Assembly (NCBI GenBank): GCA_003246575.1
Contig: QJZZ01000001.1
Location: 31,978-95,977, forward strand
DNA from: Candidatus Saccharimonadota bacterium
GTDB taxonomy: Bacteria; Patescibacteriota; Saccharimonadia; Saccharimonadales; Saccharimonadaceae
Direction: 5' to 3'
Length of the DNA stretch: 64,000 nt
Each line of letters starts with the position of its first letter. The first letter of the stretch is position 1. This document shows positions 1 through 64,000 of this stretch, one piece after another. The translations under genes were made by a program, and so were the position numbers. The notes under the pieces were generated by a model that was not told the origin of the DNA, did not search any database, and saw only the letters and a program-made list of their open reading frames with translations.

Positions 1-1461
1 TTCGACAAGCGTACCATCAGGACTGGTGCCGCTAATGGCGAGCCCGCCCTTTTCGAAATCAGCCAGATAGTATTGGTTTACTTCATAGCGGTGGCGGTGA
101 CGTTCGGTGACGTTCTCTGCATCGTATAACTCAGCGACTTTACTTCCCATTGCGAGCTTGGCCGGATAATCGCCGAGGCGCAATGTGCCGCCAGTCGACT
201 CCTTGCCTTCTTGCCCTGGCATGATATAGACGACGTCATGCTTGGCATCAGCGACAAATTCCGTACTATTTGCATCGGTGACTCCCGCCTTACGCGCTGC
301 GGCAATACACGCCACCTGAAGGCCGAGACAGAGACCAAGATACGGTACGTCATGCTCGAGCGCATAGCGAGCGGCCGCAATCTTACCTTCGACCCCGCGG
401 TTACCGAAACCGCCTGGCACCAAGAGCGCGTCCATCGGAGCAAAATCCTCGTCGGTCGCCGTCTCAGCATCGATCCACTTAATCTTCAGGTCAACATCTT
501 CGTGCCACGACGCAGCCTTGAGTGCCTCGATGACGGAGATATATGTGTCTTCATTGTCGAGATACTTCGCAACCACGCCAACAGTCACAGCTGACTCATG
601 TTTCTTGGTCTGAAGTTTGACAAGATCATTCCATGCGGTCAGATCAGGGGTAAGCTCTTCGCCAACAAGGCGTTCAAGAACTGCCATCAAACCATTCGAC
701 GCAAGAACTGCCGGAATCGAGAAGACGCTATCGACATTCGGCATCATCTGCACTGCGTGCTCGGGCAGACCACCAAACAGTGCAATCTTGCGAGCGATAG
801 AGACCGGCGCTTTATCGTCCGAGCGAACCACAACAGCGTCAGGTACGATACCAAAGCCACGGAGGTCATTAAGGGCGTTCTGGGCAGGCTTGGACTTGAA
901 TTCTTTGCTCGTACCGATAAATGGCACATAGACAACGTGCACATAGGCACAGTTTTCGCGGCCGTCCTGGAAAGCAAACTCACGAATCGCCTCAACGAAG
1001 CTCAGACCCTCGTAGTCACCGACGGTGCCGCCGATTTCGACGATATGAACGTCGCTACCTTTGGCAGCTTCACGGATAGATTTCTGGATGGCACGCGTCA
1101 GATGCGGAATCAACTGCACCGTCTGTCCGCCAAACTTCCCAGCTCGCTCATCAGCAATCAGCTGAGAAAGCAAACGACCCGAAAGTGTCGCGTTCTTTTG
1201 CGTCAATTCCAGGTCGAGAAATCGTTCATAATGTCCGAGGTCGAGGTCAGTTTCAGCTCCATCCTTAGTCACAAAGCATTCGCCATGTTCCCGAGGATTA
1301 AGGAGACCCGCATCCACATTGAGATACGGGTCACACTTTTGGATCGAAACGGTCTTTCCTGCGGCTTGGAGCACTGCGCCAATGCTGGCCGCCGTGATAC
1401 CCTTGCCTACCCCCGAGAGTACACCCCCCGTAACGAAAATAAATTTTGTTTGTTTACCCAT
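1..1461 (-). CDS. pyrG: CTP synthase, C-terminus cut by window edge (487 codons present)
   Basis: Absent from the ORF track because it runs off the window. Reverse complement from ATG 1461-1459 reads MGKQTKFIFVTGGVLSGVGKGITAASIGAVLQ..CDPYLNVDAGLLNPREHGECFVT.., and later the amidotransferase motif GLCLGLQ. The frame stays open to position 1. Confidence 0.93.
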   Translation of the reverse strand, partial: MGKQTKFIFVTGGVLSGVGKGITAASIGAVLQAAGKTVSIQKCDPYLNVDAGLLNPREHGECFVTKDGAETDLDLGHYERFLDLELTQKNATLSGRLLSQLIADERAGKFGGQTVQLIPHLTRAIQKSIREAAKGSDVHIVEIGGTVGDYEGLSFVEAIREFAFQDGRENCAYVHVVYVPFIGTSKEFKSKPAQNALNDLRGFGIVPDAVVVRSDDKAPVSIARKIALFGGLPEHAVQMMPNVDSVFSIPAVLASNGLMAVLERLVGEELTPDLTAWNDLVKLQTKKHESAVTVGVVAKYLDNEDTYISVIEALKAASWHEDVDLKIKWIDAETATDEDFAPMDALLVPGGFGNRGVEGKIAAARYALEHDVPYLGLCLGLQVACIAAARKAGVTDANSTEFVADAKHDVVYIMPGQEGKESTGGTLRLGDYPAKLAMGSKVAELYDAENVTERHRHRYEVNQYYLADFEKGGLAISGTSPDGTLVE

Positions 1462-1544
1462 AAGTTTTATCTCCCCTATGGGATTTCAGTATAGCATTTA
1501 AATTTTATGACGCGCTAGATATAGAGCGTTGTAGTTTTGTCACA

Positions 1545-1560
1545 ACACTGGATATAGCGG
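1545..1560 (-). promoter_or_regulatory. NrdR-box-like 16-mer upstream of pyrG (CCGCTATATCCAGTGT on minus strand)
   Basis: 13/16 identical to the 9198-9213 box. It lies ~85 nt upstream of the pyrG start. A second imperfect palindrome (1512-1529) sits ~32 bp away. Confidence 0.35.
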
Positions 1561-1646
1561 TTACGTAAATAATCGGATGTATTGTAATTTTGAGTTATTT
1601 ATGATATTGTATTGTTTGTTGTATTCACAAACGACAGGGGACCCGA

Positions 1647-1946
1647 ATGAACGACAATGCAACGTCTGCGCGCGAACAGGACTTGCGTCGCATCGACGCA
1701 ATAATCACGTCGGGCGATATCGTTATCAAGGCCCAAGTCTCTAATGGCGGACTATGGCTCTACACACAGGACCATACGACGACCTTGTATTCGTTCGACG
1801 TTAGCCTAAACGAGGACGTGCATCAGATTGCACACTGCCTCTCCCGCCTGGGCTTCGGCTCGACACACGAACTCTTCCGATCGATCAAGACTTTCGGAGG
1901 AGAATGCTCCTTCGACCGTGACTACACTCCCCCGGGGAGCGCCTAG
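1647..1946 (+). CDS. hypothetical protein (99 aa)
   Basis: ORF with upstream GGGGA purine tract, followed by a GC hairpin (ggcccctcggggc). I recognise no family. Confidence 0.5.
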   Translation: MNDNATSAREQDLRRIDAIITSGDIVIKAQVSNGGLWLYTQDHTTTLYSFDVSLNEDVHQIAHCLSRLGFGSTHELFRSIKTFGGECSFDRDYTPPGSA

Positions 1947-2047
1947 AGAAAGGCCCCTCGGGGCTTTTCATATCCCGACATCTGTACAGACAGGAACTGC
2001 TTATGCTACGCTGTAGATATTGTAATTAATATAAGCAGGAGGAATCC

Positions 2048-2602
2048 ATGCAAGGTCCAGAACAAACAAATTCTCCGCAGGAAAACCCAGGGTTCGCTCC
2101 TGTTCAGCCACAGGAACCAATACAACAACAGGCACCTGTTCAGCCACAGCCATACGCTCAACCCGCGCAAATGTATCAACAAGCGCCACAATATCCGACA
2201 GCGTCACCTGCCTCACAGGCAAGCATGTTCACATATGTCGGTCTCGGTCTCTTCGGTCTTGCGATTCTCCTGCAGATTCTCGCGCAGTCATTTAGTTGGT
2301 CCGCCTGGCTGCTGTTACTACCTATGTTAATGGGATTCGGCGCGGTAGCGCTCGGGATTATGGCAGCAAAGAACTCCCTCGCTACGATGCTTATCATTGT
2401 TATCAGTGGAGGCCTAATTGCCGGCATAGGAAGCACCCAGACTATGATTAGCTCACTTATCATTAACGCACGCTATAGTAGCGCAATCAAAAGTACCTCA
2501 TCGACACCGTCAAGTTCATCGAGCTCAAAGCAAGCAACGACACAAGAAGAATTTGATGCAAAATATGGAACAGGTCCAGACATCTCGGACTACGACTGGT
2601 AG
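2048..2602 (+). CDS. membrane protein with P/Q-rich N-terminus and Ser-rich tail
   Basis: AGGAGG RBS at 2037-2042. The N-terminal ~55 aa are P/Q-rich, followed by about 3-4 hydrophobic helices. Confidence 0.65.
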   Translation: MQGPEQTNSPQENPGFAPVQPQEPIQQQAPVQPQPYAQPAQMYQQAPQYPTASPASQASMFTYVGLGLFGLAILLQILAQSFSWSAWLLLLPMLMGFGAVALGIMAAKNSLATMLIIVISGGLIAGIGSTQTMISSLIINARYSSAIKSTSSTPSSSSSSKQATTQEEFDAKYGTGPDISDYDW

Positions 2603-2665
2603 AACCACGGCTGCGTCTCACAAAATAGCCGCATTCAGCGGCTATTTTGATATTCACACACAAGC

Positions 2666-3874
2666 TTACTGGAACGTCAGACCAACAAGAACGAAGTTGA
2701 GCACGGTGATGACGGCGACAACCGCATACAACATCCAGTTGAGCCACGTGCTGTTGGCATGTTCGCCCATGATACGCCTGCTCCGTGTCACAAAGATAAG
2801 CGGCAAGAGAGCGAATGGTATGCCGAAGCTTAATGCCACCTGGCTCAAGATCAGGGCAAATGTCGGATCCATTCCAAGGCCAATGATGATAATCGCCGGG
2901 ATGATAGTGATAGTTCGTCGAGCAATCGTCGGGATCTTGTGATTGATCATTTCTTTCATAATGACAGCACCTGCTTGTGCCCCGACTGCCGTTGAAGCCA
3001 GTCCAGCCGCCAAGAGACCAAGCCCAAAGAGCCACGCCACGAGCGTGCCGATATGCGTCTGGAGCGCCTCGAAGATAGCCGTCAGGCTATCTGTTTCTGG
3101 CATACCGCGCAACGCACTGGCCGCCAGGAGGAGCATCGCGATATTGACACTACCAGCGACCAGCATGGCAATTCCAACATCCATCTTGGTTGCTTTGAGC
3201 AGGTAGCGCATACGGCTCATCTCGACCTTGCCGTGACGATCACGCGCAAGCGCAGAGTGCAGATAGACGACATGCGGCATCACCGTTGCGCCGAGCATGG
3301 CAGTTGCGAGCAAGATCATATCAGGCGTATGAAGGGTTGGCACAAGGCCGGACACGATACCAACAGGATCAGGCGGTGCGACGAAGAGTCCAATGATGAA
3401 GCCGATCGGGATAATCATCAAAATACCCATGATAACGCGTTCGAAGACCTTCACTTCGCGTTCATTATAGATACGCAGCAAGATCAGTGAGACCAGGCCA
3501 GTGATAATAGCACCGAGTAACATCGGAATGTCGAACAGGATATAGAGAGCCAGCGCTCCACCGATCACTTCGGCGAGATCAGTTGCAATCGCAACGAGTT
3601 CAGCCTGTAGCCAATACGCGATACGCGTACGGCGACCGAGATTTTCAGCGATAATTTTTGGCAGACTCTTACCGGTTACGATGCCAACTTTGGCGCTCAA
3701 ATACTGCACGAGCATCGCCATTGCGTTGGCCAGCACCAAGACCCATAGCAACATGTAGCCGAATTTGGCTCCGGCACTGAAGTTTGCCGCGAAATTACCT
3801 GGATCGACATAGGCGACCGCGGCAACGAATGCGGGTCCAATCAATCGTGACAGTGCGCGGGCTTTTTTGACCAT
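2666..3874 (-). CDS. mntH: Nramp-family divalent metal (Mn2+/Fe2+) transporter
   Basis: MVKKARALSRLIGPAFVAAVAYVDPGNFAANFSAGAKFGYMLLWV.. is the Nramp signature (DPGN). I trimmed the track ORF (to 4138) to the ATG at 3874, which overlaps the upstream stop (TAATG). Confidence 0.9.
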   Translation of the reverse strand: MVKKARALSRLIGPAFVAAVAYVDPGNFAANFSAGAKFGYMLLWVLVLANAMAMLVQYLSAKVGIVTGKSLPKIIAENLGRRTRIAYWLQAELVAIATDLAEVIGGALALYILFDIPMLLGAIITGLVSLILLRIYNEREVKVFERVIMGILMIIPIGFIIGLFVAPPDPVGIVSGLVPTLHTPDMILLATAMLGATVMPHVVYLHSALARDRHGKVEMSRMRYLLKATKMDVGIAMLVAGSVNIAMLLLAASALRGMPETDSLTAIFEALQTHIGTLVAWLFGLGLLAAGLASTAVGAQAGAVIMKEMINHKIPTIARRTITIIPAIIIIGLGMDPTFALILSQVALSFGIPFALLPLIFVTRSRRIMGEHANSTWLNWMLYAVVAVITVLNFVLVGLTFQ

Positions 3875-4476
3875 TACGCTTCTCTCTTCGCGAATTGTTC
3901 CGGCACAGGCGTGCCGAACCGAACATCTTTGACATCGACCACCCCACGAAGATCTCCCACGAATCCATAGGCAGCTTCGTACATATTGTCTATATGACCA
4001 TAGTACGCATCGTTCCATTCGAGTCCGAACTGTTCGGCAGCAGCGCGCACGGCTGCTTCTGTTTCTGCTTCGATTTCGATATAGGGTGGCAGCCACGGCC
4101 ACTCGTCGATCACAACCTCTGCGTCTCCGAGCCGCCATGTCTCTCGTCGTGATTCCTGGAATGATCGATACTCGAGACCGGCTTCACGAAATAGCTCTAC
4201 CGTCTTGTCGAAATCACTGACGACGACTTCAATTTCGTTGACATTATCAATCACCGTCGCTAGTGGATCAGTGCGGCGCTTGAACGTGAGCGTTGCTTTA
4301 TCGCCCTCGTCACGAATACGAATCCACGCGTGGGTTGCTTTGTGCTCTTCGGTTTCGATGATGACCCGGCGCATCAGGCGCATCGGCACTTCACATTCCG
4401 CACCAGCGGATAACAAAATAGTACGGAATGCGTCGATATCGATATTGAGAAATTTTACTTCGATTTCGGCTTGCAT
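3874..4476 (-). CDS. CYTH-domain (triphosphate tunnel metalloenzyme / CyaB-like) protein
   Basis: N-terminal EIEVKF (ExExK) signature and ~200 aa size. Translationally coupled to mntH. Confidence 0.8.
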   Translation of the reverse strand: MQAEIEVKFLNIDIDAFRTILLSAGAECEVPMRLMRRVIIETEEHKATHAWIRIRDEGDKATLTFKRRTDPLATVIDNVNEIEVVVSDFDKTVELFREAGLEYRSFQESRRETWRLGDAEVVIDEWPWLPPYIEIEAETEAAVRAAAEQFGLEWNDAYYGHIDNMYEAAYGFVGDLRGVVDVKDVRFGTPVPEQFAKREA

Positions 4477-4524
4477 CCGTACTATTCCTTTTCTGACTAA
4501 GTATTGCGTGAGCGGTCTATGTAC

Positions 4525-4707
4525 CTATTCGCAGCCGTCACAGATTGTGAGGCTTGATGGGTCGAGTGGAGCCGCGATGATGCCGCGAGATGCAGCCTCT
4601 TCGTTTGCCTGTTCCTGGGCGACCTGCATCGCACGGTCAATAGCGGCGAGTTTCTCTTCGAGAGTCATGGTGTCTTCGTCTTGACCAAAAATTGCTGATG
4701 CGTTCAT
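4525..4707 (-). CDS. small hypothetical protein (60 aa, C-terminal CDGCE)
   Basis: ORF preceded by a GGGGGG RBS-like tract and a TATAAT promoter abutting a NrdR-like box. No recognised family. Confidence 0.45.
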   Translation of the reverse strand: MNASAIFGQDEDTMTLEEKLAAIDRAMQVAQEQANEEAASRGIIAAPLDPSSLTICDGCE

Positions 4708-4761
4708 TTCGTTCCCCCCTGGTGGTAGGTGTTAATTTTAGCGTTGCTTATGATTTATTAT

Positions 4762-4777
4762 ACGCCACATATAGCGT
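4762..4777 (-). promoter_or_regulatory. NrdR-box-like 16-mer (ACGCTATATGTGGCGT on minus strand) abutting a TATAAT -10
   Basis: 14/16 identical to the 9198-9213 box. On the minus strand it is followed directly by TATAAT, ~50 nt upstream of the 60-aa ORF. Confidence 0.4.
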
Positions 4778-4781
4778 TTTA

Positions 4782-5195
4782 CTAGCGATTTTCGCCGTAA
4801 AAATACCAACATTTAGCGTAGCTTTTCGCCTCATCGAGTGTACCGATTAGCATGCGGTAGACAGGAAAATCTTGTAGCAGTCCTGGCACTTTGCCGAAGC
4901 GCTGTTCGAGTAATGTGTATGCGGCAGGACGAGCCGTGTCATCGAGCCGTTCGACCGACCCGTTTATGAATACACCCTTTGGCCCTTGGCTTTCGTCTGG
5001 TGAAAATACCGCCAGACTCACCCACTTGCCGTCTTCGAGGTAGCGCGAGTGATCAGCTGATGGCGAGGATAGCCAGTAGACTGCTTCGCCATCTGTTGCC
5101 ACATGCAGTGGAGTCGCCCACGGCTGACCGTTCTGATCAACCGTGGCGAGAACGCCGAGAACAGTTTCGTCGAAAATATGTGCTGCGTCTCCCAT
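4782..5195 (-). CDS. pyridoxamine 5'-phosphate oxidase-like (FMN-binding split-barrel) family protein
   Basis: VLGVLATVDQNGQPWATPLHVATDGEAVYWLSSPSADHSRYL is the typical PNPOx-like N-terminal pattern. 137 aa. Confidence 0.7.
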   Translation of the reverse strand: MGDAAHIFDETVLGVLATVDQNGQPWATPLHVATDGEAVYWLSSPSADHSRYLEDGKWVSLAVFSPDESQGPKGVFINGSVERLDDTARPAAYTLLEQRFGKVPGLLQDFPVYRMLIGTLDEAKSYAKCWYFYGENR

Positions 5196-5205
5196 ATACG
5201 TACCC

Positions 5206-6231
5206 CTATTTAACTGAGTTTACTTCGTAGCTTGTGTTAGTGCTTTCGAAGAAGTTGACGAGCTCAAGCGTGTCATTGGCAGCTGCCATCCACTTAGCTG
5301 GGTTCGAAACATTGTATTCTTTTTCGAATCCAAGTTCTTCGAGGCGGCGGTCAGTCATGAACTTGACGTACTGGTTGACGTAGTCTGCGTTGAGGCCGAG
5401 GATACCGTGTGGCAGCATGTCCTTGTTGTAGGCTTCTTCGAGGCGAACCGCTTCGAGGATGAGCTCACGAATCTCTTCGGCAAACTCTTCTGTCTGAAGT
5501 TCTGGGTTCTCGTCGAGAATCGTCAGGAGCAAGTTGATACCGAAGGTAAGGTGCAAATTCTCGTCCTTAGTGATCCAGTCGAGGAGTGTACCGACATTAC
5601 GAAGCAAGTTGCGTTGACGGAAGCTCATACCAACCATGAAGCCAGAGTAGAACCAGATACCTTCGAGCACGATGTTGTAGGCAACCAGTGAGCGGACAAA
5701 ATCCTTTTTGCCCTCGAGACTATAGATGTCGAGGTTTGGATCGAGCATCACCTTGAGGTGCTTGTTTTGGAAATCGGCCTTGTCGGCGAGCGACTTCTTA
5801 CCAAATCCTGCAGCGTAGATCTCTTCGCGGTTGAACGGGAAGGTCTCGATGATGTATTCAAATGCCATGAAGTGGTTTGCTTCTTCCCACATCTGCTTTG
5901 AGAGGTAGAGCTGCGCTTCAGCCGCGTTAACGTATGGGTAGATACCAAATGCAAGTGACTTGTTGATGAGCAGCTCGTTCGGGTTGAGGTAGCTAATGAC
6001 CGTCTTGAGCGCATGCTGTTCGTCGTCACTCAGTTTCTTGAGGTCAGCAAGGTCTTGAACGAGCTGGACTTCGTTTGGAAACCACGTGTTAGCAACAGCT
6101 TGGTCATAGAGATCCATTGCCCACTGGTAACGGACTGGCTTGAGCTGCAAGCCGTCGCGGAGCCCAGAACCCAAGATGCCTGTTGAGGCACCTTCCGCCG
6201 TCTCGATGAATTCATTTCGTTTTGCACTCAT
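5206..6231 (-). CDS. nrdB: ribonucleotide reductase small subunit, class Ic-like (Phe at radical-Tyr site)
   Basis: Ferritin-like R2 motifs are present: E86, E117-x-x-H120, E190 and E224-x-x-H227. F124 occupies the position four residues after the first His. Confidence 0.93.
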   Translation of the reverse strand: MSAKRNEFIETAEGASTGILGSGLRDGLQLKPVRYQWAMDLYDQAVANTWFPNEVQLVQDLADLKKLSDDEQHALKTVISYLNPNELLINKSLAFGIYPYVNAAEAQLYLSKQMWEEANHFMAFEYIIETFPFNREEIYAAGFGKKSLADKADFQNKHLKVMLDPNLDIYSLEGKKDFVRSLVAYNIVLEGIWFYSGFMVGMSFRQRNLLRNVGTLLDWITKDENLHLTFGINLLLTILDENPELQTEEFAEEIRELILEAVRLEEAYNKDMLPHGILGLNADYVNQYVKFMTDRRLEELGFEKEYNVSNPAKWMAAANDTLELVNFFESTNTSYEVNSVK

Positions 6232-6238
6232 TGTTGTA

Positions 6239-6496
6239 TTACTCCTTCTCCGTTAATTCGTGCTTGGTGCTAAAAGTTGCAAGAGCGCCGCGGTGGTTTT
6301 TGAGTCGCTTGAGTTCATGCTCGGCACGAACCACCTGTCGCTTGAGCTCGTTGAGTCGATGTTCGACGAGCGGGATACGCTCGTCGTAATCATCGGCTGC
6401 AACAGAGACGAACTCTTGTAGCTGCTGTTTTTCTTCGGTGTTAAAGTGTTCTTCCGCCGGTTTTTTAGGGTGTAGAACGCGTGAGGTTTTCCCCAT
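6239..6496 (-). CDS. hypothetical coiled-coil protein (85 aa) between nrdA and nrdB
   Basis: ORF with 13-nt and 7-nt gaps to its neighbours. Charged heptad-like sequence. Confidence 0.55.
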   Translation of the reverse strand: MGKTSRVLHPKKPAEEHFNTEEKQQLQEFVSVAADDYDERIPLVEHRLNELKRQVVRAEHELKRLKNHRGALATFSTKHELTEKE

Positions 6497-6509
6497 TCTT
6501 CCTCCTTAC

Positions 6510-8912
6510 TTAGCTGCGTTTTGCAAAGCCGAAGCCCTTAACACGCTTCGCACTATCGGTACGAACTTTTTCGACATTCTTTGACTGAACGGTCGTTTGT
6601 TCAGACTGGTGACGAGGTTTGACATGCAGGTAGTAGGTCGTCTTGAGACCACGACGCCATGCCTCTGAGTAAATCTTGACGTATTCGTCGATGTCGCGAG
6701 TCTCGAGATACATGTTGCGGCTGATCGCTTGGTCAACCCACTTCTGTGCACGAGCAGCAACTTCGATGAAGGCGTATGGGCTGAGCTGGAAGCTTGTCTT
6801 GTAGACGTCGCGGACTTCCTGTGGAATCTGCTCCATACCCTGAATGTCGCCCTGGTTTGCGAGCAAATCGTCTTTAAGCTCTTCCCAGAGGTTCAATTCT
6901 TTGAGCTTGCGAACAAGGTTGCCGTTGACTTCAAGGAACTTACCATTAAGGGTGCTGCGGCTGAAGATCTGGCTGAACTGTGGGTCGATACCAGGAGTGG
7001 TACCAGCAACGTGCGAGATATTCGCCGTTGGCGCAATTGCCATCAAGGTTGAGTTGCGCATACCCTTGGTTGTCTTCTTGCGAAGTGCTTCCCAGTCGAG
7101 TTTTGCTTTGGTCGAGACCTTGACCTTTACCTTGCGGTCGGTGCTAAGTTGGTCGATGGTATCGACAGGCAGTTCACCGCGGCTCCAACCACTTCCCTTG
7201 AAGTTTGGATACGCACCGCGAACCTTAGCGAGTTCAGCTGACTCATCGATAGCGTGGTAACTGATGAACTCAGTGAGTTCGTCGACGAGCTGGTAGGCCT
7301 CTTCTGATTCGTAGCTGAGTTCGAGCTTTTCGAGAATATCCGAGAAGCCCATGTAGCCGAGACCGAGGGCACGGTTGAGTTCGTTCGAGCGAACCGACTC
7401 AGGAATTGGCGTGTTAGTGATATCGAGCAGGTTGTCGAGCTGACGAACAGCTGAGTGTACAGAGGCTGCCATACGATCCCAGTCCCACGTCTTGTCCTCA
7501 TTGAGGAAAGCGCTGAGGTTCATGCTGACGAGGTTACAGGTCGCAATATTGTCTTTGTCCTGTGGGAGGGTGATTTCAGTACAAAGGTTCGACAAGTGAA
7601 TCGTACCGGTGTTGTCGTTGAGAGCACGGACGTTGATCGTGTCTTTCCATGTCAACCACGGGTGGCTTGTTGCCTGAAGGTTGATGAGGATTGAACGGAA
7701 CTGTTCACGTGCTGACAGCTTTTCGAAGGTGCGAAGTTCGCCCGCTTCGGCCATCTTGATGTATTCGTTGTAGCGCTTTGCGAAGTCGTTGCCGTAGAGC
7801 TCTGGAAGATCACTCACCTCTGATGGGTCGAACAGGTACCAGTCTTTGTCAGCCTCTACGCGGCGCATGAATTCGTCGCTCAACCATACAGCGGTGTTCA
7901 TGAAACGTGTACGCATGTATGGGTCGCCTGAGTTGGTACGAAGGTCGAGGAATTGCGGGAAGTTGAGGTGCCAGTTTTCCATGTACATAGCAGCGGCGCC
8001 AGCTTTTTTGCCCTTGCGACTAACGGCGAAGAGTGCAGTGTCGATCATTTTCATGAATGGAATTGGGCCCGTACTTTCAGTGTTGGTCGTCTTGACTGGG
8101 CTACCTGCAGCACGAAGCTTGTTCATGCTGATACCGATACCGCCAGTACCCTTGGCAATCCACATAACGTCGCGAACACTCTTGGCAATCGCTTCCATGT
8201 CGTCGTCGACTTCCATGACAAAACAGTTCGAGAGTTGCGGGAAGCTACCACCAGCGTTGACGCGAGTTGAGCCACCTGGGCTGTACTCGAGCTTGCTCAT
8301 GTGTTGATAAAAGTCGATTGCAGCAGCGGTTGGATCTTCTTCGTTGTAACTGAGCCCCATAGCAATACGCATGTGGGTAAACTGTGGAACTTCGAGTGGA
8401 TCACCGTTTTGCTTGCGAAGTGCATAGCGGTTCTTGTTGGTGACAACACCGAGGAACTTACTCAGGTCGTCTTTGGTTGGGTCGAGTGCAGCAGCAATTT
8501 TCTTGATATCAAAAATTTTGCTATCGCCCATTCGCTTGTCGAGCAGACCATCTTTGACGCCTTGCTTGATGTATTCAGGGAACTTTTTGACGTGGAGCTT
8601 CTTGAGCTCATCAGCTGTTTCGTAGTCACCCAAGATGTTCTTGTAGATAACCTTTAGCTGAAGACGTGCGGCAATCTTGTCGTAGTCTGGGTCGTCTTTT
8701 ACGTTTTGGAGCGCTGTCTGGATGACAGCCTCATCGAGTTGCTCGGTAGTGATACCGTCAAATAATGTGAGCTGTAGCTGCGATGCAACTTCGACTACCT
8801 TAGAGATTTGGTCTTCCAAACCTTCGCTTGCCTTTACGAGCGCTAGATTGATCTTATTAGCGTCGAATGGTACGCGGGTGCCGTCGCGATGTACCACATG
8901 GATTCCGTCCAT
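6510..8912 (-). CDS. nrdA: ribonucleotide reductase large subunit, class I, with N-terminal ATP-cone
   Basis: VVHRDGTRVPFDANKI is the ATP-cone start. NLCTEI, the GGIG region and the C-terminal tail are typical of NrdA. 800 aa. Confidence 0.95.
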   Translation of the reverse strand: MDGIHVVHRDGTRVPFDANKINLALVKASEGLEDQISKVVEVASQLQLTLFDGITTEQLDEAVIQTALQNVKDDPDYDKIAARLQLKVIYKNILGDYETADELKKLHVKKFPEYIKQGVKDGLLDKRMGDSKIFDIKKIAAALDPTKDDLSKFLGVVTNKNRYALRKQNGDPLEVPQFTHMRIAMGLSYNEEDPTAAAIDFYQHMSKLEYSPGGSTRVNAGGSFPQLSNCFVMEVDDDMEAIAKSVRDVMWIAKGTGGIGISMNKLRAAGSPVKTTNTESTGPIPFMKMIDTALFAVSRKGKKAGAAAMYMENWHLNFPQFLDLRTNSGDPYMRTRFMNTAVWLSDEFMRRVEADKDWYLFDPSEVSDLPELYGNDFAKRYNEYIKMAEAGELRTFEKLSAREQFRSILINLQATSHPWLTWKDTINVRALNDNTGTIHLSNLCTEITLPQDKDNIATCNLVSMNLSAFLNEDKTWDWDRMAASVHSAVRQLDNLLDITNTPIPESVRSNELNRALGLGYMGFSDILEKLELSYESEEAYQLVDELTEFISYHAIDESAELAKVRGAYPNFKGSGWSRGELPVDTIDQLSTDRKVKVKVSTKAKLDWEALRKKTTKGMRNSTLMAIAPTANISHVAGTTPGIDPQFSQIFSRSTLNGKFLEVNGNLVRKLKELNLWEELKDDLLANQGDIQGMEQIPQEVRDVYKTSFQLSPYAFIEVAARAQKWVDQAISRNMYLETRDIDEYVKIYSEAWRRGLKTTYYLHVKPRHQSEQTTVQSKNVEKVRTDSAKRVKGFGFAKRS

Positions 8913-9050
8913 GACCCTATCCTTTGAATTTGTTAGATTAGTATACCCTCCACACGAACACCTCCCAAAAAGTGTCTCGGCAAGCAGGAATAGGCCCTAG
9001 CCAACTAGGTCTATATATGTCCTCCCGCTTGCTAATGTGTGTTTTTTGTT

Positions 9051-9069
9051 GCACTACATATATGTAGCG
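9051..9069. promoter_or_regulatory. palindromic operator-like box (contains perfect CTACATATATGTAG)
   Basis: Perfect 14-nt palindrome just downstream of the predicted nrdA -10. The arms match the CGCTA..TAGTG family. Confidence 0.45.
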
Positions 9070-9079
9070 TCTGCGTAGC

Positions 9080-9108
9080 ATTATGGACGCTATATATATG
9101 TTTTGCAA
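9080..9108 (-). promoter_or_regulatory. candidate sigma70 promoter of nrdA operon (-35 TTGCAA, 17 nt, -10 CATAAT)
   Basis: Read on the minus strand: ttgcaa-N17-cataat. The spacer is occupied by the 9087-9102 box. Confidence 0.45.
9087..9102. promoter_or_regulatory. NrdR-box-like 16-mer (ACGCTATATATATGTT)
   Basis: 12/16 identical to the 9198-9213 box. About 34 bp centre-to-centre from the 9051-9069 box. Confidence 0.4.
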
Positions 9109-9197
9109 GCATTTTGTGGCAAAACATCAGCTTTTTACAACACCATCAAAGCACTACCCCAATACACACGAATCTAGCGTCATGTTTCTTATTTACA

Positions 9198-9213
9198 ACG
9201 CTATATGTAGTGT
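9198..9213. promoter_or_regulatory. NrdR-box-like 16-mer (ACGCTATATGTAGTGT)
   Basis: The reverse complement ACACTACATATAGCGT matches the published NrdR consensus (acaCwAtATaTwGtgt) at ~14/16 by eye. Confidence 0.45.
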
Positions 9214-9315
9214 ATGGTGTTAGAAATATAATCTATGTATCATCACTAGGTTTACTGGTATTATATATATATATCCCTTAACAATGAGGGCTGATCTCCA
9301 AGAGAGAGGTGTGTC

Positions 9316-9630
9316 ATGCGACGCATGTATGCGGCTTTTGCCGCAATTCTGCTGGCATTCGGAGCCACGGCCGTCTCAGCCGATACGGCAAGCGCCTACG
9401 CCTACAACTGCACAACCGGCTACAGCTCGCTTGGCGCCTGGGCCAAGTGCGTGAGCGGCACAGGACAGTATCGCGTTGCGGTGCTCTGTCAGAACATCTT
9501 CACCAGGTCCAGTCGAAACGTGTACGGGCAATGGGTGACGCCATCGAGCACCAGCGTCTCGGTCGTACCAGGCTGCGGAACCTGGCTTGAAGCATACTAC
9601 GGAACGCCCCGTGCAACTTCTGGCCAGTGA
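9316..9630 (+). CDS. small secreted protein, 4 Cys (104 aa)
   Basis: Signal peptide MRRMYAAFAAILLAFGATAVSADTASA and a GAGAGAGG RBS. The mature ~78 aa carry 4 cysteines. Confidence 0.65.
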   Translation: MRRMYAAFAAILLAFGATAVSADTASAYAYNCTTGYSSLGAWAKCVSGTGQYRVAVLCQNIFTRSSRNVYGQWVTPSSTSVSVVPGCGTWLEAYYGTPRATSGQ

Positions 9631-9634
9631 GATC

Positions 9635-9669
9635 GTCTGCCGCCCTTCTCGGAAGGAAGGGCGGCAGAC
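9635..9669. other. 14-bp perfect stem-loop without U-tract
   Basis: gtctgccgcccttc / gaagggcggcagac with loop tcggaag. Confidence 0.6.
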
Positions 9670-9694
9670 ATAAACAAAACCTAGAAAGGAACAT

Positions 9695-9922
9695 ATGTCA
9701 AAACAGCATTTACCATCTTCACTTCTTCGAATCGCACTCACACTTACGCTTGGCGTGGGTGTCACATCAGTACTGCTCCATTTTGCGTCAATGGGGCACT
9801 ATCCAAAAACGAATGACGAGCAAGTTATCGAAGCGCTAGCACTCTGGTTCGGAGCGGTTTTTATCATTCTGACAATAGTCTTCACGCTGCTAACGATCAT
9901 TCCGGCAAAGAAAAATAATTAG
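9695..9922 (+). CDS. small 2-TM membrane protein (75 aa)
   Basis: AAAGGA RBS and two hydrophobic helices. Confidence 0.55.
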   Translation: MSKQHLPSSLLRIALTLTLGVGVTSVLLHFASMGHYPKTNDEQVIEALALWFGAVFIILTIVFTLLTIIPAKKNN

Positions 9923-10368
9923 TCTTCGCGCCCAGTAGCCTGGTTGATGCGCGTCGATGAGTCTGGCTTGACGTGACCACGGATGTCGGTGCCAACGCCA
10001 TAGACAACTGAGATATTATACTGAGCGCAGACGGGCGCTTCAGGGTTTACCTTATCAGAATCACGGTCACCACCCTGAGCAAAAATAAGCTCATCATTTG
10101 GATATTTGAGCGCAATCGCTTCGACACTACGGACGACAGTTGGATCTTCATCGATAGATAGCATTACTTCATCAACATCACGAAGTGCACCCATGAGGCG
10201 CACACGGTTCTCTTCGTCGAGAATGATCTTCCCCTTCTTGAGCAATTGCTGCTTGTCATTGTTCACAATAACAATCAGTTGGTCGCCAAGTTTTTTGGCA
10301 GCTTCGATCATGTCGAGATGACCGCCGTGTAACGGATTGAAGTAGCCACTTACAAATATTCTTTTCAT
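9919..10368 (-). CDS. cytidylyl/adenylyltransferase-family protein (HxGH nucleotidyltransferase)
   Basis: MKRIFVSGYFNPLHGGHLDMIEAAKKLGDQLIVIVNND. I trimmed the track ORF (to 10584) to this Met. Confidence 0.8.
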   Translation of the reverse strand: MKRIFVSGYFNPLHGGHLDMIEAAKKLGDQLIVIVNNDKQQLLKKGKIILDEENRVRLMGALRDVDEVMLSIDEDPTVVRSVEAIALKYPNDELIFAQGGDRDSDKVNPEAPVCAQYNISVVYGVGTDIRGHVKPDSSTRINQATGRED

Positions 10369-10395
10369 CTCGGCTAGTATATAATTGACTAGAGT

Positions 10396-11538
10396 ATGGG
10401 TCAACAAGCCAACACACCGCGCGTCGCAATCGTCTGCGACTGGCTCACCAACATGGGTGGTGCCGAAAATGTCGTTCTCGCCTTTCACGAGGCCTACCCC
10501 GATGCGCCGATTTTCACAAGCACCTACAACCCCGAGAATATGCCGGCATTCGCTGACGCCGACGTACGCACAACATACCTGCAACGGCTGCCACGCGCAC
10601 TGCGCAATCTACATAAGTTTTTCCCGATGCTGCGTGTCCACGCTTTTCGCTCGCTCGACCTATCCGAATACGACATCATCCTCTCGAGCGCCAGCGCCGA
10701 GGCCAAGCAAGTTCGCAAGACGCGTGATGGCCAAACACATATATGTTACTGCCACACGCCGATTCGTTATTACTGGAGTCACTATCAGCAGTACAAGACG
10801 GACCCGGGCTTCGGCAAACTCAATTGGCTCGTTCGCCTGACGATGCCCCTTCTCGTACCGCCCCTCAAACGCGCTGACTATCGAGCCGCCCAAGACGTCG
10901 ATATATTTATCGCCAATTCGAACACCGTCAAAGACCGTATCGAGACGTACTACGACCGACCCGCAACCGTCATCTATCCACCCGTCGATACCAGGCGCTT
11001 CAAACCAAGTGCCACGCGCGGCGATTACTATGTGACGATTGGTCGCCAGATTCCCTACAAGCACCACGACCTCGCTATCGAGGCCTGCGCCGCACTTGAT
11101 CTTCCGCTCAAGGTATATGGCAGCGGCAGTGAGCACGAACGACTACGTACGCTAGCCGGACCAAAAACCGAATTCAATACTGACCGCTTCGGTGACGCCT
11201 CCGACGAGGCCGTCGAGCAAGCGCTCAATCATGCCAAGGGCTTTATCTTCCCCTCAGAAGAAGACTTCGGTATTGTCTCCGTCGAAGCCATGGCTGCCGG
11301 TGCGCCAGTGATCGCTCTCGCGGCAGGCGGATCGGCCGAAATCGTTTCCGACCCGAGCGTTGGCGAGCTCTTTGATACACAAACTGTCGAATCCATCACA
11401 GATGCCATCACTCGTGCAGAGTCACGAAAGTTTTCACCAACCATCCTTCGCAACCGCGCCAAGCGTTTCGACAAGACGCTGTTCGTCACCCAGATTCGTA
11501 ACTTTGTCAAAAAATCCCACGAAAGGAACACCCGATGA
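10396..11538 (+). CDS. GT4-family (GT-B) glycosyltransferase
   Basis: RVAIVCDWLTNMGGAENV at the N-terminus and EEDFGIVSVEAMAAGAPVIA in the C-terminal domain. Confidence 0.85.
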   Translation: MGQQANTPRVAIVCDWLTNMGGAENVVLAFHEAYPDAPIFTSTYNPENMPAFADADVRTTYLQRLPRALRNLHKFFPMLRVHAFRSLDLSEYDIILSSASAEAKQVRKTRDGQTHICYCHTPIRYYWSHYQQYKTDPGFGKLNWLVRLTMPLLVPPLKRADYRAAQDVDIFIANSNTVKDRIETYYDRPATVIYPPVDTRRFKPSATRGDYYVTIGRQIPYKHHDLAIEACAALDLPLKVYGSGSEHERLRTLAGPKTEFNTDRFGDASDEAVEQALNHAKGFIFPSEEDFGIVSVEAMAAGAPVIALAAGGSAEIVSDPSVGELFDTQTVESITDAITRAESRKFSPTILRNRAKRFDKTLFVTQIRNFVKKSHERNTR

Positions 11539-12632
11539 GCCATATCGTCATCGACGCCCGTATCGTCAACTCCAGCACTGGCACCTACGTCCAATATCTC
11601 TTGAAACACCTCCAGGAGATTGACCGCAAAAACCGCTATACCGTCCTTATTCCGTCCGCAGACAAAGATTTCTGGCAGCCGACCGCACCGAATTTTTCTG
11701 TAGCCTTCGCCGATTTTGGCAATTACACCTTCGCTGAGCAAACTGGCTTCAAACGCCTGCTCGACTCGCTCGATGCTGACCTCGTGCATTTTTGCATGCC
11801 CCAGCAGCCAGTACTGTACGCAGGCAAAAAAGTCACCACCTTCCATGACTTAACCCTCCTCCGCGTCTACAACTCCGACAAGAACTACTTCATCTTCAAA
11901 GCGAAACAATTTGTTGGGCGCTGGGTATTCAAGAAGGTCGCGAATGACAGCACCGAAGTCATCGTACCAACCGAATTCACCAAGCAAGACCTACTCGACT
12001 TCACCCCACTCCCCGCCGACAAAATTACCGTCACCTATGAAGCTGCTGAGGTCGTACGTTCAAAAGTCAAGAGATATGACGTACCCTTCAAGCAGTTCAT
12101 CATCAACGTCGGCAACCATAGCGACTACAAAAACATTGTTCGCCTCGCCGAAGCGCACCAAAAGTCACTCGAGACACATCCCGATCTCGGCCTCGTCTTC
12201 GCCTGCCGCCCGAATGATGCTGTCGAGGCCAATCGCGAGCTCTTCAAGAAACGCGGCTACAAAAACATCCACTTCGCTCTCAACACATCTAATCAAGAAC
12301 GTGACTACCTCTACACCAAGGCCCTCGCCTACATCACCCCGTCACTCACCGAAGGCTTTGGTCTCGGTGCACTTGAAGCTATGGGATACGGCGTTCCTGT
12401 TCTCTCAAGTACCGCCACCTGCCTCCCGGAAGTCTACGCAGACGCCGCTCTCTATTTCGACCCCCTCGATATCGATGAGATGTCCGACGCCATCAATCGC
12501 GTCGCAGCCAGCAAAGAACTCCGCGATGATCTCATCAAACGCGGCCTGAAGCGTCATAAATTCTTCTCGTGGGAAAAGATGGCTCGCGAAACACTCGCGG
12601 TGTACGAAAAAGCGCTTAGCAGCTCAAAGTAG
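11535..12632 (+). CDS. GT4-family (GT-B) glycosyltransferase
   Basis: PSLTEGFGLGALEAMGYGVPVLSS motif. ATGA overlap with the preceding GT. Confidence 0.85.
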   Translation: MSHIVIDARIVNSSTGTYVQYLLKHLQEIDRKNRYTVLIPSADKDFWQPTAPNFSVAFADFGNYTFAEQTGFKRLLDSLDADLVHFCMPQQPVLYAGKKVTTFHDLTLLRVYNSDKNYFIFKAKQFVGRWVFKKVANDSTEVIVPTEFTKQDLLDFTPLPADKITVTYEAAEVVRSKVKRYDVPFKQFIINVGNHSDYKNIVRLAEAHQKSLETHPDLGLVFACRPNDAVEANRELFKKRGYKNIHFALNTSNQERDYLYTKALAYITPSLTEGFGLGALEAMGYGVPVLSSTATCLPEVYADAALYFDPLDIDEMSDAINRVAASKELRDDLIKRGLKRHKFFSWEKMARETLAVYEKALSSSK

Positions 12633-12697
12633 CCATAACCATTTGACTGCGTAGCTACTCAGATGTACCCTATACAGTTGTCAACAGAGGAGATGTT

Positions 12698-13051
12698 ATG
12701 GAATTAAACCCCGCTACAGGAGAACTTATACTCGCTGGCCCGCATGAAATTGGCGCAGGTCTATTTTGCTTAGGTGCATTAGAGCAGTATCACGGACACC
12801 TGCCAAGATCACAGGCAAAAACTGCGCAATCAGCCGAGAGAAAACTCATGGCCGCTCAGCAACAAGCGCGCCAACAGGGCAACGACATACGCGTGCTCTT
12901 TACCCCAGAAGAAACAAAGCTCATCAACGAGGGCGCCGAGAATGGCAGCTTTAGTCCCCTGCACAGACAACGATTCAATATCTTACCAGGATATACGAAA
13001 GATGCGGTCGACGAGATACGCGCACAGGCCGATGCCATAACACAACAATAG
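12698..13051 (+). CDS. hypothetical protein (117 aa)
   Basis: ORF with a GAGGAG RBS. No recognised family. Confidence 0.5.
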   Translation: MELNPATGELILAGPHEIGAGLFCLGALEQYHGHLPRSQAKTAQSAERKLMAAQQQARQQGNDIRVLFTPEETKLINEGAENGSFSPLHRQRFNILPGYTKDAVDEIRAQADAITQQ

Positions 13052-13135
13052 CCACTTTACACTCAACGCAAATTATTGCACACATATCCCTATTATGCTT
13101 AGATAGTATCATCAATAGCATAAACGGAGTCACAC

Positions 13136-13567
13136 ATGGACAGCCAGACACCTCAGCAGCCAGTTACTCAGCCCCAGCAACCGATGAATCAACCTCAGCA
13201 GCAGCCTGTCCAGGTTGGTGGCCAGAAACAACTCGTCACAGCAGAGTTACTCGCAGCATTTCTTGGCGCGTTCGGTATTCATGACTTTTATCTTGGGCGT
13301 AAAGTCAGAGGTTCGATCCGACTCATTATCGGTGCTATCGGTCTTCTGCTTGCTATCCAGGACTACAGGAACACCGGCATTGTGTTCCTTGCGATGGTCC
13401 TATGGGCAATCGATGACTTTAACCGCATCTACACCAAACGAGTTGACGCAAAAGGAGTTGCGCTTGCAGCAGATGCGTCTCAGCTCAAAACAGCAAAAGC
13501 ACTCCGCTATACAGTATTCACGGCACTCATCCTGTTCGTCATCTTCGTTATACTTAAGCTGTTCTAA
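13136..13567 (+). CDS. TM2-domain membrane protein with P/Q-rich N-terminus
   Basis: LLAAFLGAFGIHDFYLGRKVRGSIRLI is the TM2-domain pattern. Confidence 0.75.
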   Translation: MDSQTPQQPVTQPQQPMNQPQQQPVQVGGQKQLVTAELLAAFLGAFGIHDFYLGRKVRGSIRLIIGAIGLLLAIQDYRNTGIVFLAMVLWAIDDFNRIYTKRVDAKGVALAADASQLKTAKALRYTVFTALILFVIFVILKLF

Positions 13568-13584
13568 TACAGTATACGACCAAC

Positions 13585-13615
13585 AAAAAACGACCCCACG
13601 CGGAGTCGTTTTTTG
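13585..13615. terminator. bidirectional intrinsic terminator hairpin
   Basis: aaaaaacgac..gtcgtttttt, with an A-run and a T-run flanking the stem. Confidence 0.7.
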
Positions 13616-13705
<90 letters not shown>

Positions 13706-13757
13706 ATGGTCGCCGTGTTTCTCACATTATAACAGATACACGGTGTATACTACGTGC

Positions 13758-14153
13758 ATGGAAGATTCTATTTTTACCAAGATTATCAAAGGTGAAATTC
13801 CCTGCGAAAAAGTCTACGAAGACGAACAGACGATTGCCTTTCTCGATATTCGTCCAGTTACAGCAGGGCACACTCTTGTCGCACCCAAGAACCAAGTACA
13901 GTTCATTTGGGACCTAGATGATGTCACCTACACGGCCGTTATGCACACCGCAAAACGTGTGGCTCAGCGGCTTCGCGAGGTCACGGGCGCGCCATACATC
14001 GGAGAGACGATCGTCGGCACGGATGTTCCGCATGCGCACGTGCACGTGATTGCGTTTGAGCGTAGTGAACAATTGAAAGATGCATTTAACGCCGACCGCC
14101 CAGTCACTGACTCTTTGGAGCTAGCCATGATGGCAGAAAAACTTCGCATCTAA
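13758..14153 (+). CDS. HIT-family (histidine triad) nucleotide hydrolase
   Basis: MEDSIFTKIIKGEIPCEKVYEDEQTIAFLDI.. and the HAHVHVI triad. The track ORF start (13215) crosses the tRNA, so I trimmed it. Confidence 0.88.
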   Translation: MEDSIFTKIIKGEIPCEKVYEDEQTIAFLDIRPVTAGHTLVAPKNQVQFIWDLDDVTYTAVMHTAKRVAQRLREVTGAPYIGETIVGTDVPHAHVHVIAFERSEQLKDAFNADRPVTDSLELAMMAEKLRI

Positions 14154-14609
14154 ATGATCACGATTCTCGCTATCGGCAAAAAGCATGAGGACTGGATTTC
14201 ACTCGGCCTAGAACGCTATACGAAGCGCCTTCACGCGCCGTGGGATGTCAAATGGATCCTCTTGCCACATTCGAGCCTGCAAGGCGACCAAGCGCGTCAG
14301 GAAGAGTCCCAGAGGCTACTTGAGCGCATAGATCCCCGGAGCTATACCGTTCTTCTCGACGAAACCGGCAAACTCCTCAACTCACCCGCCCTCTCGCGAC
14401 TCTGCGACGATAAGTTTTCTCATAGCCAATCCATCACAATCATTATCGGTGGCGCCTACGGCGTGACCCCTGAGGTGAGGGACGCGGCTAATCTTGTATG
14501 GTCACTCTCACCTCTCGTCTTTCCCCACCAGCTCGTCCGCCTTCTCCTCATCGAGCAACTCTACCGCGCCCAAGAAATTGCCAGTGGTGGCAGTTACCAT
14601 CACGTATAG
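14154..14609 (+). CDS. rlmH: 23S rRNA (pseudouridine1915-N3)-methyltransferase
   Basis: SPOUT-type pattern IIIGGAYGV..LSLSPLVFPHQLVRLLLIEQLYRA, ~150 aa. Confidence 0.85.
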   Translation: MITILAIGKKHEDWISLGLERYTKRLHAPWDVKWILLPHSSLQGDQARQEESQRLLERIDPRSYTVLLDETGKLLNSPALSRLCDDKFSHSQSITIIIGGAYGVTPEVRDAANLVWSLSPLVFPHQLVRLLLIEQLYRAQEIASGGSYHHV

Positions 14610-14679
14610 TTTGACCTATACTTGACAATTCATAAATCTTGTGCTAATATGGTGTTACAAATTATCCAAAATACACACC

Positions 14680-15006
14680 ATGAAAAAACTGTTCAACATC
14701 CTCGCCGTCGCCCTTAGCCTCTTCACCGCTACCGGTGTATTTGTCCACGATGCGCGCATCGACAAAGTGACCGGCTACAGCATGGAGCCTCTGTACAAAA
14801 AATCGGCAAGCTACAGTGCCGATTCGGCACTGATCGCCGAGCAACACGTACACCCTGAACATTCCCAGCGCACACTCAATGGGTTTTCGTATCAGTCCCC
14901 GTCGATCCAACCCCGTGAAAACAAGTCCAAGCGCTATTTGATGCAAAATGCCGAGCCGAAAGGCCGTCACGCGTTCGATAATTACAATCTGCCGATCGTG
15001 GCATAG
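14680..15006 (+). CDS. small secreted protein (108 aa)
   Basis: The ATG at 14680 gives MKKLFNILAVALSLFTATGVFV, a signal peptide. Confidence 0.55.
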   Translation: MKKLFNILAVALSLFTATGVFVHDARIDKVTGYSMEPLYKKSASYSADSALIAEQHVHPEHSQRTLNGFSYQSPSIQPRENKSKRYLMQNAEPKGRHAFDNYNLPIVA

Positions 15007-15165
15007 TCTGACACTATCCCGAAATTAGCTGCGTGCCGAGACGGCGAGACCGTCTCTTCGATGGCATTCTGCCTTTCCGGCAGAGGTCGATCAAGACAAA
15101 AGCACTTAGCGGTCGACCGCATGACAACGAAGAGGTGGGAACGTCGTTCTCGCAATATCAAGGGC

Positions 15166-17727
15166 CTAACGCAATACTTCGAGTTCGTGCTCGAGACGTT
15201 CGGCGTGCTCTTTTTCGGCGGCCAGCTTGTCGCGAGATTCAGCCACCAAGTGCTCTGGTGCTTTGTCGATATAGCTCTTGTTCTCGAGACGGGCTTCGAG
15301 GGCTTTGATGCTCTTGTGAACTTCAGCAAGACGACGCTCGAGGTTTGCCTGGTGTTCGTACAATGTCTCTTCGCTGATATCGAGCCAAACGTCACGACCG
15401 CTTGATGCCAAGCGAAGTCCCTTGCCCTGGTCGACATGCTTGACCGCATCTACGGAGCGGACGAGGTGGCGCAGCAGGCCTTCGTTGTCTTCGATCAGCG
15501 CGTCATCCATGTACAGGAGCGTATACTTGTCGTTACCCGGCAGTTCCGCCGTCACGAAGCGGGCTTCGGTGACGAGGTTTTTGAAGCGTGAAAATTCAGT
15601 TGCAGCAATTTCGTCGTAGGTCTCATCAACAGGCCAAGTGGTGCTGATAAGATTGTCGGTTGCGTCATCGTGCCAGCCGAGGCTCTGCCAGATTGTCTCT
15701 GTTACAAACGGTGCGAACGGATGTGCAAGTTTGAGGCTCGTGTCGAGCACCCACGCCAGCATCTCGGTGTTCTTTTCAACCTTGCTCACCTCGAGATACC
15801 AGTCAGCGACATCGTCCCAGATAGCGTGATACATCGTATCGCTGGCCTCAGAGAAGCGGAATTGCTCGAGCTGCGTATCGATTGCAGCGCGTGCTTCGTT
15901 GAGCTGGCGCACAATCCAGTGATCAGCGAGTGACTTCGGCATTGGTTTGGTAACTTCTGGCTGACCACCAATCAAGTCCTCGGCAAAGCGCGATACGTTC
16001 CAGAGCTTATTACAGAAATTACGTCCCGCAATCACAGCACCGCGGTTAAACGCTTGGTTTTGCGACGGACTGCGACCAGAGATAATGCCCATACGGAGAG
16101 CATCCGAGCCAAACTCGCTCACCATCTCCATCGGGTTGATGACATTCCCCTTCGACTTGCTCATCTTCTGATTGTGCTCATCATTGACCATGCCGTGGAA
16201 GTACACGGTTTTGAACGGAATCTCGCCAGTACGATAGACGCTCAGCATGATCATGCGACTCACCCACTGGCGCAAGAGGTCACCTCCCGTTTCCATGACA
16301 TCTGTCGGGAAGAAGCGACTCAGCTCACCCTTGCTCAAGTAGTCGGTGACGACATACGGCCACTGACCCGAGCTAAACCAGGTGTCGAAGGTATCTTCCT
16401 CTCGCTTATATGTTGTACCATCGACATCGATTGTTTCTTGGTCGACGCGCGTGTCGAAAATCCAATCTTTTGGATCATCGACGTTCACAAATGCAGGAAT
16501 CGGGATACCCCAAGGAATCTGACGAGAGATATTCCAGTCACGGATCTGACCGAGATACGCGATAATTTCGTTCACTTTTTGTGATGGATAAAAGTCGATG
16601 GCATGTTCTTTGAGCTTTACAATAGCCTCTTTCGCAAGTGGCTCGAGCTTGAGGAACCACTGGTCTTTCATTAGTGGCTCGATGATCGTGCCACACTTGT
16701 AGCAATGTCCGACGGAGTGTTCAATATCCTCGCTGCCGCGCAGGTCTTCACTCGCCTGGAGAGAAGCGACGACTTTTTTGCGCGCCTCGAGTACTGTCAG
16801 TCCCATGAACGCAGCGGGAACATTCGTCATCTTACCTTGCTCGTCGATAATATTGATCACATTGAGCTGATGGCGCTGGGCAATCTCGAAGTCATTCGGG
16901 TCATGTGCGGGCGTCACCTTGACGGCGCCGGTACCAAACGACATATCAACGTGCTCATCAGCCACAATTTCGATTTCACGATTGGTGATCGGAAGCTGGA
17001 CGCGCGTTCCGACGAGATCCTTGTAGCGCTCGTCATCAGGGTGTACGGCAATGGCCGTGTCGCCGAGCATCGTTTCTGGACGAGTGGTTGCGACGACGAT
17101 TTCGCCACGCTTGTCGAGCAATGGATAGGCAATATTCCAGAGTTTGCTCTTCTCGTTTTTGTGTTCGACTTCAATATCGGCGAAGCTGGTCTGGTGAGTC
17201 GTGCAGTAGTTCACAATACGTTCGCCACGATAGACGAGGCCATCATCCCAGAGAGACTTGAATGTGTCGTAGACGGTATCAATCACTTTTTCGTCGAGCG
17301 TGAAGACAAGATCGTCCCAACTACAGCTAATGCCGAGCGCACGAAGCTGTAATTCCATGTCGCCGCGACGTGCATCGACAAAATCCCATACCTGGCTATA
17401 AAGCTGTTCACGTGTGAAGTCGAAGCGACTGCTGCCAGATTCGTGCAAACGGCGTTCATAGACAACCCAAGTTTCGAAGCCAGCGTGGTCAGCACCGGGG
17501 ATGAATGCTACATCCCTTCCCTGCATACGTCGCCAGCGCGCGAGGATATCCTTGAGGTTCATATCCAGCGCGTGTCCGATATGGAGGTTGCCGTTCGCGT
17601 TTGGTGGCGGCATCACCATCGAATATGGATCGCCCTTACCTGATGGCTGGAAGGCACCAGACTGTTCCCACATTGCGTAGATAGTAGGTTCAAATTCATT
17701 GGGGGTATATTGCTTTGCGAGTTTCAT
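15166..17727 (-). CDS. valS: valine--tRNA ligase
   Basis: PPPNANGNLHIGHA (HIGH), KMSKSKGN (KMSKS) and the C-terminal coiled coil typical of ValRS. Confidence 0.95.
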   Translation of the reverse strand: MKLAKQYTPNEFEPTIYAMWEQSGAFQPSGKGDPYSMVMPPPNANGNLHIGHALDMNLKDILARWRRMQGRDVAFIPGADHAGFETWVVYERRLHESGSSRFDFTREQLYSQVWDFVDARRGDMELQLRALGISCSWDDLVFTLDEKVIDTVYDTFKSLWDDGLVYRGERIVNYCTTHQTSFADIEVEHKNEKSKLWNIAYPLLDKRGEIVVATTRPETMLGDTAIAVHPDDERYKDLVGTRVQLPITNREIEIVADEHVDMSFGTGAVKVTPAHDPNDFEIAQRHQLNVINIIDEQGKMTNVPAAFMGLTVLEARKKVVASLQASEDLRGSEDIEHSVGHCYKCGTIIEPLMKDQWFLKLEPLAKEAIVKLKEHAIDFYPSQKVNEIIAYLGQIRDWNISRQIPWGIPIPAFVNVDDPKDWIFDTRVDQETIDVDGTTYKREEDTFDTWFSSGQWPYVVTDYLSKGELSRFFPTDVMETGGDLLRQWVSRMIMLSVYRTGEIPFKTVYFHGMVNDEHNQKMSKSKGNVINPMEMVSEFGSDALRMGIISGRSPSQNQAFNRGAVIAGRNFCNKLWNVSRFAEDLIGGQPEVTKPMPKSLADHWIVRQLNEARAAIDTQLEQFRFSEASDTMYHAIWDDVADWYLEVSKVEKNTEMLAWVLDTSLKLAHPFAPFVTETIWQSLGWHDDATDNLISTTWPVDETYDEIAATEFSRFKNLVTEARFVTAELPGNDKYTLLYMDDALIEDNEGLLRHLVRSVDAVKHVDQGKGLRLASSGRDVWLDISEETLYEHQANLERRLAEVHKSIKALEARLENKSYIDKAPEHLVAESRDKLAAEKEHAERLEHELEVLR

Positions 17728-17861
17728 GCTAATTCGATGGCCCTTTCACGTGAAGCTAACGGGTGATATTTCAACTGAGGTCATTATACCAAAAAACAGG
17801 GGCAATTGGTAACCCATCATAAAGTTGCCGTTCACCCCGTAATTTCGTACAATGATACGCA

Positions 17862-19085
17862 ATGGAGCTACGAAAAATTAGTGAGGCTGAATTCTCAGCA
17901 TTCGTCAACGATCAACCGGTCGTCTCGTTTCTACAGTCAGAGCACATCGCCGCGCGTCGAGCCAACGACGGGTGGCAGTCTATCGTGCTCGGTTTATTTG
18001 ATGGCACATCCCTACTCGGTGCCACGCGCGTATATAGCAAAGCACTTGCCTTTGGGTTCAAGAAATTTGAGATCCTACAGGGGCCAGTGATTGATTTTTC
18101 ACGTGAAAGTGCTGTGGTAGAATTTCTAAAACAGCTCAAAGACTACGTTCGCAGCAATCATGGCGTACAGCTCGAAGTCACCCCTAACCTTCTCAGAATC
18201 CATCGTGACAACGATGGCAAAGAGATTAGTGGCAGCTACGATTCGAGTTCCTTCGAAGCAGAATTCCAGACAGCCGGATACGCAAAACTCCCCTACTCTG
18301 TCAGCGATAATCGTGCCGATATATTCCGCTGGGTCTTTGCGAAGGATATGACAGGCATCGATTCGATCGAAGCGCTCGAGAAGACATTCAGTTCATCAAC
18401 CAAGCGTTCGGTGAAACGCGCCGAAAAGAGTGGCATCGTCATCAGGGAAATTCCAAAAGAGCAGGTGACAATCTTTCACGATATTATCGAAAAGACAGGG
18501 GAACGCTGGGACTTCACAGCGCGATCAATCGATTACTACGTAGCACTGCTCGATTCGTTTGGGGCAGAGAATAGCCGTGTATTTGTCGCCGAAATTTCAC
18601 CCGAAAACTACCGTGTATACGTCCAGGATTTGATCGACAAACAGCAGAAAATTATCGATGAAACAAGCGACGATGGCGTCAAAGAGAAGGCGAGTACAGA
18701 CAAGGCGCACTACCAAGAGGTAATCGATGCTGTCAAAGACGCAACCGAGCCAATCATCCTTGCCGGGACCGTCGTTCTTCGCTACGGCAACGAAGTCACC
18801 CACCTGTTCAGTGGATCATACAAAGAGCACTCATTCCTCCGCGCCACCTCACTCCTACGCGCACATGCACTTCGCTACGCGCTCGAATCAGGCGTTACGC
18901 GCTTCAACTTCTATGGCACGAAAGGCAATCACACCGGCCACCCGAAAGAAGAGGGGATATTCCAATTCAAGCGCGGCTTCGGCGGCAATGTCGAGGAACA
19001 ACTTGGCGTCTTCGTCTACACACCGCGACCACTCGTGAACGTCGCTCTGAAAATAGCCGCACGAATCAAACGAGTACTGCGATGA
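17862..19085 (+). CDS. FemAB-family peptidoglycan interpeptide-bridge aminoacyltransferase
   Basis: ~400 aa with a central coiled-coil insert and the C-terminal HLFSGSY..RFNFYG pattern typical of FemX/FemAB/MurM. Confidence 0.75.
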   Translation: MELRKISEAEFSAFVNDQPVVSFLQSEHIAARRANDGWQSIVLGLFDGTSLLGATRVYSKALAFGFKKFEILQGPVIDFSRESAVVEFLKQLKDYVRSNHGVQLEVTPNLLRIHRDNDGKEISGSYDSSSFEAEFQTAGYAKLPYSVSDNRADIFRWVFAKDMTGIDSIEALEKTFSSSTKRSVKRAEKSGIVIREIPKEQVTIFHDIIEKTGERWDFTARSIDYYVALLDSFGAENSRVFVAEISPENYRVYVQDLIDKQQKIIDETSDDGVKEKASTDKAHYQEVIDAVKDATEPIILAGTVVLRYGNEVTHLFSGSYKEHSFLRATSLLRAHALRYALESGVTRFNFYGTKGNHTGHPKEEGIFQFKRGFGGNVEEQLGVFVYTPRPLVNVALKIAARIKRVLR

Positions 19086-20053
19086 AAATTCAGCAAATAA
19101 CAGAGGTAGATAAGTGGAACGAAGCGGCTCAATCGCTCGGTGCGCATCCTCTGCAGCTCTGGGGCTGGGGAGAGGTCAAAACGACACACGGATGGCGCGC
19201 TGAGCGCTACCTCGTCATAGACGACAACCAGCCGATAGGCGGCACACAGGTACTGTACAAAGTGTTGCCTACGCCATTCGGGGAATTCGCCTACATACCT
19301 CGTGGGCCATTTGGCTCTGAGGCAGCCAAGCATTATCTTTTCGAACACTTACCAAAACTCCTCAAGCAGCGGCACAATCTACTCGCCCTATCGGTGGAGC
19401 AGGGGAATGAATCAGCTCCAGACGCAAAAGGCTGGAAACGCACACCGAATACTATCTTGATGAACGACACACTCGTACTTGATCTGTCGAAATCCGATGA
19501 CGACCTCCTGGCCGATATGAAAAAGAAAACTCGCCAGTATATCCGCAAGTCAGCATCTGCCTGTGAAATCCGCGAGACATCATCGAAAGACGAGATCAAC
19601 ACCTGTCTTGAGGTGTACAAAGATACCGCACGCCGCGCCAACTTCGCACTGCACGACGACGAGTACTACCACACTGTGAGCGAGAAGCTCGGTGGCGCAT
19701 CCGTTATCTACGGTGCGTATGCCGGTGATACACTCTTGTCATTTTTGTGGCTCGCCGTCAGTGACAGCACGGCATTCGAGCTCTATGGAGGCGTCACGGC
19801 AGACGGCCAAGAAGCGCGCGTCAACTATGCACTGAAATGGCACGCCATCCGTGAAATGCAATCACGTGGCGTCAAAGAATACGACCTCAATGGCCTCCTC
19901 GAAGGTGGAGTTACAAATTTCAAACAAGGATTCGCGTCGCACGAAACCCACTATGCTGGCACCTACGATTATCCGCTTTCACCTCTGTATATCATCTGGA
20001 CCAAGGCGCTTCCGGCGGCAAAAGCTATTTATCGCAAGCTACGCGCTCGCTAA
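19082..20053 (+). CDS. FemAB-family (FemX-like) aminoacyltransferase, short form
   Basis: PLQLWGWGEVKTTHGWR..YIPRGPFG..ELYGG..YDLNG pattern. ATGA overlap with the preceding gene. Confidence 0.72.
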   Translation: MKIQQITEVDKWNEAAQSLGAHPLQLWGWGEVKTTHGWRAERYLVIDDNQPIGGTQVLYKVLPTPFGEFAYIPRGPFGSEAAKHYLFEHLPKLLKQRHNLLALSVEQGNESAPDAKGWKRTPNTILMNDTLVLDLSKSDDDLLADMKKKTRQYIRKSASACEIRETSSKDEINTCLEVYKDTARRANFALHDDEYYHTVSEKLGGASVIYGAYAGDTLLSFLWLAVSDSTAFELYGGVTADGQEARVNYALKWHAIREMQSRGVKEYDLNGLLEGGVTNFKQGFASHETHYAGTYDYPLSPLYIIWTKALPAAKAIYRKLRAR

Positions 20054-21138
20054 GCCCAGGCTGTTTTCGACATACTGATGCTCGGGATAACCTCGAGAGA
20101 GTAGGGGTCATCCGCAGCGTGACCTTGAGCGTAGTAGTACCCAAGCGTCGCAATCATGGCGGCGTTGTCAGTACAGAGACTCATCGGCGCATACTGAATA
20201 TCGATAGGGAGACGACGAGATAATTCAGCGCGAAGGGGAGGGCTCGCTGCCACACCACCAGCAATCACAACTGACGCTGGTGCATAATCGATAAATGCCT
20301 TTTCAGCTTTGTCGACAAGCGTCTCGATTGCTACACGCGTGAAACTTGCAGCAAAATCATGCTTCTGTTTATCGCTGAGAAGCCCTGAGAGCTCGTGTGA
20401 AGGAAATCTGAAGTCTTTGCCCACTTCACGCTGTACGGCGCGTAGAACGGCTGTTTTGAGGCCCGAGAAGCTATAGTCGTACGGGTTCTGCATGCGAGAC
20501 TTCGGAAAATCATAGGCATAGGCATCACCATCCTTCGCTGCACGCTCGACAGCAGGGCCGCCAGGGTAGGGGTAGCCGAGAATCTTGGCCACCTTATCGA
20601 ACGCTTCGCCGACGGCATCGTCTTGTGTCTGCCCGAGGAGTTCGTAATCACCGTGGCCACGAAAGAGCACCAGTTGGGTGTGTCCCCCGCTGACGATGAG
20701 GGCCAGCATCGGAAACTGCGGCTGACGAGATGGCAGAGTAAGTGGTGTCGCCGTAGCGCCGTCTTGCTGCTCGGTCACGAAGTTTGCGTACACATGCGCC
20801 TCGACATGATGAATGCCATAGAGCGGCTTTTTGTGCACGACCGCAAGAGTGCGAGCGGCGAGTGTGCCAACAAGAAGGGAACCGATGAGTCCCGGTGCAT
20901 TTGTCACTGCGATTGCGTCGATATCAGCCCAGGCACACTTGGCATCTTCGAGAGCCTTATCAACCACCGGTGTGATCGCCTCGATGTGACTTCGTGCGGC
21001 AATTTCAGGAATTACGCCGCCATACTCGGCGTGAATATCTATCTGACTCTGAACGACGTTACTATAGAGCCGCGTCCCATCCTCAACAACAGAGGCACTT
21101 GTCTCGTCACAACTCGATTCGATTCCCAAAATTTTCAT
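20050..21138 (-). CDS. tsaD: tRNA N6-adenosine threonylcarbamoyltransferase
   Basis: MKILGIESSCDETSASVV..GGVIPEIAARSHIE is the Kae1/TsaD signature. Confidence 0.93.
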   Translation of the reverse strand: MKILGIESSCDETSASVVEDGTRLYSNVVQSQIDIHAEYGGVIPEIAARSHIEAITPVVDKALEDAKCAWADIDAIAVTNAPGLIGSLLVGTLAARTLAVVHKKPLYGIHHVEAHVYANFVTEQQDGATATPLTLPSRQPQFPMLALIVSGGHTQLVLFRGHGDYELLGQTQDDAVGEAFDKVAKILGYPYPGGPAVERAAKDGDAYAYDFPKSRMQNPYDYSFSGLKTAVLRAVQREVGKDFRFPSHELSGLLSDKQKHDFAASFTRVAIETLVDKAEKAFIDYAPASVVIAGGVAASPPLRAELSRRLPIDIQYAPMSLCTDNAAMIATLGYYYAQGHAADDPYSLEVIPSISMSKTAWA

Positions 21139-21182
21139 ACGTGTCTAGTATACCATCTGCAAATCGGTGTAAAATAGAGGTA

Positions 21183-22253
21183 ATGAAACAGAGTTTTTTG
21201 GGGAAAGCACGAGCAAAGAAAGCCGCACTGCGGTACAACCATCCTTCACGCAGCGTGAAGCTACTACTGGTCGTCGGCGAATACGGGGCCCGCACCACCG
21301 CACTCTACCTCTCGGGTATCGTGCGTGAGTCTGATCAATCTGTCGCCGTCTTTACGGATAGCGTGAGCTCGGTCAACGGCGAGTCATACCTTGAACGCTA
21401 TGACGCGAGTGCTGATGCCATCCAGCGTGCCATCTCTCGCAGCCGCAAAACCGCAGATACAGTCATCATGGCGGTCACGCCAGCGTTCATTCGCAGTGCC
21501 GTACTTGAGACACTCCAGATTGAAATGGTCGTCGTAACATCACAGTGCGAACTGGCCGATGAAGTACTCGCGTACCCAACCAACTACCTCGTCGTTCCCG
21601 AAGGCATGCCAACCGAAACCTATGCGATCGCACCTCATCAAAAGATTAGCTTCGGCGACACCGAACTGGCTGAGGCCTACCTTCGCAACACCGTCCTCTA
21701 CCGAAAGGGAACAGAAGCGGAAGTCACGATTGACCACCAGACGAACCTTACACTCAGCACCTACCTCCTGGGACGCGCAAACGCCTACAATATCACCGCT
21801 GCTGCTGCCGCTGGCTATCTGCTTGGGCTCGACGTCAGTCGTTTCGAAGAGGGAATCGCTCGACTCGAATATGTCCCGGGCAATCTCGAATCTATCGTTC
21901 TCGACACACCATACACGCTCTACGTTGACGGCGCCCCATCAGCATTGTCTGCAGATCTCGTGAGTGGATCACTCAAGCAACTCGCCAAACGACGCCTTTT
22001 GATTGCCTGCGACCAGAGTTTTTCAGATGATACGCTCGATCTGCTTTCGAGCCGCGCCGATCGTGTCACCGTTGCGGGTGGCCAAGAAGTTAACGGTCGC
22101 TATCATGCCGATGATGTCCATAACGCTATCGAGCAGACACTCCGCTCGGCCAAGAAGGACGATGTCGTTCTACTGCTTGGCCCAGCCTTTGTGACGCACA
22201 CCGATTCAGGTCTATACGGAGAAGTTGCCGCCCGCGAGGTGCTCTCAGCATGA
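21183..22253 (+). CDS. degenerate Mur-ligase-like paralogue (catalytic motifs lost)
   Basis: Collinear with the downstream MurE. It has VVGEYGARTT where MurE has VTGTNGKTTT, and VDGAPSALS where MurE has IDFAHTPDS. ATGA overlap with murE. Confidence 0.7.
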   Translation: MKQSFLGKARAKKAALRYNHPSRSVKLLLVVGEYGARTTALYLSGIVRESDQSVAVFTDSVSSVNGESYLERYDASADAIQRAISRSRKTADTVIMAVTPAFIRSAVLETLQIEMVVVTSQCELADEVLAYPTNYLVVPEGMPTETYAIAPHQKISFGDTELAEAYLRNTVLYRKGTEAEVTIDHQTNLTLSTYLLGRANAYNITAAAAAGYLLGLDVSRFEEGIARLEYVPGNLESIVLDTPYTLYVDGAPSALSADLVSGSLKQLAKRRLLIACDQSFSDDTLDLLSSRADRVTVAGGQEVNGRYHADDVHNAIEQTLRSAKKDDVVLLLGPAFVTHTDSGLYGEVAAREVLSA

Positions 22254-23536
22254 AGCGTGCACTCAAAAAGCTAATCCCAACCAGCCTATTTGAGGCAATT
22301 GAACCAACCGGACACCTCATCGAAGCCGTCATTGCGAGTGCGAGAAATGGCTTCCCAGCACGAGGTATGCATGTCATAGGTGTCACCGGCACCAACGGTA
22401 AGACCACGACCAGTTTCATGATCCACAAGATGCTGACCGAGGCAGGCTATAATGTTGCTCTCATGACAACAGTCGCTTACGGTATCCGTGATGAGATCAC
22501 TCCCCAAATCGCCCACATGACTACCGTATCGGCACCACTCCTCAACCGTCGCTTGCGTGAGTTCAAAGACGCCGGCGCTGAATGGGTCGTCCTCGAAACC
22601 ACGAGTCACGCACTCGCACAACACCGTGTCTGGGGCGTACCATACGAAATTGCCGTTATGACCAACGTCACACATGAACACCTCGACTACCACAAGACAT
22701 TCGAGCGCTACCTCGATGCTAAGGCCGAGCTCTTCAGATTGAGCAACAAATTCGGCGGCTTCGGCGTCGTCAATGCAGAAGATCCAAATGCGGACGTCTT
22801 CACTGGCGCCATCAAGCACAGTGCTACCTACGGCATCGGCAAAGGTGACGTCCAGGCGCATAACGTCACCATGGCTGGCAACGGCAGCACCTACACTGCC
22901 GTTGTAGGTGAAGTCAGTTACGATATTCGCTGCAACATCCCAGGCGAATTCAATATCTCTAACAGTCTCGCAGCAGTTACCGTCGGCAAACATCTCGGCC
23001 TCACAAAAGAACAAATCGAGAAGGGAATCGCTAGCCTCGAGGGCGTTGAAGGCCGCATGGATACCATCGACGAGGGTCAGGATTTCAGCGTCATCATTGA
23101 CTTTGCCCACACACCAGATAGCTTCGAACGTCTGCTTGGCGACCTTCGTAAGTCAACCAAAGGCAAACTCATCGCACTCTTCGGCTCCGCTGGCCGACGC
23201 GACGAGTCAAAGCGCTGGACACAAGGCGAGATTGCCGGTAAATACTGCGACGAGGTCGTGCTGACCGAAGAGGACGACCGCGACATCGACGGGCACCTTA
23301 TCCTCAGTCAAATCGCTGAAGGCGCCGGGCGAAGCGGCAAGACCCGCGACAAAGACCTGTTCTTGATCCTCGATCGCCCAGAAGCTATCAAATTCGCCAT
23401 GACCCGCGCCACAAGCCCTGACGATGTGGTTATCCTTCTCGGTAAAGGCCACGAAAAAACCATTGAGCGCGCCGACGGCGAGCACCCATGGAACGAAGCC
23501 GAAGAGGCGCGAACTGCCCTCAAAACCCCCAAGTAG
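22250..23536 (+). CDS. murE: UDP-N-acetylmuramoyl-L-alanyl-D-glutamate--(DAP/Lys) ligase, short N-terminus
   Basis: VIGVTGTNGKTTTSFM P-loop, DFAHTPDSFERLL and FGSAGRRDESKR motifs. Confidence 0.85.
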   Translation: MKRALKKLIPTSLFEAIEPTGHLIEAVIASARNGFPARGMHVIGVTGTNGKTTTSFMIHKMLTEAGYNVALMTTVAYGIRDEITPQIAHMTTVSAPLLNRRLREFKDAGAEWVVLETTSHALAQHRVWGVPYEIAVMTNVTHEHLDYHKTFERYLDAKAELFRLSNKFGGFGVVNAEDPNADVFTGAIKHSATYGIGKGDVQAHNVTMAGNGSTYTAVVGEVSYDIRCNIPGEFNISNSLAAVTVGKHLGLTKEQIEKGIASLEGVEGRMDTIDEGQDFSVIIDFAHTPDSFERLLGDLRKSTKGKLIALFGSAGRRDESKRWTQGEIAGKYCDEVVLTEEDDRDIDGHLILSQIAEGAGRSGKTRDKDLFLILDRPEAIKFAMTRATSPDDVVILLGKGHEKTIERADGEHPWNEAEEARTALKTPK

Positions 23537-23624
23537 TTTTGACTAAAACCTATTTTTCTATTATAATTATACTGAAGCCGTTGTCCGACGGTTATGTACC
23601 TACTCATGACCTAGGGAGGTCACG

Positions 23625-23942
23625 ATGTTCGATGTCAGCCTCGAGCAACTACTCGCGTACGTGTTGATCGCCATCGTGATCTTCGCTCTACGCGAGAGCC
23701 GCATCCACAACGCCAGGCGGTGGTCGCTGTGGCAACTCAATGGAGTTCACGGCGCACCCGCCGAATGGCGACGGCGCGTCAATGCCTTCTGGTCTCTATT
23801 CTGGCCAGCGCTCGTCGTGTACGAGCTCCTCGCCATCGCCTGGATCGCGTTCCTCGCGATCTTGGCAGCCATCGGCGGCCAGCTACTGCTTGCGTTTCTC
23901 GCCAGCTACAACTGGCTGCGCGAGCGCAGAAAAGGCACGTAA
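23625..23942 (+). CDS. small membrane protein (105 aa)
   Basis: GGGAGG RBS and three hydrophobic helices. Confidence 0.55.
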   Translation: MFDVSLEQLLAYVLIAIVIFALRESRIHNARRWSLWQLNGVHGAPAEWRRRVNAFWSLFWPALVVYELLAIAWIAFLAILAAIGGQLLLAFLASYNWLRERRKGT

Positions 23943-23952
23943 AAACGGGTAC

Positions 23953-23997
23953 GCCCCGGCGAGTCACACCCATCCGGGTAGCGAGACTCGCCGGGGC
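23953..23997. terminator. 13-bp stem hairpin between convergent genes
   Basis: gccccggcgagtc ... gactcgccggggc. Confidence 0.65.
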
Positions 23998-24007
23998 ATT
24001 GTCATTT

Positions 24008-24895
24008 CTAGATAAGCGTCAGCGTCGTACAGCGTACCGAGCCACCACCTTTGGCAAGCTCCGGATTATTGAGGCGCGTTGTCGTCAGACCGTACGATTC
24101 GATCGCCGCAGCATACTCGGGAGCATCGTTCATGACAACATGTTCACCAGTACTGACGAGATTGCACGCAAGCCGATGCACCGCCTCATGTTCACTCACC
24201 TCGATCAAATCAAGGCCTTTGAGCGCGCGGATCTTCTCAACACTCTCGTCGGTCAATGCATCCGGGCAAAAGCCCACCAGACCATTTTCGACAATTTTAT
24301 CACCATCGTAGACGGGCGCTTTGAGAATCGAGACAGCAAGATCGAGATCGTAGTAGAAACTGTCTGGCCACCCAGAGTAGGTATTGACGACAGGCTGGCC
24401 CGCCTCATCGAGCTGCGGCTTAGCACGAAGCTGCACGCGCTCGAGCCCGAACGTTTCCGCTACAAACTCCTGCGCCGCTTCATCGCTACGGTAGCCACTT
24501 CCACAAAACAGATAGTTTCCGCACGGCAAGCAGTCGCCTTGTCCGCTATATTTCTCGATAGTCGAAGGCAATTCGACCACCGTCTTGCCGAGATCTTCGA
24601 GCGCCTGTCGCGCATACGCTTCTTCGCCCTTGCGCGCATTCGGCAAGCGAGCCAATACCGCCGTATCGCCAAGTACAAGCGCCCAGTTTGCCGTAAATAC
24701 GCCGTCCTGACAGTCGGCAGGCGGAGAAATGCGCGTCACAGCGACACCGGCACCCTCCAGTGCCTGCTGTATTGCACGGTGCTCACGCGCCGCTTCCTCG
24801 AGATCGATTGCGGATGACTGATCCATGAACGGGTTGATTGGCTGGTCGTCAGTAAAGTAGTCAACTCCTGACATAAGGACGGTTGTGTTGATCAT
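24008..24895 (-). CDS. guanidino-group-modifying enzyme superfamily protein (amidinotransferase/DDAH/arginine-deiminase-like)
   Basis: The C-terminal GGGSVRCTTL has the catalytic Cys context of this superfamily. 295 aa. Confidence 0.7.
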   Translation of the reverse strand: MINTTVLMSGVDYFTDDQPINPFMDQSSAIDLEEAAREHRAIQQALEGAGVAVTRISPPADCQDGVFTANWALVLGDTAVLARLPNARKGEEAYARQALEDLGKTVVELPSTIEKYSGQGDCLPCGNYLFCGSGYRSDEAAQEFVAETFGLERVQLRAKPQLDEAGQPVVNTYSGWPDSFYYDLDLAVSILKAPVYDGDKIVENGLVGFCPDALTDESVEKIRALKGLDLIEVSEHEAVHRLACNLVSTGEHVVMNDAPEYAAAIESYGLTTTRLNNPELAKGGGSVRCTTLTLI

Positions 24896-24938
24896 TCTAG
24901 GGGCTATTATGGCACAAGAGTTTCGGCGAACTGAAATA

Positions 24939-24965
24939 TTAGCACTCGCGCTTGACGAGTGCTAA
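24939..24965. promoter_or_regulatory. CIRCE element (HrcA operator)
   Basis: TTAGCACTC-N9-GAGTGCTAA, a perfect match to the consensus, 50 nt upstream of groES. Confidence 0.92.
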
Positions 24966-25014
24966 TTTTGTTTGCTAGACTAGAGGTACAACTGACCACA
25001 TAGGAGGAAATAAC

Positions 25015-25281
25015 GTGAGCTCACCTATCAAACCACTTGGCGACCGCGTCGTAGCCATCCGCGAAAAGGCAGTAGAAAAAACCGCCAGCGGACTCTACCT
25101 ACCGGAACAAGCCAAAGAAAAACCAGTCACCGCAACCGTCACCGCCATCGGCTCCGATGTCAAAGACGTCAAAGTAGGCGACAAGATTCTGTACAAAGAA
25201 TACTCAACCACCGAAGTAAAGCTCGGTGACGACGAACACCTCATCGTCAAAGAAGAAGATGTCCTGGGGGTCGTCGCATAA
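25015..25281 (+). CDS. groES: co-chaperonin GroES (GTG start)
   Basis: IKPLGDRVVAIREKAVEKTASGLYLPEQAKEKP.., with an AGGAGG RBS. Confidence 0.93.
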   Translation: MSSPIKPLGDRVVAIREKAVEKTASGLYLPEQAKEKPVTATVTAIGSDVKDVKVGDKILYKEYSTTEVKLGDDEHLIVKEEDVLGVVA

Positions 25282-25445
25282 TGTTGACCATCGCCGAGCA
25301 AACCGCACTTTTATTCATCAACGCAGCGAGTATCGTGATTCTGCTCTGGATTCTCGTACTCGTTCACCGCCAAAATGCGAAGTTTCATCAGCTCAAAAAA
25401 GATATGGAATTACTGACAAAAGCACGAGAAGAGGAGAAGAAATAG
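25281..25445 (+). CDS. 54-aa single-TM small ORF filling the groES-groEL spacer
   Basis: Below the track cutoff. It reads MLTIAEQTALLFINAASIVILLWILVLVHRQNAKFHQLKKDMELLTKAREEEKK. The start overlaps the groES stop (TAATG), and its stop lies 1 nt before the groEL ATG. Confidence 0.45.
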   Translation: MLTIAEQTALLFINAASIVILLWILVLVHRQNAKFHQLKKDMELLTKAREEEKK

Positions 25446-25446
25446 T

Positions 25447-27090
25447 ATGGCAAAGAAAGTATTTTACGATGATGATGCCCGCGCTCGCGTTCTCGGGGGC
25501 GCCAAGGCACTCTACGACGCAGTCAAGGTGACCTACGGACCAAAAGGTCGCAATGTCGTGATCGCAAAAGCCTACGGCGGACCAACTGTTACTCATGACG
25601 GTGTTACTGTCGCCGAAGGAGTTGAGCTTCCAGAAAACGACGACGAGACGCTCGGCTACAAAGTTGGCGCCGAACTCATCAAATCTGCTGCGAGCAAGCT
25701 CAACAAGGTGGCCGGCGATGGCACAACCACTGTTACCGTCCTGACCTACAATATTCTCAAAGAAGCAAACCGCCTGATTGCCGCCGGTCACAACCCTATG
25801 GAGCTCAAGCGAGGCATCGAAGCTGCTGGTGCTGAAATCGTCAAAAACATCGACGCCCTGAGCGAATCAATCGAAGGCAAGACTGAGCGCGTCGCCGAAG
25901 TCGCCACTATCTCTGCTGGGGACCAGGCAATCGGCAAACTAATTGCCGATGTCATGGAAAAAGTCGGCAAGGACGGTGTCATCACTGTTGAAGCTGGCCA
26001 AAGCCTCGAGATGGAAGCCGAGGTCGTCGAAGGATTTAGCCTCGACAAGGGTTGGGCAAGTCCATTCTTCGTCACCGACACTGGCCGCCAAGAAGCCGTC
26101 TACGACAAACCATCTATCGTTATCACTGACAAAAAGATCTCGAGCGCCCAAGAATTCCTTCCACTCATCGAAAAACTTGCCCAAGCCGGCCGTAAAGACA
26201 TCGTGCTCGTTGCCGACGAAGTCGACGGGGAAGCGCTCAGCATCCTCGTTCTCAACAAGCTCAAGGGTGTCCTCAACTCTGTCGTCGTCAAAGCCCCAAG
26301 CTTCGGCGACCGCCGTAAAGAGGTCATGGCCGACATGGCAACCCTCGTCGGAGCGCAGGTCATCTCTGAAGACCAAGGCCTGACATTTGAAAACGTCGGG
26401 CTCGAAGTCGTCGGTACTGCCCGCAAAGTCATCGTTGGCAAAGACGAGACTACTATCGTCGAAGGCGCTGGATCTGACGCGGACGTCAAAGCCCGTATCA
26501 CGCAGATTCTTTCCCAGGCCGAAAACGACTCAAGCGAATACGACAAAGAGCAATTCGAAAAGCGCGCCGCAGCACTATCTGGCAAAGTTGCCGTCATCAA
26601 GGTCGGTGGAGCAACCGAGACCGAAATCGACGAGAAGAAATTCCGCGTCGATGACGCAGTCGCTGCAACCAAAGCGGCCCTCGCCGAAGGTATCGTCGCC
26701 GGTGGCGGCGTTACGCTCGTCAATCTCGCTTCCCAGATGATAATCGACGGCAACGACAGTGAGGCAGCTGGCCGCCAAGTCGTCCGTGATGCACTCAAGC
26801 AGCCGTTTCTACAGATCACCGCCAACGCCGGCCTCAACTCTGAGGCGCTCCTCGCACAAGTCGAAGCAGCCAAGCCTGGCCACGGCGTCAACGTCATGAC
26901 CCCCGAAAAGGGCCTCATCGATGTCAAAAAAGCCGGCGTCATCGACCCAACTCGCGTCACCAAAGAGGCGGTTCAAAACGCCGTCAGTATTGCCAGCACC
27001 GCAGCAACCATGGGCGCGCTCGTTGTTGATATCCCAGAAAAGGAATCAGCAATGCCGCCAATGGGCGGTGGTATGCCCGGCATGATGTAG
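25447..27090 (+). CDS. groEL: chaperonin GroEL
   Basis: AKKVFYDDDARARVLGGAKALYDAVKVTYGPKGRNVV.. and the C-terminal GGMPGMM. Confidence 0.97.
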   Translation: MAKKVFYDDDARARVLGGAKALYDAVKVTYGPKGRNVVIAKAYGGPTVTHDGVTVAEGVELPENDDETLGYKVGAELIKSAASKLNKVAGDGTTTVTVLTYNILKEANRLIAAGHNPMELKRGIEAAGAEIVKNIDALSESIEGKTERVAEVATISAGDQAIGKLIADVMEKVGKDGVITVEAGQSLEMEAEVVEGFSLDKGWASPFFVTDTGRQEAVYDKPSIVITDKKISSAQEFLPLIEKLAQAGRKDIVLVADEVDGEALSILVLNKLKGVLNSVVVKAPSFGDRRKEVMADMATLVGAQVISEDQGLTFENVGLEVVGTARKVIVGKDETTIVEGAGSDADVKARITQILSQAENDSSEYDKEQFEKRAAALSGKVAVIKVGGATETEIDEKKFRVDDAVAATKAALAEGIVAGGGVTLVNLASQMIIDGNDSEAAGRQVVRDALKQPFLQITANAGLNSEALLAQVEAAKPGHGVNVMTPEKGLIDVKKAGVIDPTRVTKEAVQNAVSIASTAATMGALVVDIPEKESAMPPMGGGMPGMM

Positions 27091-27133
27091 TCCTCGCTAC
27101 GCCGCACTCAAGGAGCCGCCACGACGCGACTCC

Positions 27134-27162
27134 TTGTTTATTTTAGTAAAATATGCTATAAT
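27134..27162 (+). promoter_or_regulatory. sigma70-type promoter (TTGTTT-17-TGcTATAAT)
   Basis: Extended -10 gtaaaatatgctataatatat, shared with the 27800-27827 copy. Confidence 0.55.
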
Positions 27163-27240
27163 ATATTCACGTACCTGGTAAATCGCTGGGACGAGTACCG
27201 GTTCTGTTCGTTGACGCGACAGAACAAGGAAGAAGGCAAC

Positions 27241-27693
27241 ATGTCCGCATCGGACATCAAATTCATGAAGACAGTCGCCGAAGTCATGGCGCTGCTGTCA
27301 AAGGAGGGCGTTACACTCAGCCATCTGCAGGCTGTCATCGACAACCCTGAGCGAAGGGCTGAGGTGGCCGTAGCTTTGGGCGCGACACCACCAAACTCCT
27401 TCCTCGAGATTGACCTAGAGATCTTGACAGATGAGCAACTGGTCCTCATCGTGAACGATATGGCTCGGGTCACACCCTGGCTTGGCAATGTCACACACGA
27501 GGAGGTCCGCATGGCCTTGCCCCGTCTCGGCAACATGCAACAGCAGCTCGTATGGAGGGTAGTTGGCATGCAAAAGACCCACGTAGCGGTTGCCGAAGAG
27601 ATGAACATTGCCACGAACCGCGCCGGGCGAAATGTCGGGTACGCTCTCGCCGCTATGGCACACGAGATTCAGCGGCATCGTTCCCGCGCGTAG
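27241..27693 (+). CDS. hypothetical protein with C-terminal sigma70-region-4/LuxR-like HTH
   Basis: The ATG at 27241 follows an AGGAAGAAGG RBS (the track uses TTG at 27211). QQQLVWRVVGMQKTHVAVAEEMNIATNRAGRNVGYAL resembles an HTH. Confidence 0.6.
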   Translation: MSASDIKFMKTVAEVMALLSKEGVTLSHLQAVIDNPERRAEVAVALGATPPNSFLEIDLEILTDEQLVLIVNDMARVTPWLGNVTHEEVRMALPRLGNMQQQLVWRVVGMQKTHVAVAEEMNIATNRAGRNVGYALAAMAHEIQRHRSRA

Positions 27694-27724
27694 CCAGCGC
27701 CCAATCCCAGCGACCATCCGGTCG

Positions 27725-27785
27725 AAGTCGTCGGAAATTCCGGCGCCCCCTCGGGTTTCGACTCGGGGGGTTACTTCTTTTTGCA
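27725..27785 (+). repeat. 61-nt double-hairpin terminator module, copy 1
   Basis: ~54/61 identical to 28692-28752. Two hairpins (cgtcgg..ccggcg; ccccctcgg..ctcgggggg) are followed by a T-rich run. Confidence 0.75.
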
Positions 27786-27799
27786 TATATCCTTCGTAA

Positions 27800-27827
27800 T
27801 TGACTTTGCGCTGTAAAATGCTATAAT
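27800..27827 (+). promoter_or_regulatory. sigma70-type promoter (TTGACT-16-TGcTATAAT)
   Basis: gtaaaatgctataatatat is a near copy of the 27146-27166 segment. Confidence 0.55.
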
Positions 27828-27877
27828 ATATCGACCCTAACATCCGTTAGGCGTACATGCTCAGACAGGAGTGACGG

Positions 27878-28678
27878 ATGCCAAGTAACCGCGCCAAGCA
27901 GAGGCTGTTGGGCTTTATCCTTTCTCGAGGGGGAAGGATAACCTCGGGCCGCAACGACTCGCTACTGAGGTGGGTCTTCGAGATCACGGCTCGTGAGCGG
28001 TACGCTCATGAGCGCATCACCGAGCTCGAGACTGTGTTCACGGCACTCGAATCGGACGGAGACCTCGTCCTCGAGCGCGACGATCGCGGCAAGCTCATCG
28101 CTGCACACGTGGCGGAGACTGCCAACTTCGAGCACGCGGACCTCGAAGCAAGTATGTTCGAGACATCCGAACAGCTTTGGGTATTTCTCACTATCCTGAT
28201 GGCGAGAAACACCAAACTGCGCCAGCAGCTTGCTGCGAGCGGCGTCGATGAGGCACTTGCGATGGCGGCAGAGGCAGAGCACCAGCGCGACGCTGCCCTC
28301 CGAGAGCTCAACGAGCTTCGAGGTGCACTCACGAACATGCCAGGCCCAGCACCCGAGGAGCAAGAATCCTCGTTGTGCGAACGGCTTGCAGCGACTGAGG
28401 CCGCGCGTGCTACCGCAGTGTCGCGTTTCGAAAACCTCCAGCAGATGTTCGAGGAGGCGAAGGTAGGATGGGCGAAGGAGAAGAGCGAGCTCCGCGACAA
28501 ACTTTCCAAGCAGGGAAGTCGGGTCGCGGAGTTGGTGCGAAACCTCGAAGCGTATCGGGGAATTCACAGGATTGCGCTTACCGTAGCCACTGCGCTCGAT
28601 GATGCAGGTCTCCCGATTCCACTAGAGGTGGCACGAGAGTTGGCGATTTTGGAGCCTCTGCTCCCAGAGCGACGCTAA
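27878..28678 (+). CDS. hypothetical coiled-coil protein (266 aa)
   Basis: AGGAG RBS and a long Ala/Glu/Arg-rich helical region. Confidence 0.6.
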   Translation: MPSNRAKQRLLGFILSRGGRITSGRNDSLLRWVFEITARERYAHERITELETVFTALESDGDLVLERDDRGKLIAAHVAETANFEHADLEASMFETSEQLWVFLTILMARNTKLRQQLAASGVDEALAMAAEAEHQRDAALRELNELRGALTNMPGPAPEEQESSLCERLAATEAARATAVSRFENLQQMFEEAKVGWAKEKSELRDKLSKQGSRVAELVRNLEAYRGIHRIALTVATALDDAGLPIPLEVARELAILEPLLPERR

Positions 28679-28691
28679 AACAGCGGACAAA

Positions 28692-28752
28692 AAGTCGCCG
28701 GAAATCCCGGCGCCCCCTCGAGTTTCGGCTCGGGGGGCTATTTCATTTTGCA
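28692..28752 (+). repeat. 61-nt double-hairpin terminator module, copy 2
   Basis: See 27725-27785. The stem differences between copies keep pairing (G-U versus A-U or G-C). Confidence 0.75.
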
Positions 28753-28754
28753 CG

Positions 28755-28786
28755 AAAATACGCCACACCTTCGGTGGCGTATTTTT
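28755..28786. terminator. bidirectional terminator hairpin
   Basis: aaaatacgccac..gtggcgtatttt. Confidence 0.7.
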
Positions 28787-28800
28787 GAGTGTACTGCCGT

Positions 28801-29304
28801 CTATTTGTTCTGGCTAAGGAAGTCGATTTCCTTAATCACATCGAGAAGCGCCTGTGCGCGCTTGCTCTCGTCAGTGATTGCCATTGCTGCTTCGTGAGCC
28901 GGAGCGATGAGGTCCTTATCATCAGTTGAGCGAAGGAGGAGTAGGTAGATGTCAAACTTTTCGTCAGCATCGACATTGAGCTTGTCGACGAGTGGGCGCA
29001 GTTCGCCGAGGGCTTGCTGCTTGACGGCCTCGAGACCACCATCGGCTACAGGGGATGGAGCAACCGGCGCAGGTGGAGGCGTTGGCGCAGCTGGCGCTTC
29101 AACCTCAGGAGTTTCAGGGGCTTGAGCAGCATTGTCAACGGTGGGCATAGGTACCGCAGGAGTTGGCACCGCTGGTGCGTCTTGCGCCGCAGCTTCGTCA
29201 TTGACGCTATTTGCATCATTGCTAATTCCAGCAAGAACCTTTGCGAGCTCCTGATCGTCGCTAATAGGTTGCTTCTGGTCTGTTGGTTCGATATTCATGC
29301 CCAC
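28801..29304 (-). CDS. hypothetical protein, Pro/Ala-rich centre (167 aa)
   Basis: ORF with an upstream RBS-like GAGGTGGG. No recognised family. Confidence 0.55.
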   Translation of the reverse strand: MGMNIEPTDQKQPISDDQELAKVLAGISNDANSVNDEAAAQDAPAVPTPAVPMPTVDNAAQAPETPEVEAPAAPTPPPAPVAPSPVADGGLEAVKQQALGELRPLVDKLNVDADEKFDIYLLLLRSTDDKDLIAPAHEAAMAITDESKRAQALLDVIKEIDFLSQNK

Positions 29305-29386
29305 CTCATATCATCGTAGTGTTTACGCTTACTTACTGCGTATTGTATCATAGAGACAAATAGCGAGACAAGAACGAAAGGGCACT

Positions 29387-30427
29387 ATGCTTGATGATAT
29401 CAATGTACTGAAACAGCGCGATCCGAATGGTTCGCTCGATTTTGCAACGCATATTGCTGCGTCTGCTGGCTGGCAACCGACTATCGCTGACGGCGAGTTC
29501 GAACAACGACCGATCACCTCTGTTATCATGGCAGGCATGGGTGGATCTGCACTCGCGAGCGATATCGCTGCACACATACTTGCCCGCGAGACACCCGTCT
29601 CATTTGAAGTTGTTCGCGGCTACGATATTCCCGCCTATGCCGGCATGAACACACTCATCGTCGTCGACAGCCATTCCGGTAATACAGAGGAGACGCTCAG
29701 TTGCTACGCCCAGGCGCGCGACCGCGGCTGTCAAATTGGCGTTATGGCAACAGGCGGTAAGCTCCTAGAGGTGGCACAAGCGGACAGCGTTGCGCACATC
29801 ACACTGCCCGCAGGTGGGCAGCCGCGCATGGCAACCATCATGCACCTTGCAGGCGTCTTCCATCTTCTCGAACACTTCGGTGTCATCAGCAAAAAATACC
29901 GCCGCGAAATGGTAGAATCTGTAGAATGGCTCACCGCCGAAGCCGCACCGTGGTACCGCGAAATTCCAACGCATCGCAACTACGCAAAGCAATTTGCCTT
30001 AGAAATTGTTGGCAAAACACCCGTGTTCTACGGTGGACCACTGACCGCGCCATTTGCCTACAAGCTCAAGATTAGCTGGAACGAAAATGCCAAAAACACT
30101 GCGTTTTGGAATCAATACCCAGAGTTCAATCACAATGAGTTCATCGGCTGGAGTTCACACCCTGTAGACAAGCCATTCTCTGTCATCGACCTCATTAGCG
30201 ACCTTGAATTACCACGCATCACTGAGCGCATGCGTCTGAGCGACAGACTCCTCAGCGGCAAACGACCAAAAGCTATGGAGCTACACCTACAAGGCGACAG
30301 CCTCATCCGCCAAGCACTCTGGATCTGCGTATTTGCCGACTTCGCTAGCATCTACACCGCGATCCTCAACAAAGTCGACCCTCAGCCAGTCGAGCTCGTC
30401 GAAAAGCTCAAAAAAGAACTCAGCTAA
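29387..30427 (+). CDS. bifunctional phosphoglucose/phosphomannose isomerase (SIS domain)
   Basis: VIMAGMGGSALASDI..LIVVDSHSGNTEETL is the SIS pattern, with the size of archaeal-type PGI/PMI. Confidence 0.8.
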   Translation: MLDDINVLKQRDPNGSLDFATHIAASAGWQPTIADGEFEQRPITSVIMAGMGGSALASDIAAHILARETPVSFEVVRGYDIPAYAGMNTLIVVDSHSGNTEETLSCYAQARDRGCQIGVMATGGKLLEVAQADSVAHITLPAGGQPRMATIMHLAGVFHLLEHFGVISKKYRREMVESVEWLTAEAAPWYREIPTHRNYAKQFALEIVGKTPVFYGGPLTAPFAYKLKISWNENAKNTAFWNQYPEFNHNEFIGWSSHPVDKPFSVIDLISDLELPRITERMRLSDRLLSGKRPKAMELHLQGDSLIRQALWICVFADFASIYTAILNKVDPQPVELVEKLKKELS

Positions 30428-30477
30428 CCGCCTATAACGCAAGGTTTCGAAACGGGGCGCACCGAAGGTATCTGCAG

Positions 30478-30514
30478 CCCTGTTATTTCCTGAAGAATAT
30501 CAAGAAATAACAGG
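30478..30514. terminator. hairpin between convergent genes
   Basis: cctgttatttc ... gaaataacagg. Confidence 0.6.
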
Positions 30515-30562
30515 CGCGAAGCCGCCTGAGGTGTGCCTCTTTTCGTGACCGGGATGAAGCTT

Positions 30563-31780
30563 TTACCTATACTGCCTGAGGCTCTCGATAGGATCTTTTC
30601 GTGCTGCACGAATTGCCGGGTAGAGACCAAATATACCACCCACAACCACCGACACGCCGAGCGATGCAGTGATGATTTGCCACGTGAAGACTGGGGCGAA
30701 GTAGAGTCCGAGTGCAATCGTGAAGGCAAACACGACTCCCATAACTACGCCAAGAATACCACCTATCAAACTGAGCAGAAGTGATTCGATCAGGAATTGA
30801 GCCACAATCGTCAGATTGCTTGCCCCGACGCTCTTACGAATGCCGACTTCGCGCGTACGCTCCGCTACGCCAACAAGCATGATGTTCATGATACCGATAC
30901 CTCCCACGAGCAGAGAAATAGCTGCGATTGCCGCCATCACAATGGCTACCCAATGAAAGGTATTGCTCGTGATAGAGGTCACGTCTGTACCGTGCAAAAT
31001 CTGGAAATCTTGTTCACCATGCCGTTTCTCGAGCAGCGCCGTTGCTTCAGCGACGGCCTTGTTTAGGGTGTCTGTCGACTCAGCACGAATATTGATTTGC
31101 TGAATCTGCGAACGTCCTTGATTGAATAACTCACCCTTATCAAAATCGATCAGGATTGCGTGGTCAAAGTCGACGTTGTTGTAATTGACCGGGTTACTTA
31201 GCTTCTCGAGAACACCGATAACGGTGAAGCGCTGCTCGTGCGTCGTAAACTGCTGCCCGATAGGGTTATCGGTGCCAAAAAGATCGACTGCGATCTGCGC
31301 ACCAACGACAGCGAGATTGGCCGATGACGTGTCATCGAAGAATTGCCCCTGGTCGAGTGGGAGGTTAGTCGTGTCAGCAAGTTTCGACGTGGTTGCAACC
31401 ATTGTCGCCACCAGTGATTCCGACTTGGTCTGGAGTGTACCTTCGATCGTCATAATAGGCGCGACCGATAGGGAACTATCAAGGCGCTCGATAGCTGTGA
31501 CATCACCTCGTGTCAGACTGCTCGTGCCAAACTGCTGCGCGACGACAGGGCTCGTTAGGCCATTTGACGGAGTAAACCCGGGACGAACCACGGCAACATC
31601 ACCACCAATCTGCTGTATTTGTCGGTCGATAGCCGATGTCACGCCAGCGGCAAGCGCCAAAATCGTCGTCACGCTCGCGATGCCAATCGCCACTCCAATC
31701 GTCGTGAGGAGTGTTCGTCCACGATTCATACGGAGCGAATGGACTGCTGTCTCGAGATAATCACTGAATAGCGTTCTCAT
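30563..31780 (-). CDS. ABC transporter permease, MacB/FtsX type
   Basis: The N-terminal TM, large extracytoplasmic domain and C-terminal FtsX-like 3 TM (RTREVGIRKSVGA) are present. Confidence 0.88.
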   Translation of the reverse strand: MRTLFSDYLETAVHSLRMNRGRTLLTTIGVAIGIASVTTILALAAGVTSAIDRQIQQIGGDVAVVRPGFTPSNGLTSPVVAQQFGTSSLTRGDVTAIERLDSSLSVAPIMTIEGTLQTKSESLVATMVATTSKLADTTNLPLDQGQFFDDTSSANLAVVGAQIAVDLFGTDNPIGQQFTTHEQRFTVIGVLEKLSNPVNYNNVDFDHAILIDFDKGELFNQGRSQIQQINIRAESTDTLNKAVAEATALLEKRHGEQDFQILHGTDVTSITSNTFHWVAIVMAAIAAISLLVGGIGIMNIMLVGVAERTREVGIRKSVGASNLTIVAQFLIESLLLSLIGGILGVVMGVVFAFTIALGLYFAPVFTWQIITASLGVSVVVGGIFGLYPAIRAARKDPIESLRQYR

Positions 31781-32604
31781 GACTTCTTCTCCTTTGCTGT
31801 CTTCTTGCTTCGCTTCTTTTTGGTCGCTTTTTTGGGCGCCAGCTCGCCCGATGCGGTTGTCTTTTTTGGTGTCCGCAACACAATCGTTTGCTCCTCGGAA
31901 ACAGCAGCAACACGAATTTTCTTGTCGCTCGCCACGCGTCCATCGAGCATATTGATAACCCGACTGGCATAGCTTGTCAGGTTCGGGTTGTGTGTCACCA
32001 TCAAAATCGTATTGCCACGGCGATGCAATTCTGCAAGTTCTTCCATGATGACATGGCTTGAGCGACTATCGAGATTACCCGTCGGTTCATCAGCAAGAAT
32101 AAGGGAAGGCTTGTTTACTAATGCGCGGGCAATCGCCACACGTTGCATTTGACCACCAGACAATTGATGCGGCAAGTAGTATTCACGCTCAGACAAGTGA
32201 AAGGTCTTGAGCGTTGCACTCGCTGCCTCGAGACGCTTGATATGGCGCATGCCGTGGTAGGTGAGGGGAAGGGCGACGTTTTCGATGACCGTCATACGAT
32301 CAATCAAGTTAAAATTCTGAAAGACTATGCCGATTTGCTCCGAACGAATCCGCGCACGTCGCCCACCAGAAAATCGCTCCACGTCGTCGCCGTCAAGGTG
32401 GTATTCGCCATCATCGGCGCGATCGAGGAGGCCGAGAACATTGAGCAAGGTCGTTTTACCGCAGCCAGACGGACCCATAATTGCGACAAATTCACCCGCA
32501 TCAATCCTGAGGTCGACGCCGTCAAGTGCACGATGCTCAGCGTCGCCAATCCCGTATTTTTTGACGAGACCATTCAGTTCAATGACAGGTTTTTTGGCAG
32601 GCAT
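31777..32604 (-). CDS. ABC transporter ATP-binding protein (MacB/LolD-like) with Lys-rich tail
   Basis: GPSGCGKTT Walker [16 protein letters not shown] signature and [12 protein letters not shown] Walker B. 4-nt overlap with the permease. Confidence 0.93.
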
Positions 32605-32708
32605 TATCTCCTATTATGGTCACACTCACGCGCCAGAGCAACCATAACTGTGAAGTATTTTTTACAGATAGCGAAAGCCTGTGGTGATACGGTACAATGA
32701 GGGTATAC

Positions 32709-32798
32709 GGAGAGGTGGCCGAGTGGTTGAAGGCGCACGCTTGGAAAGCGTGTGTGCCAGCAATGGTACCGCAGGTTCAAATCCTGTTCTCTCCGCCA
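32709..32798 (+). tRNA. tRNA-Ser (anticodon GGA), CCA encoded
   Basis: ggagaggtggccgagtggttgaaggcg-cacgc-ttGGAaa-gcgtg-variable arm-T arm-tctctcc-g-cca. Confidence 0.92.
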
Positions 32799-32806
32799 TA
32801 TAAAAT

Positions 32807-32825
32807 CCCGCGCAGCAGTCGCGGG
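32807..32825. terminator. short GC hairpin after tRNA / before convergent gene
   Basis: cccgcg cagcagt cgcggg, followed by a T-rich stretch. Confidence 0.5.
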
Positions 32826-32834
32826 CTTACTCTT

Positions 32835-33077
32835 TTAGATCAGAATAGAAAGAACGGCGACAAGGGCGATCGCCGCCCAGATGATATTGAGCAGCGCCGG
32901 CTGAGTTGCGCGTTTCGAGAGGGAAATACCGGCGAGCCCGGCCGCACCCGTCAGATTGAGCAGTTGATACACGATACCATCAGATTGAATCGCCTGAAAA
33001 CTCACGAGGCCATAGGCCAGCAGAATCGCAGCCATCCCATACCAGCCAGCTACTTCGAGAAGTGTTTTCTTTGTCAT
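32835..33077 (-). CDS. small 3-TM membrane protein (80 aa)
   Basis: Three hydrophobic helices. Family not recognised with confidence. Confidence 0.55.
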   Translation of the reverse strand: MTKKTLLEVAGWYGMAAILLAYGLVSFQAIQSDGIVYQLLNLTGAAGLAGISLSKRATQPALLNIIWAAIALVAVLSILI

Positions 33078-33095
33078 ACTACGTATGGTAACAGA

Positions 33096-34283
33096 CTACT
33101 GGGCTTTAGTCGTAGCCTGATTCAAAATCATAGTGCGCGTACGAACAAGTTGCTCATACGTCTTCATCATTTCATCAACAACCTGGTTTGCTGCAGCGAC
33201 ATCCAACTCACCGTTTTCATCCAAGAAAACACGCTCGATATTGTGCGGACCCGCAGGTAGAACAGCACGTCCCTGCAGAAGACCGTAGTGTTGCAAGCCG
33301 ATGATCTGCTGCCAAGGTGTCCATGTATCATGCGACTCCATGACAACCGGGCCATCAGTACCCTCTAGCAGCGGCAGTGTCGCCTGAATGGCCTCATCGG
33401 TGTTAGCTCGATCAGGTGCAGTACCATCTCGACGCTTGCGTTTAGGATTGACAGGGGCTTCGACTGCGCGAACCGTTATCGTGCGACCGCCGAGCTCGAT
33501 AGTGGCTTCACGCAATTTTGCTTTGACATCGTCAGAGTAGGGGACATCCTGTTCGATGACACCACCAAACGTCGCACCTGTCAGCTGTTCGACTGCTCGA
33601 ATCATTGCGTCAAACTCAGTATCACCAGCTTCGAATGGCTCTTTCATCTTGGTTTTTTCGGCATCACCCACGGGACGGATACCGGTGGCAAGAATGATCG
33701 TATCGGTTCGAATCGCACCCGATTCGATATTTCGCAGTGCATCGCGAACGCGCTTCACATTCGACATACCGGCAGCGCCGTTAATCACCACAGCAGCCGC
33801 CTCTTCATCAAGAGGCTCAAAATCACTATCCGTAATACCGATTTCTTGGTCGAGCGGATCAGTCGCCACACCAGGCTGCAAGCCGATGAATCCGAGCGCC
33901 TGAGCAGCCTCCATGATTTTCAATCGGTAGAGATGGTTACGACGCTCAAGGTCAGCTTCTACATCTGTCACATTAAAGTCGTGCTTAAGATTACTGTAGT
34001 CACGAACTTGTGCACCATTACGAGCATTGGCATCACGGAGCCCGAGATCATCTCGCACAAGCCCTGCGTCGTAGGTGGGGTCACTGTAGAGCTGGTCATG
34101 TACCGGTAGGGTATCGGAAAACTGCGTTTCGCCAACCGCGTACAGTTCATGCCTTGCCTCGAGTACGCCTTGCATCAGGGGAGCCATTAGCGCCAATTTT
34201 GCCTCAACCAACTCAAGCGGAAGTAAGCCTTTGCGATCAAGCGACGAGAGCGTATCGCGCTGCGGTTTTGGCTCAAAATTCAT
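33096..34283 (-). CDS. hypothetical protein (395 aa)
   Basis: Long ORF with ordinary amino-acid composition. No family recognised. Confidence 0.65.
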   Translation of the reverse strand: MNFEPKPQRDTLSSLDRKGLLPLELVEAKLALMAPLMQGVLEARHELYAVGETQFSDTLPVHDQLYSDPTYDAGLVRDDLGLRDANARNGAQVRDYSNLKHDFNVTDVEADLERRNHLYRLKIMEAAQALGFIGLQPGVATDPLDQEIGITDSDFEPLDEEAAAVVINGAAGMSNVKRVRDALRNIESGAIRTDTIILATGIRPVGDAEKTKMKEPFEAGDTEFDAMIRAVEQLTGATFGGVIEQDVPYSDDVKAKLREATIELGGRTITVRAVEAPVNPKRKRRDGTAPDRANTDEAIQATLPLLEGTDGPVVMESHDTWTPWQQIIGLQHYGLLQGRAVLPAGPHNIERVFLDENGELDVAAANQVVDEMMKTYEQLVRTRTMILNQATTKAQ

Positions 34284-34392
34284 GGGTATACATTAGCATT
34301 TTTGACTGGTTTTGTCAATCTAGAGCCTCGACACGATATCGTATCCGCAACAAACCAAAAAGAAAAGACCACCTTTGGTGATCTTATCTTTT

Positions 34393-34469
34393 TGGTACAC
34401 CCGACACGATTCGAACGTGTGACCTCTTGCTCCGCAAGCAAACGCTCTATCCAGCTGAGCTACGGGTGC
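34393..34469 (-). tRNA. tRNA-Arg (anticodon GCG by my fold), CCA encoded
   Basis: Reverse complement: gcacccg-ta-gctc-agctggata-gagc-g-tttgc-ttGCGga-gcaag-aggtc-acacg-ttcgaat-cgtgt-cgggtgt-a-cca. Confidence 0.88.
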
Positions 34470-34509
34470 ACATGGTTGATTTGTAAATACTTGAATGTAC
34501 CGTCGCAGT

Positions 34510-34523
34510 AGCTGGATAGAGCG
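34510..34523. repeat. inverted 14-nt copy of the tRNA-Arg D-arm
   Basis: agctggatagagcg is the exact reverse complement of 34443-34456. Confidence 0.8.
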
Positions 34524-34565
34524 TCACGCTATTACTTTCGAATACCGCTTCGCGCTATGCGCAGT

Positions 34566-34580
34566 CTGAGCTACGGGTGC
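34566..34580 (-). repeat. direct 15-nt copy of the tRNA-Arg 5' end
   Basis: ctgagctacgggtgc is identical to 34455-34469. Confidence 0.85.
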
Positions 34581-34635
34581 GTACTTTCGTATTGACTCGA
34601 TTGAGTGTACCACAAACAGGGGTGCAGTGCAAGGA

Positions 34636-35307
34636 TTAGATGCGAAGACGACGCAAGAGTCGATCAATTGGGTCAAGACGAATTTCATGCATCGGCAGGC
34701 GTGCCGCCATCATATCGACAACGACTTCTCCGACTTCTTCCGGGAAATATACCGTTACACCAGGCTGAAATCGCTTGCGTGGTACGAGTAAAATAGAGTT
34801 TTCGTCATCGTCATGCACGAGACCAAACTCTTTGAACGTGTCAAAGCTGTAAAGTTTATCGTTTGCATGAAGACCTTTGCGACTCAACGTATAGTCGATG
34901 ATAGCGGGAGGACGGCGGACATAAATCACCAGCGCCGCGGCCATAACAGGCACGAGAATCGCGAACGTCCATGATCGAATCAAAAAGATCGCCACGGCGA
35001 CAAACGCCAAGATGACAAGCGCAAAAATGATATACCAGAGACCATTCTTTTCGCGATGAACATGCTCGGCTGCCTGCCAACGAACCAGCTCCTCTTCGCC
35101 CTCTTGTGCTGGGCTCGTCGCGTCGTCGTCGCTCGCTTCAACATACTGGTCGGCATCATCCGTTAGAGGCTGAGAATCGGTCTGCTCCGTCAAAGCAGCA
35201 TCAGAAACCGCAGGGGCCGCTGGCTGTTGCCAATCGTCGGTCGATTCGACCGGCTTCACCTCTGGGGTAGTGTCTGTTGGCTGTTGCTGTTGCGGCTGCA
35301 TACTCAC
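34636..35307 (-). CDS. membrane protein, acidic P/Q-rich N-terminus, 2 TM, PH-like C-terminal domain
   Basis: MSMQPQQQQPTD.., then two helices and a ~90-aa soluble C-terminus. Confidence 0.65.
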   Translation of the reverse strand: MSMQPQQQQPTDTTPEVKPVESTDDWQQPAAPAVSDAALTEQTDSQPLTDDADQYVEASDDDATSPAQEGEEELVRWQAAEHVHREKNGLWYIIFALVILAFVAVAIFLIRSWTFAILVPVMAAALVIYVRRPPAIIDYTLSRKGLHANDKLYSFDTFKEFGLVHDDDENSILLVPRKRFQPGVTVYFPEEVGEVVVDMMAARLPMHEIRLDPIDRLLRRLRI

Positions 35308-35422
35308 AGTATAGCATGAGGGGGTTGGAATTAAAGAGACAGCACAATGTCACGAAGAAAAACTCAATAGTGTATCATGGTGAAAACGTGCCACGACAGA
35401 GATATACTGATAGAATAACCGT

Positions 35423-36061
35423 ATGAACAATAAGCGTATATCAGTTCCATCTATAGTCAGCTTCGCACTTGGTGCATGTGTATTTCTCATGACTATCACA
35501 CCTCCGCTTTGGTTCGTACTTAGTCCATTAGTGTTTTACGTTCCCGCAGTAATTAGCCTTATGTTCGGAATTGTCGGTATTGTCATCGCCACAAATGATA
35601 GTCGCTCGGACATGCTCATAAGTATCGTTGCTCTCGTATTTCCTATACTATCTCTGTTTGTATTGTTTTATACCCGGCCACTCAGCGGAGCACCCACCTC
35701 AAACGAGAGCTCAAGCTCTTATCAAGCTCCTGTTGCACCAATCGATAGGACATATGACATTCTTGCAAATGAAGTGTCTGTAGGGTTTGGAGTCTTCACT
35801 ACGAGCACAGACGAGCTTGGAGAAACGTCGTACAGTCTCCCTGTCACCATCACGAATAAACTCACTGTGAGAAAAGCATACTCTATGGAAATAATAGCCA
35901 CCGGATCAGATAATCGTCGTATTGCAACCGATTATGTAGATGTGGACGATCTTGCCCCAGGTCAAGCGAAAACCATTGCAACGTTCCAGGACATCTACGC
36001 CTCGAAGACAAGCGCGATGGAAACTGCAACTTTTGCGATTGCACATATATCTGAACTGTAG
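35423..36061 (+). CDS. membrane protein (3 TM + extracytoplasmic beta-rich domain)
   Basis: ORF of 212 aa with N-terminal hydrophobic helices. Confidence 0.6.
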   Translation: MNNKRISVPSIVSFALGACVFLMTITPPLWFVLSPLVFYVPAVISLMFGIVGIVIATNDSRSDMLISIVALVFPILSLFVLFYTRPLSGAPTSNESSSSYQAPVAPIDRTYDILANEVSVGFGVFTTSTDELGETSYSLPVTITNKLTVRKAYSMEIIATGSDNRRIATDYVDVDDLAPGQAKTIATFQDIYASKTSAMETATFAIAHISEL

Positions 36062-36078
36062 ACGGGGTAGCAAAATTC

Positions 36079-36096
36079 TGGCGGAGGAGGGGAGAT
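36079..36096 (-). repeat. direct 18-nt copy of the tRNA-Ser(GCU) 3' end
   Basis: tggcggaggaggggagat is identical to 36261-36278. Confidence 0.85.
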
Positions 36097-36197
36097 ATCT
36101 GCGAGCATCTTCTGCTCACTCGTTTTGCCAAAAGCGAGCTTTCGCAAAACTTCATATCGCTACACCGAACATCCCGCCAAATTGCTTCGCAATTTAC

Positions 36198-36216
36198 GCG
36201 GGAGTTCAAATCTCCC
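36198..36216 (+). repeat. inverted copy of tRNA-Ser(GCU) T-arm (18/19)
   Basis: gcgggagttcaaatctccc versus the reverse complement of 36272-36290 (gcgggagttcgaatctccc). Confidence 0.8.
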
Positions 36217-36224
36217 TAGGCAAG

Positions 36225-36258
36225 AAAATATCCCAGACATATATGCCTGGGATATTTT
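36225..36258. terminator. bidirectional terminator hairpin
   Basis: aaaatatcccag ... ctgggatatttt. Confidence 0.7.
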
Positions 36259-36260
36259 CT

Positions 36261-36353
36261 TGGCGGAGGAGGGGAGATTCGAACTCCCGCTGCAGGTCTC
36301 CCCACACTAACGATTTAGCAAACCGTCCCCTTCAGCCACTTGGGTACTCCTCC
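36261..36353 (-). tRNA. tRNA-Ser (anticodon GCU), CCA encoded
   Basis: Reverse complement: ggaggag-ta-ccc-aagtggctgaa-ggg-g-acggt-ttGCTaa-atcgt-long variable arm-gggag ttcgaat ctccc-ctcctcc-g-cca. Confidence 0.9.
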
Positions 36354-36491
36354 GTGTGTGATTTTTTGAACAGCTTTCGCGGCTCTGGCTCGAGTCAGTA
36401 TAGCATAGTTCACCTCGATAGAAAACACCCTCGGACTAGACATTTTTGCCAAAATATGCAATAATCGAACCATAAACAAGGAGCATACACT

Positions 36492-36884
36492 ATGAAGAAA
36501 ATGATATCAGCAGTTCTCAGCCTCGCCGTCATCGCTACGACGTCTCTTTATTTTGCTCCTGCGACTCATGCCCTTGATGGTGTCCAGAATGGCGCAAACG
36601 CAGCACGTGGCACCGATCAACCGATTGATCTTTTCGGCGCCAACGGCACCTTTTCACTGATTACAAACGTACTCCTCTTCATCATCGGTGCGATTGCAGT
36701 CATCATGATCGTCATCGGTGGCATGCGCTATGTGATCTCTGGAGGTGATTCAAACCAGATCACCGCTGCCAAAAACACGATTCTCTACGCCATCATCGGT
36801 ATCATCGTTGCGATTCTCGCATATGCCGCAGTCAACTTCGTTATCAGTAGCTTTGCTCCTGGCTCAACTGGTACGAACGTCTAG
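36492..36884 (+). CDS. T4SS-type pilin (TrbC/VirB2-like, Gram-positive/CPR 'T4SS_pilin' style)
   Basis: Signal peptide plus two TM helices flanking IGGMRYVISGGDSNQITAAKNTILYAIIG. Paralogous to the 42016-43985 genes. Confidence 0.8.
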   Translation: MKKMISAVLSLAVIATTSLYFAPATHALDGVQNGANAARGTDQPIDLFGANGTFSLITNVLLFIIGAIAVIMIVIGGMRYVISGGDSNQITAAKNTILYAIIGIIVAILAYAAVNFVISSFAPGSTGTNV

Positions 36885-38260
36885 GGTTTTTCGAGTAAGA
36901 CAAACGTCTCATCAGAGGATGGCATGACCTGCCATCCTTTTTCTATAAGCGCAGTTGATAGATCTTCGTCGCGGTACCAAAGGACACAGCGCACATCATA
37001 TCGCGCAAATTCTACATCACGAATCGTCGCATCGTCGCTCACGGATAGATACGTGTCCATATATTTCACACCGTCTTCATTCGTCCAGCTCGGCATACGT
37101 CCATCGATATAGACCGGCACGTCAGGGAGTTGCCAGATCATGTACCCACCAAAGTTGTAGTGATTGAACACGCGCCCAGGACATGGGTGTTCAGCCAAAT
37201 AAGCGACTTGCTCCGGTGCATACGGCGCAGCAGGCGTTGGCGGTAGGGATACGTAGCGTCCTACGGAGTACACAAGCCCCCCGACAAGCACCGAGGCAAG
37301 TAGCGTGAGACCGATACGGATGCCTCGTTCCCGCCACAGTGGCGCAAACGAGAACGTGTACGGAAGTTTCAGCTTCGACAATTCATACAGAGAAAACACG
37401 ATGAAGAGAGGGATATGCCGACCACTCATCAGGCTCATCGCAAACAAAAGAACATCGAGGTGCAACAGCCGCTTCCATTTGAACCCAGCGAACAAAATGA
37501 GTGCGCCCCAGAACCCAGCGTACGTACCAAAGAGCGCATCGACTTGCCACGGTTGCCATTCGCTGACTTGCAAATGAAGGGACGAGTCGGTCATCGTGCG
37601 AATAATCTCTTCGTACATGTGCCAGCCGTACGGATTAATGAACGTCACGGCCACGGCAGCGAGCAGAGCCGCCCAACGCAGCGGACGCTTCCAATGCAGG
37701 CGCAGCGTCTCAAGCCCAATATAGGCGAAGCCGAGCACAAACGATCCATGCATATTTGCCCAGACGAGCATCAATCCGATCATAAGCCAGTACCAACGAC
37801 GTAGGCGCACGATCAATATCAGGAGCGCAGAAAATAATACCGACACTGTGATGGCTCGAACACCCGCGTAGGGAAGGGCGATGACCGCCGCCAGTACGAG
37901 CGCAGAACGATATTTGAGCTTCCAGCCGGCAATCATGAACGCCGCCGTCCACGCCAGTGCGTGGAGAGCCGCCACAAGCCAATAGCCCACTTGATAGACA
38001 TAGCTCGTCAATACATCTGTCAGCCATTCATGATCGATCCACGGAAACGATCTCGCCGTATAGGTGAAAATGTCATGCTCCGGAATACCGCTTGCTCGGA
38101 TATACTCTCCGGCCGCAAGGTGCCAGCCAAAATCCGGATCATACAGAAAAAACCCGCGCACAAAAAATAGCGTAAAAACGATAGCTAGTACCGCCCACCT
38201 TGGCGGACGGATGATCCAAAGTAACGCTTGGTCTCGCCAATTCGCGAGGTGAACTTTCAT
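36881..38260 (-). CDS. polytopic membrane protein (~12 TM), GT-C/oligosaccharyltransferase-like (tentative)
   Basis: I trimmed the track ORF to MKVHLANW at 38260. There are many TM helices with a DPDFGWHLAAGEYI first loop and a ~150-aa C-terminal soluble domain. Confidence 0.6.
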   Translation of the reverse strand: MKVHLANWRDQALLWIIRPPRWAVLAIVFTLFFVRGFFLYDPDFGWHLAAGEYIRASGIPEHDIFTYTARSFPWIDHEWLTDVLTSYVYQVGYWLVAALHALAWTAAFMIAGWKLKYRSALVLAAVIALPYAGVRAITVSVLFSALLILIVRLRRWYWLMIGLMLVWANMHGSFVLGFAYIGLETLRLHWKRPLRWAALLAAVAVTFINPYGWHMYEEIIRTMTDSSLHLQVSEWQPWQVDALFGTYAGFWGALILFAGFKWKRLLHLDVLLFAMSLMSGRHIPLFIVFSLYELSKLKLPYTFSFAPLWRERGIRIGLTLLASVLVGGLVYSVGRYVSLPPTPAAPYAPEQVAYLAEHPCPGRVFNHYNFGGYMIWQLPDVPVYIDGRMPSWTNEDGVKYMDTYLSVSDDATIRDVEFARYDVRCVLWYRDEDLSTALIEKGWQVMPSSDETFVLLEKP

Positions 38261-38381
38261 AGTGACTACTATAACGGGAGATGGGGTGTAGGTACAGACG
38301 TTCATGCTATACTCAGCAGCCACACCCCCGATATTGACTTTTTCACATTTTTGATGTATAGTAAATGAATAAATTGCTGCT

Positions 38382-40268
38382 ATGCACGAAAACAAAAACC
38401 GCCAACACACAGAAGCAAACTATCGCCAAAAGATAGACACGGCGCTCGCGATACCGCTTGATGCCAAGACTATCGATAGCTACGCTGATGCTGCGATCGA
38501 CAACGTGGCAGCAATCCTGAACAGTGCAGTAGAGGGGTATGCGCACCAACCAACCATACACCTCGGCGAGGAGGCATCACAGCGAGAACGCGAAGATGCT
38601 GCTCTGTCATATTTTGGAATTGAAAATGTCGACTACATTATCGAGCATATCGTCAAAAAAGCCGACCAACTTCACGAGCTAGACAGCTTCATCACTCAGA
38701 TACCTCACATAGATACCGTCATCACCCCACCAGATACGGATGAGCAGTACGTAATTCGCCCAGGCAACGAGAAGCCATTCACGCGTGCCGAAGTACTGCC
38801 AAAACTAAAAACACTCCTCTTCATAGCAGAGAATGAGTTTGACATTGATATCCACGAGCCAGACCAGCTTCGGATATCACTCGGTCAAACGCCCGAAAAT
38901 AGTGTCCGCGAACACGGCTACTACACCGTTAAGTTTCCATCGATACATCGCACCGTTCTTGTCTGTGACGAAGCAAAAAATATGACGTTCGTACTCGACT
39001 CGTCGATACTAGATGACGCAAAAATCAACATCGATGCACTTAGCTCGATGACGAAGCAGTCGCTGAAAGAGTACATCGCACAGAACCCATCCAGTGGTCG
39101 ATCCATACCGTACACCGCGAACTACTCGACAGATATTCGACACGCACTTCATGACTTGTCGACCGAAACGCCAGAAACGAGCGAGGCGACCAATTATCTT
39201 GTGCCGCCAGCGCCCGAACATATACTTAGCGTAAAGAAGATTGCAGCAAAAGTTGCCGTCTCGGAACCCGTAGTGCGTAAAGCCATTCACGAACTTGGGA
39301 TTGCCGACAGCGGAGACTATCGATTCGGTCCGTACACTACCAAGGGCTACGACGAAGGCATCATCGACAGAATAGACGCATATTTAGAACAAAATGGCTA
39401 TCAGACAGCACACCCCCCCGAAGGTTCATTGAGCATCAACAAAATTAGCAGCATACTAGGCATCGATTATTACACCGCTTCAAATGCAGCTGCCGAGCTT
39501 GGCCTGCAGGGTCTAGGCAGCCATCGATTTGGAACCAGGATTGCCAAGGCATACAGCGAAGAGGATATGGAGAAAATACGCGACCACCTCAAGGCCGAGT
39601 GGCATCTAGACGAGCCCATACCAGAAGGGTATATGACTATCGTGGGGATTTACAGTGCGTTGAATGCAGGCAGGCGTGCTGTCGAGAGTCAAATTAGCAC
39701 CCTAGGGATCCGCCCCGCAGGAACATACATTATTGGATCAAAAAAGGCCGATGTATACAGCGACACAGACATCGCAAAGATTGCCAGAGGGCTCAAGGAT
39801 TCTGGGTACGCCACCGAAGTCGCACCAGACGGATATTTAAGCGCCAGGGGTATTGCAAAAAAGTTCGGAGTAGCAAACAGTTCTATCCAAAAAATCCTAT
39901 CAGATAACCCTAGTATACAAACATCTGGTTTGTATCGGTTTGGCCCACAATCTACCGATGCCTATGATACTGAAAATGTTGAAGCGGTTCGGAAAATACT
40001 TGATGCTCAAGGGTTCTTTTCGGGACCTGCGCCTGAAGGGTGTTCGTCAATAAGTCAAATTGCGACGCAGCAAAATCTCTCGATCCATCATATTGCAAAA
40101 ACGGTGGAGACGCTCGGTGTTAAACCAGTTGGCAGGTTCCGTTTTGGACATCGAATCGCAGATGCCTACCCCCCGGAATCAGTACAACAGATCGTCGACC
40201 ATGCCACTCAAGCGAGTGCTTCGAGAAAGAGGTCAATCGGCGAAGCCGCGACCAGTCCCTACGCGTAA
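38382..40268 (+). CDS. 628-aa protein: unknown N-domain + five tandem 68-aa winged-HTH-like repeats
   Basis: Promoter-like TTGACT-17-TATAGT lies upstream. The repeat anchors P-E/D-G/H fall at residues 278, 346, 414, 482 and 551. Confidence 0.8.
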   Translation: MHENKNRQHTEANYRQKIDTALAIPLDAKTIDSYADAAIDNVAAILNSAVEGYAHQPTIHLGEEASQREREDAALSYFGIENVDYIIEHIVKKADQLHELDSFITQIPHIDTVITPPDTDEQYVIRPGNEKPFTRAEVLPKLKTLLFIAENEFDIDIHEPDQLRISLGQTPENSVREHGYYTVKFPSIHRTVLVCDEAKNMTFVLDSSILDDAKINIDALSSMTKQSLKEYIAQNPSSGRSIPYTANYSTDIRHALHDLSTETPETSEATNYLVPPAPEHILSVKKIAAKVAVSEPVVRKAIHELGIADSGDYRFGPYTTKGYDEGIIDRIDAYLEQNGYQTAHPPEGSLSINKISSILGIDYYTASNAAAELGLQGLGSHRFGTRIAKAYSEEDMEKIRDHLKAEWHLDEPIPEGYMTIVGIYSALNAGRRAVESQISTLGIRPAGTYIIGSKKADVYSDTDIAKIARGLKDSGYATEVAPDGYLSARGIAKKFGVANSSIQKILSDNPSIQTSGLYRFGPQSTDAYDTENVEAVRKILDAQGFFSGPAPEGCSSISQIATQQNLSIHHIAKTVETLGVKPVGRFRFGHRIADAYPPESVQQIVDHATQASASRKRSIGEAATSPYA

Positions 40269-40320
40269 GGCTCCTCAGCTGCATAACAGGGAGGCGAGAT
40301 TCAATTTTGGCCATCGGGCA

Positions 40321-40360
40321 AAAATAATAAGACGACCGATATAGGTCGTCTTATTATTTT
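40321..40360. terminator. perfect bidirectional terminator hairpin
   Basis: aaaataataagacgacc gatata ggtcgtcttattatttt. Confidence 0.8.
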
Positions 40361-40448
40361 TGGCGGAGAGGGCGAGATTCGAACTCGCGGTGAGTTGCCC
40401 CACGACGGTTTTCAAGACCGTTACCTTAAACCACTCGGTCACCTCTCC
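40361..40448 (-). tRNA. tRNA-Ser (anticodon UGA), CCA encoded
   Basis: Reverse complement: ggagaggtgaccgagtggtttaaggta-acggt-ctTGAaa-accgt-variable arm-gcgag ttcgaat ctcgc-cctctcc-g-cca. Confidence 0.92.
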
Positions 40449-40557
40449 GTATATTGATTGTGAATTGTACCCACTGAGTACCGTGTGAAAACCGTCCGAA
40501 TTGACGTCTTCGTCATCAATTCCACGCCGGTTTGGTCGCTCCTGGCGACGCTTCGCC

Positions 40558-40593
40558 CAAGACCGTTACCTTAAACCACTCGGTCACCTCTCC
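40558..40593 (-). repeat. direct 36-nt copy of the 5' half of tRNA-Ser(UGA)
   Basis: caagaccgttaccttaaaccactcggtcacctctcc is identical to 40413-40448. Confidence 0.88.
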
Positions 40594-40630
40594 ATAATTA
40601 GTGAAGATACCAGGGGAGATTATACCAAAC

Positions 40631-41305
40631 TTACGGACGTACGTCGATAGGCTGACGAGAGGTGACTGCCACCCAGATATCACCAGCTCCTGCGTCCGCC
40701 AGAAGAGATGCGACTGCGCCGACGGTAAACCCAGTTGTATACACATCATCGACGAGAATATACGTAGTGTCCGCGGAGACAGGCCCAGAAAGCTCGTACG
40801 ACTCAGCAGCCTGGCGCTTTCGCTGCGTCCGCGACGCACCGTGCTGCACGTGTTGGACTTTTCGCGCGACGAGGTGCTGCAATGACACACGTCGTCGCCG
40901 TGCAAGTTCGGCCGCTATCTTTTCAGCGTGACCATACCCTCGCTGACGTATGTGGCGAGCGATTGTCGGGATGGGCACGATGATTGAACGTTCAGGAAGG
41001 TGGGGGAGAATCGCATCGAGAAGTTCAGCTTGGGCCCTACAGCCCGAGCGACTGGACCCGAACTTGCTCACAGACACCAGCGCGTCGAGCACACCCGTAT
41101 GTTCACCGACATACCAAGCATGTGAATAGGGCAATCTACACCGCGTACATCCACCCGACAACTGCCGTGGCAGCAAACAGGACGGACAGGCATCGGAGAA
41201 CTCTGAAACGATGTCGTCTTTACAACTTTCGCACAAAATGGCGCCAATTGCTCCGCAAGAGCAACAGTAGTCGGGCAAAATGAGCTCTAGAGGACCGTGT
41301 GGCAT
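40631..41305 (-). CDS. comF: ComF-family phosphoribosyltransferase-like protein
   Basis: An N-terminal Cys-rich zinc-finger-like region (CCSCG..CESC..CPSC..CTRC) plus the PRTase motif YILVDDVYTTG. I trimmed the track ORF to MPHG at 41305. Confidence 0.82.
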   Translation of the reverse strand: MPHGPLELILPDYCCSCGAIGAILCESCKDDIVSEFSDACPSCLLPRQLSGGCTRCRLPYSHAWYVGEHTGVLDALVSVSKFGSSRSGCRAQAELLDAILPHLPERSIIVPIPTIARHIRQRGYGHAEKIAAELARRRRVSLQHLVARKVQHVQHGASRTQRKRQAAESYELSGPVSADTTYILVDDVYTTGFTVGAVASLLADAGAGDIWVAVTSRQPIDVRP

Positions 41306-41414
41306 TGTTATTTTTACGTATACCCCTCTCGCGCGCTTGCGTATCTTTACAATAGTAGTTATAATCTCAAGTAGACTAGACGTCAAACTAGAGCCTAGAA
41401 AAGTGGAGGATATC

Positions 41415-41894
41415 ATGGCCCGTAAACAAAATGACGATTTGCTTATCGAGGACGAGCTGGCAGCAGCATTTCTCGATGACGACACGACTACTCCGGTTGA
41501 CGAACCGGTTGCCCAAGCTCCCGTACAGGAACAAGTGCAAGAAGACTGGCAAGACGAGCAGGATGATTTTCCTGGCCAGCTCGCTGTGGATGTATATGAA
41601 ACCGACGAACAACTCGTCATCAAAGCCCGCACCGCAGGCGTCAACAAGGAAGACCTTGATGTCAGCATTTCTGACGGCATCCTGTCTATTAGCGGCACCC
41701 TCAGTAGCGGCGACGACTCAGACGCAACCAACTGGCACGTTCAGGAATGTTACTGGGGCGAATTCAACCGCACCTTGGCACTTCCTGTTGCTGTTCGCGA
41801 AGAAGAAGTTGGCGCTGTCCTCAAAGACGGTGTCCTGACAATCACCTTCAATAAGGTCAAGCAAGAGCAGGCAAAGAAGATTACTATCCAGTAG
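41415..41894 (+). CDS. Hsp20/alpha-crystallin small heat-shock protein
   Basis: GGAGGA RBS. PGQLAVDVYETDEQLVIKA..GVNKEDLDVSISDGILSISG..FNRTLALP..AVLKDGVLTITF is the ACD pattern. Confidence 0.88.
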   Translation: MARKQNDDLLIEDELAAAFLDDDTTTPVDEPVAQAPVQEQVQEDWQDEQDDFPGQLAVDVYETDEQLVIKARTAGVNKEDLDVSISDGILSISGTLSSGDDSDATNWHVQECYWGEFNRTLALPVAVREEEVGAVLKDGVLTITFNKVKQEQAKKITIQ

Positions 41895-41911
41895 TCGATC
41901 AGCGTTACTCG

Positions 41912-41940
41912 AAATACTCCGCACTTGCGGAGTATTTTTT
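41912..41940 (+). terminator. intrinsic terminator
   Basis: aaatactccgc acttgc ggagtattttttat. Confidence 0.75.
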
Positions 41941-42015
41941 ATGTTGCATTATTTTTGCTCGCTATACAAAGATACCCCGCAAACGCGGGGTATCTATATT
42001 TCCAGAAGGGAAGTG

Positions 42016-42402
42016 TTATGCAGCGAAACTTGTGATAACGAAGTTGACAGCTGCGTATGCAAGGATAGCAACAATGATACCGATGATGGCATAGAGAATC
42101 GTGTTCTTCGCAGCAGTTACGGCGTTTGAGTCACCGCCAGATACAGTGTAGCGAATACCACCGATAACGAGCATGACGACAGCAACGGCACCGATGACAA
42201 AGAGGAGCACGTTAACAACTGTCTGGAAGACACCGCCTTCGCCGGTCAAGTTACTTGCCTGGCCGTTACCCCTGGCAGCATTGACTGAGTCACTAAGGCC
42301 TGGTACTACAGCAAACGAATCAGCTGGCAAGACAGAGCCAACGACGAGCGCAGCTACAGGCAAGGCAGCGATAAGGCCGATAAGTTTTTTGCTAAATTTC
42401 AT
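42016..42402 (-). CDS. T4SS-type pilin
   Basis: Signal peptide plus IGGIRYTVSGGDSNAVTAAKNTILYAIIGIIVAILAYAAVNFVI. The 28-aa TAAKN..NFVI block is identical to the same block in the 36492 product. Confidence 0.82.
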   Translation of the reverse strand: MKFSKKLIGLIAALPVAALVVGSVLPADSFAVVPGLSDSVNAARGNGQASNLTGEGGVFQTVVNVLLFVIGAVAVVMLVIGGIRYTVSGGDSNAVTAAKNTILYAIIGIIVAILAYAAVNFVITSFAA

Positions 42403-42477
42403 TGATGCTATCCCTTCTTAATTTAGTAGCGTCTTTATCTATTATTTATACCAGATAACGGATTGGGCGTAAAGCCC

Positions 42478-42843
42478 CTAGGCAAAGATCATGATGACGA
42501 ACTGGACTATCGCATAGGCGAATATTGCAACAGCGAGTCCGATGACCGCATACATGATCGTGTCTTTGGCTGCCTTGATTTGACCTGGCTCGCCATTTGA
42601 CGTCGTATAACGAATGCCGCCGACAATAATCATGATCACCGACACGCTACCGATCAAATACAATAAAGTATTGATGATGTTCCGGATCAAGCTTGTTGCA
42701 TCATCGGTATTCGCAGCCTTACATACCTGTGCGTCAGGGTTAGCCGCGCAATCATCGAACACATTGATGGCACCGACTGGCGCAACCAACAGGGTAGAAC
42801 CGAGCCCTACGAGGGTTAATAGATATCCTAATCGTTTCAGCAT
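42478..42843 (-). CDS. T4SS-type pilin
   Basis: Signal peptide plus VGGIRYTTSNGEPGQIKAAKDTIMYAVIG between two TM helices. Confidence 0.8.
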   Translation of the reverse strand: MLKRLGYLLTLVGLGSTLLVAPVGAINVFDDCAANPDAQVCKAANTDDATSLIRNIINTLLYLIGSVSVIMIIVGGIRYTTSNGEPGQIKAAKDTIMYAVIGLAVAIFAYAIVQFVIMIFA

Positions 42844-42852
42844 ATAGACTCC

Positions 42853-43593
42853 TTATCCTACGCTTCCTAATACAAATTGAGTGATAATGTATGCCATCAG
42901 TACTACGATGAGCCCAACAACGGCGCCCAGTATGCCCTTACGTGCACGCTGAACCATCTGCGCATCCCCACGAGACGTCACAAAGAAGAAGCCTGCGATG
43001 ACGATGACGAGCACCGCGACGATTGCCGCCCATATATATGCCGCATTCAAGATTGCAGCCAGTGCGCTCTGATCAGCGCCAACCTGTTGGATGTTCACAT
43101 TAGTACCGCCTATCTTCGATGTCGTACTCGTAGCAGTGAAGATCGATGAGACAAGCGTGACTGTCGCAACAGAAAAGATCGATATAATCAATCCCACCAA
43201 GGAATTGGTGATGGTCTTTTTTGCCGACGTCATGAGATTTGAATCACCAGCACTTGTAATGTACTGATAGCCACCCACGATCAACATAACAAGAGCCGCA
43301 TACCCAACGAGCTGCAGGATAATCTCGATAACGTTCATGACGATACGAGTTACGTATCCTTCGATACCGATTTGCGTATTTGGGTCGGTGACTTTACTCG
43401 CAATATCCTTCAGCTCACAGTTCGTCCCCGGTTTTGTCAGGCCCTTGTACCATGCAGGAAATGTGAGAAGCGTATCGCCACAAGTAGGACCTGTTGCATA
43501 CGTGCTTGTCGCTGGCTGCGCGATAGCTACCAGACCAGAGAGGCTGCCAATTATGGCAAGTGACAGTACGAATCGTTTGAATGTACGAATCAT
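42853..43593 (-). CDS. tandem (two-domain) T4SS-type pilin fusion
   Basis: Starts at MIRTFKRF (43593, TAATG overlap with the upstream gene). It contains two pilin modules: VGGYQYITSAGDSNLMTSAKKTI.. and IAGFFFVTSRGDAQMVQRARKGI.. Confidence 0.78.
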   Translation of the reverse strand: MIRTFKRFVLSLAIIGSLSGLVAIAQPATSTYATGPTCGDTLLTFPAWYKGLTKPGTNCELKDIASKVTDPNTQIGIEGYVTRIVMNVIEIILQLVGYAALVMLIVGGYQYITSAGDSNLMTSAKKTITNSLVGLIISIFSVATVTLVSSIFTATSTTSKIGGTNVNIQQVGADQSALAAILNAAYIWAAIVAVLVIVIAGFFFVTSRGDAQMVQRARKGILGAVVGLIVVLMAYIITQFVLGSVG

Positions 43594-43985
43594 TAGTTGA
43601 ACACCCCTCCTGGGACCAGCCACTGTATGGCCGCCCACATCAATGCGTACGCAACAATACCGATTGCCGCATTTCGAATCATCTCCTTTGCCTTCTTCGT
43701 CTGCCCCTCATCTGATTGGGCGGTAGTGTAGAGGAATGCTGCATAGGCAATCATTGCTACAGCAGCAAGACCGACCGCTCCACTCAATATGTTGACGATA
43801 TAGATCACGAGTAACCACGTACTGCTTGATTCAAGGTCCCCAGCATCAGACCCATCACATATACTCTGGGGGAGGACAGTACAGGTAATTCCAGCAGCGT
43901 ACGTAGGCGTTGATACTACCAGCGCCCCGCCAAGTAGTACGGTCAGTACCCCCGATGAGACGATTATTTGTTTTATTAGATTCAT
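43593..43985 (-). CDS. T4SS-type pilin (divergent)
   Basis: Signal peptide and two TM helices flanking AYAAFLYTTAQSDEGQTKKAKEMIRNAAIG. Confidence 0.72.
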   Translation of the reverse strand: MNLIKQIIVSSGVLTVLLGGALVVSTPTYAAGITCTVLPQSICDGSDAGDLESSSTWLLVIYIVNILSGAVGLAAVAMIAYAAFLYTTAQSDEGQTKKAKEMIRNAAIGIVAYALMWAAIQWLVPGGVFN

Positions 43986-44070
43986 AGCCCTAGCATAAGC
44001 GAGTGTTTGGTTTTATGCAACACCCCTGGCAGGTAGTCAAAAATACTCTTACCCCGTATAGACGTAAGCA

Positions 44071-44099
44071 TTGACTTTTTGGGCCTAAAGTGGTAGAAT
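44071..44099 (+). promoter_or_regulatory. sigma70-type promoter (TTGACT-17-TAGAAT) ~10 nt before the ATG
   Basis: ttgact ttttgggcctaaagtgg tagaat. The ATG at 44109 lies only 9 nt after the -10. Confidence 0.5.
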
Positions 44100-44108
44100 C
44101 AATAGGTA

Positions 44109-47100
44109 ATGTGGGTTATGCGCAAACTACGCGCGCCGAGGGTACACGTTCGGCGCCTTATTTTTTTGACGGTCATCAGCGTATTTATGGCCGCTCTTAC
44201 CTCAGTCGTTTCGTTCTCGAATACGGCTTTTGCTGCTGATGCCGAATGGAGTGGTGTGACGCTTAGCTACGATGGCAACACCTACGCGGCCACCACGGCT
44301 GCACCTGATCGCCCCGGCGAGCCGAACGAATACCAATGGATAAGTAGCCTTTCTTCGCCAGCGACGGCAAATGTTCTCTATTTTGCTGATGACATTGATC
44401 CGACAGATGCAACCACCGCAACTTTTATCAGTTATACATTTACAGCTCCGGGAAGTAACTATTCGTCACCATCAAGCCCAGTGACCGTTACTGTGACTCG
44501 CGATCTCACTGCAACTGCCGCGAGCGGCACCACAGACTGTGGCGTTGGTGCTATTGGTTGGATTGTTTGTCCAGTGTCAAACTGGATCGCCGACGGCGTT
44601 GACTGGATCTATGACACTATCTCAAACTTCTTTGATGTACAAACGATCACCCAGTCGGGGAACGGTATATATGAGCTTTGGCAACTCGTCAGAACCATTG
44701 CAAACGTTGTCTTCATCATCGTATTCCTCATCATCATATTCTCTCAGATAACCGGCGCAGGCTACTCCAACTACAGCATCAAAGATATGATACCGCGCCT
44801 TATTATCGGAGCAATTCTTGTCAACGTCTCGTTCTGGATCTGCGCACTTGCCGTAGATACATCAAATGTACTCGGCCATTCGATTCAAGCCGTTTTCGAT
44901 AATGTACGGCAAAATTACGTCACAACCGTAGATATAGACTGGACAGCCGCGACAGGTGCCGTGCTCGGTGGACTCGGCATTGCAGGTGTTACCGGGTTTG
45001 CCGCAGCAACAGCAGGAAGCAGCATAAGCCTGTCTTTTATCCTCATCTCCGTCTTGATACCTGCAGCCCTGTCTGTGCTTGCCGCGTTCATCGTACTTGC
45101 AGCTCGCCAAGCGATTATCGTTGTGCTCACAGCGATATCGCCACTCGCATTTGTTGCTTTCGTGCTCCCGAACACGCGAAACCTTTTCGATAAGTGGCGC
45201 AGCCTCTTCACCAACATGCTCATCATCTTTCCAGCATTCGCACTTCTATTTGGTGCATCACAAATTGCCGGAGCAGCGATCATCAAGACGGCCGAGAATG
45301 CCGCAGATGAACTTCAACTCGTCTTCGTTTTGATCGGTCTCGCTGTGCAGGTGATTCCACTCGCACTCACGCCACTGCTATCGCGACTCAGCTCAGGCCT
45401 CCTGAGCCAGGTTTCTGGTATGGTCAATAACCGTCAAAAGGGCCTGGCCGACCGCGCACGCAACTGGGCGCAAGACAACGCCGATATGCATAAAGCACGC
45501 AAACTTGGCAATATCGCCAACGACGTACAACGTCGACGCGAGGGCTTGCAAGTTAGTCCGCTACGCGCTCGTGGTATCGGGCGCCTCGGGTACAATATGG
45601 ACCAATCAAAGCGCACCAGGGAAGCCTACAAGCATCAAAGCGAAGAACTTCTGTCAGCTCAACACGAGGAGCGCTGGAATAACCGTATCGCCAATCCTCG
45701 AGAGGCCGGTGCCGTCCGTTCACGTCTCGGTATGACAACGCTCGACCAGCGCACCGCAACCCAGCACGACATGGCCCACCACGTTAAAAAGCAGGCCGAG
45801 ACCCGCAAAGCGGATCATGAGGCACATGCCGACCAACACTGGAACGAGTACCTTGATGGCGCTGCAGGCGCTGAATACAGGCAACTTCGCCACAACACTC
45901 ATGTCACCAAAGGTATCTCAAAGGTATATGACGATGATATGACCAATGCCGATGAGCTAGCACTCAAGGCATTCGTGAACAATACGGCCGCTCACCGTAC
46001 ACGCGCCGTTCGTGCATCCGTCACTGCCAACCAAGCAAAGGCGCATCAAGACAGTATCGACGCGACAGTGCAAGAAACATGGAACTTGCAACAAGAGGGA
46101 GACGTAAATCTCCGCGCCATGCGTCGTGAGACTGCGCTAACCCAAAAGCGTGCCGAGGTAGTAGAGAAGTCTATGGCTGCTGATGATCAGCGCGTATACG
46201 AAACGCTCGCAAACTCCGATCCAGGATATGCCCAAGTCCGTCAACGACGCGTTCAGACAGTCGTCGATAGCAAGATGGGCGAGTTCCAGGGTAGTCAAAT
46301 CGAAACCGAAGGTGCTCGCGCCTACGCGGCACTGTTCGAGGACGGCCAAGCCGGTTCACGTGCCCTTCGTCAGCAGAATGTTCAGATGGAACAGATGAAG
46401 AAAGAAACCGCCACGATAGAGGCAACCCTCCAGAAGCGCGCTGATGCACACTGGGAGCGCGTATCTCAATCTGACGCAAACGTACAAACACTTCGTGTGC
46501 GACAGACCGACGCCGAGGAGTCTGCACGCAGGTCTGCTGCCGAATGGAACAGCCTAGTTGAACGCGTCCGCGACCAAGGTGCCGCCGCAGACGGATTTGT
46601 TGGCACCACCCAAGACGGCAACTCACTTCAGGCGAACTTCAACGCCGCAACCGGCGCAGAACAGAACCTCGAAAACCTCAAGTCAGTTACCCAAAGCCAC
46701 GCAAAGCAACGCTTCGCCGAAACAGAAGCCGGACGTCGCTCTGCCTTGCGCGCACAAGCGGCCAAAGATTCGCTCGAGAGCGTTCAAGCCGATGAAGCTG
46801 CTCGCGCCCAAGAACTCCGCACCAACAGGGATATTGAAAACCTCACAGGCGAGGACCTCGCTATCGCAACAGAGATGCGCAATGCCGATATCGTTAAGCG
46901 CGCCCAAGATCGCCGCAAAGCGAATGCACTTGGTCAAACTGATGCAGAGTACGCAAGTGAAGTGGCAAGTGACACAGGGTACATACCTGGCACAACCGAG
47001 CGCATAGCCACCATCGCCGGCGGTATAGACAATTACGGCGAGGCACGTGCTATCGCGAGCGCCACCCAAGTAGAAGTCGACCAGTTCAACAAGAATGTCG

Positions 47101-47801
47101 CAACAGAAAAGTCTACGATGACCGGCATGCCCGACAGGTCCGACGACCCGAACAGAGAAACCTGGATGAGCATCGTTCAAGACGACAGTCAGTCTGATGA
47201 ACGTCGCGCTGCTGCTGCTGGCAAGATTATGCAGGGTGGAGCGATGGGTACTATCCAAGCCCTTTACAACTATGCAATTAGCGACCCTAACCTCAGCGAG
47301 CGCTCACGTAAGAATATTGAGATGCAGATGGGTGGCGATATCGGCCGAGTGCCATTTGGTATGGGCGCGGGTGCCCGTGCAGCTATGGCGAGTGGTGCGA
47401 TGGACGCCGATACGGCATTCGCCGGGTTTAATGCAGAACAACGCGCAGCAATCGTAATAGCCATGCAGAACCCAGACGCCGTAAGCCAGCAAAACATTGG
47501 CCAGCTCACACACTATGATGCAATGCTGGGCAACCGCCTCAAGGAAAAAATCTCCGCAGAAGCACTGGTCGGTCTCGACCCAGATGATCGCACCCGCATC
47601 ACCGAACTCTTCAGTGACATCCAACATGACGGCGGCCTCGTACTCCCAGCGGAAGCACGTGCGAATATCATTGATGCAATCCGCGGTGCAGCCTCGAACG
47701 AAAACCTTCGCAAGACCGTACCGCCAGATGCCAAGCGCAGCTACAACACGATCCTTGCAGCGCTTGGTGAGACACCTCTCACCCGTGAAGACTGGGCATA
47801 A
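44109..47801 (+). CDS. VirB6/TrbL-like polytopic T4SS channel protein with ~790-aa hydrophilic C-terminal extension
   Basis: Signal/TM, extracytoplasmic domain, CGVGAIGWIVCPV motif, ~6 TM including ISPLAFVAFVLPNTRNLFDKWRSLF, then an Ala/Gln/Arg/Glu-rich tail. Confidence 0.78.
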   Translation: MWVMRKLRAPRVHVRRLIFLTVISVFMAALTSVVSFSNTAFAADAEWSGVTLSYDGNTYAATTAAPDRPGEPNEYQWISSLSSPATANVLYFADDIDPTDATTATFISYTFTAPGSNYSSPSSPVTVTVTRDLTATAASGTTDCGVGAIGWIVCPVSNWIADGVDWIYDTISNFFDVQTITQSGNGIYELWQLVRTIANVVFIIVFLIIIFSQITGAGYSNYSIKDMIPRLIIGAILVNVSFWICALAVDTSNVLGHSIQAVFDNVRQNYVTTVDIDWTAATGAVLGGLGIAGVTGFAAATAGSSISLSFILISVLIPAALSVLAAFIVLAARQAIIVVLTAISPLAFVAFVLPNTRNLFDKWRSLFTNMLIIFPAFALLFGASQIAGAAIIKTAENAADELQLVFVLIGLAVQVIPLALTPLLSRLSSGLLSQVSGMVNNRQKGLADRARNWAQDNADMHKARKLGNIANDVQRRREGLQVSPLRARGIGRLGYNMDQSKRTREAYKHQSEELLSAQHEERWNNRIANPREAGAVRSRLGMTTLDQRTATQHDMAHHVKKQAETRKADHEAHADQHWNEYLDGAAGAEYRQLRHNTHVTKGISKVYDDDMTNADELALKAFVNNTAAHRTRAVRASVTANQAKAHQDSIDATVQETWNLQQEGDVNLRAMRRETALTQKRAEVVEKSMAADDQRVYETLANSDPGYAQVRQRRVQTVVDSKMGEFQGSQIETEGARAYAALFEDGQAGSRALRQQNVQMEQMKKETATIEATLQKRADAHWERVSQSDANVQTLRVRQTDAEESARRSAAEWNSLVERVRDQGAAADGFVGTTQDGNSLQANFNAATGAEQNLENLKSVTQSHAKQRFAETEAGRRSALRAQAAKDSLESVQADEAARAQELRTNRDIENLTGEDLAIATEMRNADIVKRAQDRRKANALGQTDAEYASEVASDTGYIPGTTERIATIAGGIDNYGEARAIASATQVEVDQFNKNVATEKSTMTGMPDRSDDPNRETWMSIVQDDSQSDERRAAAAGKIMQGGAMGTIQALYNYAISDPNLSERSRKNIEMQMGGDIGRVPFGMGAGARAAMASGAMDADTAFAGFNAEQRAAIVIAMQNPDAVSQQNIGQLTHYDAMLGNRLKEKISAEALVGLDPDDRTRITELFSDIQHDGGLVLPAEARANIIDAIRGAASNENLRKTVPPDAKRSYNTILAALGETPLTREDWA

Positions 47802-47951
47802 CCACCACTTCATATCAGACCATAGGTTCGTCGTATCGACATCTTGTGATATAGCTATTGCTTTTTTTAGCGATATGGTGTATAATACTTTTCAAAGCAT
47901 AAGAATCAGTAATATGCTGTGCGTACAAACGCAGATGAAAGGACACTGTTC

Positions 47952-48812
47952 ATGGCTCAATCACGCAAGAATAAATTTGAACTTCCTAGCAAAGCCAAGG
48001 AGACTAGTGCTAAGGTAGCCGCTACATTAGCAGGTGTTGCACTCCTCGCGGGCTGTGGACCGAGCAGTGAGACATCTGCATCACCAACTCCGAGCGCGAC
48101 AGAAATAACGCAAACGATCGAGTCGCCAACTCCCGTAGAGACACCGACAGCCGAAGCTACAAGTTCACCAGAGCAGACAGCGACTCCTGAATGGCAAGAA
48201 GCACAGGATACTTTGATTAATAGTCTTGAGGCTATGAGCTATGACGACTTCATAGCCACAACAACCCCCGAAGAAAGAGCTGTGTGGTGTGCATATACCA
48301 ACCGCGATGCAGAACTAGAATTTGGAGAGTACTGGGCAACAGCAACGGGCAACCCTCTCGATGCAATAGTATACGGATCCGTAGACGACACCCCTGAAGA
48401 AAAGGTTGCTGTCATGCAAAATATGTCCAGGAGCGCTTTTATACTACATTTCTACCCAGAAGATGGGGGGAATAGCACGTTCTTTGACATGGAAACGTCT
48501 AGGAAGGTTGCTGGGTGCACTTATTTTGAGTCAGACGTAGAAAAGTGGCAGGGATTTGACGAGGGCGTCGTGAACGTCCTAACAGAACACGGCCTCAGTG
48601 AAGCGCCAATGCTTGGTCGAACAGGTAGTTTTCCGATGCTTGATGTTGTTAGCTTCGAGTCGGAATACGTAGGCAACGACGGACGTACCCGACAGGCAAT
48701 TCGCATACAAAATCCACTGAACGGCAACCAGGCCACTCGAACATATGTGACGATTAACTATTCGTACAATGGCGAACCCCGCATCACCTACATGCAAGAC
48801 TTCACTGACTAG
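47952..48812 (+). CDS. lipoprotein (LAGC lipobox), T4SS-locus associated
   Basis: The ATG at 47952 follows an AAAGGA RBS. VAATLAGVALLAGCGPSS. Confidence 0.72.
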   Translation: MAQSRKNKFELPSKAKETSAKVAATLAGVALLAGCGPSSETSASPTPSATEITQTIESPTPVETPTAEATSSPEQTATPEWQEAQDTLINSLEAMSYDDFIATTTPEERAVWCAYTNRDAELEFGEYWATATGNPLDAIVYGSVDDTPEEKVAVMQNMSRSAFILHFYPEDGGNSTFFDMETSRKVAGCTYFESDVEKWQGFDEGVVNVLTEHGLSEAPMLGRTGSFPMLDVVSFESEYVGNDGRTRQAIRIQNPLNGNQATRTYVTINYSYNGEPRITYMQDFTD

Positions 48813-48843
48813 CGTCGACTCATAGGGGGTTCGTATAACACCC

Positions 48844-48877
48844 AAAAAACAGCCTTACGTAATTGTGGGCTGTTTTT
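48844..48877 (+). terminator. intrinsic terminator
   Basis: aaaaaacagcc ... ggctgttttta. Confidence 0.7.
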
Positions 48878-48932
48878 AAAACTATTCAGACATATCCATT
48901 CTATATCATTTATGCTTTAATGGTCTGTAGAT

Positions 48933-51806
48933 ATGGTCGGCAAGTTAAAGCGTGTATTTCTATTTGTAGCAGTAGCGGCGGTCGTGAGCTCAAATTTCTC
49001 ACTCCTTATTAGTGATACAGCCAACGCCTCGGCGTTCGATGACGCGGGTTACCAGCAGAAAGTTCTAATGTATAGCACCGCAAAAGGTGTGTACGACTGT
49101 TTCACCTTTGGGGCTGACCTGAAGAGTGGTATCAACGACCTAAAGAACGGTGCACTATTTGATGGAGGCTTCACATACAGAACACATATTAACCTATCTA
49201 AATACACATCCATCGAGAATGATGCGGGCCTAAGCAAGGATTTTGGTTGTCAAGACAACGAAAACAGATTAGCAAAGCTGTTTTTTCAAACGTTTGGGAT
49301 AGATGATACTATTGACTTTTTGTGCCAAATTGGATACCGCGCCAGCGGAGACACCGATCTATGCGCCACTGGCGGCGCAGGCTCCGGTAATCTCGTGACC
49401 GATAGCAAAGAGCAGACCGCCAATAAGCTTTCAAGCTACATCAATGAGAATTTTGGACTGAATGTCGGGGGTGGGGTAGTTGATAGTGGATTCTATGCCC
49501 AATATACACTCGACACTCTTTTAAGCCCTGACGCCTGCGGCCTGTCTCGAGTGACAAATGTTGGCAATACTTCCGAGGATTATGTATACCAGACAAACGC
49601 ATCCGGGCAATCAGTGACGTATGTCGGTGCCGAGGCGAAGAACCATAGTGTAAAACTTGTCAAGGAAGACGACTACGGCGTTAGTAGCACAGTGGATAGC
49701 CGCACCTGCGAGCAACTCTTCCAAACATACACGTCAAATCTCGAATACTCAGTAGCCACTACAAACCGTGACGCAGAAGAGTGGTGCAGTGCGCAGTACA
49801 TAGATTCCAGCCTAAAGAACGCATGCGAGGCTGGATACCTCGGTATAGACTGTAGCACTACGTATGTCGCGTCATCTGGAACAACCACCCCATACTATGA
49901 CCCAAACACCGGAACGACTACTACGGGCTGGACTGAAGAGCAGGCAGCCACAAGACGCGCCGCCTGCGAAGCCGGCTCAACACAAGCGCCGGAGACATAC
50001 GATCAGCAAAGCCTCGATATCAGCAGTGATGTAGTGACCTGCGCCATAGAGTCAATTGGCTGGATTATATGCCCAGTCATCACCACTCTCGGCAAAGTGG
50101 CAGACTCGGCCTTCGGTCAGGTCGAAACAATGATGACTGTCGATACGAACACACTCTTCGAGCCCAACGGGACCGCATATGGTGCCTGGAGTAACATGCG
50201 CAGCATTGCAAATGTATTATTCATCGCTGCCTTTCTCGTAATCATATACTCCCAGATCACTGGAGCGGGCCTTTCAAATTACGGTATCAAAAAGATGATT
50301 CCGCGTTTGGCAATCGCTGCAATACTCATCAACCTGTCGTGGTATATCAGCGTAGCTGCTATAGAGATATCAAATGTCATTGGGTCAAGTATGATGTCCA
50401 CCATAGCCGGCACACAAAGCAACGAAATACCCGCACCCGCCCTACAGAGCGACTGGCAAACTGGCAATATTGGCACCGGATTTGTCGGCTGGGCGGCCGC
50501 GGCAGCCGTCGTCGGAGCGGCTGCGTTCTTTTTCACCGGAACAGTGCTCGCCGCACTCCTGTATGTCGTGTTTGCGGTACTCACCGTTGTACTCCTACTG
50601 GGCTTAAGGGAAGCGCTACTCCTGCTCGTCGTGGTCTTGTCTCCACTGGCGTTCGCCGCTAATCTTCTGCCGAATACTGAAAACTTGTTCAAGAAATGGT
50701 GGGACCTATTCAAAGTACTTCTACTGGCCTTTCCGATTGTCGGGTTGATGTATGGACTCGGAAAGTTAGCTGCGGGTGTACTATTCAAGACCGGCGAGTG
50801 GCAGACTCAGATCTTCGGTATGGTCGCTATGTTCGCCTGGATTTTTGTCCTCAAAAAAGTACTTGAGTCGGCAACCTCTATCGGAGGCTTGAGTGGACTG
50901 GTAGGCAAGGTAACGGGCGGAGCGCATGGTCAAGCCGGAAAATATGCCGCCGGATCAGCTCTTGCCAAGGCGGGTCAATATCGACAAGCACAAGCTACAA
51001 AGAATCGCGGTCTCATACAATCAGGCGCATACAAAGGCAAGAACCCGCTTGGTCGTGCAGCATCAGCAATCAATAAACGCATCAACAATAGCCGCCTGAG
51101 TGGTGGGTTTGGCACGCAAATGGCTGCGGCAGGTGTTCAGGCAGCACAACAGCAAACAGCAGCAGCAGTAGCCACCCAGCAGGCAGCTATGCAGGGTCTT
51201 GGCGCCGACAAGCTATTAAGTGTAGCAAAAGATAAAAAATCTTCGAAAGAAACCCGTGCAGCCGCGTTTAAGCAACTTGCGGCCACCGGAGGAACCCAGC
51301 ATGTCCAGGATGCCCTCGATTACATGATGAAAGAGGGCGCCAAAACGGGCAAAGATAGAGATGCCGATATCTCCGACATCCAACAGCTAGCAGCAGCAGA
51401 CATCGCCGCACGCAAACCAGCCGGTCTCGGTAAACGAGCTGCTACTGACTTGGCTAATGGCACACTCAAGGGGCCAGGATACAACCATGCACTACGACAA
51501 CGAATACGAGATGGTGCTATTGGCGCTGAAGATTTTGCCAAAATGGACCCCGACGACCACGCCCGACTCGCTCTCATGCAAGCTGGTGGAGCATTCGATG
51601 CAGAAGATACCAAGAAGCTACAGGCACTACACAATGACGTTATGACTAGCTCAAACTACGGGTATAGTCCACAGACGCAACACCTTGCCGAACAAACTGT
51701 CAACGGACCTGCAGGCGGGCCGGGTTCGGGAACGGCAGGCGTCACGAAGTTTGACGGTAGTAACCTTGAGCAAAGCATAACTCAATTGGATATACCTAAG
51801 CCCTAA
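48933..51806 (+). CDS. second VirB6/TrbL-like polytopic protein with Cys-rich extracytoplasmic N-domain
   Basis: Paralogous core: CAIESIGWIICPV, IIYSQITGAGLSNYGIKKMIPRLAIAAILINLSWY and LSPLAFAANLLPNTENLFKKWWDLF. Confidence 0.78.
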   Translation: MVGKLKRVFLFVAVAAVVSSNFSLLISDTANASAFDDAGYQQKVLMYSTAKGVYDCFTFGADLKSGINDLKNGALFDGGFTYRTHINLSKYTSIENDAGLSKDFGCQDNENRLAKLFFQTFGIDDTIDFLCQIGYRASGDTDLCATGGAGSGNLVTDSKEQTANKLSSYINENFGLNVGGGVVDSGFYAQYTLDTLLSPDACGLSRVTNVGNTSEDYVYQTNASGQSVTYVGAEAKNHSVKLVKEDDYGVSSTVDSRTCEQLFQTYTSNLEYSVATTNRDAEEWCSAQYIDSSLKNACEAGYLGIDCSTTYVASSGTTTPYYDPNTGTTTTGWTEEQAATRRAACEAGSTQAPETYDQQSLDISSDVVTCAIESIGWIICPVITTLGKVADSAFGQVETMMTVDTNTLFEPNGTAYGAWSNMRSIANVLFIAAFLVIIYSQITGAGLSNYGIKKMIPRLAIAAILINLSWYISVAAIEISNVIGSSMMSTIAGTQSNEIPAPALQSDWQTGNIGTGFVGWAAAAAVVGAAAFFFTGTVLAALLYVVFAVLTVVLLLGLREALLLLVVVLSPLAFAANLLPNTENLFKKWWDLFKVLLLAFPIVGLMYGLGKLAAGVLFKTGEWQTQIFGMVAMFAWIFVLKKVLESATSIGGLSGLVGKVTGGAHGQAGKYAAGSALAKAGQYRQAQATKNRGLIQSGAYKGKNPLGRAASAINKRINNSRLSGGFGTQMAAAGVQAAQQQTAAAVATQQAAMQGLGADKLLSVAKDKKSSKETRAAAFKQLAATGGTQHVQDALDYMMKEGAKTGKDRDADISDIQQLAAADIAARKPAGLGKRAATDLANGTLKGPGYNHALRQRIRDGAIGAEDFAKMDPDDHARLALMQAGGAFDAEDTKKLQALHNDVMTSSNYGYSPQTQHLAEQTVNGPAGGPGSGTAGVTKFDGSNLEQSITQLDIPKP

Positions 51807-51825
51807 AGCGTAGTACGATGGTGAT

Positions 51826-52965
51826 ATGGCAACCTACAAAGTAGCTCAAGATGTCGAAGCTGATGACAAACTGCTCGGACCGTTCGGGTTCCGTCAGTTT
51901 ATTTACCTAATTATTGTCGCAATGGCAGGGTTCATTGCCTATGGTCTATGGCAGATTCTGCCTCCGCTTGCCATCATACCATCGCCAATCATCATCTTCT
52001 TCGGCGCACTTGCGCTGCCGCTTCGCAAAGACCAACCAATGGAAACATACCTGGCTGCGATGGTGTCGTTTTATCTCAAGCCACGCAAACGTCTCTGGAG
52101 CCCGGATGGTGTGGAGAATATCGTCGAAATCATCGCCCCAAAGACCGCCGAGGACAACCTCACAAAGAACTTCAACGGCAATGAAGCCGATCGTCGGTTG
52201 TCGTATCTGGCAGACCTAGCAGACAGTAGGGGATGGGCGATTCGACACGCTGCAGGCCCTACGGCCGGCACATCTATGCTTGGTGATGTCTACATCGAGG
52301 CACAAACCGCAGAAGATGTCCTCGAAGAACATGGTAATCTTGCTCAAAACATTGACTCCCTTATCGGCAGGGCAGATGCAGCGCGACGCCAAGAGCTCAT
52401 AGAGAGTATGCGTCGTCCCCAACCGGCGCCGCAGCCACAGCAGCCGATCACACAGGTATCACCCGTCGCATACGCTACCCCAGCAGCATACGCACAGCCA
52501 TTCCAGGCACCGTCGCCCCAAGCATATACGCCAGTGCTAGAGCCCGCCCCTCAACCACCCCAAGCACCATACATCCCACAGCAACCCGTGCAGCAATACC
52601 CAACACAAGCAGGTCCTGCGCCCGCACCAGACATAGATACATCAAACCTACAGTTCAATCCATATCCATCAATTCATCAGAGCGTCATCCAGCCGCTCGT
52701 TGCTCCTGCTCCTGCTCCTGCTCCTGCGGGGACGGTACCCGCAAATCCAACTGCCACACAACCGGCCGAACCAGTCGTACAGGCACCGGTTCAACCCGAG
52801 CCACTACCGGCACCGAAAACAGAGGAAAGCACTAGCGATACGAGTGTCACACCTGATATAATGAATCTTGCAAATAATTCACAGAACTTGTCGGTGGAGA
52901 CAATCGCGCGTGAGGCAGATCGCCTCAAGGGAGATTCTGACGAAGTAGTTATCTCGCTACGGTAG
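51826..52965 (+). CDS. PrgI/VirB3-like protein with long P/Q-rich C-terminal region
   Basis: VAQDVEADDKLLGPFGFRQFIYLIIVAMAG plus a second TM matches the PrgI-family N-terminus. Confidence 0.7.
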   Translation: MATYKVAQDVEADDKLLGPFGFRQFIYLIIVAMAGFIAYGLWQILPPLAIIPSPIIIFFGALALPLRKDQPMETYLAAMVSFYLKPRKRLWSPDGVENIVEIIAPKTAEDNLTKNFNGNEADRRLSYLADLADSRGWAIRHAAGPTAGTSMLGDVYIEAQTAEDVLEEHGNLAQNIDSLIGRADAARRQELIESMRRPQPAPQPQQPITQVSPVAYATPAAYAQPFQAPSPQAYTPVLEPAPQPPQAPYIPQQPVQQYPTQAGPAPAPDIDTSNLQFNPYPSIHQSVIQPLVAPAPAPAPAGTVPANPTATQPAEPVVQAPVQPEPLPAPKTEESTSDTSVTPDIMNLANNSQNLSVETIAREADRLKGDSDEVVISLR

Positions 52966-52988
52966 TCAGCCGATAGGCTCAAAAAGGA

Positions 52989-53825
52989 GTGGGCGTGCCG
53001 CCAAACCAACAGTTACCGCCATCGATGGGCCAACAACCGATGCAGCCAGGTGTTTCTGGTACTGCAGTGCAGGCCGATGCCGAGCAGCAGAAAAAGGCAC
53101 AGACTAACCAAACCACTACTCAAAAAAGCCTCCTCTTCTCCGAGCTACGCGACAGCATGATCATCATGGCAGACGGCTCATACCGTGCAGTTATCGCGTG
53201 TGAGTCAATCAACTTTGACCTTATGAGTAATCGCGAACGCGAAGGAGTTGAGTATAGCTACCAAAACTTCCTGAATTCACTCAACTTTCCGATTCAAATC
53301 CTCGTCCGCTCACAGCGAGTTGACATCACTCCGTATATCGAGAAGCTTCAGAATATTCGCCGCACACAGGACAATATGCTCCTCGGTGTACTTATGGATG
53401 ATTACATTATGTTTATCGCTGATCTCGCAGAGCAGGCAAACATCATGGACAAAAGCTTTTATATCGTCGTGCCATACTCGGCCGGTGGCGAAGGTGGTAA
53501 GATCGTCGAGCAGGGCAAGGGCTTCTTCGGCAAGTTATTTGGCAGCACCGGCCCCGTCGTCACTAAGATCGACCAAGCAAGTTATGAAAAAGCAAAGACC
53601 GAGATCGGCAACCGCGTTAGTGTCGTCACGAGTGGTCTTTTTCAACTTGGCGTCCGGGCTGTTCAGCTCAAAACCAAAGAGCTTGGCGAACTCTATTACA
53701 ATATGTATAATCCCGATACTGCCGTCAACCAGCCGCTCGGTGATTTTAGCCAGATAACGCCTATCTACATCAAAAAAGGGGAGAATGCCCCGGCCGTTGA
53801 CCCATCACAAGGAGGAGTTGTCTAA
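52989..53825 (+). CDS. T4SS-associated protein resembling a stand-alone VirB4 N-terminal domain
   Basis: GTG start (52989 or 52995) after an AAGGAG RBS. MIIMADGSYRAVIACESINFDLMSNREREGVEYSYQNFLNSLNFPIQILV. TAATG overlap with virB4. Confidence 0.6.
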   Translation: MGVPPNQQLPPSMGQQPMQPGVSGTAVQADAEQQKKAQTNQTTTQKSLLFSELRDSMIIMADGSYRAVIACESINFDLMSNREREGVEYSYQNFLNSLNFPIQILVRSQRVDITPYIEKLQNIRRTQDNMLLGVLMDDYIMFIADLAEQANIMDKSFYIVVPYSAGGEGGKIVEQGKGFFGKLFGSTGPVVTKIDQASYEKAKTEIGNRVSVVTSGLFQLGVRAVQLKTKELGELYYNMYNPDTAVNQPLGDFSQITPIYIKKGENAPAVDPSQGGVV

Positions 53826-55654
53826 TGGCCAAAAAACCAGACCCTGTAGATATCGCTGCCGCTCAACGTGCTCGAGAGCAAGCAGAGGTTGAACAGGCAT
53901 TCCTGCGCGGCATGAATACGCTGCGCGACACCATTGCTCCAAGCAGCCTCGAAATCAATGCTTCATATTTCCGCCTCGGCACCAAGTATGGACGCACGCT
54001 ATACATCTATGGCTACCCGCGTGAGATCTACACTGGTTGGCTTTCTGGCCTTATCAATACCGACGAAGTACTCGATATTAGCATGTTCGTTTATCCAGTT
54101 GAGAGTGAAGTTGTTCTCAAGAACCTCCAGAAGAAAGTGACTCAGCTCAATGCAAGCATGGCGATCAACGCCGAGAAGGGACGCACTCGCGATCCGGGCC
54201 TCGAAGCAGCGCTGAATGACGCAGAGGAGCTTCGCGATCAACTACAGGTTGGAGCAGAGCGCTTCTTCCGTTTCGGCATATACGTCACACTGTATGCCGA
54301 TAGTCTAGAAGAGATGGCATTTATCCAGAACAAGATCGAGACGATGTTTGGTCAACAGCTTGTCAAAACAAAAGTCGCCTCCAACCAGCAAGAGCAAGGG
54401 CTCAATAGTACTATCGCTCAAATGACCGACAAGCTCGAAATTCGCCGCAACATGAACACGGGCGCTATCAGTACGAGTTTCCCATTCACCAGCGCCGATC
54501 TTTCAGACGGCAAAGGAATTCTATACGGTATCAATATGCACAATAACGGCCTCGTTATCTTCGACCGCTACAGTCTCGAGAACGCCAACGCGGTTGTCTT
54601 CGCAAAGTCCGGTGCGGGTAAGTCTTTTACCGTCAAACTTGAAGCTTTGCGAAGCATGATGACCGGCGCCGACATCCTTATCATCGACCCAGAGAACGAG
54701 TATCAAAAGCTCTCCGACGCCGTCGGCGGTAGCTACATCCGCCTCAGCCTCAATAGCGATACGCGCATCAATCCATTTGACCTGCCGCGCGTTATCGATA
54801 GCGATGAAGCCGATGATGCATTACGCGCCAACCTCGTCACGCTCCATGGACTCTTCCGCCTGATGCTCGGCGGTAGTCAAATCGCTTCGAATGGACAAAT
54901 GATGGCAGCTATCACACCCGCAGAAGAAGCCGACCTCGACCAGGCGCTTATCGACACCTATGCACGTGTCGGCATTACCAGCGACCCGTTGACACACAAC
55001 TCAGAGCCACCAACTATAGCAGACCTCTACGATACACTCCTACATATGGGCGGCACGGGGCCACAGCTCGCACAACGTTTGCGCAAATTCACAACAGGCA
55101 CCTTTGCCGGCATTTTCTCGCAACAATCAAATATCGATATCAATAACCATATGGTTGTGTTTAATATCCGCGACCTCGAGGACGAACTTCGCCCGATCGC
55201 AATGTATATCGTCCTGAGTCATATCTGGAATATCACTCGCACCATACAACAAAAACGTATGCTTATAGTTGACGAGGCGTGGCAACTCATGAAGTACGAC
55301 GACTCAGCGAACTTCCTCTTCAGCCTTGCCAAGCGTGCTCGCAAATACCACCTCGGGCTCACAACCATCACCCAAGATGTCGAAGACTTCATGGGCAGCA
55401 AGATGGGGCGCGCTATTGTTGCCAACAGTTCTATGCAACTACTCCTGAAACAGTCATCGAGTGCTGTCGATGTACTCGCGGATGTTTTCAAATTAACCGA
55501 AGAGGAGAAAAAGCGCCTCTCAAACTTCCCGGTAGGGCAAGGACTCTTCTTCGCCGGTCAGAACCATGTCCATATGCAAATCATTGCCAGTCAAACCGAA
55601 GAGAAGCTTATCACTACAAATCCGAATGCCGCGCCCCCTGGAGCAAGTGCGTAA
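53825..55654 (+). CDS. virB4: VirB4-family T4SS ATPase (PrgJ/TrsE-like)
   Basis: IAPSSLEINASYFRLGTKYGRTLYIYGYPREI N-terminal pattern, Walker A FAKSGAGKSF and Walker B MLIVDEAWQLM. Confidence 0.9.
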   Translation: MAKKPDPVDIAAAQRAREQAEVEQAFLRGMNTLRDTIAPSSLEINASYFRLGTKYGRTLYIYGYPREIYTGWLSGLINTDEVLDISMFVYPVESEVVLKNLQKKVTQLNASMAINAEKGRTRDPGLEAALNDAEELRDQLQVGAERFFRFGIYVTLYADSLEEMAFIQNKIETMFGQQLVKTKVASNQQEQGLNSTIAQMTDKLEIRRNMNTGAISTSFPFTSADLSDGKGILYGINMHNNGLVIFDRYSLENANAVVFAKSGAGKSFTVKLEALRSMMTGADILIIDPENEYQKLSDAVGGSYIRLSLNSDTRINPFDLPRVIDSDEADDALRANLVTLHGLFRLMLGGSQIASNGQMMAAITPAEEADLDQALIDTYARVGITSDPLTHNSEPPTIADLYDTLLHMGGTGPQLAQRLRKFTTGTFAGIFSQQSNIDINNHMVVFNIRDLEDELRPIAMYIVLSHIWNITRTIQQKRMLIVDEAWQLMKYDDSANFLFSLAKRARKYHLGLTTITQDVEDFMGSKMGRAIVANSSMQLLLKQSSSAVDVLADVFKLTEEEKKRLSNFPVGQGLFFAGQNHVHMQIIASQTEEKLITTNPNAAPPGASA

Positions 55655-55677
55655 CAAAGGGTATAATATAGTACTAT

Positions 55678-58023
55678 ATGGCGCTCTCATACAAGGACGA
55701 CACTGAAGCCGATGAGCGGCTCAGCCCAGCCAATCGCCTCAAGGCTGCCGAGGAAGGTTCGCACGACCGCATCGACGGATACGACCGATCAAGTGACGGT
55801 CTAGATGCTCGTGAGTCTGAATTCAATGCATCCGATACTGCCTCGGCTGCAGAAAATCGATCAGAAAACCCAAACTGGAAGCTCGATGTTGGTAACAAAA
55901 AAATAAAGGTTAAGGGTGGAAGGTTAAAGAAATTTGGCCCTGCCGGCATCATCGGCGGATCTCTTATCGGCGTACTGGGAACGATGATGTCTTTCGCGCC
56001 AACAACCTTGCTAGTGAATCTCAAGGAAAACTTCGTCAATAATTTTGACCAGCAATCTATCATATCTTCAAATCGATCGAATAAAATCATAGCTAAGCGA
56101 TTATCCGGTGAAGCGACTACTGGAGTGTGTACAAGCAAGGTAAGCCTTCTTTGCCGCTATACTCGTCCGTCAAATTATCAAATCAGTCAATTTGACAGAG
56201 CTGGCATAAAAGCCCTTGACGCAAACGGCAATGTAATAGAGAAACGACTATGGCCAAACGCTAGGCCGGCAGCATACGACATACCCGGCGTTGGCAAGGT
56301 ATCGGCCACAGATCTGAATGACGTACTCAGAAACAATCCCCAGGTTCGCAATGCTTTCAAAAGGGCATACAACCCCCGATACGTAAACTGGGTAGACGAT
56401 GTTGCCAGAAAATTATTCAGTAGTTTAGGTGTCGCGAAGGCTATTGACGGAGCACTGTCAGCGGCAGCGAACAAAAAAGCCGCTCAAGCCGCCGTAGACG
56501 GCACTCTTGCCGTAGCAGACAAAGCAGCAGGAAACAGGGCCCTGCGCACTAGCCTATCGGAGCTCATAGAGCGTTTCGCAAAAAAGATGGCAACAAGGTC
56601 GGTAAAAATCGGAAAGCAAGATGCCGTGCTTTTATCCGTTGCCGTTGGGTGTATAGCAACAAAAGTCCCAGGGCTTGTATCGACGGCGATCAAGGCATAC
56701 AGGCTACGAGCCCTTGCAAATGTAGCGTTCAAATTCCTGACAGTAGCGGATGCAATCAAGGCAGGCGAAGCAACTCCCGAAGAAGTTGAGAATGCAGGCA
56801 TCCTCTTAACAGATGTAGTGAATGGAAAGTCGGCTATGGACGGAGCAATTATGTACGGGATTATGGGAGCAAGTAATGTTGGCGCCGCCATGACTCCTGT
56901 AGCGCAAAAATATATCCCCGGCAAAAGCGCTGCATTATGGGATACTGTTAGTCAATATACCGACAACAAAGTCACGAACTCGATTTGTAACATAGCGATG
57001 AACCCGTATGCATCAGCTGCAATCACCGCCTTCAAGTTGGCGAAATACGCCGCCGTTGGGGCAGGTACACTCGGTATCGGTGATGTAGTTCTCTTAGTGG
57101 GAGATATTGCCTCCACTGCCGTGTTCTCGTTACCGGGAGTGGAGTCCGCGATTGCGGATACGGCGACATCTGTGGCGTCCGTGGCATTGAGTGTAATACC
57201 AGACGGAACTCTTGACTCTATATTCAACCTTGCGCTCGGCGATATGACGGAAGGGGTCGCAGGGGAAGACCTATCAGCGGTTATTACAAATGGAGCCGAC
57301 AGCTCAATGTCTCAAGCAGCCGGAATGGGTGGCAGTGTCGCGCTCACTCCGAGCCAAAAAATTGCCTATGACAATGAAATAACTCGACCAACTCAACTCG
57401 CATGGGCAGCCGAGGATCGCGCTAGCCATAGTCCATTCGACGCCTCCAACCCAAACACCTTCCTTGGTTCAATAGTGACTAGACTAATGCCATACTACGG
57501 GAGCCTTAGTAGTATTAGCGGCGTCATGAGCACATTTTTCTCAATATCATCATCCTCGCTTGCAAATTTCCTACAACCGACTAGCTACGCGGCCGACACA
57601 GAAGAGACATGGCAACAATGCACTCAAGACATTTCAGTCGCAACATCGCCAGCAGCGACAGACCCTCTATGTGCTGTGCAATATGGTATACCAGCAGAAT
57701 TTACAAATATAGACCCAGAGACTGTCGTTCAAGATCTCTATGACAGTAATAATATTGATGAAGACGGAGATGTGATATCTGGCAGTGACCTAGAAACTTG
57801 GATGTCCGAGTGTAATACAGGCACATCGGAATCAGCGAGTAATTGTGTTATCCCTAACGCCGACGACAGTAGCTATATAGATAGACTTCGCATAGCTGAA
57901 TTTGCACTCTACCAGATTGATAAGCGCGTTATCGATGGAATGGATAATGTCGACGGAACGACAGATTCTAGCTCCACAAGCGCATTTTATTCATCCATAA
58001 CTGACGCATTGGCGGTCTACTAA
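55678..58023 (+). CDS. 781-aa membrane-anchored orphan of the T4SS locus
   Basis: Acidic N-terminus, one TM (GPAGIIGGSLIGVLGTMMSF), Ala-rich helical and hydrophobic middle, Cys-containing C-domain. A TATAAT lies 11 nt before the ATG. Confidence 0.7.
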   Translation: MALSYKDDTEADERLSPANRLKAAEEGSHDRIDGYDRSSDGLDARESEFNASDTASAAENRSENPNWKLDVGNKKIKVKGGRLKKFGPAGIIGGSLIGVLGTMMSFAPTTLLVNLKENFVNNFDQQSIISSNRSNKIIAKRLSGEATTGVCTSKVSLLCRYTRPSNYQISQFDRAGIKALDANGNVIEKRLWPNARPAAYDIPGVGKVSATDLNDVLRNNPQVRNAFKRAYNPRYVNWVDDVARKLFSSLGVAKAIDGALSAAANKKAAQAAVDGTLAVADKAAGNRALRTSLSELIERFAKKMATRSVKIGKQDAVLLSVAVGCIATKVPGLVSTAIKAYRLRALANVAFKFLTVADAIKAGEATPEEVENAGILLTDVVNGKSAMDGAIMYGIMGASNVGAAMTPVAQKYIPGKSAALWDTVSQYTDNKVTNSICNIAMNPYASAAITAFKLAKYAAVGAGTLGIGDVVLLVGDIASTAVFSLPGVESAIADTATSVASVALSVIPDGTLDSIFNLALGDMTEGVAGEDLSAVITNGADSSMSQAAGMGGSVALTPSQKIAYDNEITRPTQLAWAAEDRASHSPFDASNPNTFLGSIVTRLMPYYGSLSSISGVMSTFFSISSSSLANFLQPTSYAADTEETWQQCTQDISVATSPAATDPLCAVQYGIPAEFTNIDPETVVQDLYDSNNIDEDGDVISGSDLETWMSECNTGTSESASNCVIPNADDSSYIDRLRIAEFALYQIDKRVIDGMDNVDGTTDSSSTSAFYSSITDALAVY

Positions 58024-59351
58024 TGATAAAGAATATCAAAAAGCATATGCGCAGAAGCAAGATCATCCTGTTATCGGCATTAATACTGACAGGTATCATA
58101 CCATCGGCTATCACTCCAGCAAATGTATATGCTGTCGACTGTACCGACAATTCCAACTTCAATAGTCAAAATGAGGTCCTCTTTTTTAGCTGCGAAACTG
58201 CCGCTATACCTTGCAGTACTGGCTCGTCATCGCTCGCCAGCGCCGCGCCAACCAGTCTCACTGGTGCCTCAAACGCAGAAAAAGTATGGAACTACTTCAC
58301 GGCGCGTGGGCTATCACCAGTTGCCGCGGCGGGTGCAATGGGCAATATCGAACAAGAGTCGAGTTTCGATCCATGGGCAGGCGAGGCAGGAAACAATAGT
58401 ATCGACAAGGGGCTTACAGGTGTTGGCTTCGGCTTGATCCAATGGACAAACACAGGAGGTAACTCACAGGGCCGTCGCTATGGTGTCATGAATTACCTTG
58501 AAACAAATGGTGTTAGCCTTGATTCGACAAACGCATCGCAAAATGACCAAGCACTTCTATATGAATTAAATTGGTTATGGGATGGTGAATATAGTAGCGC
58601 CACATGGCAAGAGAAAGTGAATTCCGAGACGTCAGTATCTGGAGACACATCGATCGGTAATGGCGTAGAAGAGAACACAGGCAACGGCTCGGCGCTCCTG
58701 TTTCACGCCCTTGTAGAGCGATCAGCAGATGATGCAGCCCAAAAACAAGAGCGTATCGATAGCGCGCAATCATTCCTCGATACGTTCGGCGGAGGCGCAA
58801 TGGATTGCTCGATGGGCGAGGGCGGCCTAACATACGACCAGGCTGTTCAGTTTATGCAAAGGTATGGCGAGAACGTAAATGGCTATAGCGCGAGAATATC
58901 AGGTAATTATTGGGGATATTGTAACGGTGGCGGATCAAACTGTGTCACGTTTAGCCGCTTCTTCAATGCCGCATTCACTGATATGAAGCTAGGGTCAACA
59001 ATGGGAGATGGTAAGGAGGTCGTTAATAATTTGCGAGCACGAGGCAATCAAACCGGATCTGAGCCGCGGGTATTCTCTACTTTCAGTGGCTGGAACGCTG
59101 GCTATGGACACACGGGTATAATTCTCGGGATCCATGACGGTAAGGTCATCGTCGGTCACGCATCGTGCCAAAATAAGGGCATAGGTAAGGGAAACGGCAC
59201 GGGACAAAACTCTGGATCTGGATGGGCACTTGAAGGTGACCTCGGCACAAGGTCACCATACCTAGGATACAATCCGACTGGATTTGCTTACCCAACATCA
59301 GTAAATACTGCGGCAATCATGGAATTTATAAATAAAGGATACGTTGAATGA
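58023..59351 (+). CDS. cell-wall hydrolase: lysozyme-like domain + C-terminal CHAP domain (VirB1/PrgK-type role)
   Basis: Signal/TM. AAAGAMGNIEQESSFDP..GFGLIQWT is the phage-tail-lysozyme-like motif. NCVTFSRFF..GHTGIILGI fits a CHAP Cys/His pair. Confidence 0.75.
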   Translation: MIKNIKKHMRRSKIILLSALILTGIIPSAITPANVYAVDCTDNSNFNSQNEVLFFSCETAAIPCSTGSSSLASAAPTSLTGASNAEKVWNYFTARGLSPVAAAGAMGNIEQESSFDPWAGEAGNNSIDKGLTGVGFGLIQWTNTGGNSQGRRYGVMNYLETNGVSLDSTNASQNDQALLYELNWLWDGEYSSATWQEKVNSETSVSGDTSIGNGVEENTGNGSALLFHALVERSADDAAQKQERIDSAQSFLDTFGGGAMDCSMGEGGLTYDQAVQFMQRYGENVNGYSARISGNYWGYCNGGGSNCVTFSRFFNAAFTDMKLGSTMGDGKEVVNNLRARGNQTGSEPRVFSTFSGWNAGYGHTGIILGIHDGKVIVGHASCQNKGIGKGNGTGQNSGSGWALEGDLGTRSPYLGYNPTGFAYPTSVNTAAIMEFINKGYVE

Positions 59352-60115
59352 TAATGTCTTTTCGCGATATGTCCGAGAAAAAGAAAGTAATACTCATAGT
59401 CGGGTCTTCTCTGTTATTATTTATTGGAATTATCGTGCTAGGTGTTGTACTCCAGTTATCACACAACCCTTATGGCGAGCGTTTGGTTATCCAGAATTTA
59501 GGTACATACACGTCAGGAAAACCCTCGGATAAGGATCGTATTAACTTCATAGAACATTCACTGTTCCAAACCGTGAATTTAAATTCCAGTTCACCCGTCG
59601 GTGATCGCTCGATTAAAGATATATATATTAGAGACAATTCATTTTCACAAACCAACACCAACGGCGTACACACAGTATCCTTCCTGGTTGATAGTGCCAG
59701 TATAGAGCAGTCATATCGTATATCTTATGAATGGCTCAGCGACGAGTCGGGGGTGCTTGACGAATGGGGAACTGGTGTATTCTGCGTAGATGCCAGCGAT
59801 GTAATCTACGATACATTCTCTTGCTCGGATCTCATTACCGGCATAAGTCACCCTTCGGATTCAACACTTGGATCAATACTTCCTCACGAAACAAACTACT
59901 ACCTGATTGACTACTATATAGACGACAATGGCAAGGCAATTATATCAATAAAAATAATGAGCAATAATAATAGCTCGAGCACGAGTAGGTTCTTCTCGCA
60001 ATATGAAACAACGGCTATCGAATGGCTAAAGCAGAGTGGTGTTGCTATCGGAGACTATGAAATAGTTGTACGAAATCTTTCTGGCGAAATAGTTAAAACG
60101 TACGAAGCTAAATAA
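59348..60115 (+). CDS. bitopic membrane protein (255 aa), candidate VirB8/PrgL analogue
   Basis: ATGA overlap with the hydrolase gene. One N-terminal TM plus a ~210-aa extracytoplasmic domain. The functional call is speculative. Confidence 0.55.
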   Translation: MIMSFRDMSEKKKVILIVGSSLLLFIGIIVLGVVLQLSHNPYGERLVIQNLGTYTSGKPSDKDRINFIEHSLFQTVNLNSSSPVGDRSIKDIYIRDNSFSQTNTNGVHTVSFLVDSASIEQSYRISYEWLSDESGVLDEWGTGVFCVDASDVIYDTFSCSDLITGISHPSDSTLGSILPHETNYYLIDYYIDDNGKAIISIKIMSNNNSSSTSRFFSQYETTAIEWLKQSGVAIGDYEIVVRNLSGEIVKTYEAK

Positions 60116-60117
60116 CA

Positions 60118-61218
60118 TTAACTCTTAAGTGGCATAATAATGTGCGTATATTCTGGGTTTTCTGCGGTCGGGCGTACAACAATTGGCGCAAGTTTGCCCG
60201 TGTAGCTAATCGTCAAGCTCTTCGCATCAATCACCGATAATACTTCGAGAAGGTAGCGGGAGTTCAGTGAAACACTTCCGTCGCTGGCAATCACGGCATC
60301 AATCTTTGAGCTATTCTCACCGACATCCGACGCAACTGAATCGAGGGATAGTTTTTGAGTTTCATTCTCAGTAGAGAGTGTGATACTTCCGCTGCTTTCG
60401 CGAGCAAAGAGGGCAGCGATCTTTGTCGTGCGCACAAGTTCACTTGTCTCAACTGTTGCGACTGGCGTTGTGTCGGAAGGGAGGAGTTGGCGGTAGTTTG
60501 GATATTTGCCATCTATGAGGCGGCTCGTAATTTCCATATCGCCGACGCGGAAACGTACTTGTGATTCGTCGAATAGAACATCTACTTCATCGATTGTATC
60601 GGTACTCGCACGAAGCACTTCATGAAGTGTCGATGTCGGTACGATAGCCTCTAGTTCGCTCGTCGTCTCGACGAGGCGGCGTTCGGCAAGGCGATAGCCA
60701 TCCGTACCTACAAGATAGAGCCAGCCGTCGTGTGAGTGCCAATACACGCCCGTGAGGACGGGGCGAGTCACATCGTTACTACAGGCAAAGATCGTTTGAT
60801 TAATCGCTTGTTTGAAATCGGCCATACTCAATGTGTAGTGGATGGATGTCTCTTCATTGATAACAGGTAGTTCAGGAAATTCTTCCGCATCGATACCATT
60901 AAGCGTTGAAGTATATCCGCCACTCTTAATCGTCAGCGCTGATCCTTTCGTGGAAAGTTCTACAGTGCCGCTCGGAAGGTTGCCAACGAACTCGCTAATA
61001 ATCTTTGCCGGAACTGTCACTGCACCTGGTTTGACAATCTTTGCACCGACTGATGTTGTTGCTGCAAGCTCTAAGTTTGTTGCTGCAATTATTACTTTGC
61101 TGTCCTCTACACGAAAAAGGACATTATTTAGTACTGGTAAATTTGCCTTGTTTGTTGCAATACGACTTGCTGCTGCGAGTGCACGTGTGAGCTTTTCCTG
61201 AGTAAGAGATACTTCCAT
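60118..61218 (-). CDS. dnaN: DNA polymerase III beta sliding clamp
   Basis: MEVSLTQEKLTRALAAASRIATNKANLPVLNNVLF.., 366 aa, three-domain length, adjacent to dnaA. Confidence 0.93.
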   Translation of the reverse strand: MEVSLTQEKLTRALAAASRIATNKANLPVLNNVLFRVEDSKVIIAATNLELAATTSVGAKIVKPGAVTVPAKIISEFVGNLPSGTVELSTKGSALTIKSGGYTSTLNGIDAEEFPELPVINEETSIHYTLSMADFKQAINQTIFACSNDVTRPVLTGVYWHSHDGWLYLVGTDGYRLAERRLVETTSELEAIVPTSTLHEVLRASTDTIDEVDVLFDESQVRFRVGDMEITSRLIDGKYPNYRQLLPSDTTPVATVETSELVRTTKIAALFARESSGSITLSTENETQKLSLDSVASDVGENSSKIDAVIASDGSVSLNSRYLLEVLSVIDAKSLTISYTGKLAPIVVRPTAENPEYTHIIMPLKS

Positions 61219-61261
61219 ATAATTATCCTTTTTTTGAATTAGTGGCTCTATTTATAGGTGC

Positions 61262-61463
61262 TGTGGAAACTGAGTATAAGTGACTCATTAACAGTGGTAA
61301 ATTGAATGAAAATTGGTGTGCAGAAAACTGTGGGGTGAGTGTGTTGAAAACGCGGATAACGTGCGAGTTTTGCGCAATAAAGCTACTCACTGTACTGGCT
61401 GTGTTTTTATGTGTGGATACTAATCCCACGCCAACACACAGCCGAGTAAACAAGTTATACACA
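61262..61463. promoter_or_regulatory. DnaA-box-like 9-mers in the dnaA-dnaN spacer
   Basis: tgtggaaac (61262-61270), tgtggatac (61412-61420) and ttatacaca (61455-61463). Confidence 0.4.
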
Positions 61464-61475
61464 GCGGATTCACAC

Positions 61476-62873
61476 CTAGGCATATAACATCTCCCGGATT
61501 GAGGCAACTTGTTCGCGGGTAATAAAATCAAGCTTAATAGATTTCTCAATTTTTTCGACAGAATGAATCGCGGTCGTGTGATCTTTGCGACCCAACTCAG
61601 CAGCGATACGAGGGAAGCTCATATGAAGTTCACTACGAAGGAGGTACATAGCAATTTGGCGTGGTACAACGATATGTTTGTCGCGCTTCGGGCTGCAGAC
61701 ATCTTTTACGTCAAGTTGAAAGTGCTTGGCAGTCTTATCGATAATTTGACGGGCGGTGATATGTCCAGGGCGCTGTCGTCGCACATCGCCAAGAAGACCT
61801 TCCGCGGTAGAGACGTCTGGGTTAATGCCGCGCATTTCACAATAGGCGAGGAGTTGATTTAGCGCTCCTTCGAGTTCGCGGATGTTTGTCTTGATATTTT
61901 CTGCGAGAAACTCGGTTGTTTTTCGATCGAGCTCAACACTCGAGAGTGACGCTTTAGCCTCAAGGATTGCACAGCGTGTCTCAAAATCCGGCAACTGAAT
62001 ATCGATCGCCATACCCCATTCGAGACGGCTGCGAAGGCGCTCGGTGAGAGTAGGGATGCTGCGTGGTGGCTTGTCACTACCGATGATGATCTGTTTGTTC
62101 GCCTGGTGGAGCGTATTGAAGGTGTGAAAGAACTCCTCTTGAGTTTTTTCTTTGCCAGCGATGAACTGCATGTCATCGACGATCAACACATCAACATTGC
62201 GATATTTATCTGCAAAACCAGTTTTCTTGAAGCGGATGTGCTCGAGAAATTCTTTGACGAATGTCTCTGAGCTGATATACATAACTTTACTCGACGGATT
62301 CTGTGATTTTATTTTATTTCCCACCGCTTGGAGGAGGTGAGTTTTACCTAAACCTACGCCTCCGTAAATGAAGAGGGGGTTGTATTTTGTTCCTGGCGTT
62401 TCCGCGACAGCCTGGCAGGCGGTGTACGCGAGATCGTTACTTGAACCGACAATGAATGAGTCGAAGGTGTATTTTGGATTGAGTGTCGACATAGGTGTAG
62501 ATGACGACTGTGGCGCGGTGACACTGGCCGCCATAACTCTGGCTGTTGATTGTCGTTCGTTTACGAGGTCGGTTGGTTCGGCGTGGACTTCACGACTTAC
62601 TGATCGCTTAGAGGTGCCGCTCGGTTCGACGATATAGGTGATAGACGAGACGGTTTTGCCGTGTTTTTTGAAAATGTCGCGAATCATCGAGTCAAACTTC
62701 ACTTCGAACTGACGCTTCGCGAAGATGTTCGGCACGAGCACAGTGGCCATCTCGCCGGAAAGCTGGGTGAGCTTCGTAGGTTTGAACCATGTAGTGAAGT
62801 TAGCATGAGAAACCGAGAGCTCGACTTCATCTAGCACAAGTTTCCAAATAGATGTGTCCGACGGACTATCCAC
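61476..62873 (-). CDS. dnaA: chromosomal replication initiator DnaA (GTG start at 62873 preferred; ORF extends to ATG 62996)
   Basis: IWKLVLDEVELSVSHANFTTWFKP.., GGVGLGKTHLLQA Walker A, IVDDMQF and the C-terminal DNA-binding KDHTTAIHS. AAGGGG lies 7 nt before the GTG. The upstream extension is full of DnaA boxes. Confidence 0.92.
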   Translation of the reverse strand: MDSPSDTSIWKLVLDEVELSVSHANFTTWFKPTKLTQLSGEMATVLVPNIFAKRQFEVKFDSMIRDIFKKHGKTVSSITYIVEPSGTSKRSVSREVHAEPTDLVNERQSTARVMAASVTAPQSSSTPMSTLNPKYTFDSFIVGSSNDLAYTACQAVAETPGTKYNPLFIYGGVGLGKTHLLQAVGNKIKSQNPSSKVMYISSETFVKEFLEHIRFKKTGFADKYRNVDVLIVDDMQFIAGKEKTQEEFFHTFNTLHQANKQIIIGSDKPPRSIPTLTERLRSRLEWGMAIDIQLPDFETRCAILEAKASLSSVELDRKTTEFLAENIKTNIRELEGALNQLLAYCEMRGINPDVSTAEGLLGDVRRQRPGHITARQIIDKTAKHFQLDVKDVCSPKRDKHIVVPRQIAMYLLRSELHMSFPRIAAELGRKDHTTAIHSVEKIEKSIKLDFITREQVASIREMLYA

Positions 62874-63035
62874 AGCTAACCCCCTTAGTAATGTATTGAA
62901 TTCAGTATAGATAATCTCAGAGTTTTCCACAACTAGGAAACGATTGTGGAATTGACAATCTGTAAATAGGGAGATTTCCACAGGTAAATATCTCATCTGT
63001 TAATATGTGGATAACTCGTGTGTAATTGTGGATTA
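62866..63035. promoter_or_regulatory. oriC/dnaA-promoter DnaA-box cluster
   Basis: Boxes found: ctatccaca 62866-62874, ttttccaca 62923-62931, tgtggaatt 62945-62953, atttccaca 62974-62982, tgtggataa 63006-63014 (perfect TTATCCACA) and tgtggatta 63027-63035. Confidence 0.75.
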
Positions 63036-63120
63036 AACGATAATTGCAACCTAATTATTAAAGAGATGCAAGCTGAGTATCTTGCGAAATCAAACAAAAT
63101 GGCGTATAATTTCTACCAAT

Positions 63121-63258
63121 ATGCCAAAACGAACTCACCAACCACATACTCGTCACCGCGCTCGTACACACGGGTTTCGTGCACGTGTCTCAACCAAGGC
63201 TGGTCGCGCTGTATTGAAGCGTCGCCGCGCTAAGGGACGAGCAAAGATCTCAATCTAA
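63121..63258 (+). CDS. rpmH: 50S ribosomal protein L34
   Basis: Below the track cutoff. Reads [52 protein letters not shown] lies at 63104-63109. Confidence 0.93.
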
Positions 63259-63324
63259 TTACACACGATTGACTCAAAGGGTGCCGCCAGTTCAACTGGC
63301 GGCATTTTTGTGTCATACTACTAG

Positions 63325-63741
63325 ATGATGATTAATATGAAGCACCGCTTTCATGGCCACGGCAGTCTCCGGTATGTGTATAAAAACGGAGATATTGCTC
63401 GTTCGCGAAACTTTATCGTCAAGACAACCGTCAATCCTCGACGCGATCATTCGCGCTTCGCGGTAGTGATTAGCAAAAAAACGCTCAAATCAGCCGTGGG
63501 ACGCAATCGAGTTCGCCGTCGAGTCTATGAAGTGCTCCGCCATGAAATAGATAGAGTGGAGGTGCCGCGAGACATTGTCGTTATTGTGGTTTCTGCTGAA
63601 GTTCGGGATATGCCATATGATCAACTTGCGCAGTCGCTCATAGAGACATGTATCAGGGCTGGCATCTATAAAACAGATGAGAAATCTGGTATACTATCTC
63701 TAGTTACAACAACTGACAAAGTGGAGAGTAGTACAGAGTGA
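63325..63741 (+). CDS. rnpA: ribonuclease P protein component
   Basis: Basic protein with AVGRNRVRRRVYEVLR (RNR motif region). Conserved position after rpmH. Confidence 0.85.
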   Translation: MMINMKHRFHGHGSLRYVYKNGDIARSRNFIVKTTVNPRRDHSRFAVVISKKTLKSAVGRNRVRRRVYEVLRHEIDRVEVPRDIVVIVVSAEVRDMPYDQLAQSLIETCIRAGIYKTDEKSGILSLVTTTDKVESSTE

Positions 63742-64000
63742 ATATTTTTGAACTCCTGATTGTTCAGCCGATTTTTAATCTTCTGACATTGATATATGCG
63801 TTAATTCCTAGTGGCGACTTCGGTGTCGCGATTATTTTGTTTACCATTTTGGTTCGTTTTGCGATGTACCCACTCGTCAGGCGCCAACTTCACCAGACAC
63901 GCATGATGCGCAAACTACAGCCGGAACTACAGAAGATCAAAAAGGCAGCCAACGGCAACCGCCAACTCGAAGCCGCTCAGATGATGGAACTCTACAAGCG
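63738..64000 (+). CDS. yidC: membrane protein insertase YidC (N-terminal part; runs off window)
   Basis: The GTG at 63738 overlaps the rnpA stop (GTGA). VNIFELLIVQPIFNLLTLIYALIP..AIILFTILVRFAMYPLVRRQLHQTRMMRKLQPELQKIKK. Confidence 0.85.
   Translation, partial: MNIFELLIVQPIFNLLTLIYALIPSGDFGVAIILFTILVRFAMYPLVRRQLHQTRMMRKLQPELQKIKKAANGNRQLEAAQMMELYK

Follow-up and report, generated by a model that had tools for sequence, protein, structure and literature searches.

VirB2-like pilins and their arrays

The pilins of classical conjugation systems, VirB2 of the Ti plasmid, TrbC of RP4, and TraA of F, have a signal peptide and two hydrophobic helices with a short basic loop between them, and they are encoded together with VirB3, VirB4, and VirB6 homologs. 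They are usually present as a single copy in diderm bacteria, have a mature size of about 70 to 75 amino acids (aa), and undergo head-to-tail cyclization or N-acetylation. Mycoplasma ICEs are known to carry one copy of a small two-helix protein, the pilin-like conjugal transfer protein of the Mbov_0395 family (NCBIfam NF045849), which belongs to a monoderm, MPF-FATA-type conjugation system that transfers DNA.

Pilin arrays of the kind analyzed here, including a distal copy in Southlakia epibionticum ML1, are already published. In the study by Quinonero-Coronel et al. (2025; PMC12102498), 441 arrays of 2 to 11 pilin genes are reported in Patescibacteria; these consist of divergent, VirB2-like genes in tandem close to virB4, are abundant among Saccharimonadia, and were identified with the same HMMs that recognize the proteins described below. 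Adaptation to different host strains is suggested as their role. The same system has also been reviewed (PMC12857230). Essentiality is known for ML1 alone (Wang et al., 2023; PMC10633639). According to Tables S1 and S2 of that study, the pilin genes SEML1_0014 to SEML1_0019 were called GD/ES/ES by Tn-seq, with 0 to 4 insertions, and all six array genes were called essential; the distal pilin gene, SEML1_0024, was called NE, with 22 to 23 insertions.

Pilin genes and modules

We analyzed a window of 64,000 nucleotides from a 931-kb Saccharibacteria genome, in which a first-pass annotation had proposed five pilin genes with six pilin modules. The five open reading frames are present and encode six two-helix modules, two of them in one gene. 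Each module is a hydrophobic helix-loop-helix hairpin of about 70 residues belonging to the PF18895 and TrbC-VirB2 profile family, and these six are the only PF18895 matches in the whole genome. Pilin A (positions 36492 to 36884, plus strand; 130 aa; PF18895, 40.1 bits) is a distal, opposite-strand VirB2-like paralog, and the remaining genes form an array on the minus strand. The array begins with pilin E (43593 to 43985; 130 aa; 31.8 bits), continues with pilin D (listed at 42853 to 43638; 51.4 bits in two stretches) and pilin C (42478 to 42843; 121 aa; 49.1 bits, together with 30.5 bits for the TrbC/VirB2 profile PF04956), and ends with pilin B (42016 to 42402; 128 aa; 40.7 bits), the closest paralog of A. 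Pilin D is a fused di-pilin whose true start is likely the ATG at 43593, which gives a protein of 246 aa and a 1-nucleotide overlap with the stop codon of E. Its module D1 (43138 to 43593, minus strand) has the signal peptide and an exposed motif, C..FPAWY.GL..C; module D2 (42853 to 43137, minus strand) is a separate gene in most relatives. In the assembly sequence, the junction between the two modules is in frame and without a stop codon.

All five proteins pass the curated gathering cutoff of PF18895 (26.6 bits), and C also passes that of PF04956 (27.9 bits), which links it to the classical conjugative pilins. They all match NF045849 as well, with only D exceeding its curated cutoff and the other four falling below it. 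Hydropathy profiles show a signal peptide and two hydrophobic helices flanking a short charged loop, except that D2 has no signal peptide of its own. In the AF2 model of A, residues 53 to 82 and 87 to 121 form the hairpin, with a pLDDT of about 96. The signal peptide of A is predicted to end at Ala27, and this residue, the putative −1 position of cleavage, is conserved at 90% or more. A short tail rich in S, T, and G (PGSTGTNV) forms the C terminus of A; C has a Cys pair within its exposed N-terminal region; and E has a Cys pair along with a conserved C-terminal LVPGG(V/I)F motif. The loop motif that had been ascribed to all six modules fits A, B, C, and D1 but is degenerate in D2 (AGFFFVTSRGDAQMVQRARKGI) and E (AAFLYTTAQSDEGQTKKAKEMI). 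Core identities for D1, D2, and E are only 20 to 39%.

A Foldseek search of the PDB with the AF2 model of A returned generic helical hairpins and no significant match (best E value, 1.7); since this fold is too generic, the result speaks neither for nor against pilin identity. No pilin was found when the PDB was searched with the sequence of C or with a 42-sequence profile, and tblastn of C against 72,556 plasmids gave no match. No TraF-like maturation peptidase appears among the Pfam matches. A holin or another phage membrane protein was considered and rejected, as none of the five proteins matches a PHROGs family at an E value of ≤0.01 or a holin family in Pfam.

Genes surrounding the pilins

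The array, E-D1D2-C-B, runs divergently from a block of VirB6-, VirB3-, VirB4-, and VirB1-like genes on the plus strand. The first gene of this T4SS core block (44109 to 47801) encodes a multi-TM protein of 1,230 aa that has no Pfam match. By synteny with SEML1_0013 it is VirB6/TrbL-like; the gene is conserved next to E in relatives, and the ML1 protein at the position adjoining the first array gene has a FoldSeek match to TrbL/VirB6 (PMC10633639). Farther along the block are a PrgI (VirB3-like) T4SS protein (51826 to 52965; PF12666, 2.8e-10), a VirB4-type T4SS ATPase (53825 to 55654; PF19044, PF12846, and PF01935) that is 83 to 88% identical to proteins of many Saccharibacteria MAGs, and a VirB1/PrgK-like cell wall hydrolase with lysozyme and CHAP regions (58023 to 59351; PF18013, 3.1e-20), whose CHAP match (PF05257) scores 23.1 bits, under the curated cutoff of 26. 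These three genes all lie within 16 kb of the pilins, and the linkage is kept in relatives. Profile membership and gene neighborhood thus agree with the pilin identity given in the first-pass annotation.

A sigma-70-like promoter match (36437 to 36465, plus strand; TAGACA-17-AATAAT with an extended −10) is found 27 nucleotides upstream of A; it is a match to the consensus only, and promoter-like matches in the region are not above the shuffled expectation. Between the 3′ ends of the Hsp20 gene and pilin B, a pattern match identifies a hairpin with a 12-bp stem (41911 to 41938), likely the terminator that closes the array operon. The gene beside A encodes a GT-C-like protein of 509 aa with a homolog in 3 of 41 related genomes, in two of which it lies away from A. 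The tail-to-tail arrangement with A recurs in ML1 and at five other loci, so that the association of the two genes is patchy.

Taken together, the pilin genes very probably represent the chromosomal VirB2-like subunit set of a monoderm-type (MPF-FATA-like) T4SS that nearly all Saccharibacteria carry. Alternatively, these VirB2 homologs may build no pilus and instead be integral membrane parts of the secretion channel, a short stalk spanning the cell wall, or membrane proteins with a role outside the T4SS. No Patescibacterium has yet been observed to bear a pilus built from them. Their predicted mature size of about 96 to 103 aa exceeds that of classical pilins, and the Foldseek search yielded no structural match to solved pilins. 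Furthermore, monoderm conjugative T4SSs are generally without pili (PMC10633639; PMC12857230). Yet membership in the profile families and tight linkage to VirB4 and VirB6 are the same evidence by which pilins are recognized elsewhere, and the extreme conservation of both helices fits many homotypic packing contacts, as a polymer would have, without proving that one is formed. We consider this alternative rather unlikely.

Conservation of the array across the order

The first-pass annotation had described the pilin repertoire as expanded. Our comparison does not bear this out: in 38 of 41 genomes of the same order we found 6 to 18 modules, usually 7, with 6 to 8 being the norm, and this genome falls one module short of its closest relatives. 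In Saccharibacteria, the conserved order is E-D1-D2-C-(C′)-B, followed by Hsp20, ComF, and the distal, opposite-strand A. This order is kept in about 50 loci, including those of Nanosynbacter, and the seven-gene layout is common to dozens of Saccharibacteria. S. epibionticum ML1 shares it: the pilins match PF18895 with or without PF04956 and are divergent from the T4SS VirB6-like gene, and the flank consists of Hsp20, ComF, tRNA-Ser, a GT-C-like membrane protein, and the opposite-strand pilin. Two differences separate the loci. The ML1 array consists of six separate genes; in the window, which lacks C′ and carries D1 and D2 as one in-frame fusion, the array comprises four genes and five modules. 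The window also has an additional gene, encoding a 628-aa HTH-repeat protein, between the tRNA and the GT-C-like gene.

The orthogroups of E (support, 100/100), D1 (100/100), D2 (96/82), and C (79/91) were each recovered as a single group across genera, and that of A is defined by its conserved C-terminal tail and its position. Paralogs are nearer to their own orthologs in other genera than to their neighbors in the array. We found no lineage-specific expansion of paralogs, whose number and arrangement are constant throughout the order. The D1-D2 fusion is also present in three related genomes (G017, G011, and G034), that is, in four lineages (genera) in all. Such recurrent fusion implies that the two modules are assembled together.

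These results bear on a different reading, in which the paralogs would be variants of a single pilin that can replace one another; one or a few would be expressed at a time, to serve antigenic variation or the matching of different host surfaces. Variation of this type has been proposed for the VirB2 paralogs of Bartonella and Anaplasma and is suggested for Patescibacteria in PMC12102498; antigenic or receptor variation was likewise raised in the first-pass annotation. The strong differences between the exposed N-terminal regions of paralogs would be expected under this reading. The N-terminal halves of A and B have diverged, as had been noted (pN = 0.51), while still sharing NAARG..Q...L.G..G.F; the cores of D1, D2, and E have the low identities given above; and orthologs of C agree poorly in their exposed region (0.20 identity). 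In contrast, orthologs of A are well conserved in theirs (0.59 identity), and we saw neither silent cassettes nor recombination repeats. The syntenic orthogroups, their fixed number and order, and the co-assembly implied by the D1-D2 fusion also argue against interchangeable variants, as does the fact that the six array genes are essential together in ML1. Essentiality of the upstream genes could be in part a polar effect on the last gene, SEML1_0019, the counterpart of B by position, which has zero Tn insertions (PMC10633639). Overall, variation by interchangeable pilins appears very improbable, and the orthogroup structure, which is not mentioned in the available portions of PMC12102498, argues for fixed, distinct roles.

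The A-B pair

The identity of A and B is 60% overall and 79% over the hairpin core, compared with a maximum of 54% within arrays in PMC12102498. The distal copy had been described as kept identical at the protein level, which is true of a block of 28 aa (TAAKNTILYAIIGIIVAILAYAAVNFVI) but not of the rest of the protein. Our recount of this block, which belongs to the second helix (TM2) of A and B, reproduced the reported pattern: 11 nucleotide differences in 11 codons, all of them synonymous, and 0 nonsynonymous differences. By the Nei-Gojobori method (S = 21.7, N = 62.3, sd = 11, and nd = 0), pS is 0.51, dS is approximately 0.85, and dN is 0. Half of the synonymous sites have thus changed, with no change at about 62 nonsynonymous sites, which is far from the neutral expectation; over the whole hairpin core, omega is 0.11.

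The block is also conserved outside this genome. On average, 24 of its 28 residues are identical in the orthologs of A and B, and its similarity between A and B of different genomes (0.81) is close to that within each orthogroup (0.82 to 0.86). Hence, the block is a helix that hardly varies across the order, which points to purifying selection rather than recent conversion, as the first-pass annotation had argued. Judging from these sequences, A and B are an old pair of separately maintained genes that show almost no variation in their second helix in any genome. Even among members of the genus, synonymous sites approach saturation (pS, 0.45 to 0.89), so dN/dS is uninformative about positive selection in the exposed regions.

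Gene conversion as the source of the identical block, in place of independent purifying selection, is poorly compatible with the 11 synonymous differences in 28 codons, which would make any exchange ancient, and with the similar conservation of the block between and within orthogroups; we judge it highly unlikely, even though the A-B core identity is slightly higher within than between genomes (0.79 versus 0.73) and likewise among 17 nonredundant genomes (0.728 versus 0.704; P of about 1.5e-4), A and B cluster together in one relative (G010; support, 100/92), and core pS is lower within than between genomes in 9 of 10 genomes, which shared codon usage could explain. For a possible old B-to-A conversion over the loop and TM2, the residues that should reveal polarity are ambiguous: the T...YAI(I/V)G state also occurs in other genera of the family.

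A model for pilin assembly

If the pilins are the subunits of a T4SS, as we favor, A, B, C, D, and E would be export substrates of Sec, with cleavage after a small-x-Ala site, leaving both ends of each pilin outside the cell and the basic loop inside. The VirB4/VirB6 machinery would then extract the subunits from the membrane, and they would be stacked into one fixed multisubunit fiber or short conduit directed at the host cell. The bulk subunits may be B (and C), which are highly conserved, and the divergent, Cys-containing E, D1, and D2 may be specialized minor, base, or tip subunits. D1 and D2 would stand side by side in the assembly, which would explain their repeated fusion. Pilin A could act as an accessory form of B that has a promoter-like site of its own and exposes an S/T/G-rich tail, and it would be dispensable under laboratory coculture; its orthology with SEML1_0024 is based on synteny, protein length, and where the Pfam match falls rather than on an alignment. 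Since every paralog belongs to a conserved orthogroup of its own and D1 and D2 have fused in four lineages, a fixed multisubunit assembly is favored over antigenic variation, and a heteropolymer, the other possibility put forward in the first-pass annotation, would be the better reading of the two.

A more specific version of this model is tentative and rather unlikely to be correct as a whole. Here, the seven paralogs would be obligate and noninterchangeable components of one heteromeric T4SS fiber or conduit, which would be the first such organelle of a monoderm. The position of D1 and D2 as immediate neighbors would explain the four independent in-frame fusions, and A would be a conditional substitute for B with a tail that is perhaps glycosylated. 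The enzyme that might glycosylate the exposed S/T/G-rich tail of A is the GT-C/oligosaccharyltransferase-like protein whose gene adjoins A tail-to-tail in this genome, S. epibionticum ML1, and a few other lineages.

Few machines of Saccharibacteria have been shown to be essential for their epibiotic life, and the T4SS with its pilin array is one of them. The pilin set of this window is no new kind of system, and the comparison sharpens three points: the paralogs form ancient, individually conserved orthogroups; two of these fuse repeatedly; and A, apparently a tailed form of the bulk subunit, has a syntenic counterpart that ML1 can do without. All three favor a defined multisubunit structure over a variable surface antigen, and they suggest specific targets for genetic and structural studies of TM7x and ML1, the models that can be cultivated.

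Pilin modules and their T4SS neighborhood

The window encodes five pilin-like proteins: A (36492-36884) on the plus strand and B (42016-42402), C (42478-42843), D (listed as the open reading frame 42853-43638), and E (43593-43985) on the minus strand. D carries two fused modules, D1 and D2, and likely starts at the ATG at 43593 (MIRTFKRF...), which follows an AGGAGG Shine-Dalgarno sequence and overlaps the E stop codon by one base; clear Shine-Dalgarno sequences are also found at A, B, and C. The first-pass annotation was right to place these proteins in a pilin family, since all five matched Pfam PF18895 (T4SS_pilin) above the curated cutoff, D in two stretches, and PHROGs returned no holin or phage match for any of them. 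C also passed the threshold of PF04956 (TrbC/VirB2). Beyond these six modules, no other PF18895 module occurs in this 931-kb, 98.6%-complete genome. Hydropathy gives each module a signal-like stretch at the N terminus and a pair of long hydrophobic stretches; D2 lacks its own signal peptide. AlphaFold2, given an alignment of 42 sequences, models A with high confidence as a hairpin of helices (H53-82 and H87-121; pLDDT about 96). With this model, Foldseek retrieved from the PDB generic helical hairpins only (best E value, 1.7). Neither searching the PDB by sequence and by profile nor tblastn against plasmids found anything.

Four T4SS-type genes lie downstream of the array on the opposite strand, encoding a 1230-aa multi-TM protein, a PrgI (VirB3-like) protein, a VirB4-type ATPase (53825-55654; 83-88% identity with many Candidatus Saccharibacteria/Saccharimonadales MAG proteins), and a lysozyme-type hydrolase with a subthreshold CHAP match. 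This gene content is that of a monoderm-type T4SS. Ahead of the VirB6-like gene is a sequence close to the promoter consensus (TTGACT-17-TAGAAT with TG; 44071-44099, plus strand), and a hairpin with a 12-bp stem (41911-41938) separates the genes for Hsp20 and pilin B, which run toward each other.

A conserved array with local variation

PF18895 modules are present in 38 of 41 sampled genomes of the same order, with 6 to 18 per genome and usually 7; thus, the repertoire described at first as expanded is not so. The usual layout consists of a VirB6-like gene (plus strand), E, D1, D2, C, the additional paralogue C', and B (all minus strand), Hsp20 (plus), ComF (minus), and pilin A on the opposite strand, and it recurs in ten relatives at the genus or family level and in about 50 other loci, Nanosynbacter included. 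Compared with this layout, the window lacks C', and its D1 and D2 are joined in one reading frame. Most Saccharibacteria, like the other members of this genus, have C' in the B-C interval; here that gap (42403-42477) is only 75 bp, and C' is cleanly missing.

The pilin-array system itself is already known from the literature. One study describes 441 arrays of 2-11 VirB2-like genes and proposes a role in adaptation to host strains (Quinonero-Coronel et al. 2025, PMC12102498), and a 2025 review raises a pilus in these monoderms as a possibility (PMC12857230). In Southlakia epibionticum ML1, SEML1_0014-0019 were called GD/ES/ES, with 0-4 insertions versus 11-15 in the input, and SEML1_0024, an opposite-strand "pilin" located beyond Hsp20, ComF, tRNA-Ser, and a GT-C/STT3-like protein, was called NE/NE/NE, with 22-23 insertions (Wang et al. 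2023, Table S1, PMC10633639). This Hsp20-ComF-tRNA-Ser-GT-C-pilin order matches the window gene for gene, save for an extra gene here (38382-40268, plus strand), between tRNA-Ser(UGA) and the GT-C-like gene, whose 628-aa product has repeated weak HTH-type Pfam matches. As that gene is missing from the ML1 interval, the segment from ComF to A looks like a site of variable insertion. Extra genes inserted in this segment account for the 5 kb that set A apart here; the A-B gap is 1.2-2 kb in close relatives.

Pilin A lies tail to tail, with a 4-nt overlap, with a 509-aa multi-TM protein (36881-38410, minus strand) that has no match in Pfam or NCBIfam. SEML1_0023, at the same position in ML1, is annotated by structure as an STT3/PglB/AglB-like GT-C and is non-essential (PMC10633639). 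The same type of pairing is seen at five other loci (L099, L102, L104, L107, and L109), and the 509-aa protein has a homologue in only 3 of the 41 sampled relatives. Glycosylation of pilin A, given its S/T/G-rich tail, is conceivable but unsupported.

Selection on A and B

A and B are identical in protein over a 28-residue block of the second helix (TM2), where they differ at exactly 11 nucleotides, all synonymous, as counted in the first-pass annotation. Nei-Gojobori estimates for this block (pS 0.51, pN 0, dS about 0.85, omega 0) and for the 60-residue hairpin core (pS 0.50, pN 0.087, dS 0.82, omega 0.11) bear out its conclusion that these are old copies under strong purifying selection; in the N-terminal part, pS is near saturation, pN is 0.51, and dS and omega are not estimable. 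The claim that the distal copy is kept identical at the protein level holds for the block and fails for the rest, since identity is 79% in the core and 60% over the whole protein.

A and B orthologues match the window block at means of 23.8 and 24.0 of 28 positions, respectively. When A of one genome is compared with B of another, TM2 identity (0.81) nearly equals that inside each group (0.82-0.86); therefore, the identity seen here is one case of an almost invariant helix. A-B similarity is slightly higher within than between genomes (0.79 versus 0.73; in a further comparison, 0.728 versus 0.704, p about 1.5e-4), and A and B of one relative, G010, group together (L008 5999-6403 and 8005-8424; support, 100/92). 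That A retains the A-type tail although it clusters with B rather than with A orthologues, and gene conversion over the hairpin core is possible in its lineage. This small excess, together with the G010 clustering, leaves room for rare, old A-B sequence exchange or covariation, though for nothing recent in the window genome.

Orthogroups, fusions, and assembly

In a maximum-likelihood tree of 66 modules, E (support, 100/100), D1 (100/100), D2 (96/82), and C (79/91) each form one group, and A and B form a joint clade in which genus-level A is monophyletic (100/99). In A-type proteins everywhere, the second helix is followed by an S/T/G-rich tail, which reads PG..GG-T(N/D)V in the window's genus and ...YGASTR elsewhere; B-type proteins are tailless. 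Across L001-L010, all E orthologues share the C terminus LVPGG(V/I/L)F and the pair C..LP.S.C, and D1 orthologues (43138-43593 in the window) share (F/I)P(A/P)WY.GL flanked by two cysteines. Being exposed and conserved, these motifs suggest specific interactions.

D1 and D2 are two abutting genes in most relatives. An in-frame D1-D2 "di-pilin" occurs in the window (42853-43593, minus strand) and in three genomes from different genera and families: G017 (L009 7165-7881), G034 (L171 3682-4335), and G011 (L172 439-1113). Since the predicted topology puts both ends of a module outside the membrane, tandem fusion is allowed, and the repeated occurrence of this one suggests adjacent positions for D1 and D2 in the assembled structure. 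In the closest relative, G006, E and D1 share one 300-aa open reading frame (L002 5257-6159/L091 11678-12580), yet the cause is probably a frameshift close to where E ends, or an assembly indel, rather than a true fusion, given that out-of-frame sequence replaces the E C terminus LVPGGVF.

Antigenic variation, the alternative raised in the first-pass annotation, is unlikely. A fixed multi-subunit assembly is favored by three comparative details: the way the modules sort into orthogroups, the repeated fusion of D1 and D2, and the existence of a tailed paralogue, A, with a syntenic counterpart that is dispensable in ML1 (SEML1_0024, NE). All five proteins also matched the NCBIfam "pilin-like conjugal transfer protein" of Mycoplasma ICEs (NF045849, Mbov_0395), D above the cutoff, suggesting that MPF-FATA systems of monoderms have VirB2-like subunits of their own. 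Together with a PF18895 match in a control genome, that of Haloferax volcanii, these matches raise the prospect that such subunits may be an ancestral feature of MPF-FATA systems in monoderms and archaea rather than one borrowed from diderm systems.

Follow-up and report, generated by a model that had tools for sequence, protein, structure and literature searches.

The 64,000-nucleotide stretch of DNA from a Candidatus Saccharimonadota bacterium that was analysed as a whole (hereafter the window) contains on its plus strand an open reading frame at 38382-40268, which begins with ATG and encodes a protein of 628 aa; the starts of its homologues align with its M1. The protein is acidic overall (pI 5.4), and inspection by eye revealed neither a signal peptide nor a transmembrane segment. 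The gene lies near a T4SS cluster and between two tRNA-Ser genes. Its features are listed below, with unit boundaries taken from the conserved anchor residues together with the family unit HMM, and secondary structure from the AF2 full-length model (positions of helices and hairpins in aa).

38334..38362, plus strand: sigma-70-like promoter consensus TTGACT-17-TATAGT, 10/12 matches
38382..40268, plus strand: whole gene, 628 aa, encoding the N-terminal domain and then five winged helix-turn-helix (wHTH) units
38382..38696, plus strand: helical subdomain, aa 1-105; helices 14-22, 34-55, 67-77 and 83-105
38697..38801, plus strand: extended linker, aa 106-140, with a conserved 'PPD...GxGxF' motif
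38802..39152, plus strand: conserved alpha/beta core, aa 141-257, order a-b-b-b-b-a-a-a-b-a
38949-38999, plus strand: motif RtvLVCDEakNmTfVlD, aa 190-206, holding C195-D196-E197
39153..39209, plus strand: variable acidic leader, aa 258-276, ending in a conserved 'YL' (L273) before unit 1
39210..39413, plus strand: unit 1, aa 277-344; helices 284-291 and 295-305, hairpin 312-315/318-321, helix 325-337
39414..39617, plus strand: unit 2, aa 345-412; helices 352-359 and 363-372, hairpin 380-383/386-391, helix 393-407
39618..39821, plus strand: unit 3, aa 413-480; helices 420-426 and 431-441, hairpin 447-451/454-459, helix 461-474
39822..40028, plus strand: unit 4, aa 481-549; helices 488-495 and 499-508, hairpin 516-520/523-528, helix 530-542
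40029..40253, plus strand: unit 5, aa 550-624; helices 557-563 and 568-578, hairpin 584-588/591-596, long last helix 598-624
40319..40362, no strand assigned: intrinsic-terminator hairpin with a perfect 19-bp stem, a loop of 6 nt and flanking runs of A (before) and T (after)

An earlier note on this DNA had described five homologous repeats at 39204-40217, which corresponds to aa 275-612, and the description holds. In the translation the P-(E/D)-(G/H) anchors fall at residues 278, 346, 414, 482 and 551, with precisely the spacing of 68, 68, 68 and 69 aa that had been claimed, and residues 277-624 form five homologous units of ~68 aa. Local BLOSUM62 alignment of the ten pairs of units gives scores of 60-100 against 21-24 +/- 4-5 in shuffles (z = 8.6-19.1), the observed score being reached by 0 of 300 shuffles, and the N-terminal 277 aa show no resemblance to the units when compared with them (z <= 2.1). 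An HMM built from 714 units of the family recognises five units in the window protein, no more and no fewer (domain E-values 4e-9 to 1e-15), and no unit outside it in the six-frame translation of the window; against the family HMMs, the protein scores 281 bits with its N-terminal domain and 228 bits with its units. Identity among the five is 22-34%, unit 3 being the most divergent, with YIIG at the YRFG position. Tandem Repeats Finder reports nothing in 39204-40217, and the repeats are, to judge from their sequence, ancient at the DNA level.

In the AF2 model of a single unit (pLDDT 91.4) the elements follow the order b-a-a-b-b-a (strand 6-8, helices 9-16 and 20-30, strands 37-40 and 43-49, helix 50-63), and these elements appear five times over in the full-length model (pLDDT 90). 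The HTH, 'YRFG' wing and trailing helix that had been proposed are hence predicted in every unit; both repeat detection and the predicted fold, the two points on which the earlier note had staked its reading, came out in its favor. Foldseek searches of the PDB with the unit model returned probabilities of up to 1.0 and TM-scores of 0.5-0.76, with all E-values at or above 0.045; weak Foldseek E-values are usual for domains of 60-70 aa. The top match is the DNA-bound domain of RacA, the chromosome-anchoring protein of B. subtilis (prob 1.0, TM 0.66; 5i44/5i41 span prob 0.97-1.0 and TM 0.63-0.68), which matches the full-length model unchanged at TM 0.65-0.68. The other best matches are the RdfS excisionase (8dgl), the pSK1 Par DNA-binding domain (TM 0.76 on the target), Pukovnik Xis (4j2n), CbpM and BldC (6amk, 6ama), followed by many MerR regulators and the IF2 N-domain. 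In the viral library the best matches are phage proteins labelled 'HTH', 'MerR-type' and 'excisionase family'.

Sequence-based comparisons place the units less precisely. The unit profile matches PDB sequences of the archaeal CRISPR-repeat-binding protein Cbp2 (2lvs, E 5.4e-5, unit positions 7-60), CodY, AdcR, GntR-type proteins, BirA and, weakly, RacA (0.061). In Pfam, where membership is defined by the curated gathering score, the whole protein reaches no cut-off: the best scores are those of GntR (23.8 bits, cut-off 27) and Rrf2 (22.8 bits, cut-off 30), and neither HTH_17 nor MerR matches it. Across 72 family units all Pfam matches likewise stay below cut-off, most of the weak ones being to HTH_11, GntR, HTH_36 and MarR_2; HTH_11 is touched by 17 units, GntR by 10 and HTH_17 by just 2 (best E 0.021). 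The earlier assignment of the repeats to excisionase/MerR-type domains was therefore right at the level of fold, as seen with Foldseek, but membership in Pfam HTH_17 or MerR does not follow by sequence. The predicted strand order and the packing of the last helix back onto the module are those of a MerR/excisionase-type winged helix, and structure prediction and comparison together show the units, as modelled, to belong to this fold class.

The domain phase of the repeat requires comment, given that profile matches to Cbp2 and engrailed suggest a homeodomain- or Myb-like three-helix arrangement, in which a preceding helix packs with the HTH. Covariation (MI-APC) of the closing helix with the HTH helices reaches 0.078 inside the same unit, against 0.030 for the following unit and 0.035 for the control, and coupling within the unit exceeds that with the next in 60/60 bootstraps. 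The closing helix is kept in the last unit as well as in the inner ones, and the first unit has no preceding helix in the AF2 full-length model. This pattern shows a helix after the wing that, on the covariation, packs on its own unit and not on the following one; because same-unit coupling dominates and the last unit keeps its closing helix, the homeodomain/Myb phase was ruled out. The post-wing helices span 13-15 residues and are followed by the next unit, with only the final helix (598-624) being longer, at the very end of the protein.

The earlier note had treated the protein as a singleton, which proved wrong. Word-indexed searches with the single sequence, an N-terminal profile or a 150-sequence profile recovered the same five proteins each time, and a GTDB scan with the window protein found nothing; the family was revealed only by an exhaustive profile search, which yielded 1348 cluster representatives at 50% clustering. 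The best 150 of these 1348 combine the conserved N-terminal domain with 2-10 units. Members come from Saccharibacteria and further CPR phyla and are everywhere named 'hypothetical protein'; the window protein has both of the family's defining features, namely the residues of the N-terminal 'LVCDEEGN' domain and at least two units of ~70 aa. The window protein, chromosomally encoded and on our reading cytoplasmic, belongs to this large family specific to CPR/Patescibacteria. Between proteins, units of the same index are 30.3% identical and units of different index 30.1%, whereas units within one protein are 39.8% identical. These values show that there is no positional orthology and that the units, by this measure, appear equivalent, exchangeable and turned over.

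At least 15 loci were compared, and the gene lies in housekeeping neighborhoods that differ between them, with neighbors including TruB, S15, PNPase, RNase J, FtsK, SmpB, RRF, TsaD, UvrA, LigA, MurG and MurC. No general operon partner was found across these loci; REP and then a ComF-like PRTase occur in three of them (the window, L001 and L018), Mur ligases lie near the gene in three others (L008, L009 and L015), and LigA overlaps it in L016. A serine recombinase lies ~2 kb upstream of the gene in L018 and does not recur in the other loci. Neither the adjacency to a T4SS nor the placement between tRNA genes is conserved across the family.

The ~270-aa N-terminal domain is the largest and most conserved part of the family. 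Its helical subdomain (pLDDT mostly 84-97) has conserved Y34, A35, A38, E71 and L87, and the linker is the least confident part of the AF2 model (pLDDT 59 at aa 121-130). The alpha/beta core carries the invariant residues G168, R176, Y180, N200 and K225 and the near-invariant C195-D196-E197; these invariant polar residues are enzyme-like, and the Arg, Tyr, Asn and Lys with the Cys-Asp-Glu turn look as though they could form a catalytic or ligand-binding pocket. We agree with the earlier note that the domain is unassigned: Pfam gave no match, with only scattered single matches in scans of 35 family members, a PDB sequence-profile search returned coiled-coil noise only, PADLOC returned nothing, and Foldseek of the whole model against the PDB and BFVD gave matches of the repeat type and none for this domain. 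Readings of the CDE/N/K/R/Y residues as a PD-(D/E)xK, Toprim, AEP, GIY-YIG or ART-like site were rejected, as they would appear to misfit either the predicted strand order or the motif positions. The domain is a candidate for a new fold or enzyme.

With a probability of about 45%, we favor the reading that the protein is a covalent Xis/BldC-like array laid along DNA and carrying an N-terminal effector domain. We infer DNA as the ligand, a filament-like mode of binding and an activity in the N-terminal domain. By prediction and comparison, the C-terminal 350 aa are a covalent head-to-tail string of five self-contained modules joined by short linkers, each running from a strand through a helix, a recognition helix and a beta-hairpin wing to a closing helix. 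Double-stranded DNA would be contacted through the mildly basic HTH-plus-wing face of each module, and neighboring modules would occupy successive equivalent sites about one helical turn apart. How much DNA is covered would then depend on how many modules a member has (2-10 in the family), and the array would serve to position or anchor the N-terminal domain, which is acidic and strongly conserved.

Such an array would be the single-chain version of the head-to-tail filaments that free Xis, RdfS and BldC build on direct repeats. BldC of Streptomyces, which shares the fold class of the unit, uses its wHTH alone to form head-to-tail multimers on variable numbers of DNA direct repeats (PMC5859096), and Xis and RacA are its architectural relatives (PMC5859096). 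RdfS forms helical filaments (PMC11963761), and for Xis, cooperative head-to-tail filaments on DNA are described by way of reference 37 of PMC5859096. The likeness to BldC lies in a wHTH module devoid of a coiled-coil dimeriser or effector domain, and its head-to-tail multimer is the very arrangement that a covalent array would fix in one chain. BldC, however, is a free, stand-alone 68-residue protein that oligomerises on DNA, whereas the family has 2-10 modules fused behind the 270-aa domain (in the window protein, five modules and a 276-aa N-terminal domain in 628 aa); the two have no significant sequence similarity, and the array, whose DNA binding we infer, is not basic.

RacA offers an architectural rather than transcriptional use of the same fold, but its single wHTH precedes a coiled coil and it binds as a symmetric dimer (PMC5859096), in contrast to the five modules, lack of a coiled coil and additional N-terminal domain seen here. 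The canonical MerR regulators (BmrR, MtaN, SoxR, CarH, NmlR, TnrA) share the fold of their N-terminal wHTH, including the post-wing helix. They are built from a single wHTH, a long dimerisation helix forming a coiled coil and an effector-binding domain, and the window protein lacks the latter two, has tandem modules instead of a symmetric dimer, and leaves Pfam MerR unmatched. The archaeal Cbp1/Cbp2 proteins bind repeated DNA with 2-3 tandem HTH repeats and a basic joining segment (PMC3597662). Cbp2 repeats differ in being homeodomain-like three-helix bundles, with the domain including the helix before the HTH, where in the present units covariation and the models assign the post-wing helix to the same unit; the present family is also bacterial and has the large N-terminal domain. 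Phage proteins (BFVD A0A6J5NTK4 and A0A1C9EI55; Foldseek E 6e-4 and 9e-4) likewise have 2-3 consecutive MerR/Xis-type modules that align with the array; these phage proteins are shorter (1-3 modules) and have no N-terminal domain. The earlier note knew of no characterised protein with five such modules, and none was found in the PDB, Pfam or the papers searched.

If the array binds DNA, the well-studied head-to-tail filament behavior of small MerR/Xis-type winged helices would here have been converted into a fixed, countable array, predicting a footprint length that scales with module number. The family would then provide a natural modular DNA-binding scaffold and a handle on the chromosome biology of ultra-small bacteria. 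Much of bacterial diversity belongs to CPR/Patescibacteria, whose lineage-specific proteins for the most part lack a functional assignment; the present family is a large one, spans several CPR phyla, usually sits among housekeeping genes and is entirely unannotated. A bolder and, in our estimate, unlikely extension would make it a Patescibacteria-specific, possibly essential chromosome-associated machine, in which a tunable filament of 2-10 modules coats or measures DNA and delivers an N-terminal enzyme of undescribed fold (active site R/Y/N/K plus Cys-Asp-Glu), replacing a DNA-organising or DNA-processing function missing from the reduced genomes.

The alternative that survives best, though we regard it as improbable, is that the units are beads on a string that bind or scaffold protein rather than read nucleic acid, with the real activity in the N-terminal domain. 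Free Xis and BldC-type proteins are strongly basic, and the repeat region is near-neutral to slightly acidic (pI 6.4 in the window protein, family median 6.6). On the surface of the unit, conservation is highest at P3, E4, G5, S8, S51, P52, Q54 and Q55, with E4, Q54 and Q55 foremost, and not at Arg or Lys of the recognition helix; the QQ pair is absent from the window protein. Moreover, the same fold serves non-DNA partners, as CbpM, which like the IF2 N-domain is among the Foldseek matches of the unit, binds the J-domain of CbpA. The homogenisation of units within a protein would equally suit an oligomeric or repetitive protein partner. Against this, positive charge gathers on the face formed by the HTH (+1.1) and wing (+2.0), apart from the negative loop after helix 2 (-1.75) and closing helix (-0.76). 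The classic HTH features are also kept: Ser caps the N-terminus of helix 1, the turn reads 'LGVS..T', and position 41 of the wing is K/R in 84% of units. DNA-bound wHTH domains, moreover, supply both the best structural matches and the greatest number of them. The tandem winged helices of UFL1/DDRGK1 are among the top matches of the full-length model, yet those to UFL1 are weak (probability 0.23-0.28, TM 0.06-0.13), and no conserved neighboring gene points to a partner. Should the array nonetheless bind protein, bacteria would have in it an unusual parallel to the eukaryotic tandem winged-helix scaffolds.

Less likely still is a conventional sequence-specific transcription factor, each unit of which reads its own part of one long composite operator. 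The modules are predicted HTHs, and the gene has its own terminator and promoter-like site. The latter, which the earlier note had called a promoter, is indeed present in the divergent intergenic region, with the ATG 20 nt downstream; it is weak evidence by itself because such consensus matches are no commoner in the gene region (6) than in shuffles (6.9). Repeats in family members are matched by the profile phrog_323 ('transcriptional regulator, D5-like'), at 3.6e-13 in P0003 and 1.2e-3 in the window protein, but T5 D5, considered on this account as a characterised relative, was rejected, being itself unlike the unit (hhalign probability 1%). The lack of positional orthology, together with a unit number varying from 2 to 10, argues against a fixed composite site, as does against a plain regulator the dominance of the N-terminal domain with its enzyme-like residues. 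The search for five-fold periodic DNA motifs advised in the earlier note gave none in the 64-kb window, a small part of the genome: there are no tandem repeats, no exact 6-mer arrays of at least four copies at 8-45-bp spacing and no repeated motif near the gene. The want of a periodic motif in the window also counts against the favored DNA-bound array.

That the gene belongs to a mobile element, as a multi-Xis recombination-directionality factor of an island integrated at the flanking tRNA-Ser genes, is very improbable: its units do have the winged two-helix HTH fold of excisionases such as lambda Xis, a T4SS cluster is nearby and both tRNA genes have partial duplicates, as previously claimed (36079-36096 and 40558-40596), but hundreds of lineages carry the family, in differing housekeeping neighborhoods and with several modules and a large N-terminal domain, the family lacks a consistently adjoining integrase or att context, and its absence from 50,697 phage records, 72,556 plasmid records and IMG/VR, with no BLAST-level similarity to any phage record searched, led us to reject a mobile-element origin. 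GC content is ordinary across the gene region. Integrases normally duplicate the 3' end of a tRNA, but the duplicate of tRNA-Ser(tga) copies its 5' half.

This tRNA-Ser(tga) gene is convergent with the five-unit gene, lying on the opposite strand with its 3' end adjoining the terminator hairpin. The hairpin is as perfect as had been described, with a dG of -35.1 kcal/mol (z = -9.0), and since it abuts the 3' end of the tRNA gene, it is probably bidirectional and can serve both genes.

The 628-aa protein at the center of this analysis is encoded by the REP gene, which is flanked in the window by genes for a membrane protein, tRNA-Ser(tga), a ComF-like phosphoribosyltransferase (PRTase), Hsp20 and a T4SS cluster:

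38382-40268, +, REP gene, ORF encoding 628 aa
36881-38410, -, polytopic membrane protein of 509 aa, divergent from the REP gene
40631-41731, -, ComF-like PRTase ORF, 366 aa from the listed TTG start
41280-41894, +, Hsp20 gene, overlapped by the long N-terminal extension of the ComF-like ORF
36492-36884, 42016-43985, 44109-47801, 51826-52965, 53825-55654, 58023-59351, Gram-positive-type T4SS cluster

The five tandem units that an earlier note had discerned in its C-terminal part are confirmed, with P-(E/D)-(G/H) anchors at residues 278, 346, 414, 482 and 551. In an alignment of the five ~68-aa units, the others show 25-32% identity to the first. All unit pairs score z = 8.6-19.1 against shuffled controls (observed score reached by 0/300 shuffles), and against such controls no unit-like sequence is apparent in the N-terminal 277 aa. 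As no repetition was found at the DNA level in the repeat region, the repeats are old, diverged duplications. No REP paralogue was found within the window.

To classify the unit we used an alignment of 72 diverse family units, both as a profile for PDB searches and as input for AlphaFold2. Pfam and NCBIfam searches gave only sub-threshold HTH matches, and the PDB sequence matches of the profile were weak overall, the best being Cbp2 (2lvs, 5.4e-5), followed by CodY (9e-4), AdcR, GntR-type proteins, BirA and RacA (0.06). The AlphaFold2 unit model (pLDDT 91.4) displays the order strand (6-8), helix (9-16), helix (20-30), hairpin (37-40/43-49) and helix (50-63), elements that recur five times in the full-length model (pLDDT 90, pTM 0.62). 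Foldseek searches of the PDB with the unit model recovered a coherent set led by RacA-DNA (probability 1.0, TM 0.66) and including the RdfS excisionase, the pSK1 Par DNA-binding domain, Pukovnik Xis, CbpM, BldC and the MerR regulators NmlR, CarH, BmrR, SoxR and TnrA, with E-values of 0.045 and above only, as expected for domains so small. In BFVD, the whole model matched phage HTH proteins that each contain one to three modules of this type (6e-4 and 9e-4), as well as entries named "MerR-type" and "excisionase family". Thus, the module itself is a known fold, and the MerR/Xis-type assignment of the earlier note stands at the level of fold but not as membership of the HTH_17/MerR sequence families. 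The phrog_323 profile ("transcriptional regulator, D5-like") also matches the repeats, both in the family member P0003 (aa 562-690, 3.6e-13) and in the window protein (aa 283-471, 1.2e-3); however, hhalign found only a generic 22-residue HTH match between the unit and phage T5 D5 itself (L021 12311-13078).

The Cbp2 match, together with one to engrailed, prompted us to consider that the units might follow a homeodomain-like phase, with the post-wing helix serving as helix 1 of the next unit. This was rejected on covariation across 585 pairs of adjacent units in 150 members of the family (MI-APC, mean of the top ten): coupling of the closing helix to the HTH helices is 0.078 within one unit, as against 0.030 with the next unit and 0.035 in the reverse control. 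Same-unit coupling, exemplified by A26-Y61, L16-R59 and Y6-S51, exceeded next-unit coupling in 60/60 protein-level bootstraps. The closing helix is preserved in the last unit as well as in inner ones, no helix precedes the first unit in the full-length model, and RacA fits the full-length model just as well as the single-unit one. Since these four lines agree, the unit is a self-contained MerR/Xis-like domain.

In the model of the N-terminal domain, a four-helix subdomain (aa 14-105) is followed by an extended linker that contains "PPD...GxGxF", and then by an alpha/beta core (aa 141-257). The domain had no matches in Pfam, NCBIfam, PADLOC or PDB sequences, and whole-model fold searches of the PDB and BFVD were dominated by the repeats. 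G168, R176, Y180, N200 and K225 are invariant, whereas Y34, E71, L87, P116, L146, C195, D196, E197 and G239 are nearly so, even with the Moraniibacteriota proteins included. From the pattern of its invariant polar residues, the domain may hold a catalytic or ligand-binding site.

A word-indexed search recovered five homologues (27-37% identity) that share the N-terminal domain and carry between 3 and about 10 units. An exhaustive profile search expanded the family to 1348, 893 and 522 cluster representatives at E <= 1e-3, 1e-10 and 1e-30, respectively. The only name the sources give these proteins is "hypothetical protein". The best 150 representatives span 426-1009 aa, nearly all starting with the N-terminal domain, and carry 2-10 units (mode 4-5; period mode 70 aa) with the consensus APEGYLSISGLAKKLGVSRKTVKKAIEELGDELGEVKKYRFGSRVAPGYSPEQQEIIREYLEERGLL. 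Relatives in GTDB genomes come from Saccharibacteria MAGs, including Microsaccharimonas, and from MAGs labelled otherwise; the N-terminal core is common to Moraniibacteriota, Peregrinibacteria and "Nomurabacteria" relatives. The Moraniibacteriota-type proteins (L015 5692-7803, L013 144-1724 and P0158) keep this core, MVLVCDEEGNASYII; their variant repeat (APEGWMT...NPEWFK...YSPEL) differs by an insertion, "KYRxxNPEWFKFF", and by having "GWMT" rather than "GYLS". Among the 150 representatives, unit identity between proteins is 30.3% at the same index versus 30.1% at different indices, with no positional orthology seen, and 39.8% within one protein. On these sequence comparisons, repeated gain and loss of units, or their homogenization, is implied, and such turnover or homogenization in turn points to modules that are functionally equivalent. 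The window units, mutually 22-34% identical, are unusually diverged for the family. We found no description or annotation of a fusion of 2-10 modules behind a conserved, unassigned N-terminal domain, nor of the family's size and CPR restriction, in the PDB, Pfam, PHROGs, PADLOC or the literature searched.

BldC and Xis (PMC5859096) and RdfS (PMC11963761) reach a head-to-tail arrangement on DNA by oligomerization, whereas REP has its modules covalently joined in a single chain. In the reading with the most support, REP may be a single-chain MerR/Xis-type array whose modules would lie head-to-tail along DNA and which would carry the N-terminal domain as a putative effector. The most conserved unit positions are P3, E4, G5, S8, G35, K/R41, Y50, S51, P52, Q54, Q55, I58 and L62, the window protein being a divergent member without the QQ pair. 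Charge is segregated within the unit (HTH +1.1 and wing +2.0; loop after helix 2 -1.75 and closing helix -0.76), and the array is near neutral (pI 6.4; family median 6.6) behind an acidic N-terminal domain (pI 4.8; family median 4.6). We hold our confidence in the DNA-array reading to about 0.45, since the array is not basic and we only infer its binding to DNA. With this near-neutral array on one side and the RacA-DNA match on the other, a protein scaffold appears unlikely. A transcription factor reading composite sites, with the HTH modules on one side and, on the other, no periodic DNA motif found in the 64-kb window, is less plausible still.

The 509-aa membrane protein has no Pfam match. 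Its listed GTG start creates a 29-nt overlap with the REP start codon; translation probably begins instead at an internal Met ("MKVHLANW", about 38260), and the divergent promoter region would then span about 120 bp. The TTGACT-17-TATAGT promoter proposed earlier is indeed present 20 nt upstream of the ATG, but such sites are no commoner in the region than in shuffles; the proposed terminator is strong (19-bp perfect stem, -35.1 kcal/mol, z = -9) and adjoins tRNA-Ser(tga), which is convergent with REP, at its 3' end. The phosphoribosyltransferase domain is confined to the C-terminal ~229 aa of the ComF-like ORF, whose true start is probably near 41320. The T4SS cluster comprises five small T4SS_pilin (PF18895) genes, one split from the rest by REP, a PrgI-like gene, a TraG/VirB4-like ATPase, a lysozyme+CHAP cell-wall hydrolase and a 1230-aa ORF, the positional counterpart of a TrbL_3-annotated 1248-aa gene in the metagenomic contig L018; several large ORFs (48933-51806, 55678-58023) have no Pfam matches.

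L018 preserves the gene order from REP through PRTase, Hsp20 and the pilins to TrbL, despite its REP protein being only 30% identical to that of the window, and a convergent PRTase comes after REP in both L001 and L018. Neighbors elsewhere include SmpB, RRF, TsaD, UvrA, an oxidoreductase, Band 7 and an aldolase; Mur ligases lie nearby in L008 and L009, the order in L015 is murG-REP-murC, and L016 has an 874-aa relative whose gene overlaps the ligA start. No general operon partner emerged among the loci compared, and REP behaves as a stand-alone chromosomal gene. The region 2-6 kb upstream of REP in L018 (54-3938) encodes an N6/N4 DNA methyltransferase, an SMC-like ATPase and a large serine recombinase; this set, absent from the window, is probably an inserted element or defense island.

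Reading REP as a mobile-element directionality factor, with the excisionases matched by its units on one side and, on the other, phage, plasmid and IMG/VR collections in which no relatives were found, is very improbable. The partial tRNA-Ser duplications reported earlier are present: a 97%-identical copy of the 39 nt at the 5' end of tRNA-Ser(tga) (40413-40451) lies at 40558-40596, 145 bp upstream of the tRNA gene, and the 3' 18 nt of tRNA-Ser(gct) (36261-36278) recur exactly at 36079-36096, 182 bp beyond the 3' end. Between the latter gene and its 3' copy lies a 19-nt inverted copy of the T-arm region (36198-36216 versus 36272-36290). Integration or excision events may have left these fragments as scars; a duplicate of a tRNA 5' half is atypical for att sites.

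What the first reader, a model, noticed from the sequence alone, without database searches (positions are those of the whole stretch)
42016..60115. Chromosomal T4SS-like apparatus without coupling protein, relaxase or integrase, abutting dnaN/oriC
Four tandem pilin-type genes (42016-43985, minus strand) diverge from a plus-strand block at 44109-60115. The block encodes, in order:
- a VirB6/TrbL-like protein (1230 aa)
- a lipoprotein
- a second VirB6-like protein (957 aa)
- a PrgI/VirB3-like protein
- a 278-aa protein resembling a VirB4 N-domain
- a VirB4 ATPase with intact Walker A and B motifs
- a 781-aa membrane-anchored orphan
- a lysozyme+CHAP hydrolase
- a 255-aa bitopic protein

Nowhere in the 64 kb do I see a VirD4/TcpA-type coupling ATPase, a relaxase, VirB11, a VirB7/9/10 outer-membrane core, or any integrase or transposase.

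In known Gram-positive conjugation systems VirB4, VirB6, VirB3 and a hydrolase form the minimal channel, but DNA transfer also needs a relaxase and a coupling protein. My inference is that this locus is not a conjugation module. It may be a pilus, contact or export (or import) machine, which would fit a surface-attached lifestyle in a reduced-genome organism. As far as I recall, similar loci have been noted in CPR/Saccharibacteria genomes, with no substrate or structure established.
Basis: partly seen in the sequence, partly recalled or inferred. Interest (0 to 1): 0.8.

Follow-up and report, generated by a model that had tools for sequence, protein, structure and literature searches.

The report
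Saccharibacteria chromosomal type IV secretion system
This is the conserved chromosomal type IV secretion/pilus machine of Saccharibacteria (Patescibacteria), already published and shown by others to be essential for growth on a host bacterium; its cargo is still unknown, and this locus is an ordinary copy of it.

Summary
Positions 42016-60115 encode four VirB2-type pilin genes (five pilin domains) diverging from a 16-kb plus-strand operon:
- two VirB6-like proteins with a lipoprotein between them
- PrgI/VirB3
- a TrsD-type VirB4 N-domain protein
- a short VirB4 ATPase (CD1110 family)
- a 781-aa membrane protein
- a lysozyme+CHAP hydrolase
- a small bitopic protein

The operon ends 2 nt from dnaN, and dnaA, DnaA boxes and rpmH-rnpA follow.

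I found no coupling protein, relaxase, integrase or att repeats in the window. Neither of the first two lies within 10 kb of virB4 in 80 related genomes.

The locus matches SEML1_0004-0022 of Southlakia epibionticum gene for gene. Tn-seq showed that system to be essential (Wang 2023). The relaxase-free, origin-proximal Patescibacteria T4SS was described in 2025 (Quinonero-Coronel).

Small additions from this work:
- VirB4 is more conserved than DnaA (85% against 68% median identity).
- The "orphan" is a conserved family.
- The same pilin/TrsD/short-VirB4 core occurs on Bacillota and Actinomycetota plasmids.

Function is unresolved. I favour a coupling-protein-independent pilus or conduit to the host.

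The parts
42016..42402 (-). VirB2-type pilin, 128 aa. Has a signal peptide and two hydrophobic helices. Last gene of the pilin operon.
   Evidence: Pfam T4SS_pilin 2.4e-10. A hairpin plus T-run terminator lies just downstream, at about 41965-41998 on the minus strand.
42478..42843 (-). VirB2-type pilin, 121 aa
   Evidence: T4SS_pilin 5.9e-13 and TrbC/VirB2 4.3e-7. Mbov_0395 pilin-like 4.4e-7.
42853..43593 (-). Tandem double pilin, 246 aa, with two VirB2-like domains in one ORF. The listed GTG start at 43638 is probably too far upstream.
   Evidence: T4SS_pilin 1.1e-13 in two stretches. NF045849 42.2 bits, above its cut-off, in two stretches. The ATG at 43593 overlaps the stop of the upstream gene.
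43593..43985 (-). VirB2-type pilin, 130 aa. First gene of the pilin operon.
   Evidence: T4SS_pilin 1.5e-7
44071..44099 (+). Sigma-70-like promoter candidate for the plus-strand operon (TTGACT-17-TAGAAT with an extended TG). It ends 10 nt before the ATG at 44109.
   Evidence: Consensus scan only; sequence. Not evidence of function.
44109..47801 (+). Extended VirB6-like protein 1, 1230 aa. It has a signal anchor, a small acidic exodomain, a polytopic core at about residues 187-427, and a charged C-terminal domain of about 800 aa.
   Evidence: Precomputed PF19590 TrbL_3. 35% identity to the 957-aa paralogue over the 310-aa core. Family-level TrbL hits and a TrwI PDB hit. Hydropathy profile. Positional equivalent of SEML1_0013.
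47919..48812 (+). Lipoprotein, 297 aa, with lipobox LLAGC. It is the positional equivalent of SEML1_0012, which Wang et al. annotate as NTF2-like (the VirB8/TraM fold).
   Evidence: Sequence. Homologues lie between the two VirB6 genes in 8-9 related loci. No PDB or Pfam sequence match. The fold assignment is taken and was not tested here.
48933..51806 (+). Extended VirB6-like protein 2, 957 aa. It has a 340-aa Cys-rich exodomain, a polytopic core at residues 365-645, and a 310-aa C-terminal domain.
   Evidence: Weak match to the Embleya VirB6-like protein (3e-5). Positional equivalent of SEML1_0011.
51826..52965 (+). PrgI/VirB3-like protein, 379 aa. It has two transmembrane helices and then a long Pro/Gln-rich tail.
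   Evidence: Pfam PrgI 2.8e-10, residues 5-90. Transmembrane helices at 16-68.
52989..53825 (+). TrsD-type protein, 278 aa (261 aa if the start is at 53040). It is the VirB4 N-terminal domain encoded as a separate polypeptide. Its stop overlaps the virB4 start (TAATG).
   Evidence: NCBIfam TrsD 2.8e-6, VirB4_plasma positions 94-233, CD1110 positions 12-119. Precomputed PF26593 TraC-like. 62.5% median identity across relatives. Overlap shown.
53825..55654 (+). VirB4 ATPase, 609 aa, lacking the N-domain. Walker A is at nt 54602-54625 and Walker B at nt 55259-55276.
   Evidence: NF045971 375 bits, above the 325-bit cut-off, profile positions 177-732. Pfam P-loop_TraG, AAA_10 and DUF87. 83-88% identity in 80 species.
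55678..58023 (+). Conserved membrane protein, 781 aa. It has an N-terminal cytoplasmic segment, a transmembrane helix at about residue 89, and is mostly helical. Relatives often carry a C-terminal M23 peptidase domain. Positional equivalent of SEML1_0007, which is essential.
   Evidence: 10 word-level homologues, 5 of them with PF01551. Homologues in 58 of 80 loci at about 26% identity. AlphaFold model unusable at pLDDT 45.
58023..59351 (+). Membrane-anchored cell-wall hydrolase, 442 aa: lysozyme plus CHAP. This is the VirB1/TrsG/PrgK role.
   Evidence: Phage_lysozyme2 3.1e-20. CHAP 1e-4, which is sub-threshold. Transmembrane helix at 12-35.
59348..60115 (+). Small bitopic protein, 255 aa, with an N-terminal transmembrane helix and a beta-rich exodomain. 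It belongs to a fast-evolving family, many of whose members carry PEGA-type beta-sandwich domains. Equivalent position to SEML1_0004/0005.
   Evidence: An iterative HMM search finds 51 relatives in the 80 loci. 15 of 43 hit PEGA. No homologue by word search. AlphaFold pLDDT 46.
40631..41302 (-). ComF (ComFC-type, double zinc ribbon plus phosphoribosyltransferase), 223 aa. A conserved neighbour, not part of the operon. The listed 366-aa ORF is over-extended.
   Evidence: Pribosyltran 4.3e-7. Translation. Conserved next to the pilins in relatives. SEML1_0021 is non-essential.
41280..41894 (+). Hsp20/alpha-crystallin gene between comF and the pilins (start uncertain). It has a hairpin terminator at 41911-41938.
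   Evidence: PDB small heat-shock protein hits down to 3.7e-12. Hairpin. Same position as SEML1_0020.
60118..61218 (-). dnaN. It converges on the T4SS operon, with the two stop codons 2 nt apart.
   Evidence: Pfam DNA_pol3_beta domains. Sequence.
61476..62996 (-). dnaA. DnaA-box-like sites cluster at 62866-63035 and 61412-61463. rpmH and rnpA diverge from it.
   Evidence: Pfam. One perfect TTATCCACA at 63006 and neighbouring sites with one mismatch. rpmH reading frame.

Best explanation
**What it is**

The locus is the vertically inherited, chromosomal type IV secretion system of Saccharibacteria. It belongs to the 'Patescibacteria clade' of monoderm MPF-FATA-type T4SSs and is the orthologue of SEML1_0004-0019 of Southlakia epibionticum.

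**How it most likely works (inferred from what homologues do)**
1. The VirB4 ATPase here is split into a TrsD N-domain protein and a 609-aa motor.
2. This motor docks on the PrgI/VirB3 protein and on a platform made of the two extended VirB6-like polytopic proteins.
3. The lysozyme+CHAP hydrolase opens the cell wall. The 781-aa protein may help; its relatives often carry an M23 peptidase.
4. The motor extracts the Sec-inserted VirB2-like pilins from the membrane and polymerises them into a pilus or conduit that reaches the host bacterium.

No coupling protein or relaxase is involved, so it does not conjugate DNA.

**My split for what the conduit does**
- Uptake of host macromolecules (Ced/ComB-like import): about 35%
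- Delivery of proteins to the host: about 30%
- Pilus-only contact or penetration: about 20%
- Other: the remainder

**Basis of each step**
- Shown here: identity, gene order, conservation and the missing transfer genes.
- Shown by others, in a relative: essentiality.
- Inferred: the assembly steps and the cargo.
For: **Component assignments**
- Four pilin genes, PrgI, the VirB4 ATPase and the lysozyme+CHAP hydrolase hit their families.
- The TrsD-plus-short-VirB4 split is visible in the NCBIfam profile coordinates.
- VirB6 is supported at family level.

**Operon structure**
- Start and stop codons overlap by 1-4 nt at TrsD/VirB4, 781-aa/hydrolase and hydrolase/255-aa.

**Vertical inheritance**
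- The same order (comF, pilins | VirB6 x1-2, PrgI, TrsD, VirB4, large membrane protein, hydrolase, small bitopic proteins | dnaN, dnaA) occurs in 80 Saccharibacteria species genomes.
- Median identity is 85% for VirB4 against 68% for DnaA and 55% for DnaN. Surface parts are only 26-55% identical.
- G+C is 0.46-0.54, like the rest of the window.

**No transfer genes**
- No coupling protein, relaxase or integrase in the window.
- No coupling protein or relaxase within 10 kb of virB4 in the 80 relatives.
- No att-type repeats flanking the locus.

**Match to the published system**
- The locus corresponds gene for gene to SEML1_0004-0022, whose T4SS genes are Tn-seq essential, while comF and the NTF2-like protein are not (PMC10633639).
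- Published surveys describe the same relaxase-free, origin-proximal system (PMC12102498; PMC12857230).

**Established knowledge, not tested here**
- In Gram-negative systems VirB4, VirB3 and VirB6 are among the components needed for VirB2 pilus biogenesis, and a coupling protein is not needed for it.
Against: **Function not observed**
- No pilus has been seen and no substrate identified. The role is called 'completely unknown' in PMC11665869.

**Weak assignments**
- The two VirB6 proteins of this window give no significant hit of their own in my Pfam and NCBIfam scans.
- Both structure predictions failed, with pLDDT of 45 and 46. The roles of the 781-aa and 255-aa proteins therefore rest on position only.
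- A VirB8-like component is not demonstrated here.

**Untested**
- A coupling-protein homologue may exist elsewhere in this genome. The 2025 survey finds them in most Patescibacteria, and I could not scan the rest of the genome.
- Essentiality comes from another species, and transposon polarity could inflate it.
Confidence: 0.85

Rival explanations
1. A dedicated import machine. Like the archaeal Ced system or Helicobacter ComB, the pilus and VirB6 channel, driven by VirB4, would pull host DNA or other macromolecules into the epibiont. This would supply nucleotides that it cannot make. This is a specific version of the main explanation, with the direction fixed as inward.
For: - The gene set (pilin, VirB3, VirB4, VirB6, no coupling protein, no relaxase) is what I recall of the Ced and ComB importers. 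That composition comes from my own knowledge and was not tested here.
- ComF is a conserved neighbour.
- ComEC is dispensable in S. epibionticum while the T4SS is essential, so nucleotides must enter another way.
- Both PMC11665869 and PMC12102498 propose import.
Against: - The VirB4 is far closer to bacterial conjugative VirB4 (CD1110, 7e-112) than to CedB (5.5e-12) or CedD (3.4e-6). Resemblance to Ced is analogy, not shared descent.
- comF is separated from the pilin operon by a terminator and an opposite-strand Hsp20 gene.
- comF is non-essential in S. epibionticum.
- No nuclease or DNA-binding domain was found in the locus.
Confidence: 0.3
2. An effector translocator. The system would export epibiont proteins into or onto the host actinobacterium to subdue or tap it. 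This would be analogous to the coupling-protein-less Bordetella Ptl or Brucella VirB systems.
For: - Wang et al. suggest that it 'may instead export proteins'.
- There is precedent for effector systems without a coupling protein (PMC12102498; PMC12857230).
- The large charged C-terminal domains of the VirB6-like proteins could act as substrate receptors. They are annotated as ARM-repeat-like in S. epibionticum.
- The fast-evolving surface parts fit host-specific interaction.
Against: - No effector, chaperone or secretion signal is known or visible in the locus.
- A monoderm has no periplasm in which Sec-exported cargo could be loaded, as happens in Ptl.
- No recognisable substrate receptor ATPase is present.
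Confidence: 0.25
3. An ordinary conjugative element (ICE), or one whose relaxase and coupling protein lie outside the window.
For: - The components descend from monoderm conjugation machinery.
- The closest actinobacterial relative (an Embleya plasmid) has a coupling protein and a relaxase right after virB4.
- VirD4-like genes occur elsewhere in most Patescibacteria genomes.
- A tRNA-Ser gene with a nearby 36-nt partial duplicate sits at the left edge of the region.
Against: - The chromosomal position between comF/tRNA-Ser and dnaN is fixed in 80 species.
- VirB4 is conserved more strongly than DnaA, and composition is native.
- No integrase, transposase, relaxase or coupling protein was found in 64 kb.
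- The tRNA repeat spans only 145 nt and does not bracket the locus.
- Only 109 relaxase homologues were found, in 103 of 3,035 Patescibacteria genomes.
- The S. epibionticum coupling-protein homologue is non-essential, while the T4SS is essential.
Confidence: 0.03
4. A decaying remnant of an old conjugative element with no current function.
For: - It lacks the DNA-processing genes.
- Several ORFs have no family hit.
Against: - All reading frames are intact and tightly coupled.
- VirB4 is 83-88% identical across 80 species.
- Walker motifs are intact.
- The orthologues are essential in S. epibionticum.
Confidence: 0.01

Closest known systems
T4SS of Candidatus Southlakia epibionticum ML1, SEML1_0004/0006-0019 (Wang et al. 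2023, Cell, PMC10633639)
   Same: - The gene order is the same, read outward from dnaA-dnaN: small PEGA-type exported proteins, lysozyme-type hydrolase, large membrane protein, 612-aa VirB4, 293-aa TrsD-like protein, PrgI, VirB6 with ARM-like tail, 278-aa secreted protein, second VirB6, pilin array, Hsp20, ComF, tRNA-Ser.
- There is no coupling protein or relaxase in the cluster.
   Different: - recF lies between dnaN and the cluster in S. epibionticum but not here.
- S. epibionticum has six separate pilin genes. Here there are four genes with five pilin domains.
- The hydrolase here is lysozyme+CHAP (442 aa). In S. epibionticum it has three lysozyme-like domains (643 aa).
- The large membrane protein is 781 aa here and 1113 aa there.
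- The comparison rests on the published tables. The S. epibionticum sequences themselves were not aligned here.
Patescibacteria-clade T4SS as surveyed by Quinonero-Coronel et al. 2025 (Microb Genom, PMC12102498)
   Same: - VirB4 nested in MPF-FATA
- TrsD homologue next to virB4
- PrgI/VirB3 and VirB6
- VirB2-like pilin arrays, abundant in Saccharimonadia
- No relaxase
- Proximity to dnaA, dnaN, rnpA and rpmH

   Different: Nothing essential differs. That paper leaves open whether the pilins were co-opted from diderm systems. Here pilin genes sit beside three of the six plasmid loci inspected among the closest non-CPR VirB4 matches.
Conjugative MPF-FATA systems of Gram-positive plasmids and ICEs (pGO1/pSK41 trs, pIP501 tra, pCF10 prg, CTn2/CD1110 family, ICEBs1)
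   Same: - VirB4 of the CD1110 family, above the curated cut-off.
- The run PrgI/TrsC, TrsD, VirB4, membrane protein, bifunctional hydrolase, small bitopic protein parallels trsC-D-E-F-G-H. That order is from my own recollection of the trs/tra operons.
- No outer-membrane core.
   Different: - No coupling protein, relaxase, oriT or mobile-element context.
- It has VirB2-like pilins, which those systems are described as lacking.
- It is fixed at the chromosomal origin and essential in a relative.
Pontibacillus sp. ALD_SL1 898-kb plasmid locus (NZ_CP062975, 351.8-361.4 kb). Similar loci occur on Clostridium perfringens pJFP838A and a Miltoncostaea plasmid.
   Same: - The Pontibacillus locus encodes two T4SS_pilin genes, a TrbL/VirB6 protein (779 aa), a TraL/PrgI protein (116 aa), a TrsD-like protein (28% identity, E 8e-29), a short VirB4 (35% identity) and a large NlpC/P60+M23 hydrolase.
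- No coupling protein or relaxase is annotated within 12 kb.
   Different: - It sits on a megaplasmid of a free-living Bacillota member, next to flagellar genes.
- It has a single VirB6.
- Its function is unknown.
- No homology to the 781-aa protein was detectable.
Archaeal Ced and Helicobacter ComB DNA-import systems
   Same: Both are T4SS-derived, with a VirB4-type motor, a VirB6-like channel and VirB2-like pilin, and no coupling protein or relaxase. This is from established knowledge.
   Different: - There is only generic ATPase-domain similarity: CedB 5.5e-12 against CD1110 7e-112.
- ComB works with ComEC, whereas the Saccharibacteria system is essential although ComEC is dispensable.

Membership tests
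Patescibacteria/Saccharibacteria chromosomal T4SS | VirB4 belonging to the Saccharibacteria lineage | tested here: met
   All 8000 scored candidates have E <= 1e-10, and the best 120 are 86-100% identical. The 80 best genome loci are labelled Saccharibacteria or Saccharimonadales, apart from a few generic or apparently mis-binned labels, at 83-88% identity. No phylogenetic tree was built.
Patescibacteria/Saccharibacteria chromosomal T4SS | TrsD-type VirB4 N-domain protein encoded next to virB4 | tested here: met
   NCBIfam TrsD 2.8e-6 and VirB4 N-terminal profile regions. Present in 77 of 80 loci.
Patescibacteria/Saccharibacteria chromosomal T4SS | PrgI/VirB3 and VirB6 homologues near virB4 | tested here: met
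   PrgI 2.8e-10. VirB6 is supported only at family or profile level.
Patescibacteria/Saccharibacteria chromosomal T4SS | Array of divergent VirB2-like pilin genes in the cluster | tested here: met
   Four genes with five domains. Related loci show 1-6 pilin ORFs within the fetched flanks.
Patescibacteria/Saccharibacteria chromosomal T4SS | No relaxase or coupling protein in the cluster; chromosomal position near dnaA/dnaN | tested here: met
   dnaN lies 2 nt from the last gene. Among the 47 loci with full 10-kb flanks, dnaN is found in 46 and dnaA in 44.
Patescibacteria/Saccharibacteria chromosomal T4SS | Required for epibiotic growth | not testable with these tools
   Known only from Tn-seq in S. 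epibionticum.
Conjugative MPF-FATA T4SS (functional conjugation module) | VirB4 of the monoderm type plus VirB3, VirB6 and a cell-wall hydrolase | tested here: met
   NF045971 above its cut-off. PrgI and lysozyme+CHAP. VirB6.
Conjugative MPF-FATA T4SS (functional conjugation module) | VirD4/TcpA-type coupling ATPase | tested here: not met
   No Pfam or NCBIfam hit in any scanned ORF of the window. A tblastn search with the Embleya coupling protein found nothing in the window at E <= 1, nor in the 80 loci at E <= 1e-3. The rest of the genome was not searched.
Conjugative MPF-FATA T4SS (functional conjugation module) | Relaxase and oriT | tested here: not met
   No relaxase domain in the window. 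oriT was not searched for. The rest of the genome was not searched.
Conjugative MPF-FATA T4SS (functional conjugation module) | VirB8-like (NTF2-fold) bitopic protein | tested here: inconclusive
   - The family of the 255-aa protein shows PEGA-type domains, not VirB8.
- The 297-aa lipoprotein has no sequence match. Its S. epibionticum counterpart is annotated as NTF2-like.
- No usable structure model was obtained.
Integrative conjugative element | Integrase or recombinase, flanking att repeats, atypical composition, variable presence among relatives | tested here: not met
   No integrase. The only tRNA-derived repeat spans 145 nt at 40413-40593. G+C matches the surroundings. The locus is present at the same site in 80 species.
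DNA-import T4SS (Ced / ComB) | Specific homology of the motor to CedB or ComB4, and demonstrated DNA uptake | tested here: not met
   CedB reaches 5.5e-12 at 45 bits against a 700-bit cut-off. The best family is conjugative CD1110. Uptake itself is not testable here.

The most novel reading that the evidence does not exclude
The machine may be a feeding device. It would be a coupling-protein-independent VirB2-type pilus and VirB6 channel, driven by the split VirB4, that draws host nucleic acids or other macromolecules into the epibiont. That would make it the first T4SS that is essential because it nourishes the cell. The idea has been voiced in the literature but is untested, and nothing found here excludes it.

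A second, smaller reading comes from my own data. The pilin + TrsD + short-VirB4 core without DNA-processing genes may be a distinct monoderm T4SS subclass that also exists on Bacillota and Actinomycetota megaplasmids. In that case the pilins would be ancestral rather than borrowed from diderm systems.
Probability: 0.3. Interest if true: 0.85.

Novelty: already known. Interest (0 to 1): 0.3.

Why it matters
Patescibacteria are a large share of uncultured bacterial diversity, and how they live off their hosts is an open question. This T4SS is one of the few machines shown to be essential for that lifestyle, and its cargo and direction are unknown. That question is already posed in print and can be addressed in cultivable, genetically tractable Saccharibacteria. 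This window therefore adds another orthologous copy rather than a discovery.

The extras found here could help people who work on the system:
- the extreme conservation of the motor against fast-evolving surface parts
- the one-to-one gene map to the S. epibionticum cluster
- the pilin-bearing relatives in Gram-positive plasmids

Tried and rejected
**Structure prediction**
- AlphaFold2 on the 781-aa protein with a 10-sequence alignment gave mean pLDDT 45.
- AlphaFold2 on the 255-aa protein as a single sequence gave pLDDT 46.
- Both models are unusable, so I ran no fold searches.

**Homologue searches**
- A word-seeded search found only 10 relatives of the 781-aa protein.
- The same search found none for the 255-aa protein.

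**VirB8-like candidates**
- I tested whether the 255-aa protein, which sits at the TraH/PrgL position, is VirB8-like. The profile search against PDB gave nothing, and family members hit PEGA domains instead.
- I tested the 297-aa lipoprotein against PDB and Pfam, alone and as a 9-sequence profile. There was no signal.

**VirB6 and other assignments**
- Direct Pfam and NCBIfam scans of the two VirB6-like proteins, whole and in pieces, were negative. This is despite a precomputed TrbL_3 hit. Family-level scans resolved it.
- The 781-aa family profile did not match the Pontibacillus hydrolase.

**comF as part of the pilin operon**
- I considered this and rejected it. A terminator and an opposite-strand Hsp20 gene intervene.

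**The tRNA-Ser partial duplicate as an ICE att site**
- I considered this and rejected it. The two copies are 145 nt apart and do not bracket the locus.

**Source genome**
- I could not identify the source genome by name.

Full report
**What is in the sequence**

The region holds four minus-strand ORFs at 42016-43985 and nine plus-strand ORFs at 44109-60115.

Pilins:
- All four minus-strand products match Pfam T4SS_pilin above its gathering score (E 1.5e-7 to 1.1e-13).
- One also matches TrbC/VirB2.
- In NCBIfam they match the Mycoplasma-ICE 'Mbov_0395 pilin-like' family.
- The third gene carries two pilin domains. It most likely starts at the ATG at 43593, which overlaps the upstream stop. 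That gives five pilin domains in four genes.

Plus-strand products with family hits:
- 51826-52965 is a PrgI/VirB3 protein (2.8e-10).
- 53825-55654 is a VirB4 ATPase. It passes the curated cut-off of the CD1110-type conjugal ATPase family (375 bits against 325). It aligns only from profile position 177 onward. Its Walker A (AKSGAGKS, residues 260-267) and Walker B (MLIVDE, residues 479-484) motifs are intact.
- The 278-aa protein just upstream matches TrsD and the N-terminal stretches of VirB4 profiles. The VirB4 is therefore split into an N-domain protein and a motor. The two genes overlap by one base (TAATG).
- 58023-59351 is a membrane-anchored lysozyme (3e-20) plus a sub-threshold CHAP domain.

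The two large 'VirB6-like' proteins:
- They gave no hit of their own in my scans.
- They are paralogues, 35% identical over a 310-residue polytopic core.
- 31 of 70 relatives of that core hit Pfam TrbL/VirB6.
- The family profile's only match in the PDB is TrwI, the VirB6 of plasmid R388 (E 0.004).
- A precomputed table lists TrbL_3 for the 1230-aa protein.

Context to the right:
- dnaN, dnaA, rpmH and rnpA follow.
- DnaA-box-like sites cluster at 62866-63035 and 61412-61463.

**What is absent**

The rest of the window is housekeeping: Nramp, ribonucleotide reductase, ValRS, FemAB, TsaD, Mur ligases, GroEL, PGI, a MacB-type ABC exporter and five tRNAs.

- No scanned ORF has a coupling-ATPase, relaxase, VirB11, integrase or transposase domain.
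- A tblastn search with the coupling protein and relaxase of the closest actinobacterial conjugative relative found nothing in the window. It also found nothing within 10 kb of virB4 in 80 related genomes.
- No long direct repeats bracket the locus.
- G+C content is like the surroundings.
- These absences were tested for the window, not for the whole genome.

**Relatives**

- The VirB4 has thousands of close homologues. The named ones come from Saccharibacteria.
- A scan of species-representative genomes returned 80 loci, almost all labelled Saccharibacteria or Saccharimonadales, at 83-88% VirB4 identity.
- Gene order is conserved: comF and pilins on one strand; then one or two VirB6 genes, PrgI, TrsD, VirB4, a large membrane protein, a hydrolase and one or two small bitopic proteins; then dnaN and dnaA converging.

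Median identity to the window's proteins:

| Protein | Median identity |
|---|---|
| VirB4 | 85% |
| DnaA | 68% |
| TrsD | 62.5% |
| DnaN | 55% |
| PrgI | 46.5% |
| Pilins | 35-55% |
| VirB6 | 30-34% |
| Hydrolase | 29% |
| 781-aa protein | 26% |

The cytoplasmic motor is therefore under stronger constraint than the replication initiator, while the exposed parts evolve fast.

**It is a published system**

Wang et al. 2023 (PMC10633639) describe an 'apparent T4SS (SEML1_0006-0019)' in Southlakia epibionticum. They report that it:
- is essential by Tn-seq,
- resembles Gram-positive conjugative systems,
- has essential pilins,
- lacks recognisable coupling and relaxase proteins.

Their supplementary tables give an order that maps one to one onto this window:

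| S. epibionticum gene | Description | Tn-seq |
|---|---|---|
| dnaA, dnaN, recF | | |
| 0004/0005 | prealbumin- and PEGA-type exported proteins | essential |
| 0006 | lysozyme-like | essential |
| 0007 | 1113 aa | essential |
| 0008 | VirB4/TraC | essential |
| 0009 | 293 aa | essential |
| 0010 | PrgI | essential |
| 0011 | VirB6-like with ARM-type tail | essential |
| 0012 | 278 aa, NTF2-like | not essential |
| 0013 | TrbL/VirB6 with ARM-type tail | essential |
| 0014-0019 | pilins | essential |
| 0020 | Hsp20 | essential (not a T4SS gene) |
| 0021 | ComF | not essential |
| 0022 | tRNA-Ser | not essential |

The match extends beyond the finding's coordinates:
- The window has an Hsp20 gene at 41280-41894.
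- The true ComF starts at 41302.
- tRNA-Ser lies at 40361-40448.

Quinonero-Coronel et al. 2025 (PMC12102498) surveyed 3,035 Patescibacteria genomes. They report:
- the monophyletic VirB4 clade nested in MPF-FATA,
- TrsD, PrgI, VirB6 and VirB2 arrays,
- the near absence of relaxases,
- the proximity to dnaA, dnaN, rnpA and rpmH,
- VirD4-like genes elsewhere in most genomes; the one in S. epibionticum is not essential.

A 2025 review files these systems as a new T4SS type and speculates about a pilus acting as a conduit. A 2024 perspective calls the role 'completely unknown'. I found no later paper in the held library that resolves the function.

**The unassigned proteins**

- The 781-aa protein is not an orphan. 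It has 10 word-level homologues, five of them with a C-terminal M23 peptidase. It also has relatives in 58 of 80 loci.
- The 255-aa protein belongs to a fast-evolving family of small N-terminally anchored proteins, found in most loci by iterative search. Of 43 members, 15 carry PEGA-type beta-sandwich domains. This agrees with the PEGA annotation of SEML1_0005.
- I found no sequence support for a VirB8 fold in the 255-aa protein or in the 297-aa lipoprotein.
- Both structure predictions were too poor to use.

**How it probably works**

Two points come from general knowledge and were not tested here. First, VirB4, VirB3 and VirB6 are among the components needed for VirB2-pilus biogenesis in Gram-negative systems, and a coupling protein is not needed for it. 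Second, monoderm systems need a wall hydrolase.

My inference is as follows:
1. A split VirB4 motor docks on PrgI and on the two VirB6 proteins.
2. It extracts the pilins from the membrane and assembles them through a hydrolase-opened wall into a filament or conduit to the host.

The steps shown here are the component identities, the operon coupling, the conservation and the lack of DNA-processing genes. Essentiality is shown only in a relative. Assembly, direction and cargo are inferred.

I put import of host macromolecules at about 35%, protein delivery at about 30% and contact only at about 20%. Conjugation or a remnant is unlikely.

**Outside the Patescibacteria**

The best plasmid matches to the VirB4 are 35-36% identical.

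- A Pontibacillus megaplasmid carries two pilin genes, VirB6, VirB3, a TrsD-like protein, a short VirB4 and a large NlpC/P60+M23 hydrolase. No coupling protein or relaxase is annotated within 12 kb.
- TrsD-like genes also precede short VirB4s on Clostridium perfringens pJFP838A and a Miltoncostaea plasmid.
- An Embleya plasmid and a Streptomyces plasmid have a pilin gene and a PrgI-TrsD fusion. The Embleya plasmid also has a coupling protein and a relaxase.

VirB2-like pilins and the TrsD split therefore exist in monoderm relatives. This bears on the published question of whether the pilins were co-opted from diderm systems.

**Verdict**

The system is already known, and its function remains an open problem that others have stated. 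I score interest low to moderate, because the locus adds no new kind of system.

Noticed in passing
window 40413-40448 and 40558-40593: The 5' 36 nt of tRNA-Ser(tga) (gene at 40361-40448, minus strand) are repeated exactly 145 nt away, between the tRNA and comF. Zero such matches are expected by chance. This may be a scar of an old recombination or integration event. It does not bracket the T4SS.
   Followed up: partly
window 40631-41894: The 366-aa ORF at 40631-41731 is an over-extension. The real ComF (zinc ribbon plus PRTase) starts at 41302. An Hsp20/alpha-crystallin gene lies on the opposite strand at 41280-41894, with a hairpin terminator at 41911-41938. The pilin operon has its own terminator at about 41965-41998.
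   Followed up: yes
window 53825-55654 compared with L002-L081: VirB4 is more conserved across 80 Saccharibacteria species (median 85% identity) than DnaA (68%) or DnaN (55%). The surface components of the same operon are only 26-55% identical.
   Followed up: partly
window 60113-60120 and 62866-63035: The 16-kb T4SS operon converges on dnaN with only 2 nt between the two stop codons and no terminator. It points toward the DnaA-box cluster upstream of dnaA. If oriC is there, this conserved operon (essential in S. epibionticum) is transcribed head-on to replication. All 80 related loci fetched and S. epibionticum share this convergent orientation.
   Followed up: partly
window 44071-44099: A good sigma-70-like promoter match (TTGACT-17-TAGAAT with TG) ends 10 nt before the first ATG of the operon. 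This suggests a leaderless or very short-leader mRNA, or a start at the second Met (44118).
   Followed up: no
L082 (Pontibacillus NZ_CP062975), L087 (C. perfringens pJFP838A), L085 (Miltoncostaea), L083/L084 (Embleya, Streptomyces): Gram-positive megaplasmids carry the TrsD + short-VirB4 core, and three of them also have VirB2-like pilin genes. Some have no coupling protein or relaxase nearby (Pontibacillus, beside flagellar genes). In the two actinobacterial plasmids PrgI and TrsD are fused in one protein.
   Followed up: partly
P0114; L008 and L039: A VirB4 that is 88% identical is labelled Streptomyces caniscabiei and sits on a 957,675-bp contig. Contigs in an 'Acidobacteriota' MAG and a 'Flaviaesturariibacter' MAG carry Saccharibacteria-type VirB4. 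These are probably an epibiont genome in a host culture and mis-binned contigs.
   Followed up: no
window 32697-40268: Seven ORFs of 174-628 aa have no significant Pfam or NCBIfam hit. The 628-aa one has only sub-threshold winged-helix matches. They are interspersed with four tRNA genes, three of them tRNA-Ser. Their function is unknown, and no mobile-element genes were seen.
   Followed up: partly
window 44109-47801 and 52989-53825: My Pfam scans gave no hit for these two proteins, although the precomputed table attached to the contig look-up lists PF19590 TrbL_3 and PF26593 TraC-like for the identical products. The cause may be a library or filter difference. Negative scans of these membrane-rich or low-complexity proteins should not be over-read.
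   Followed up: partly
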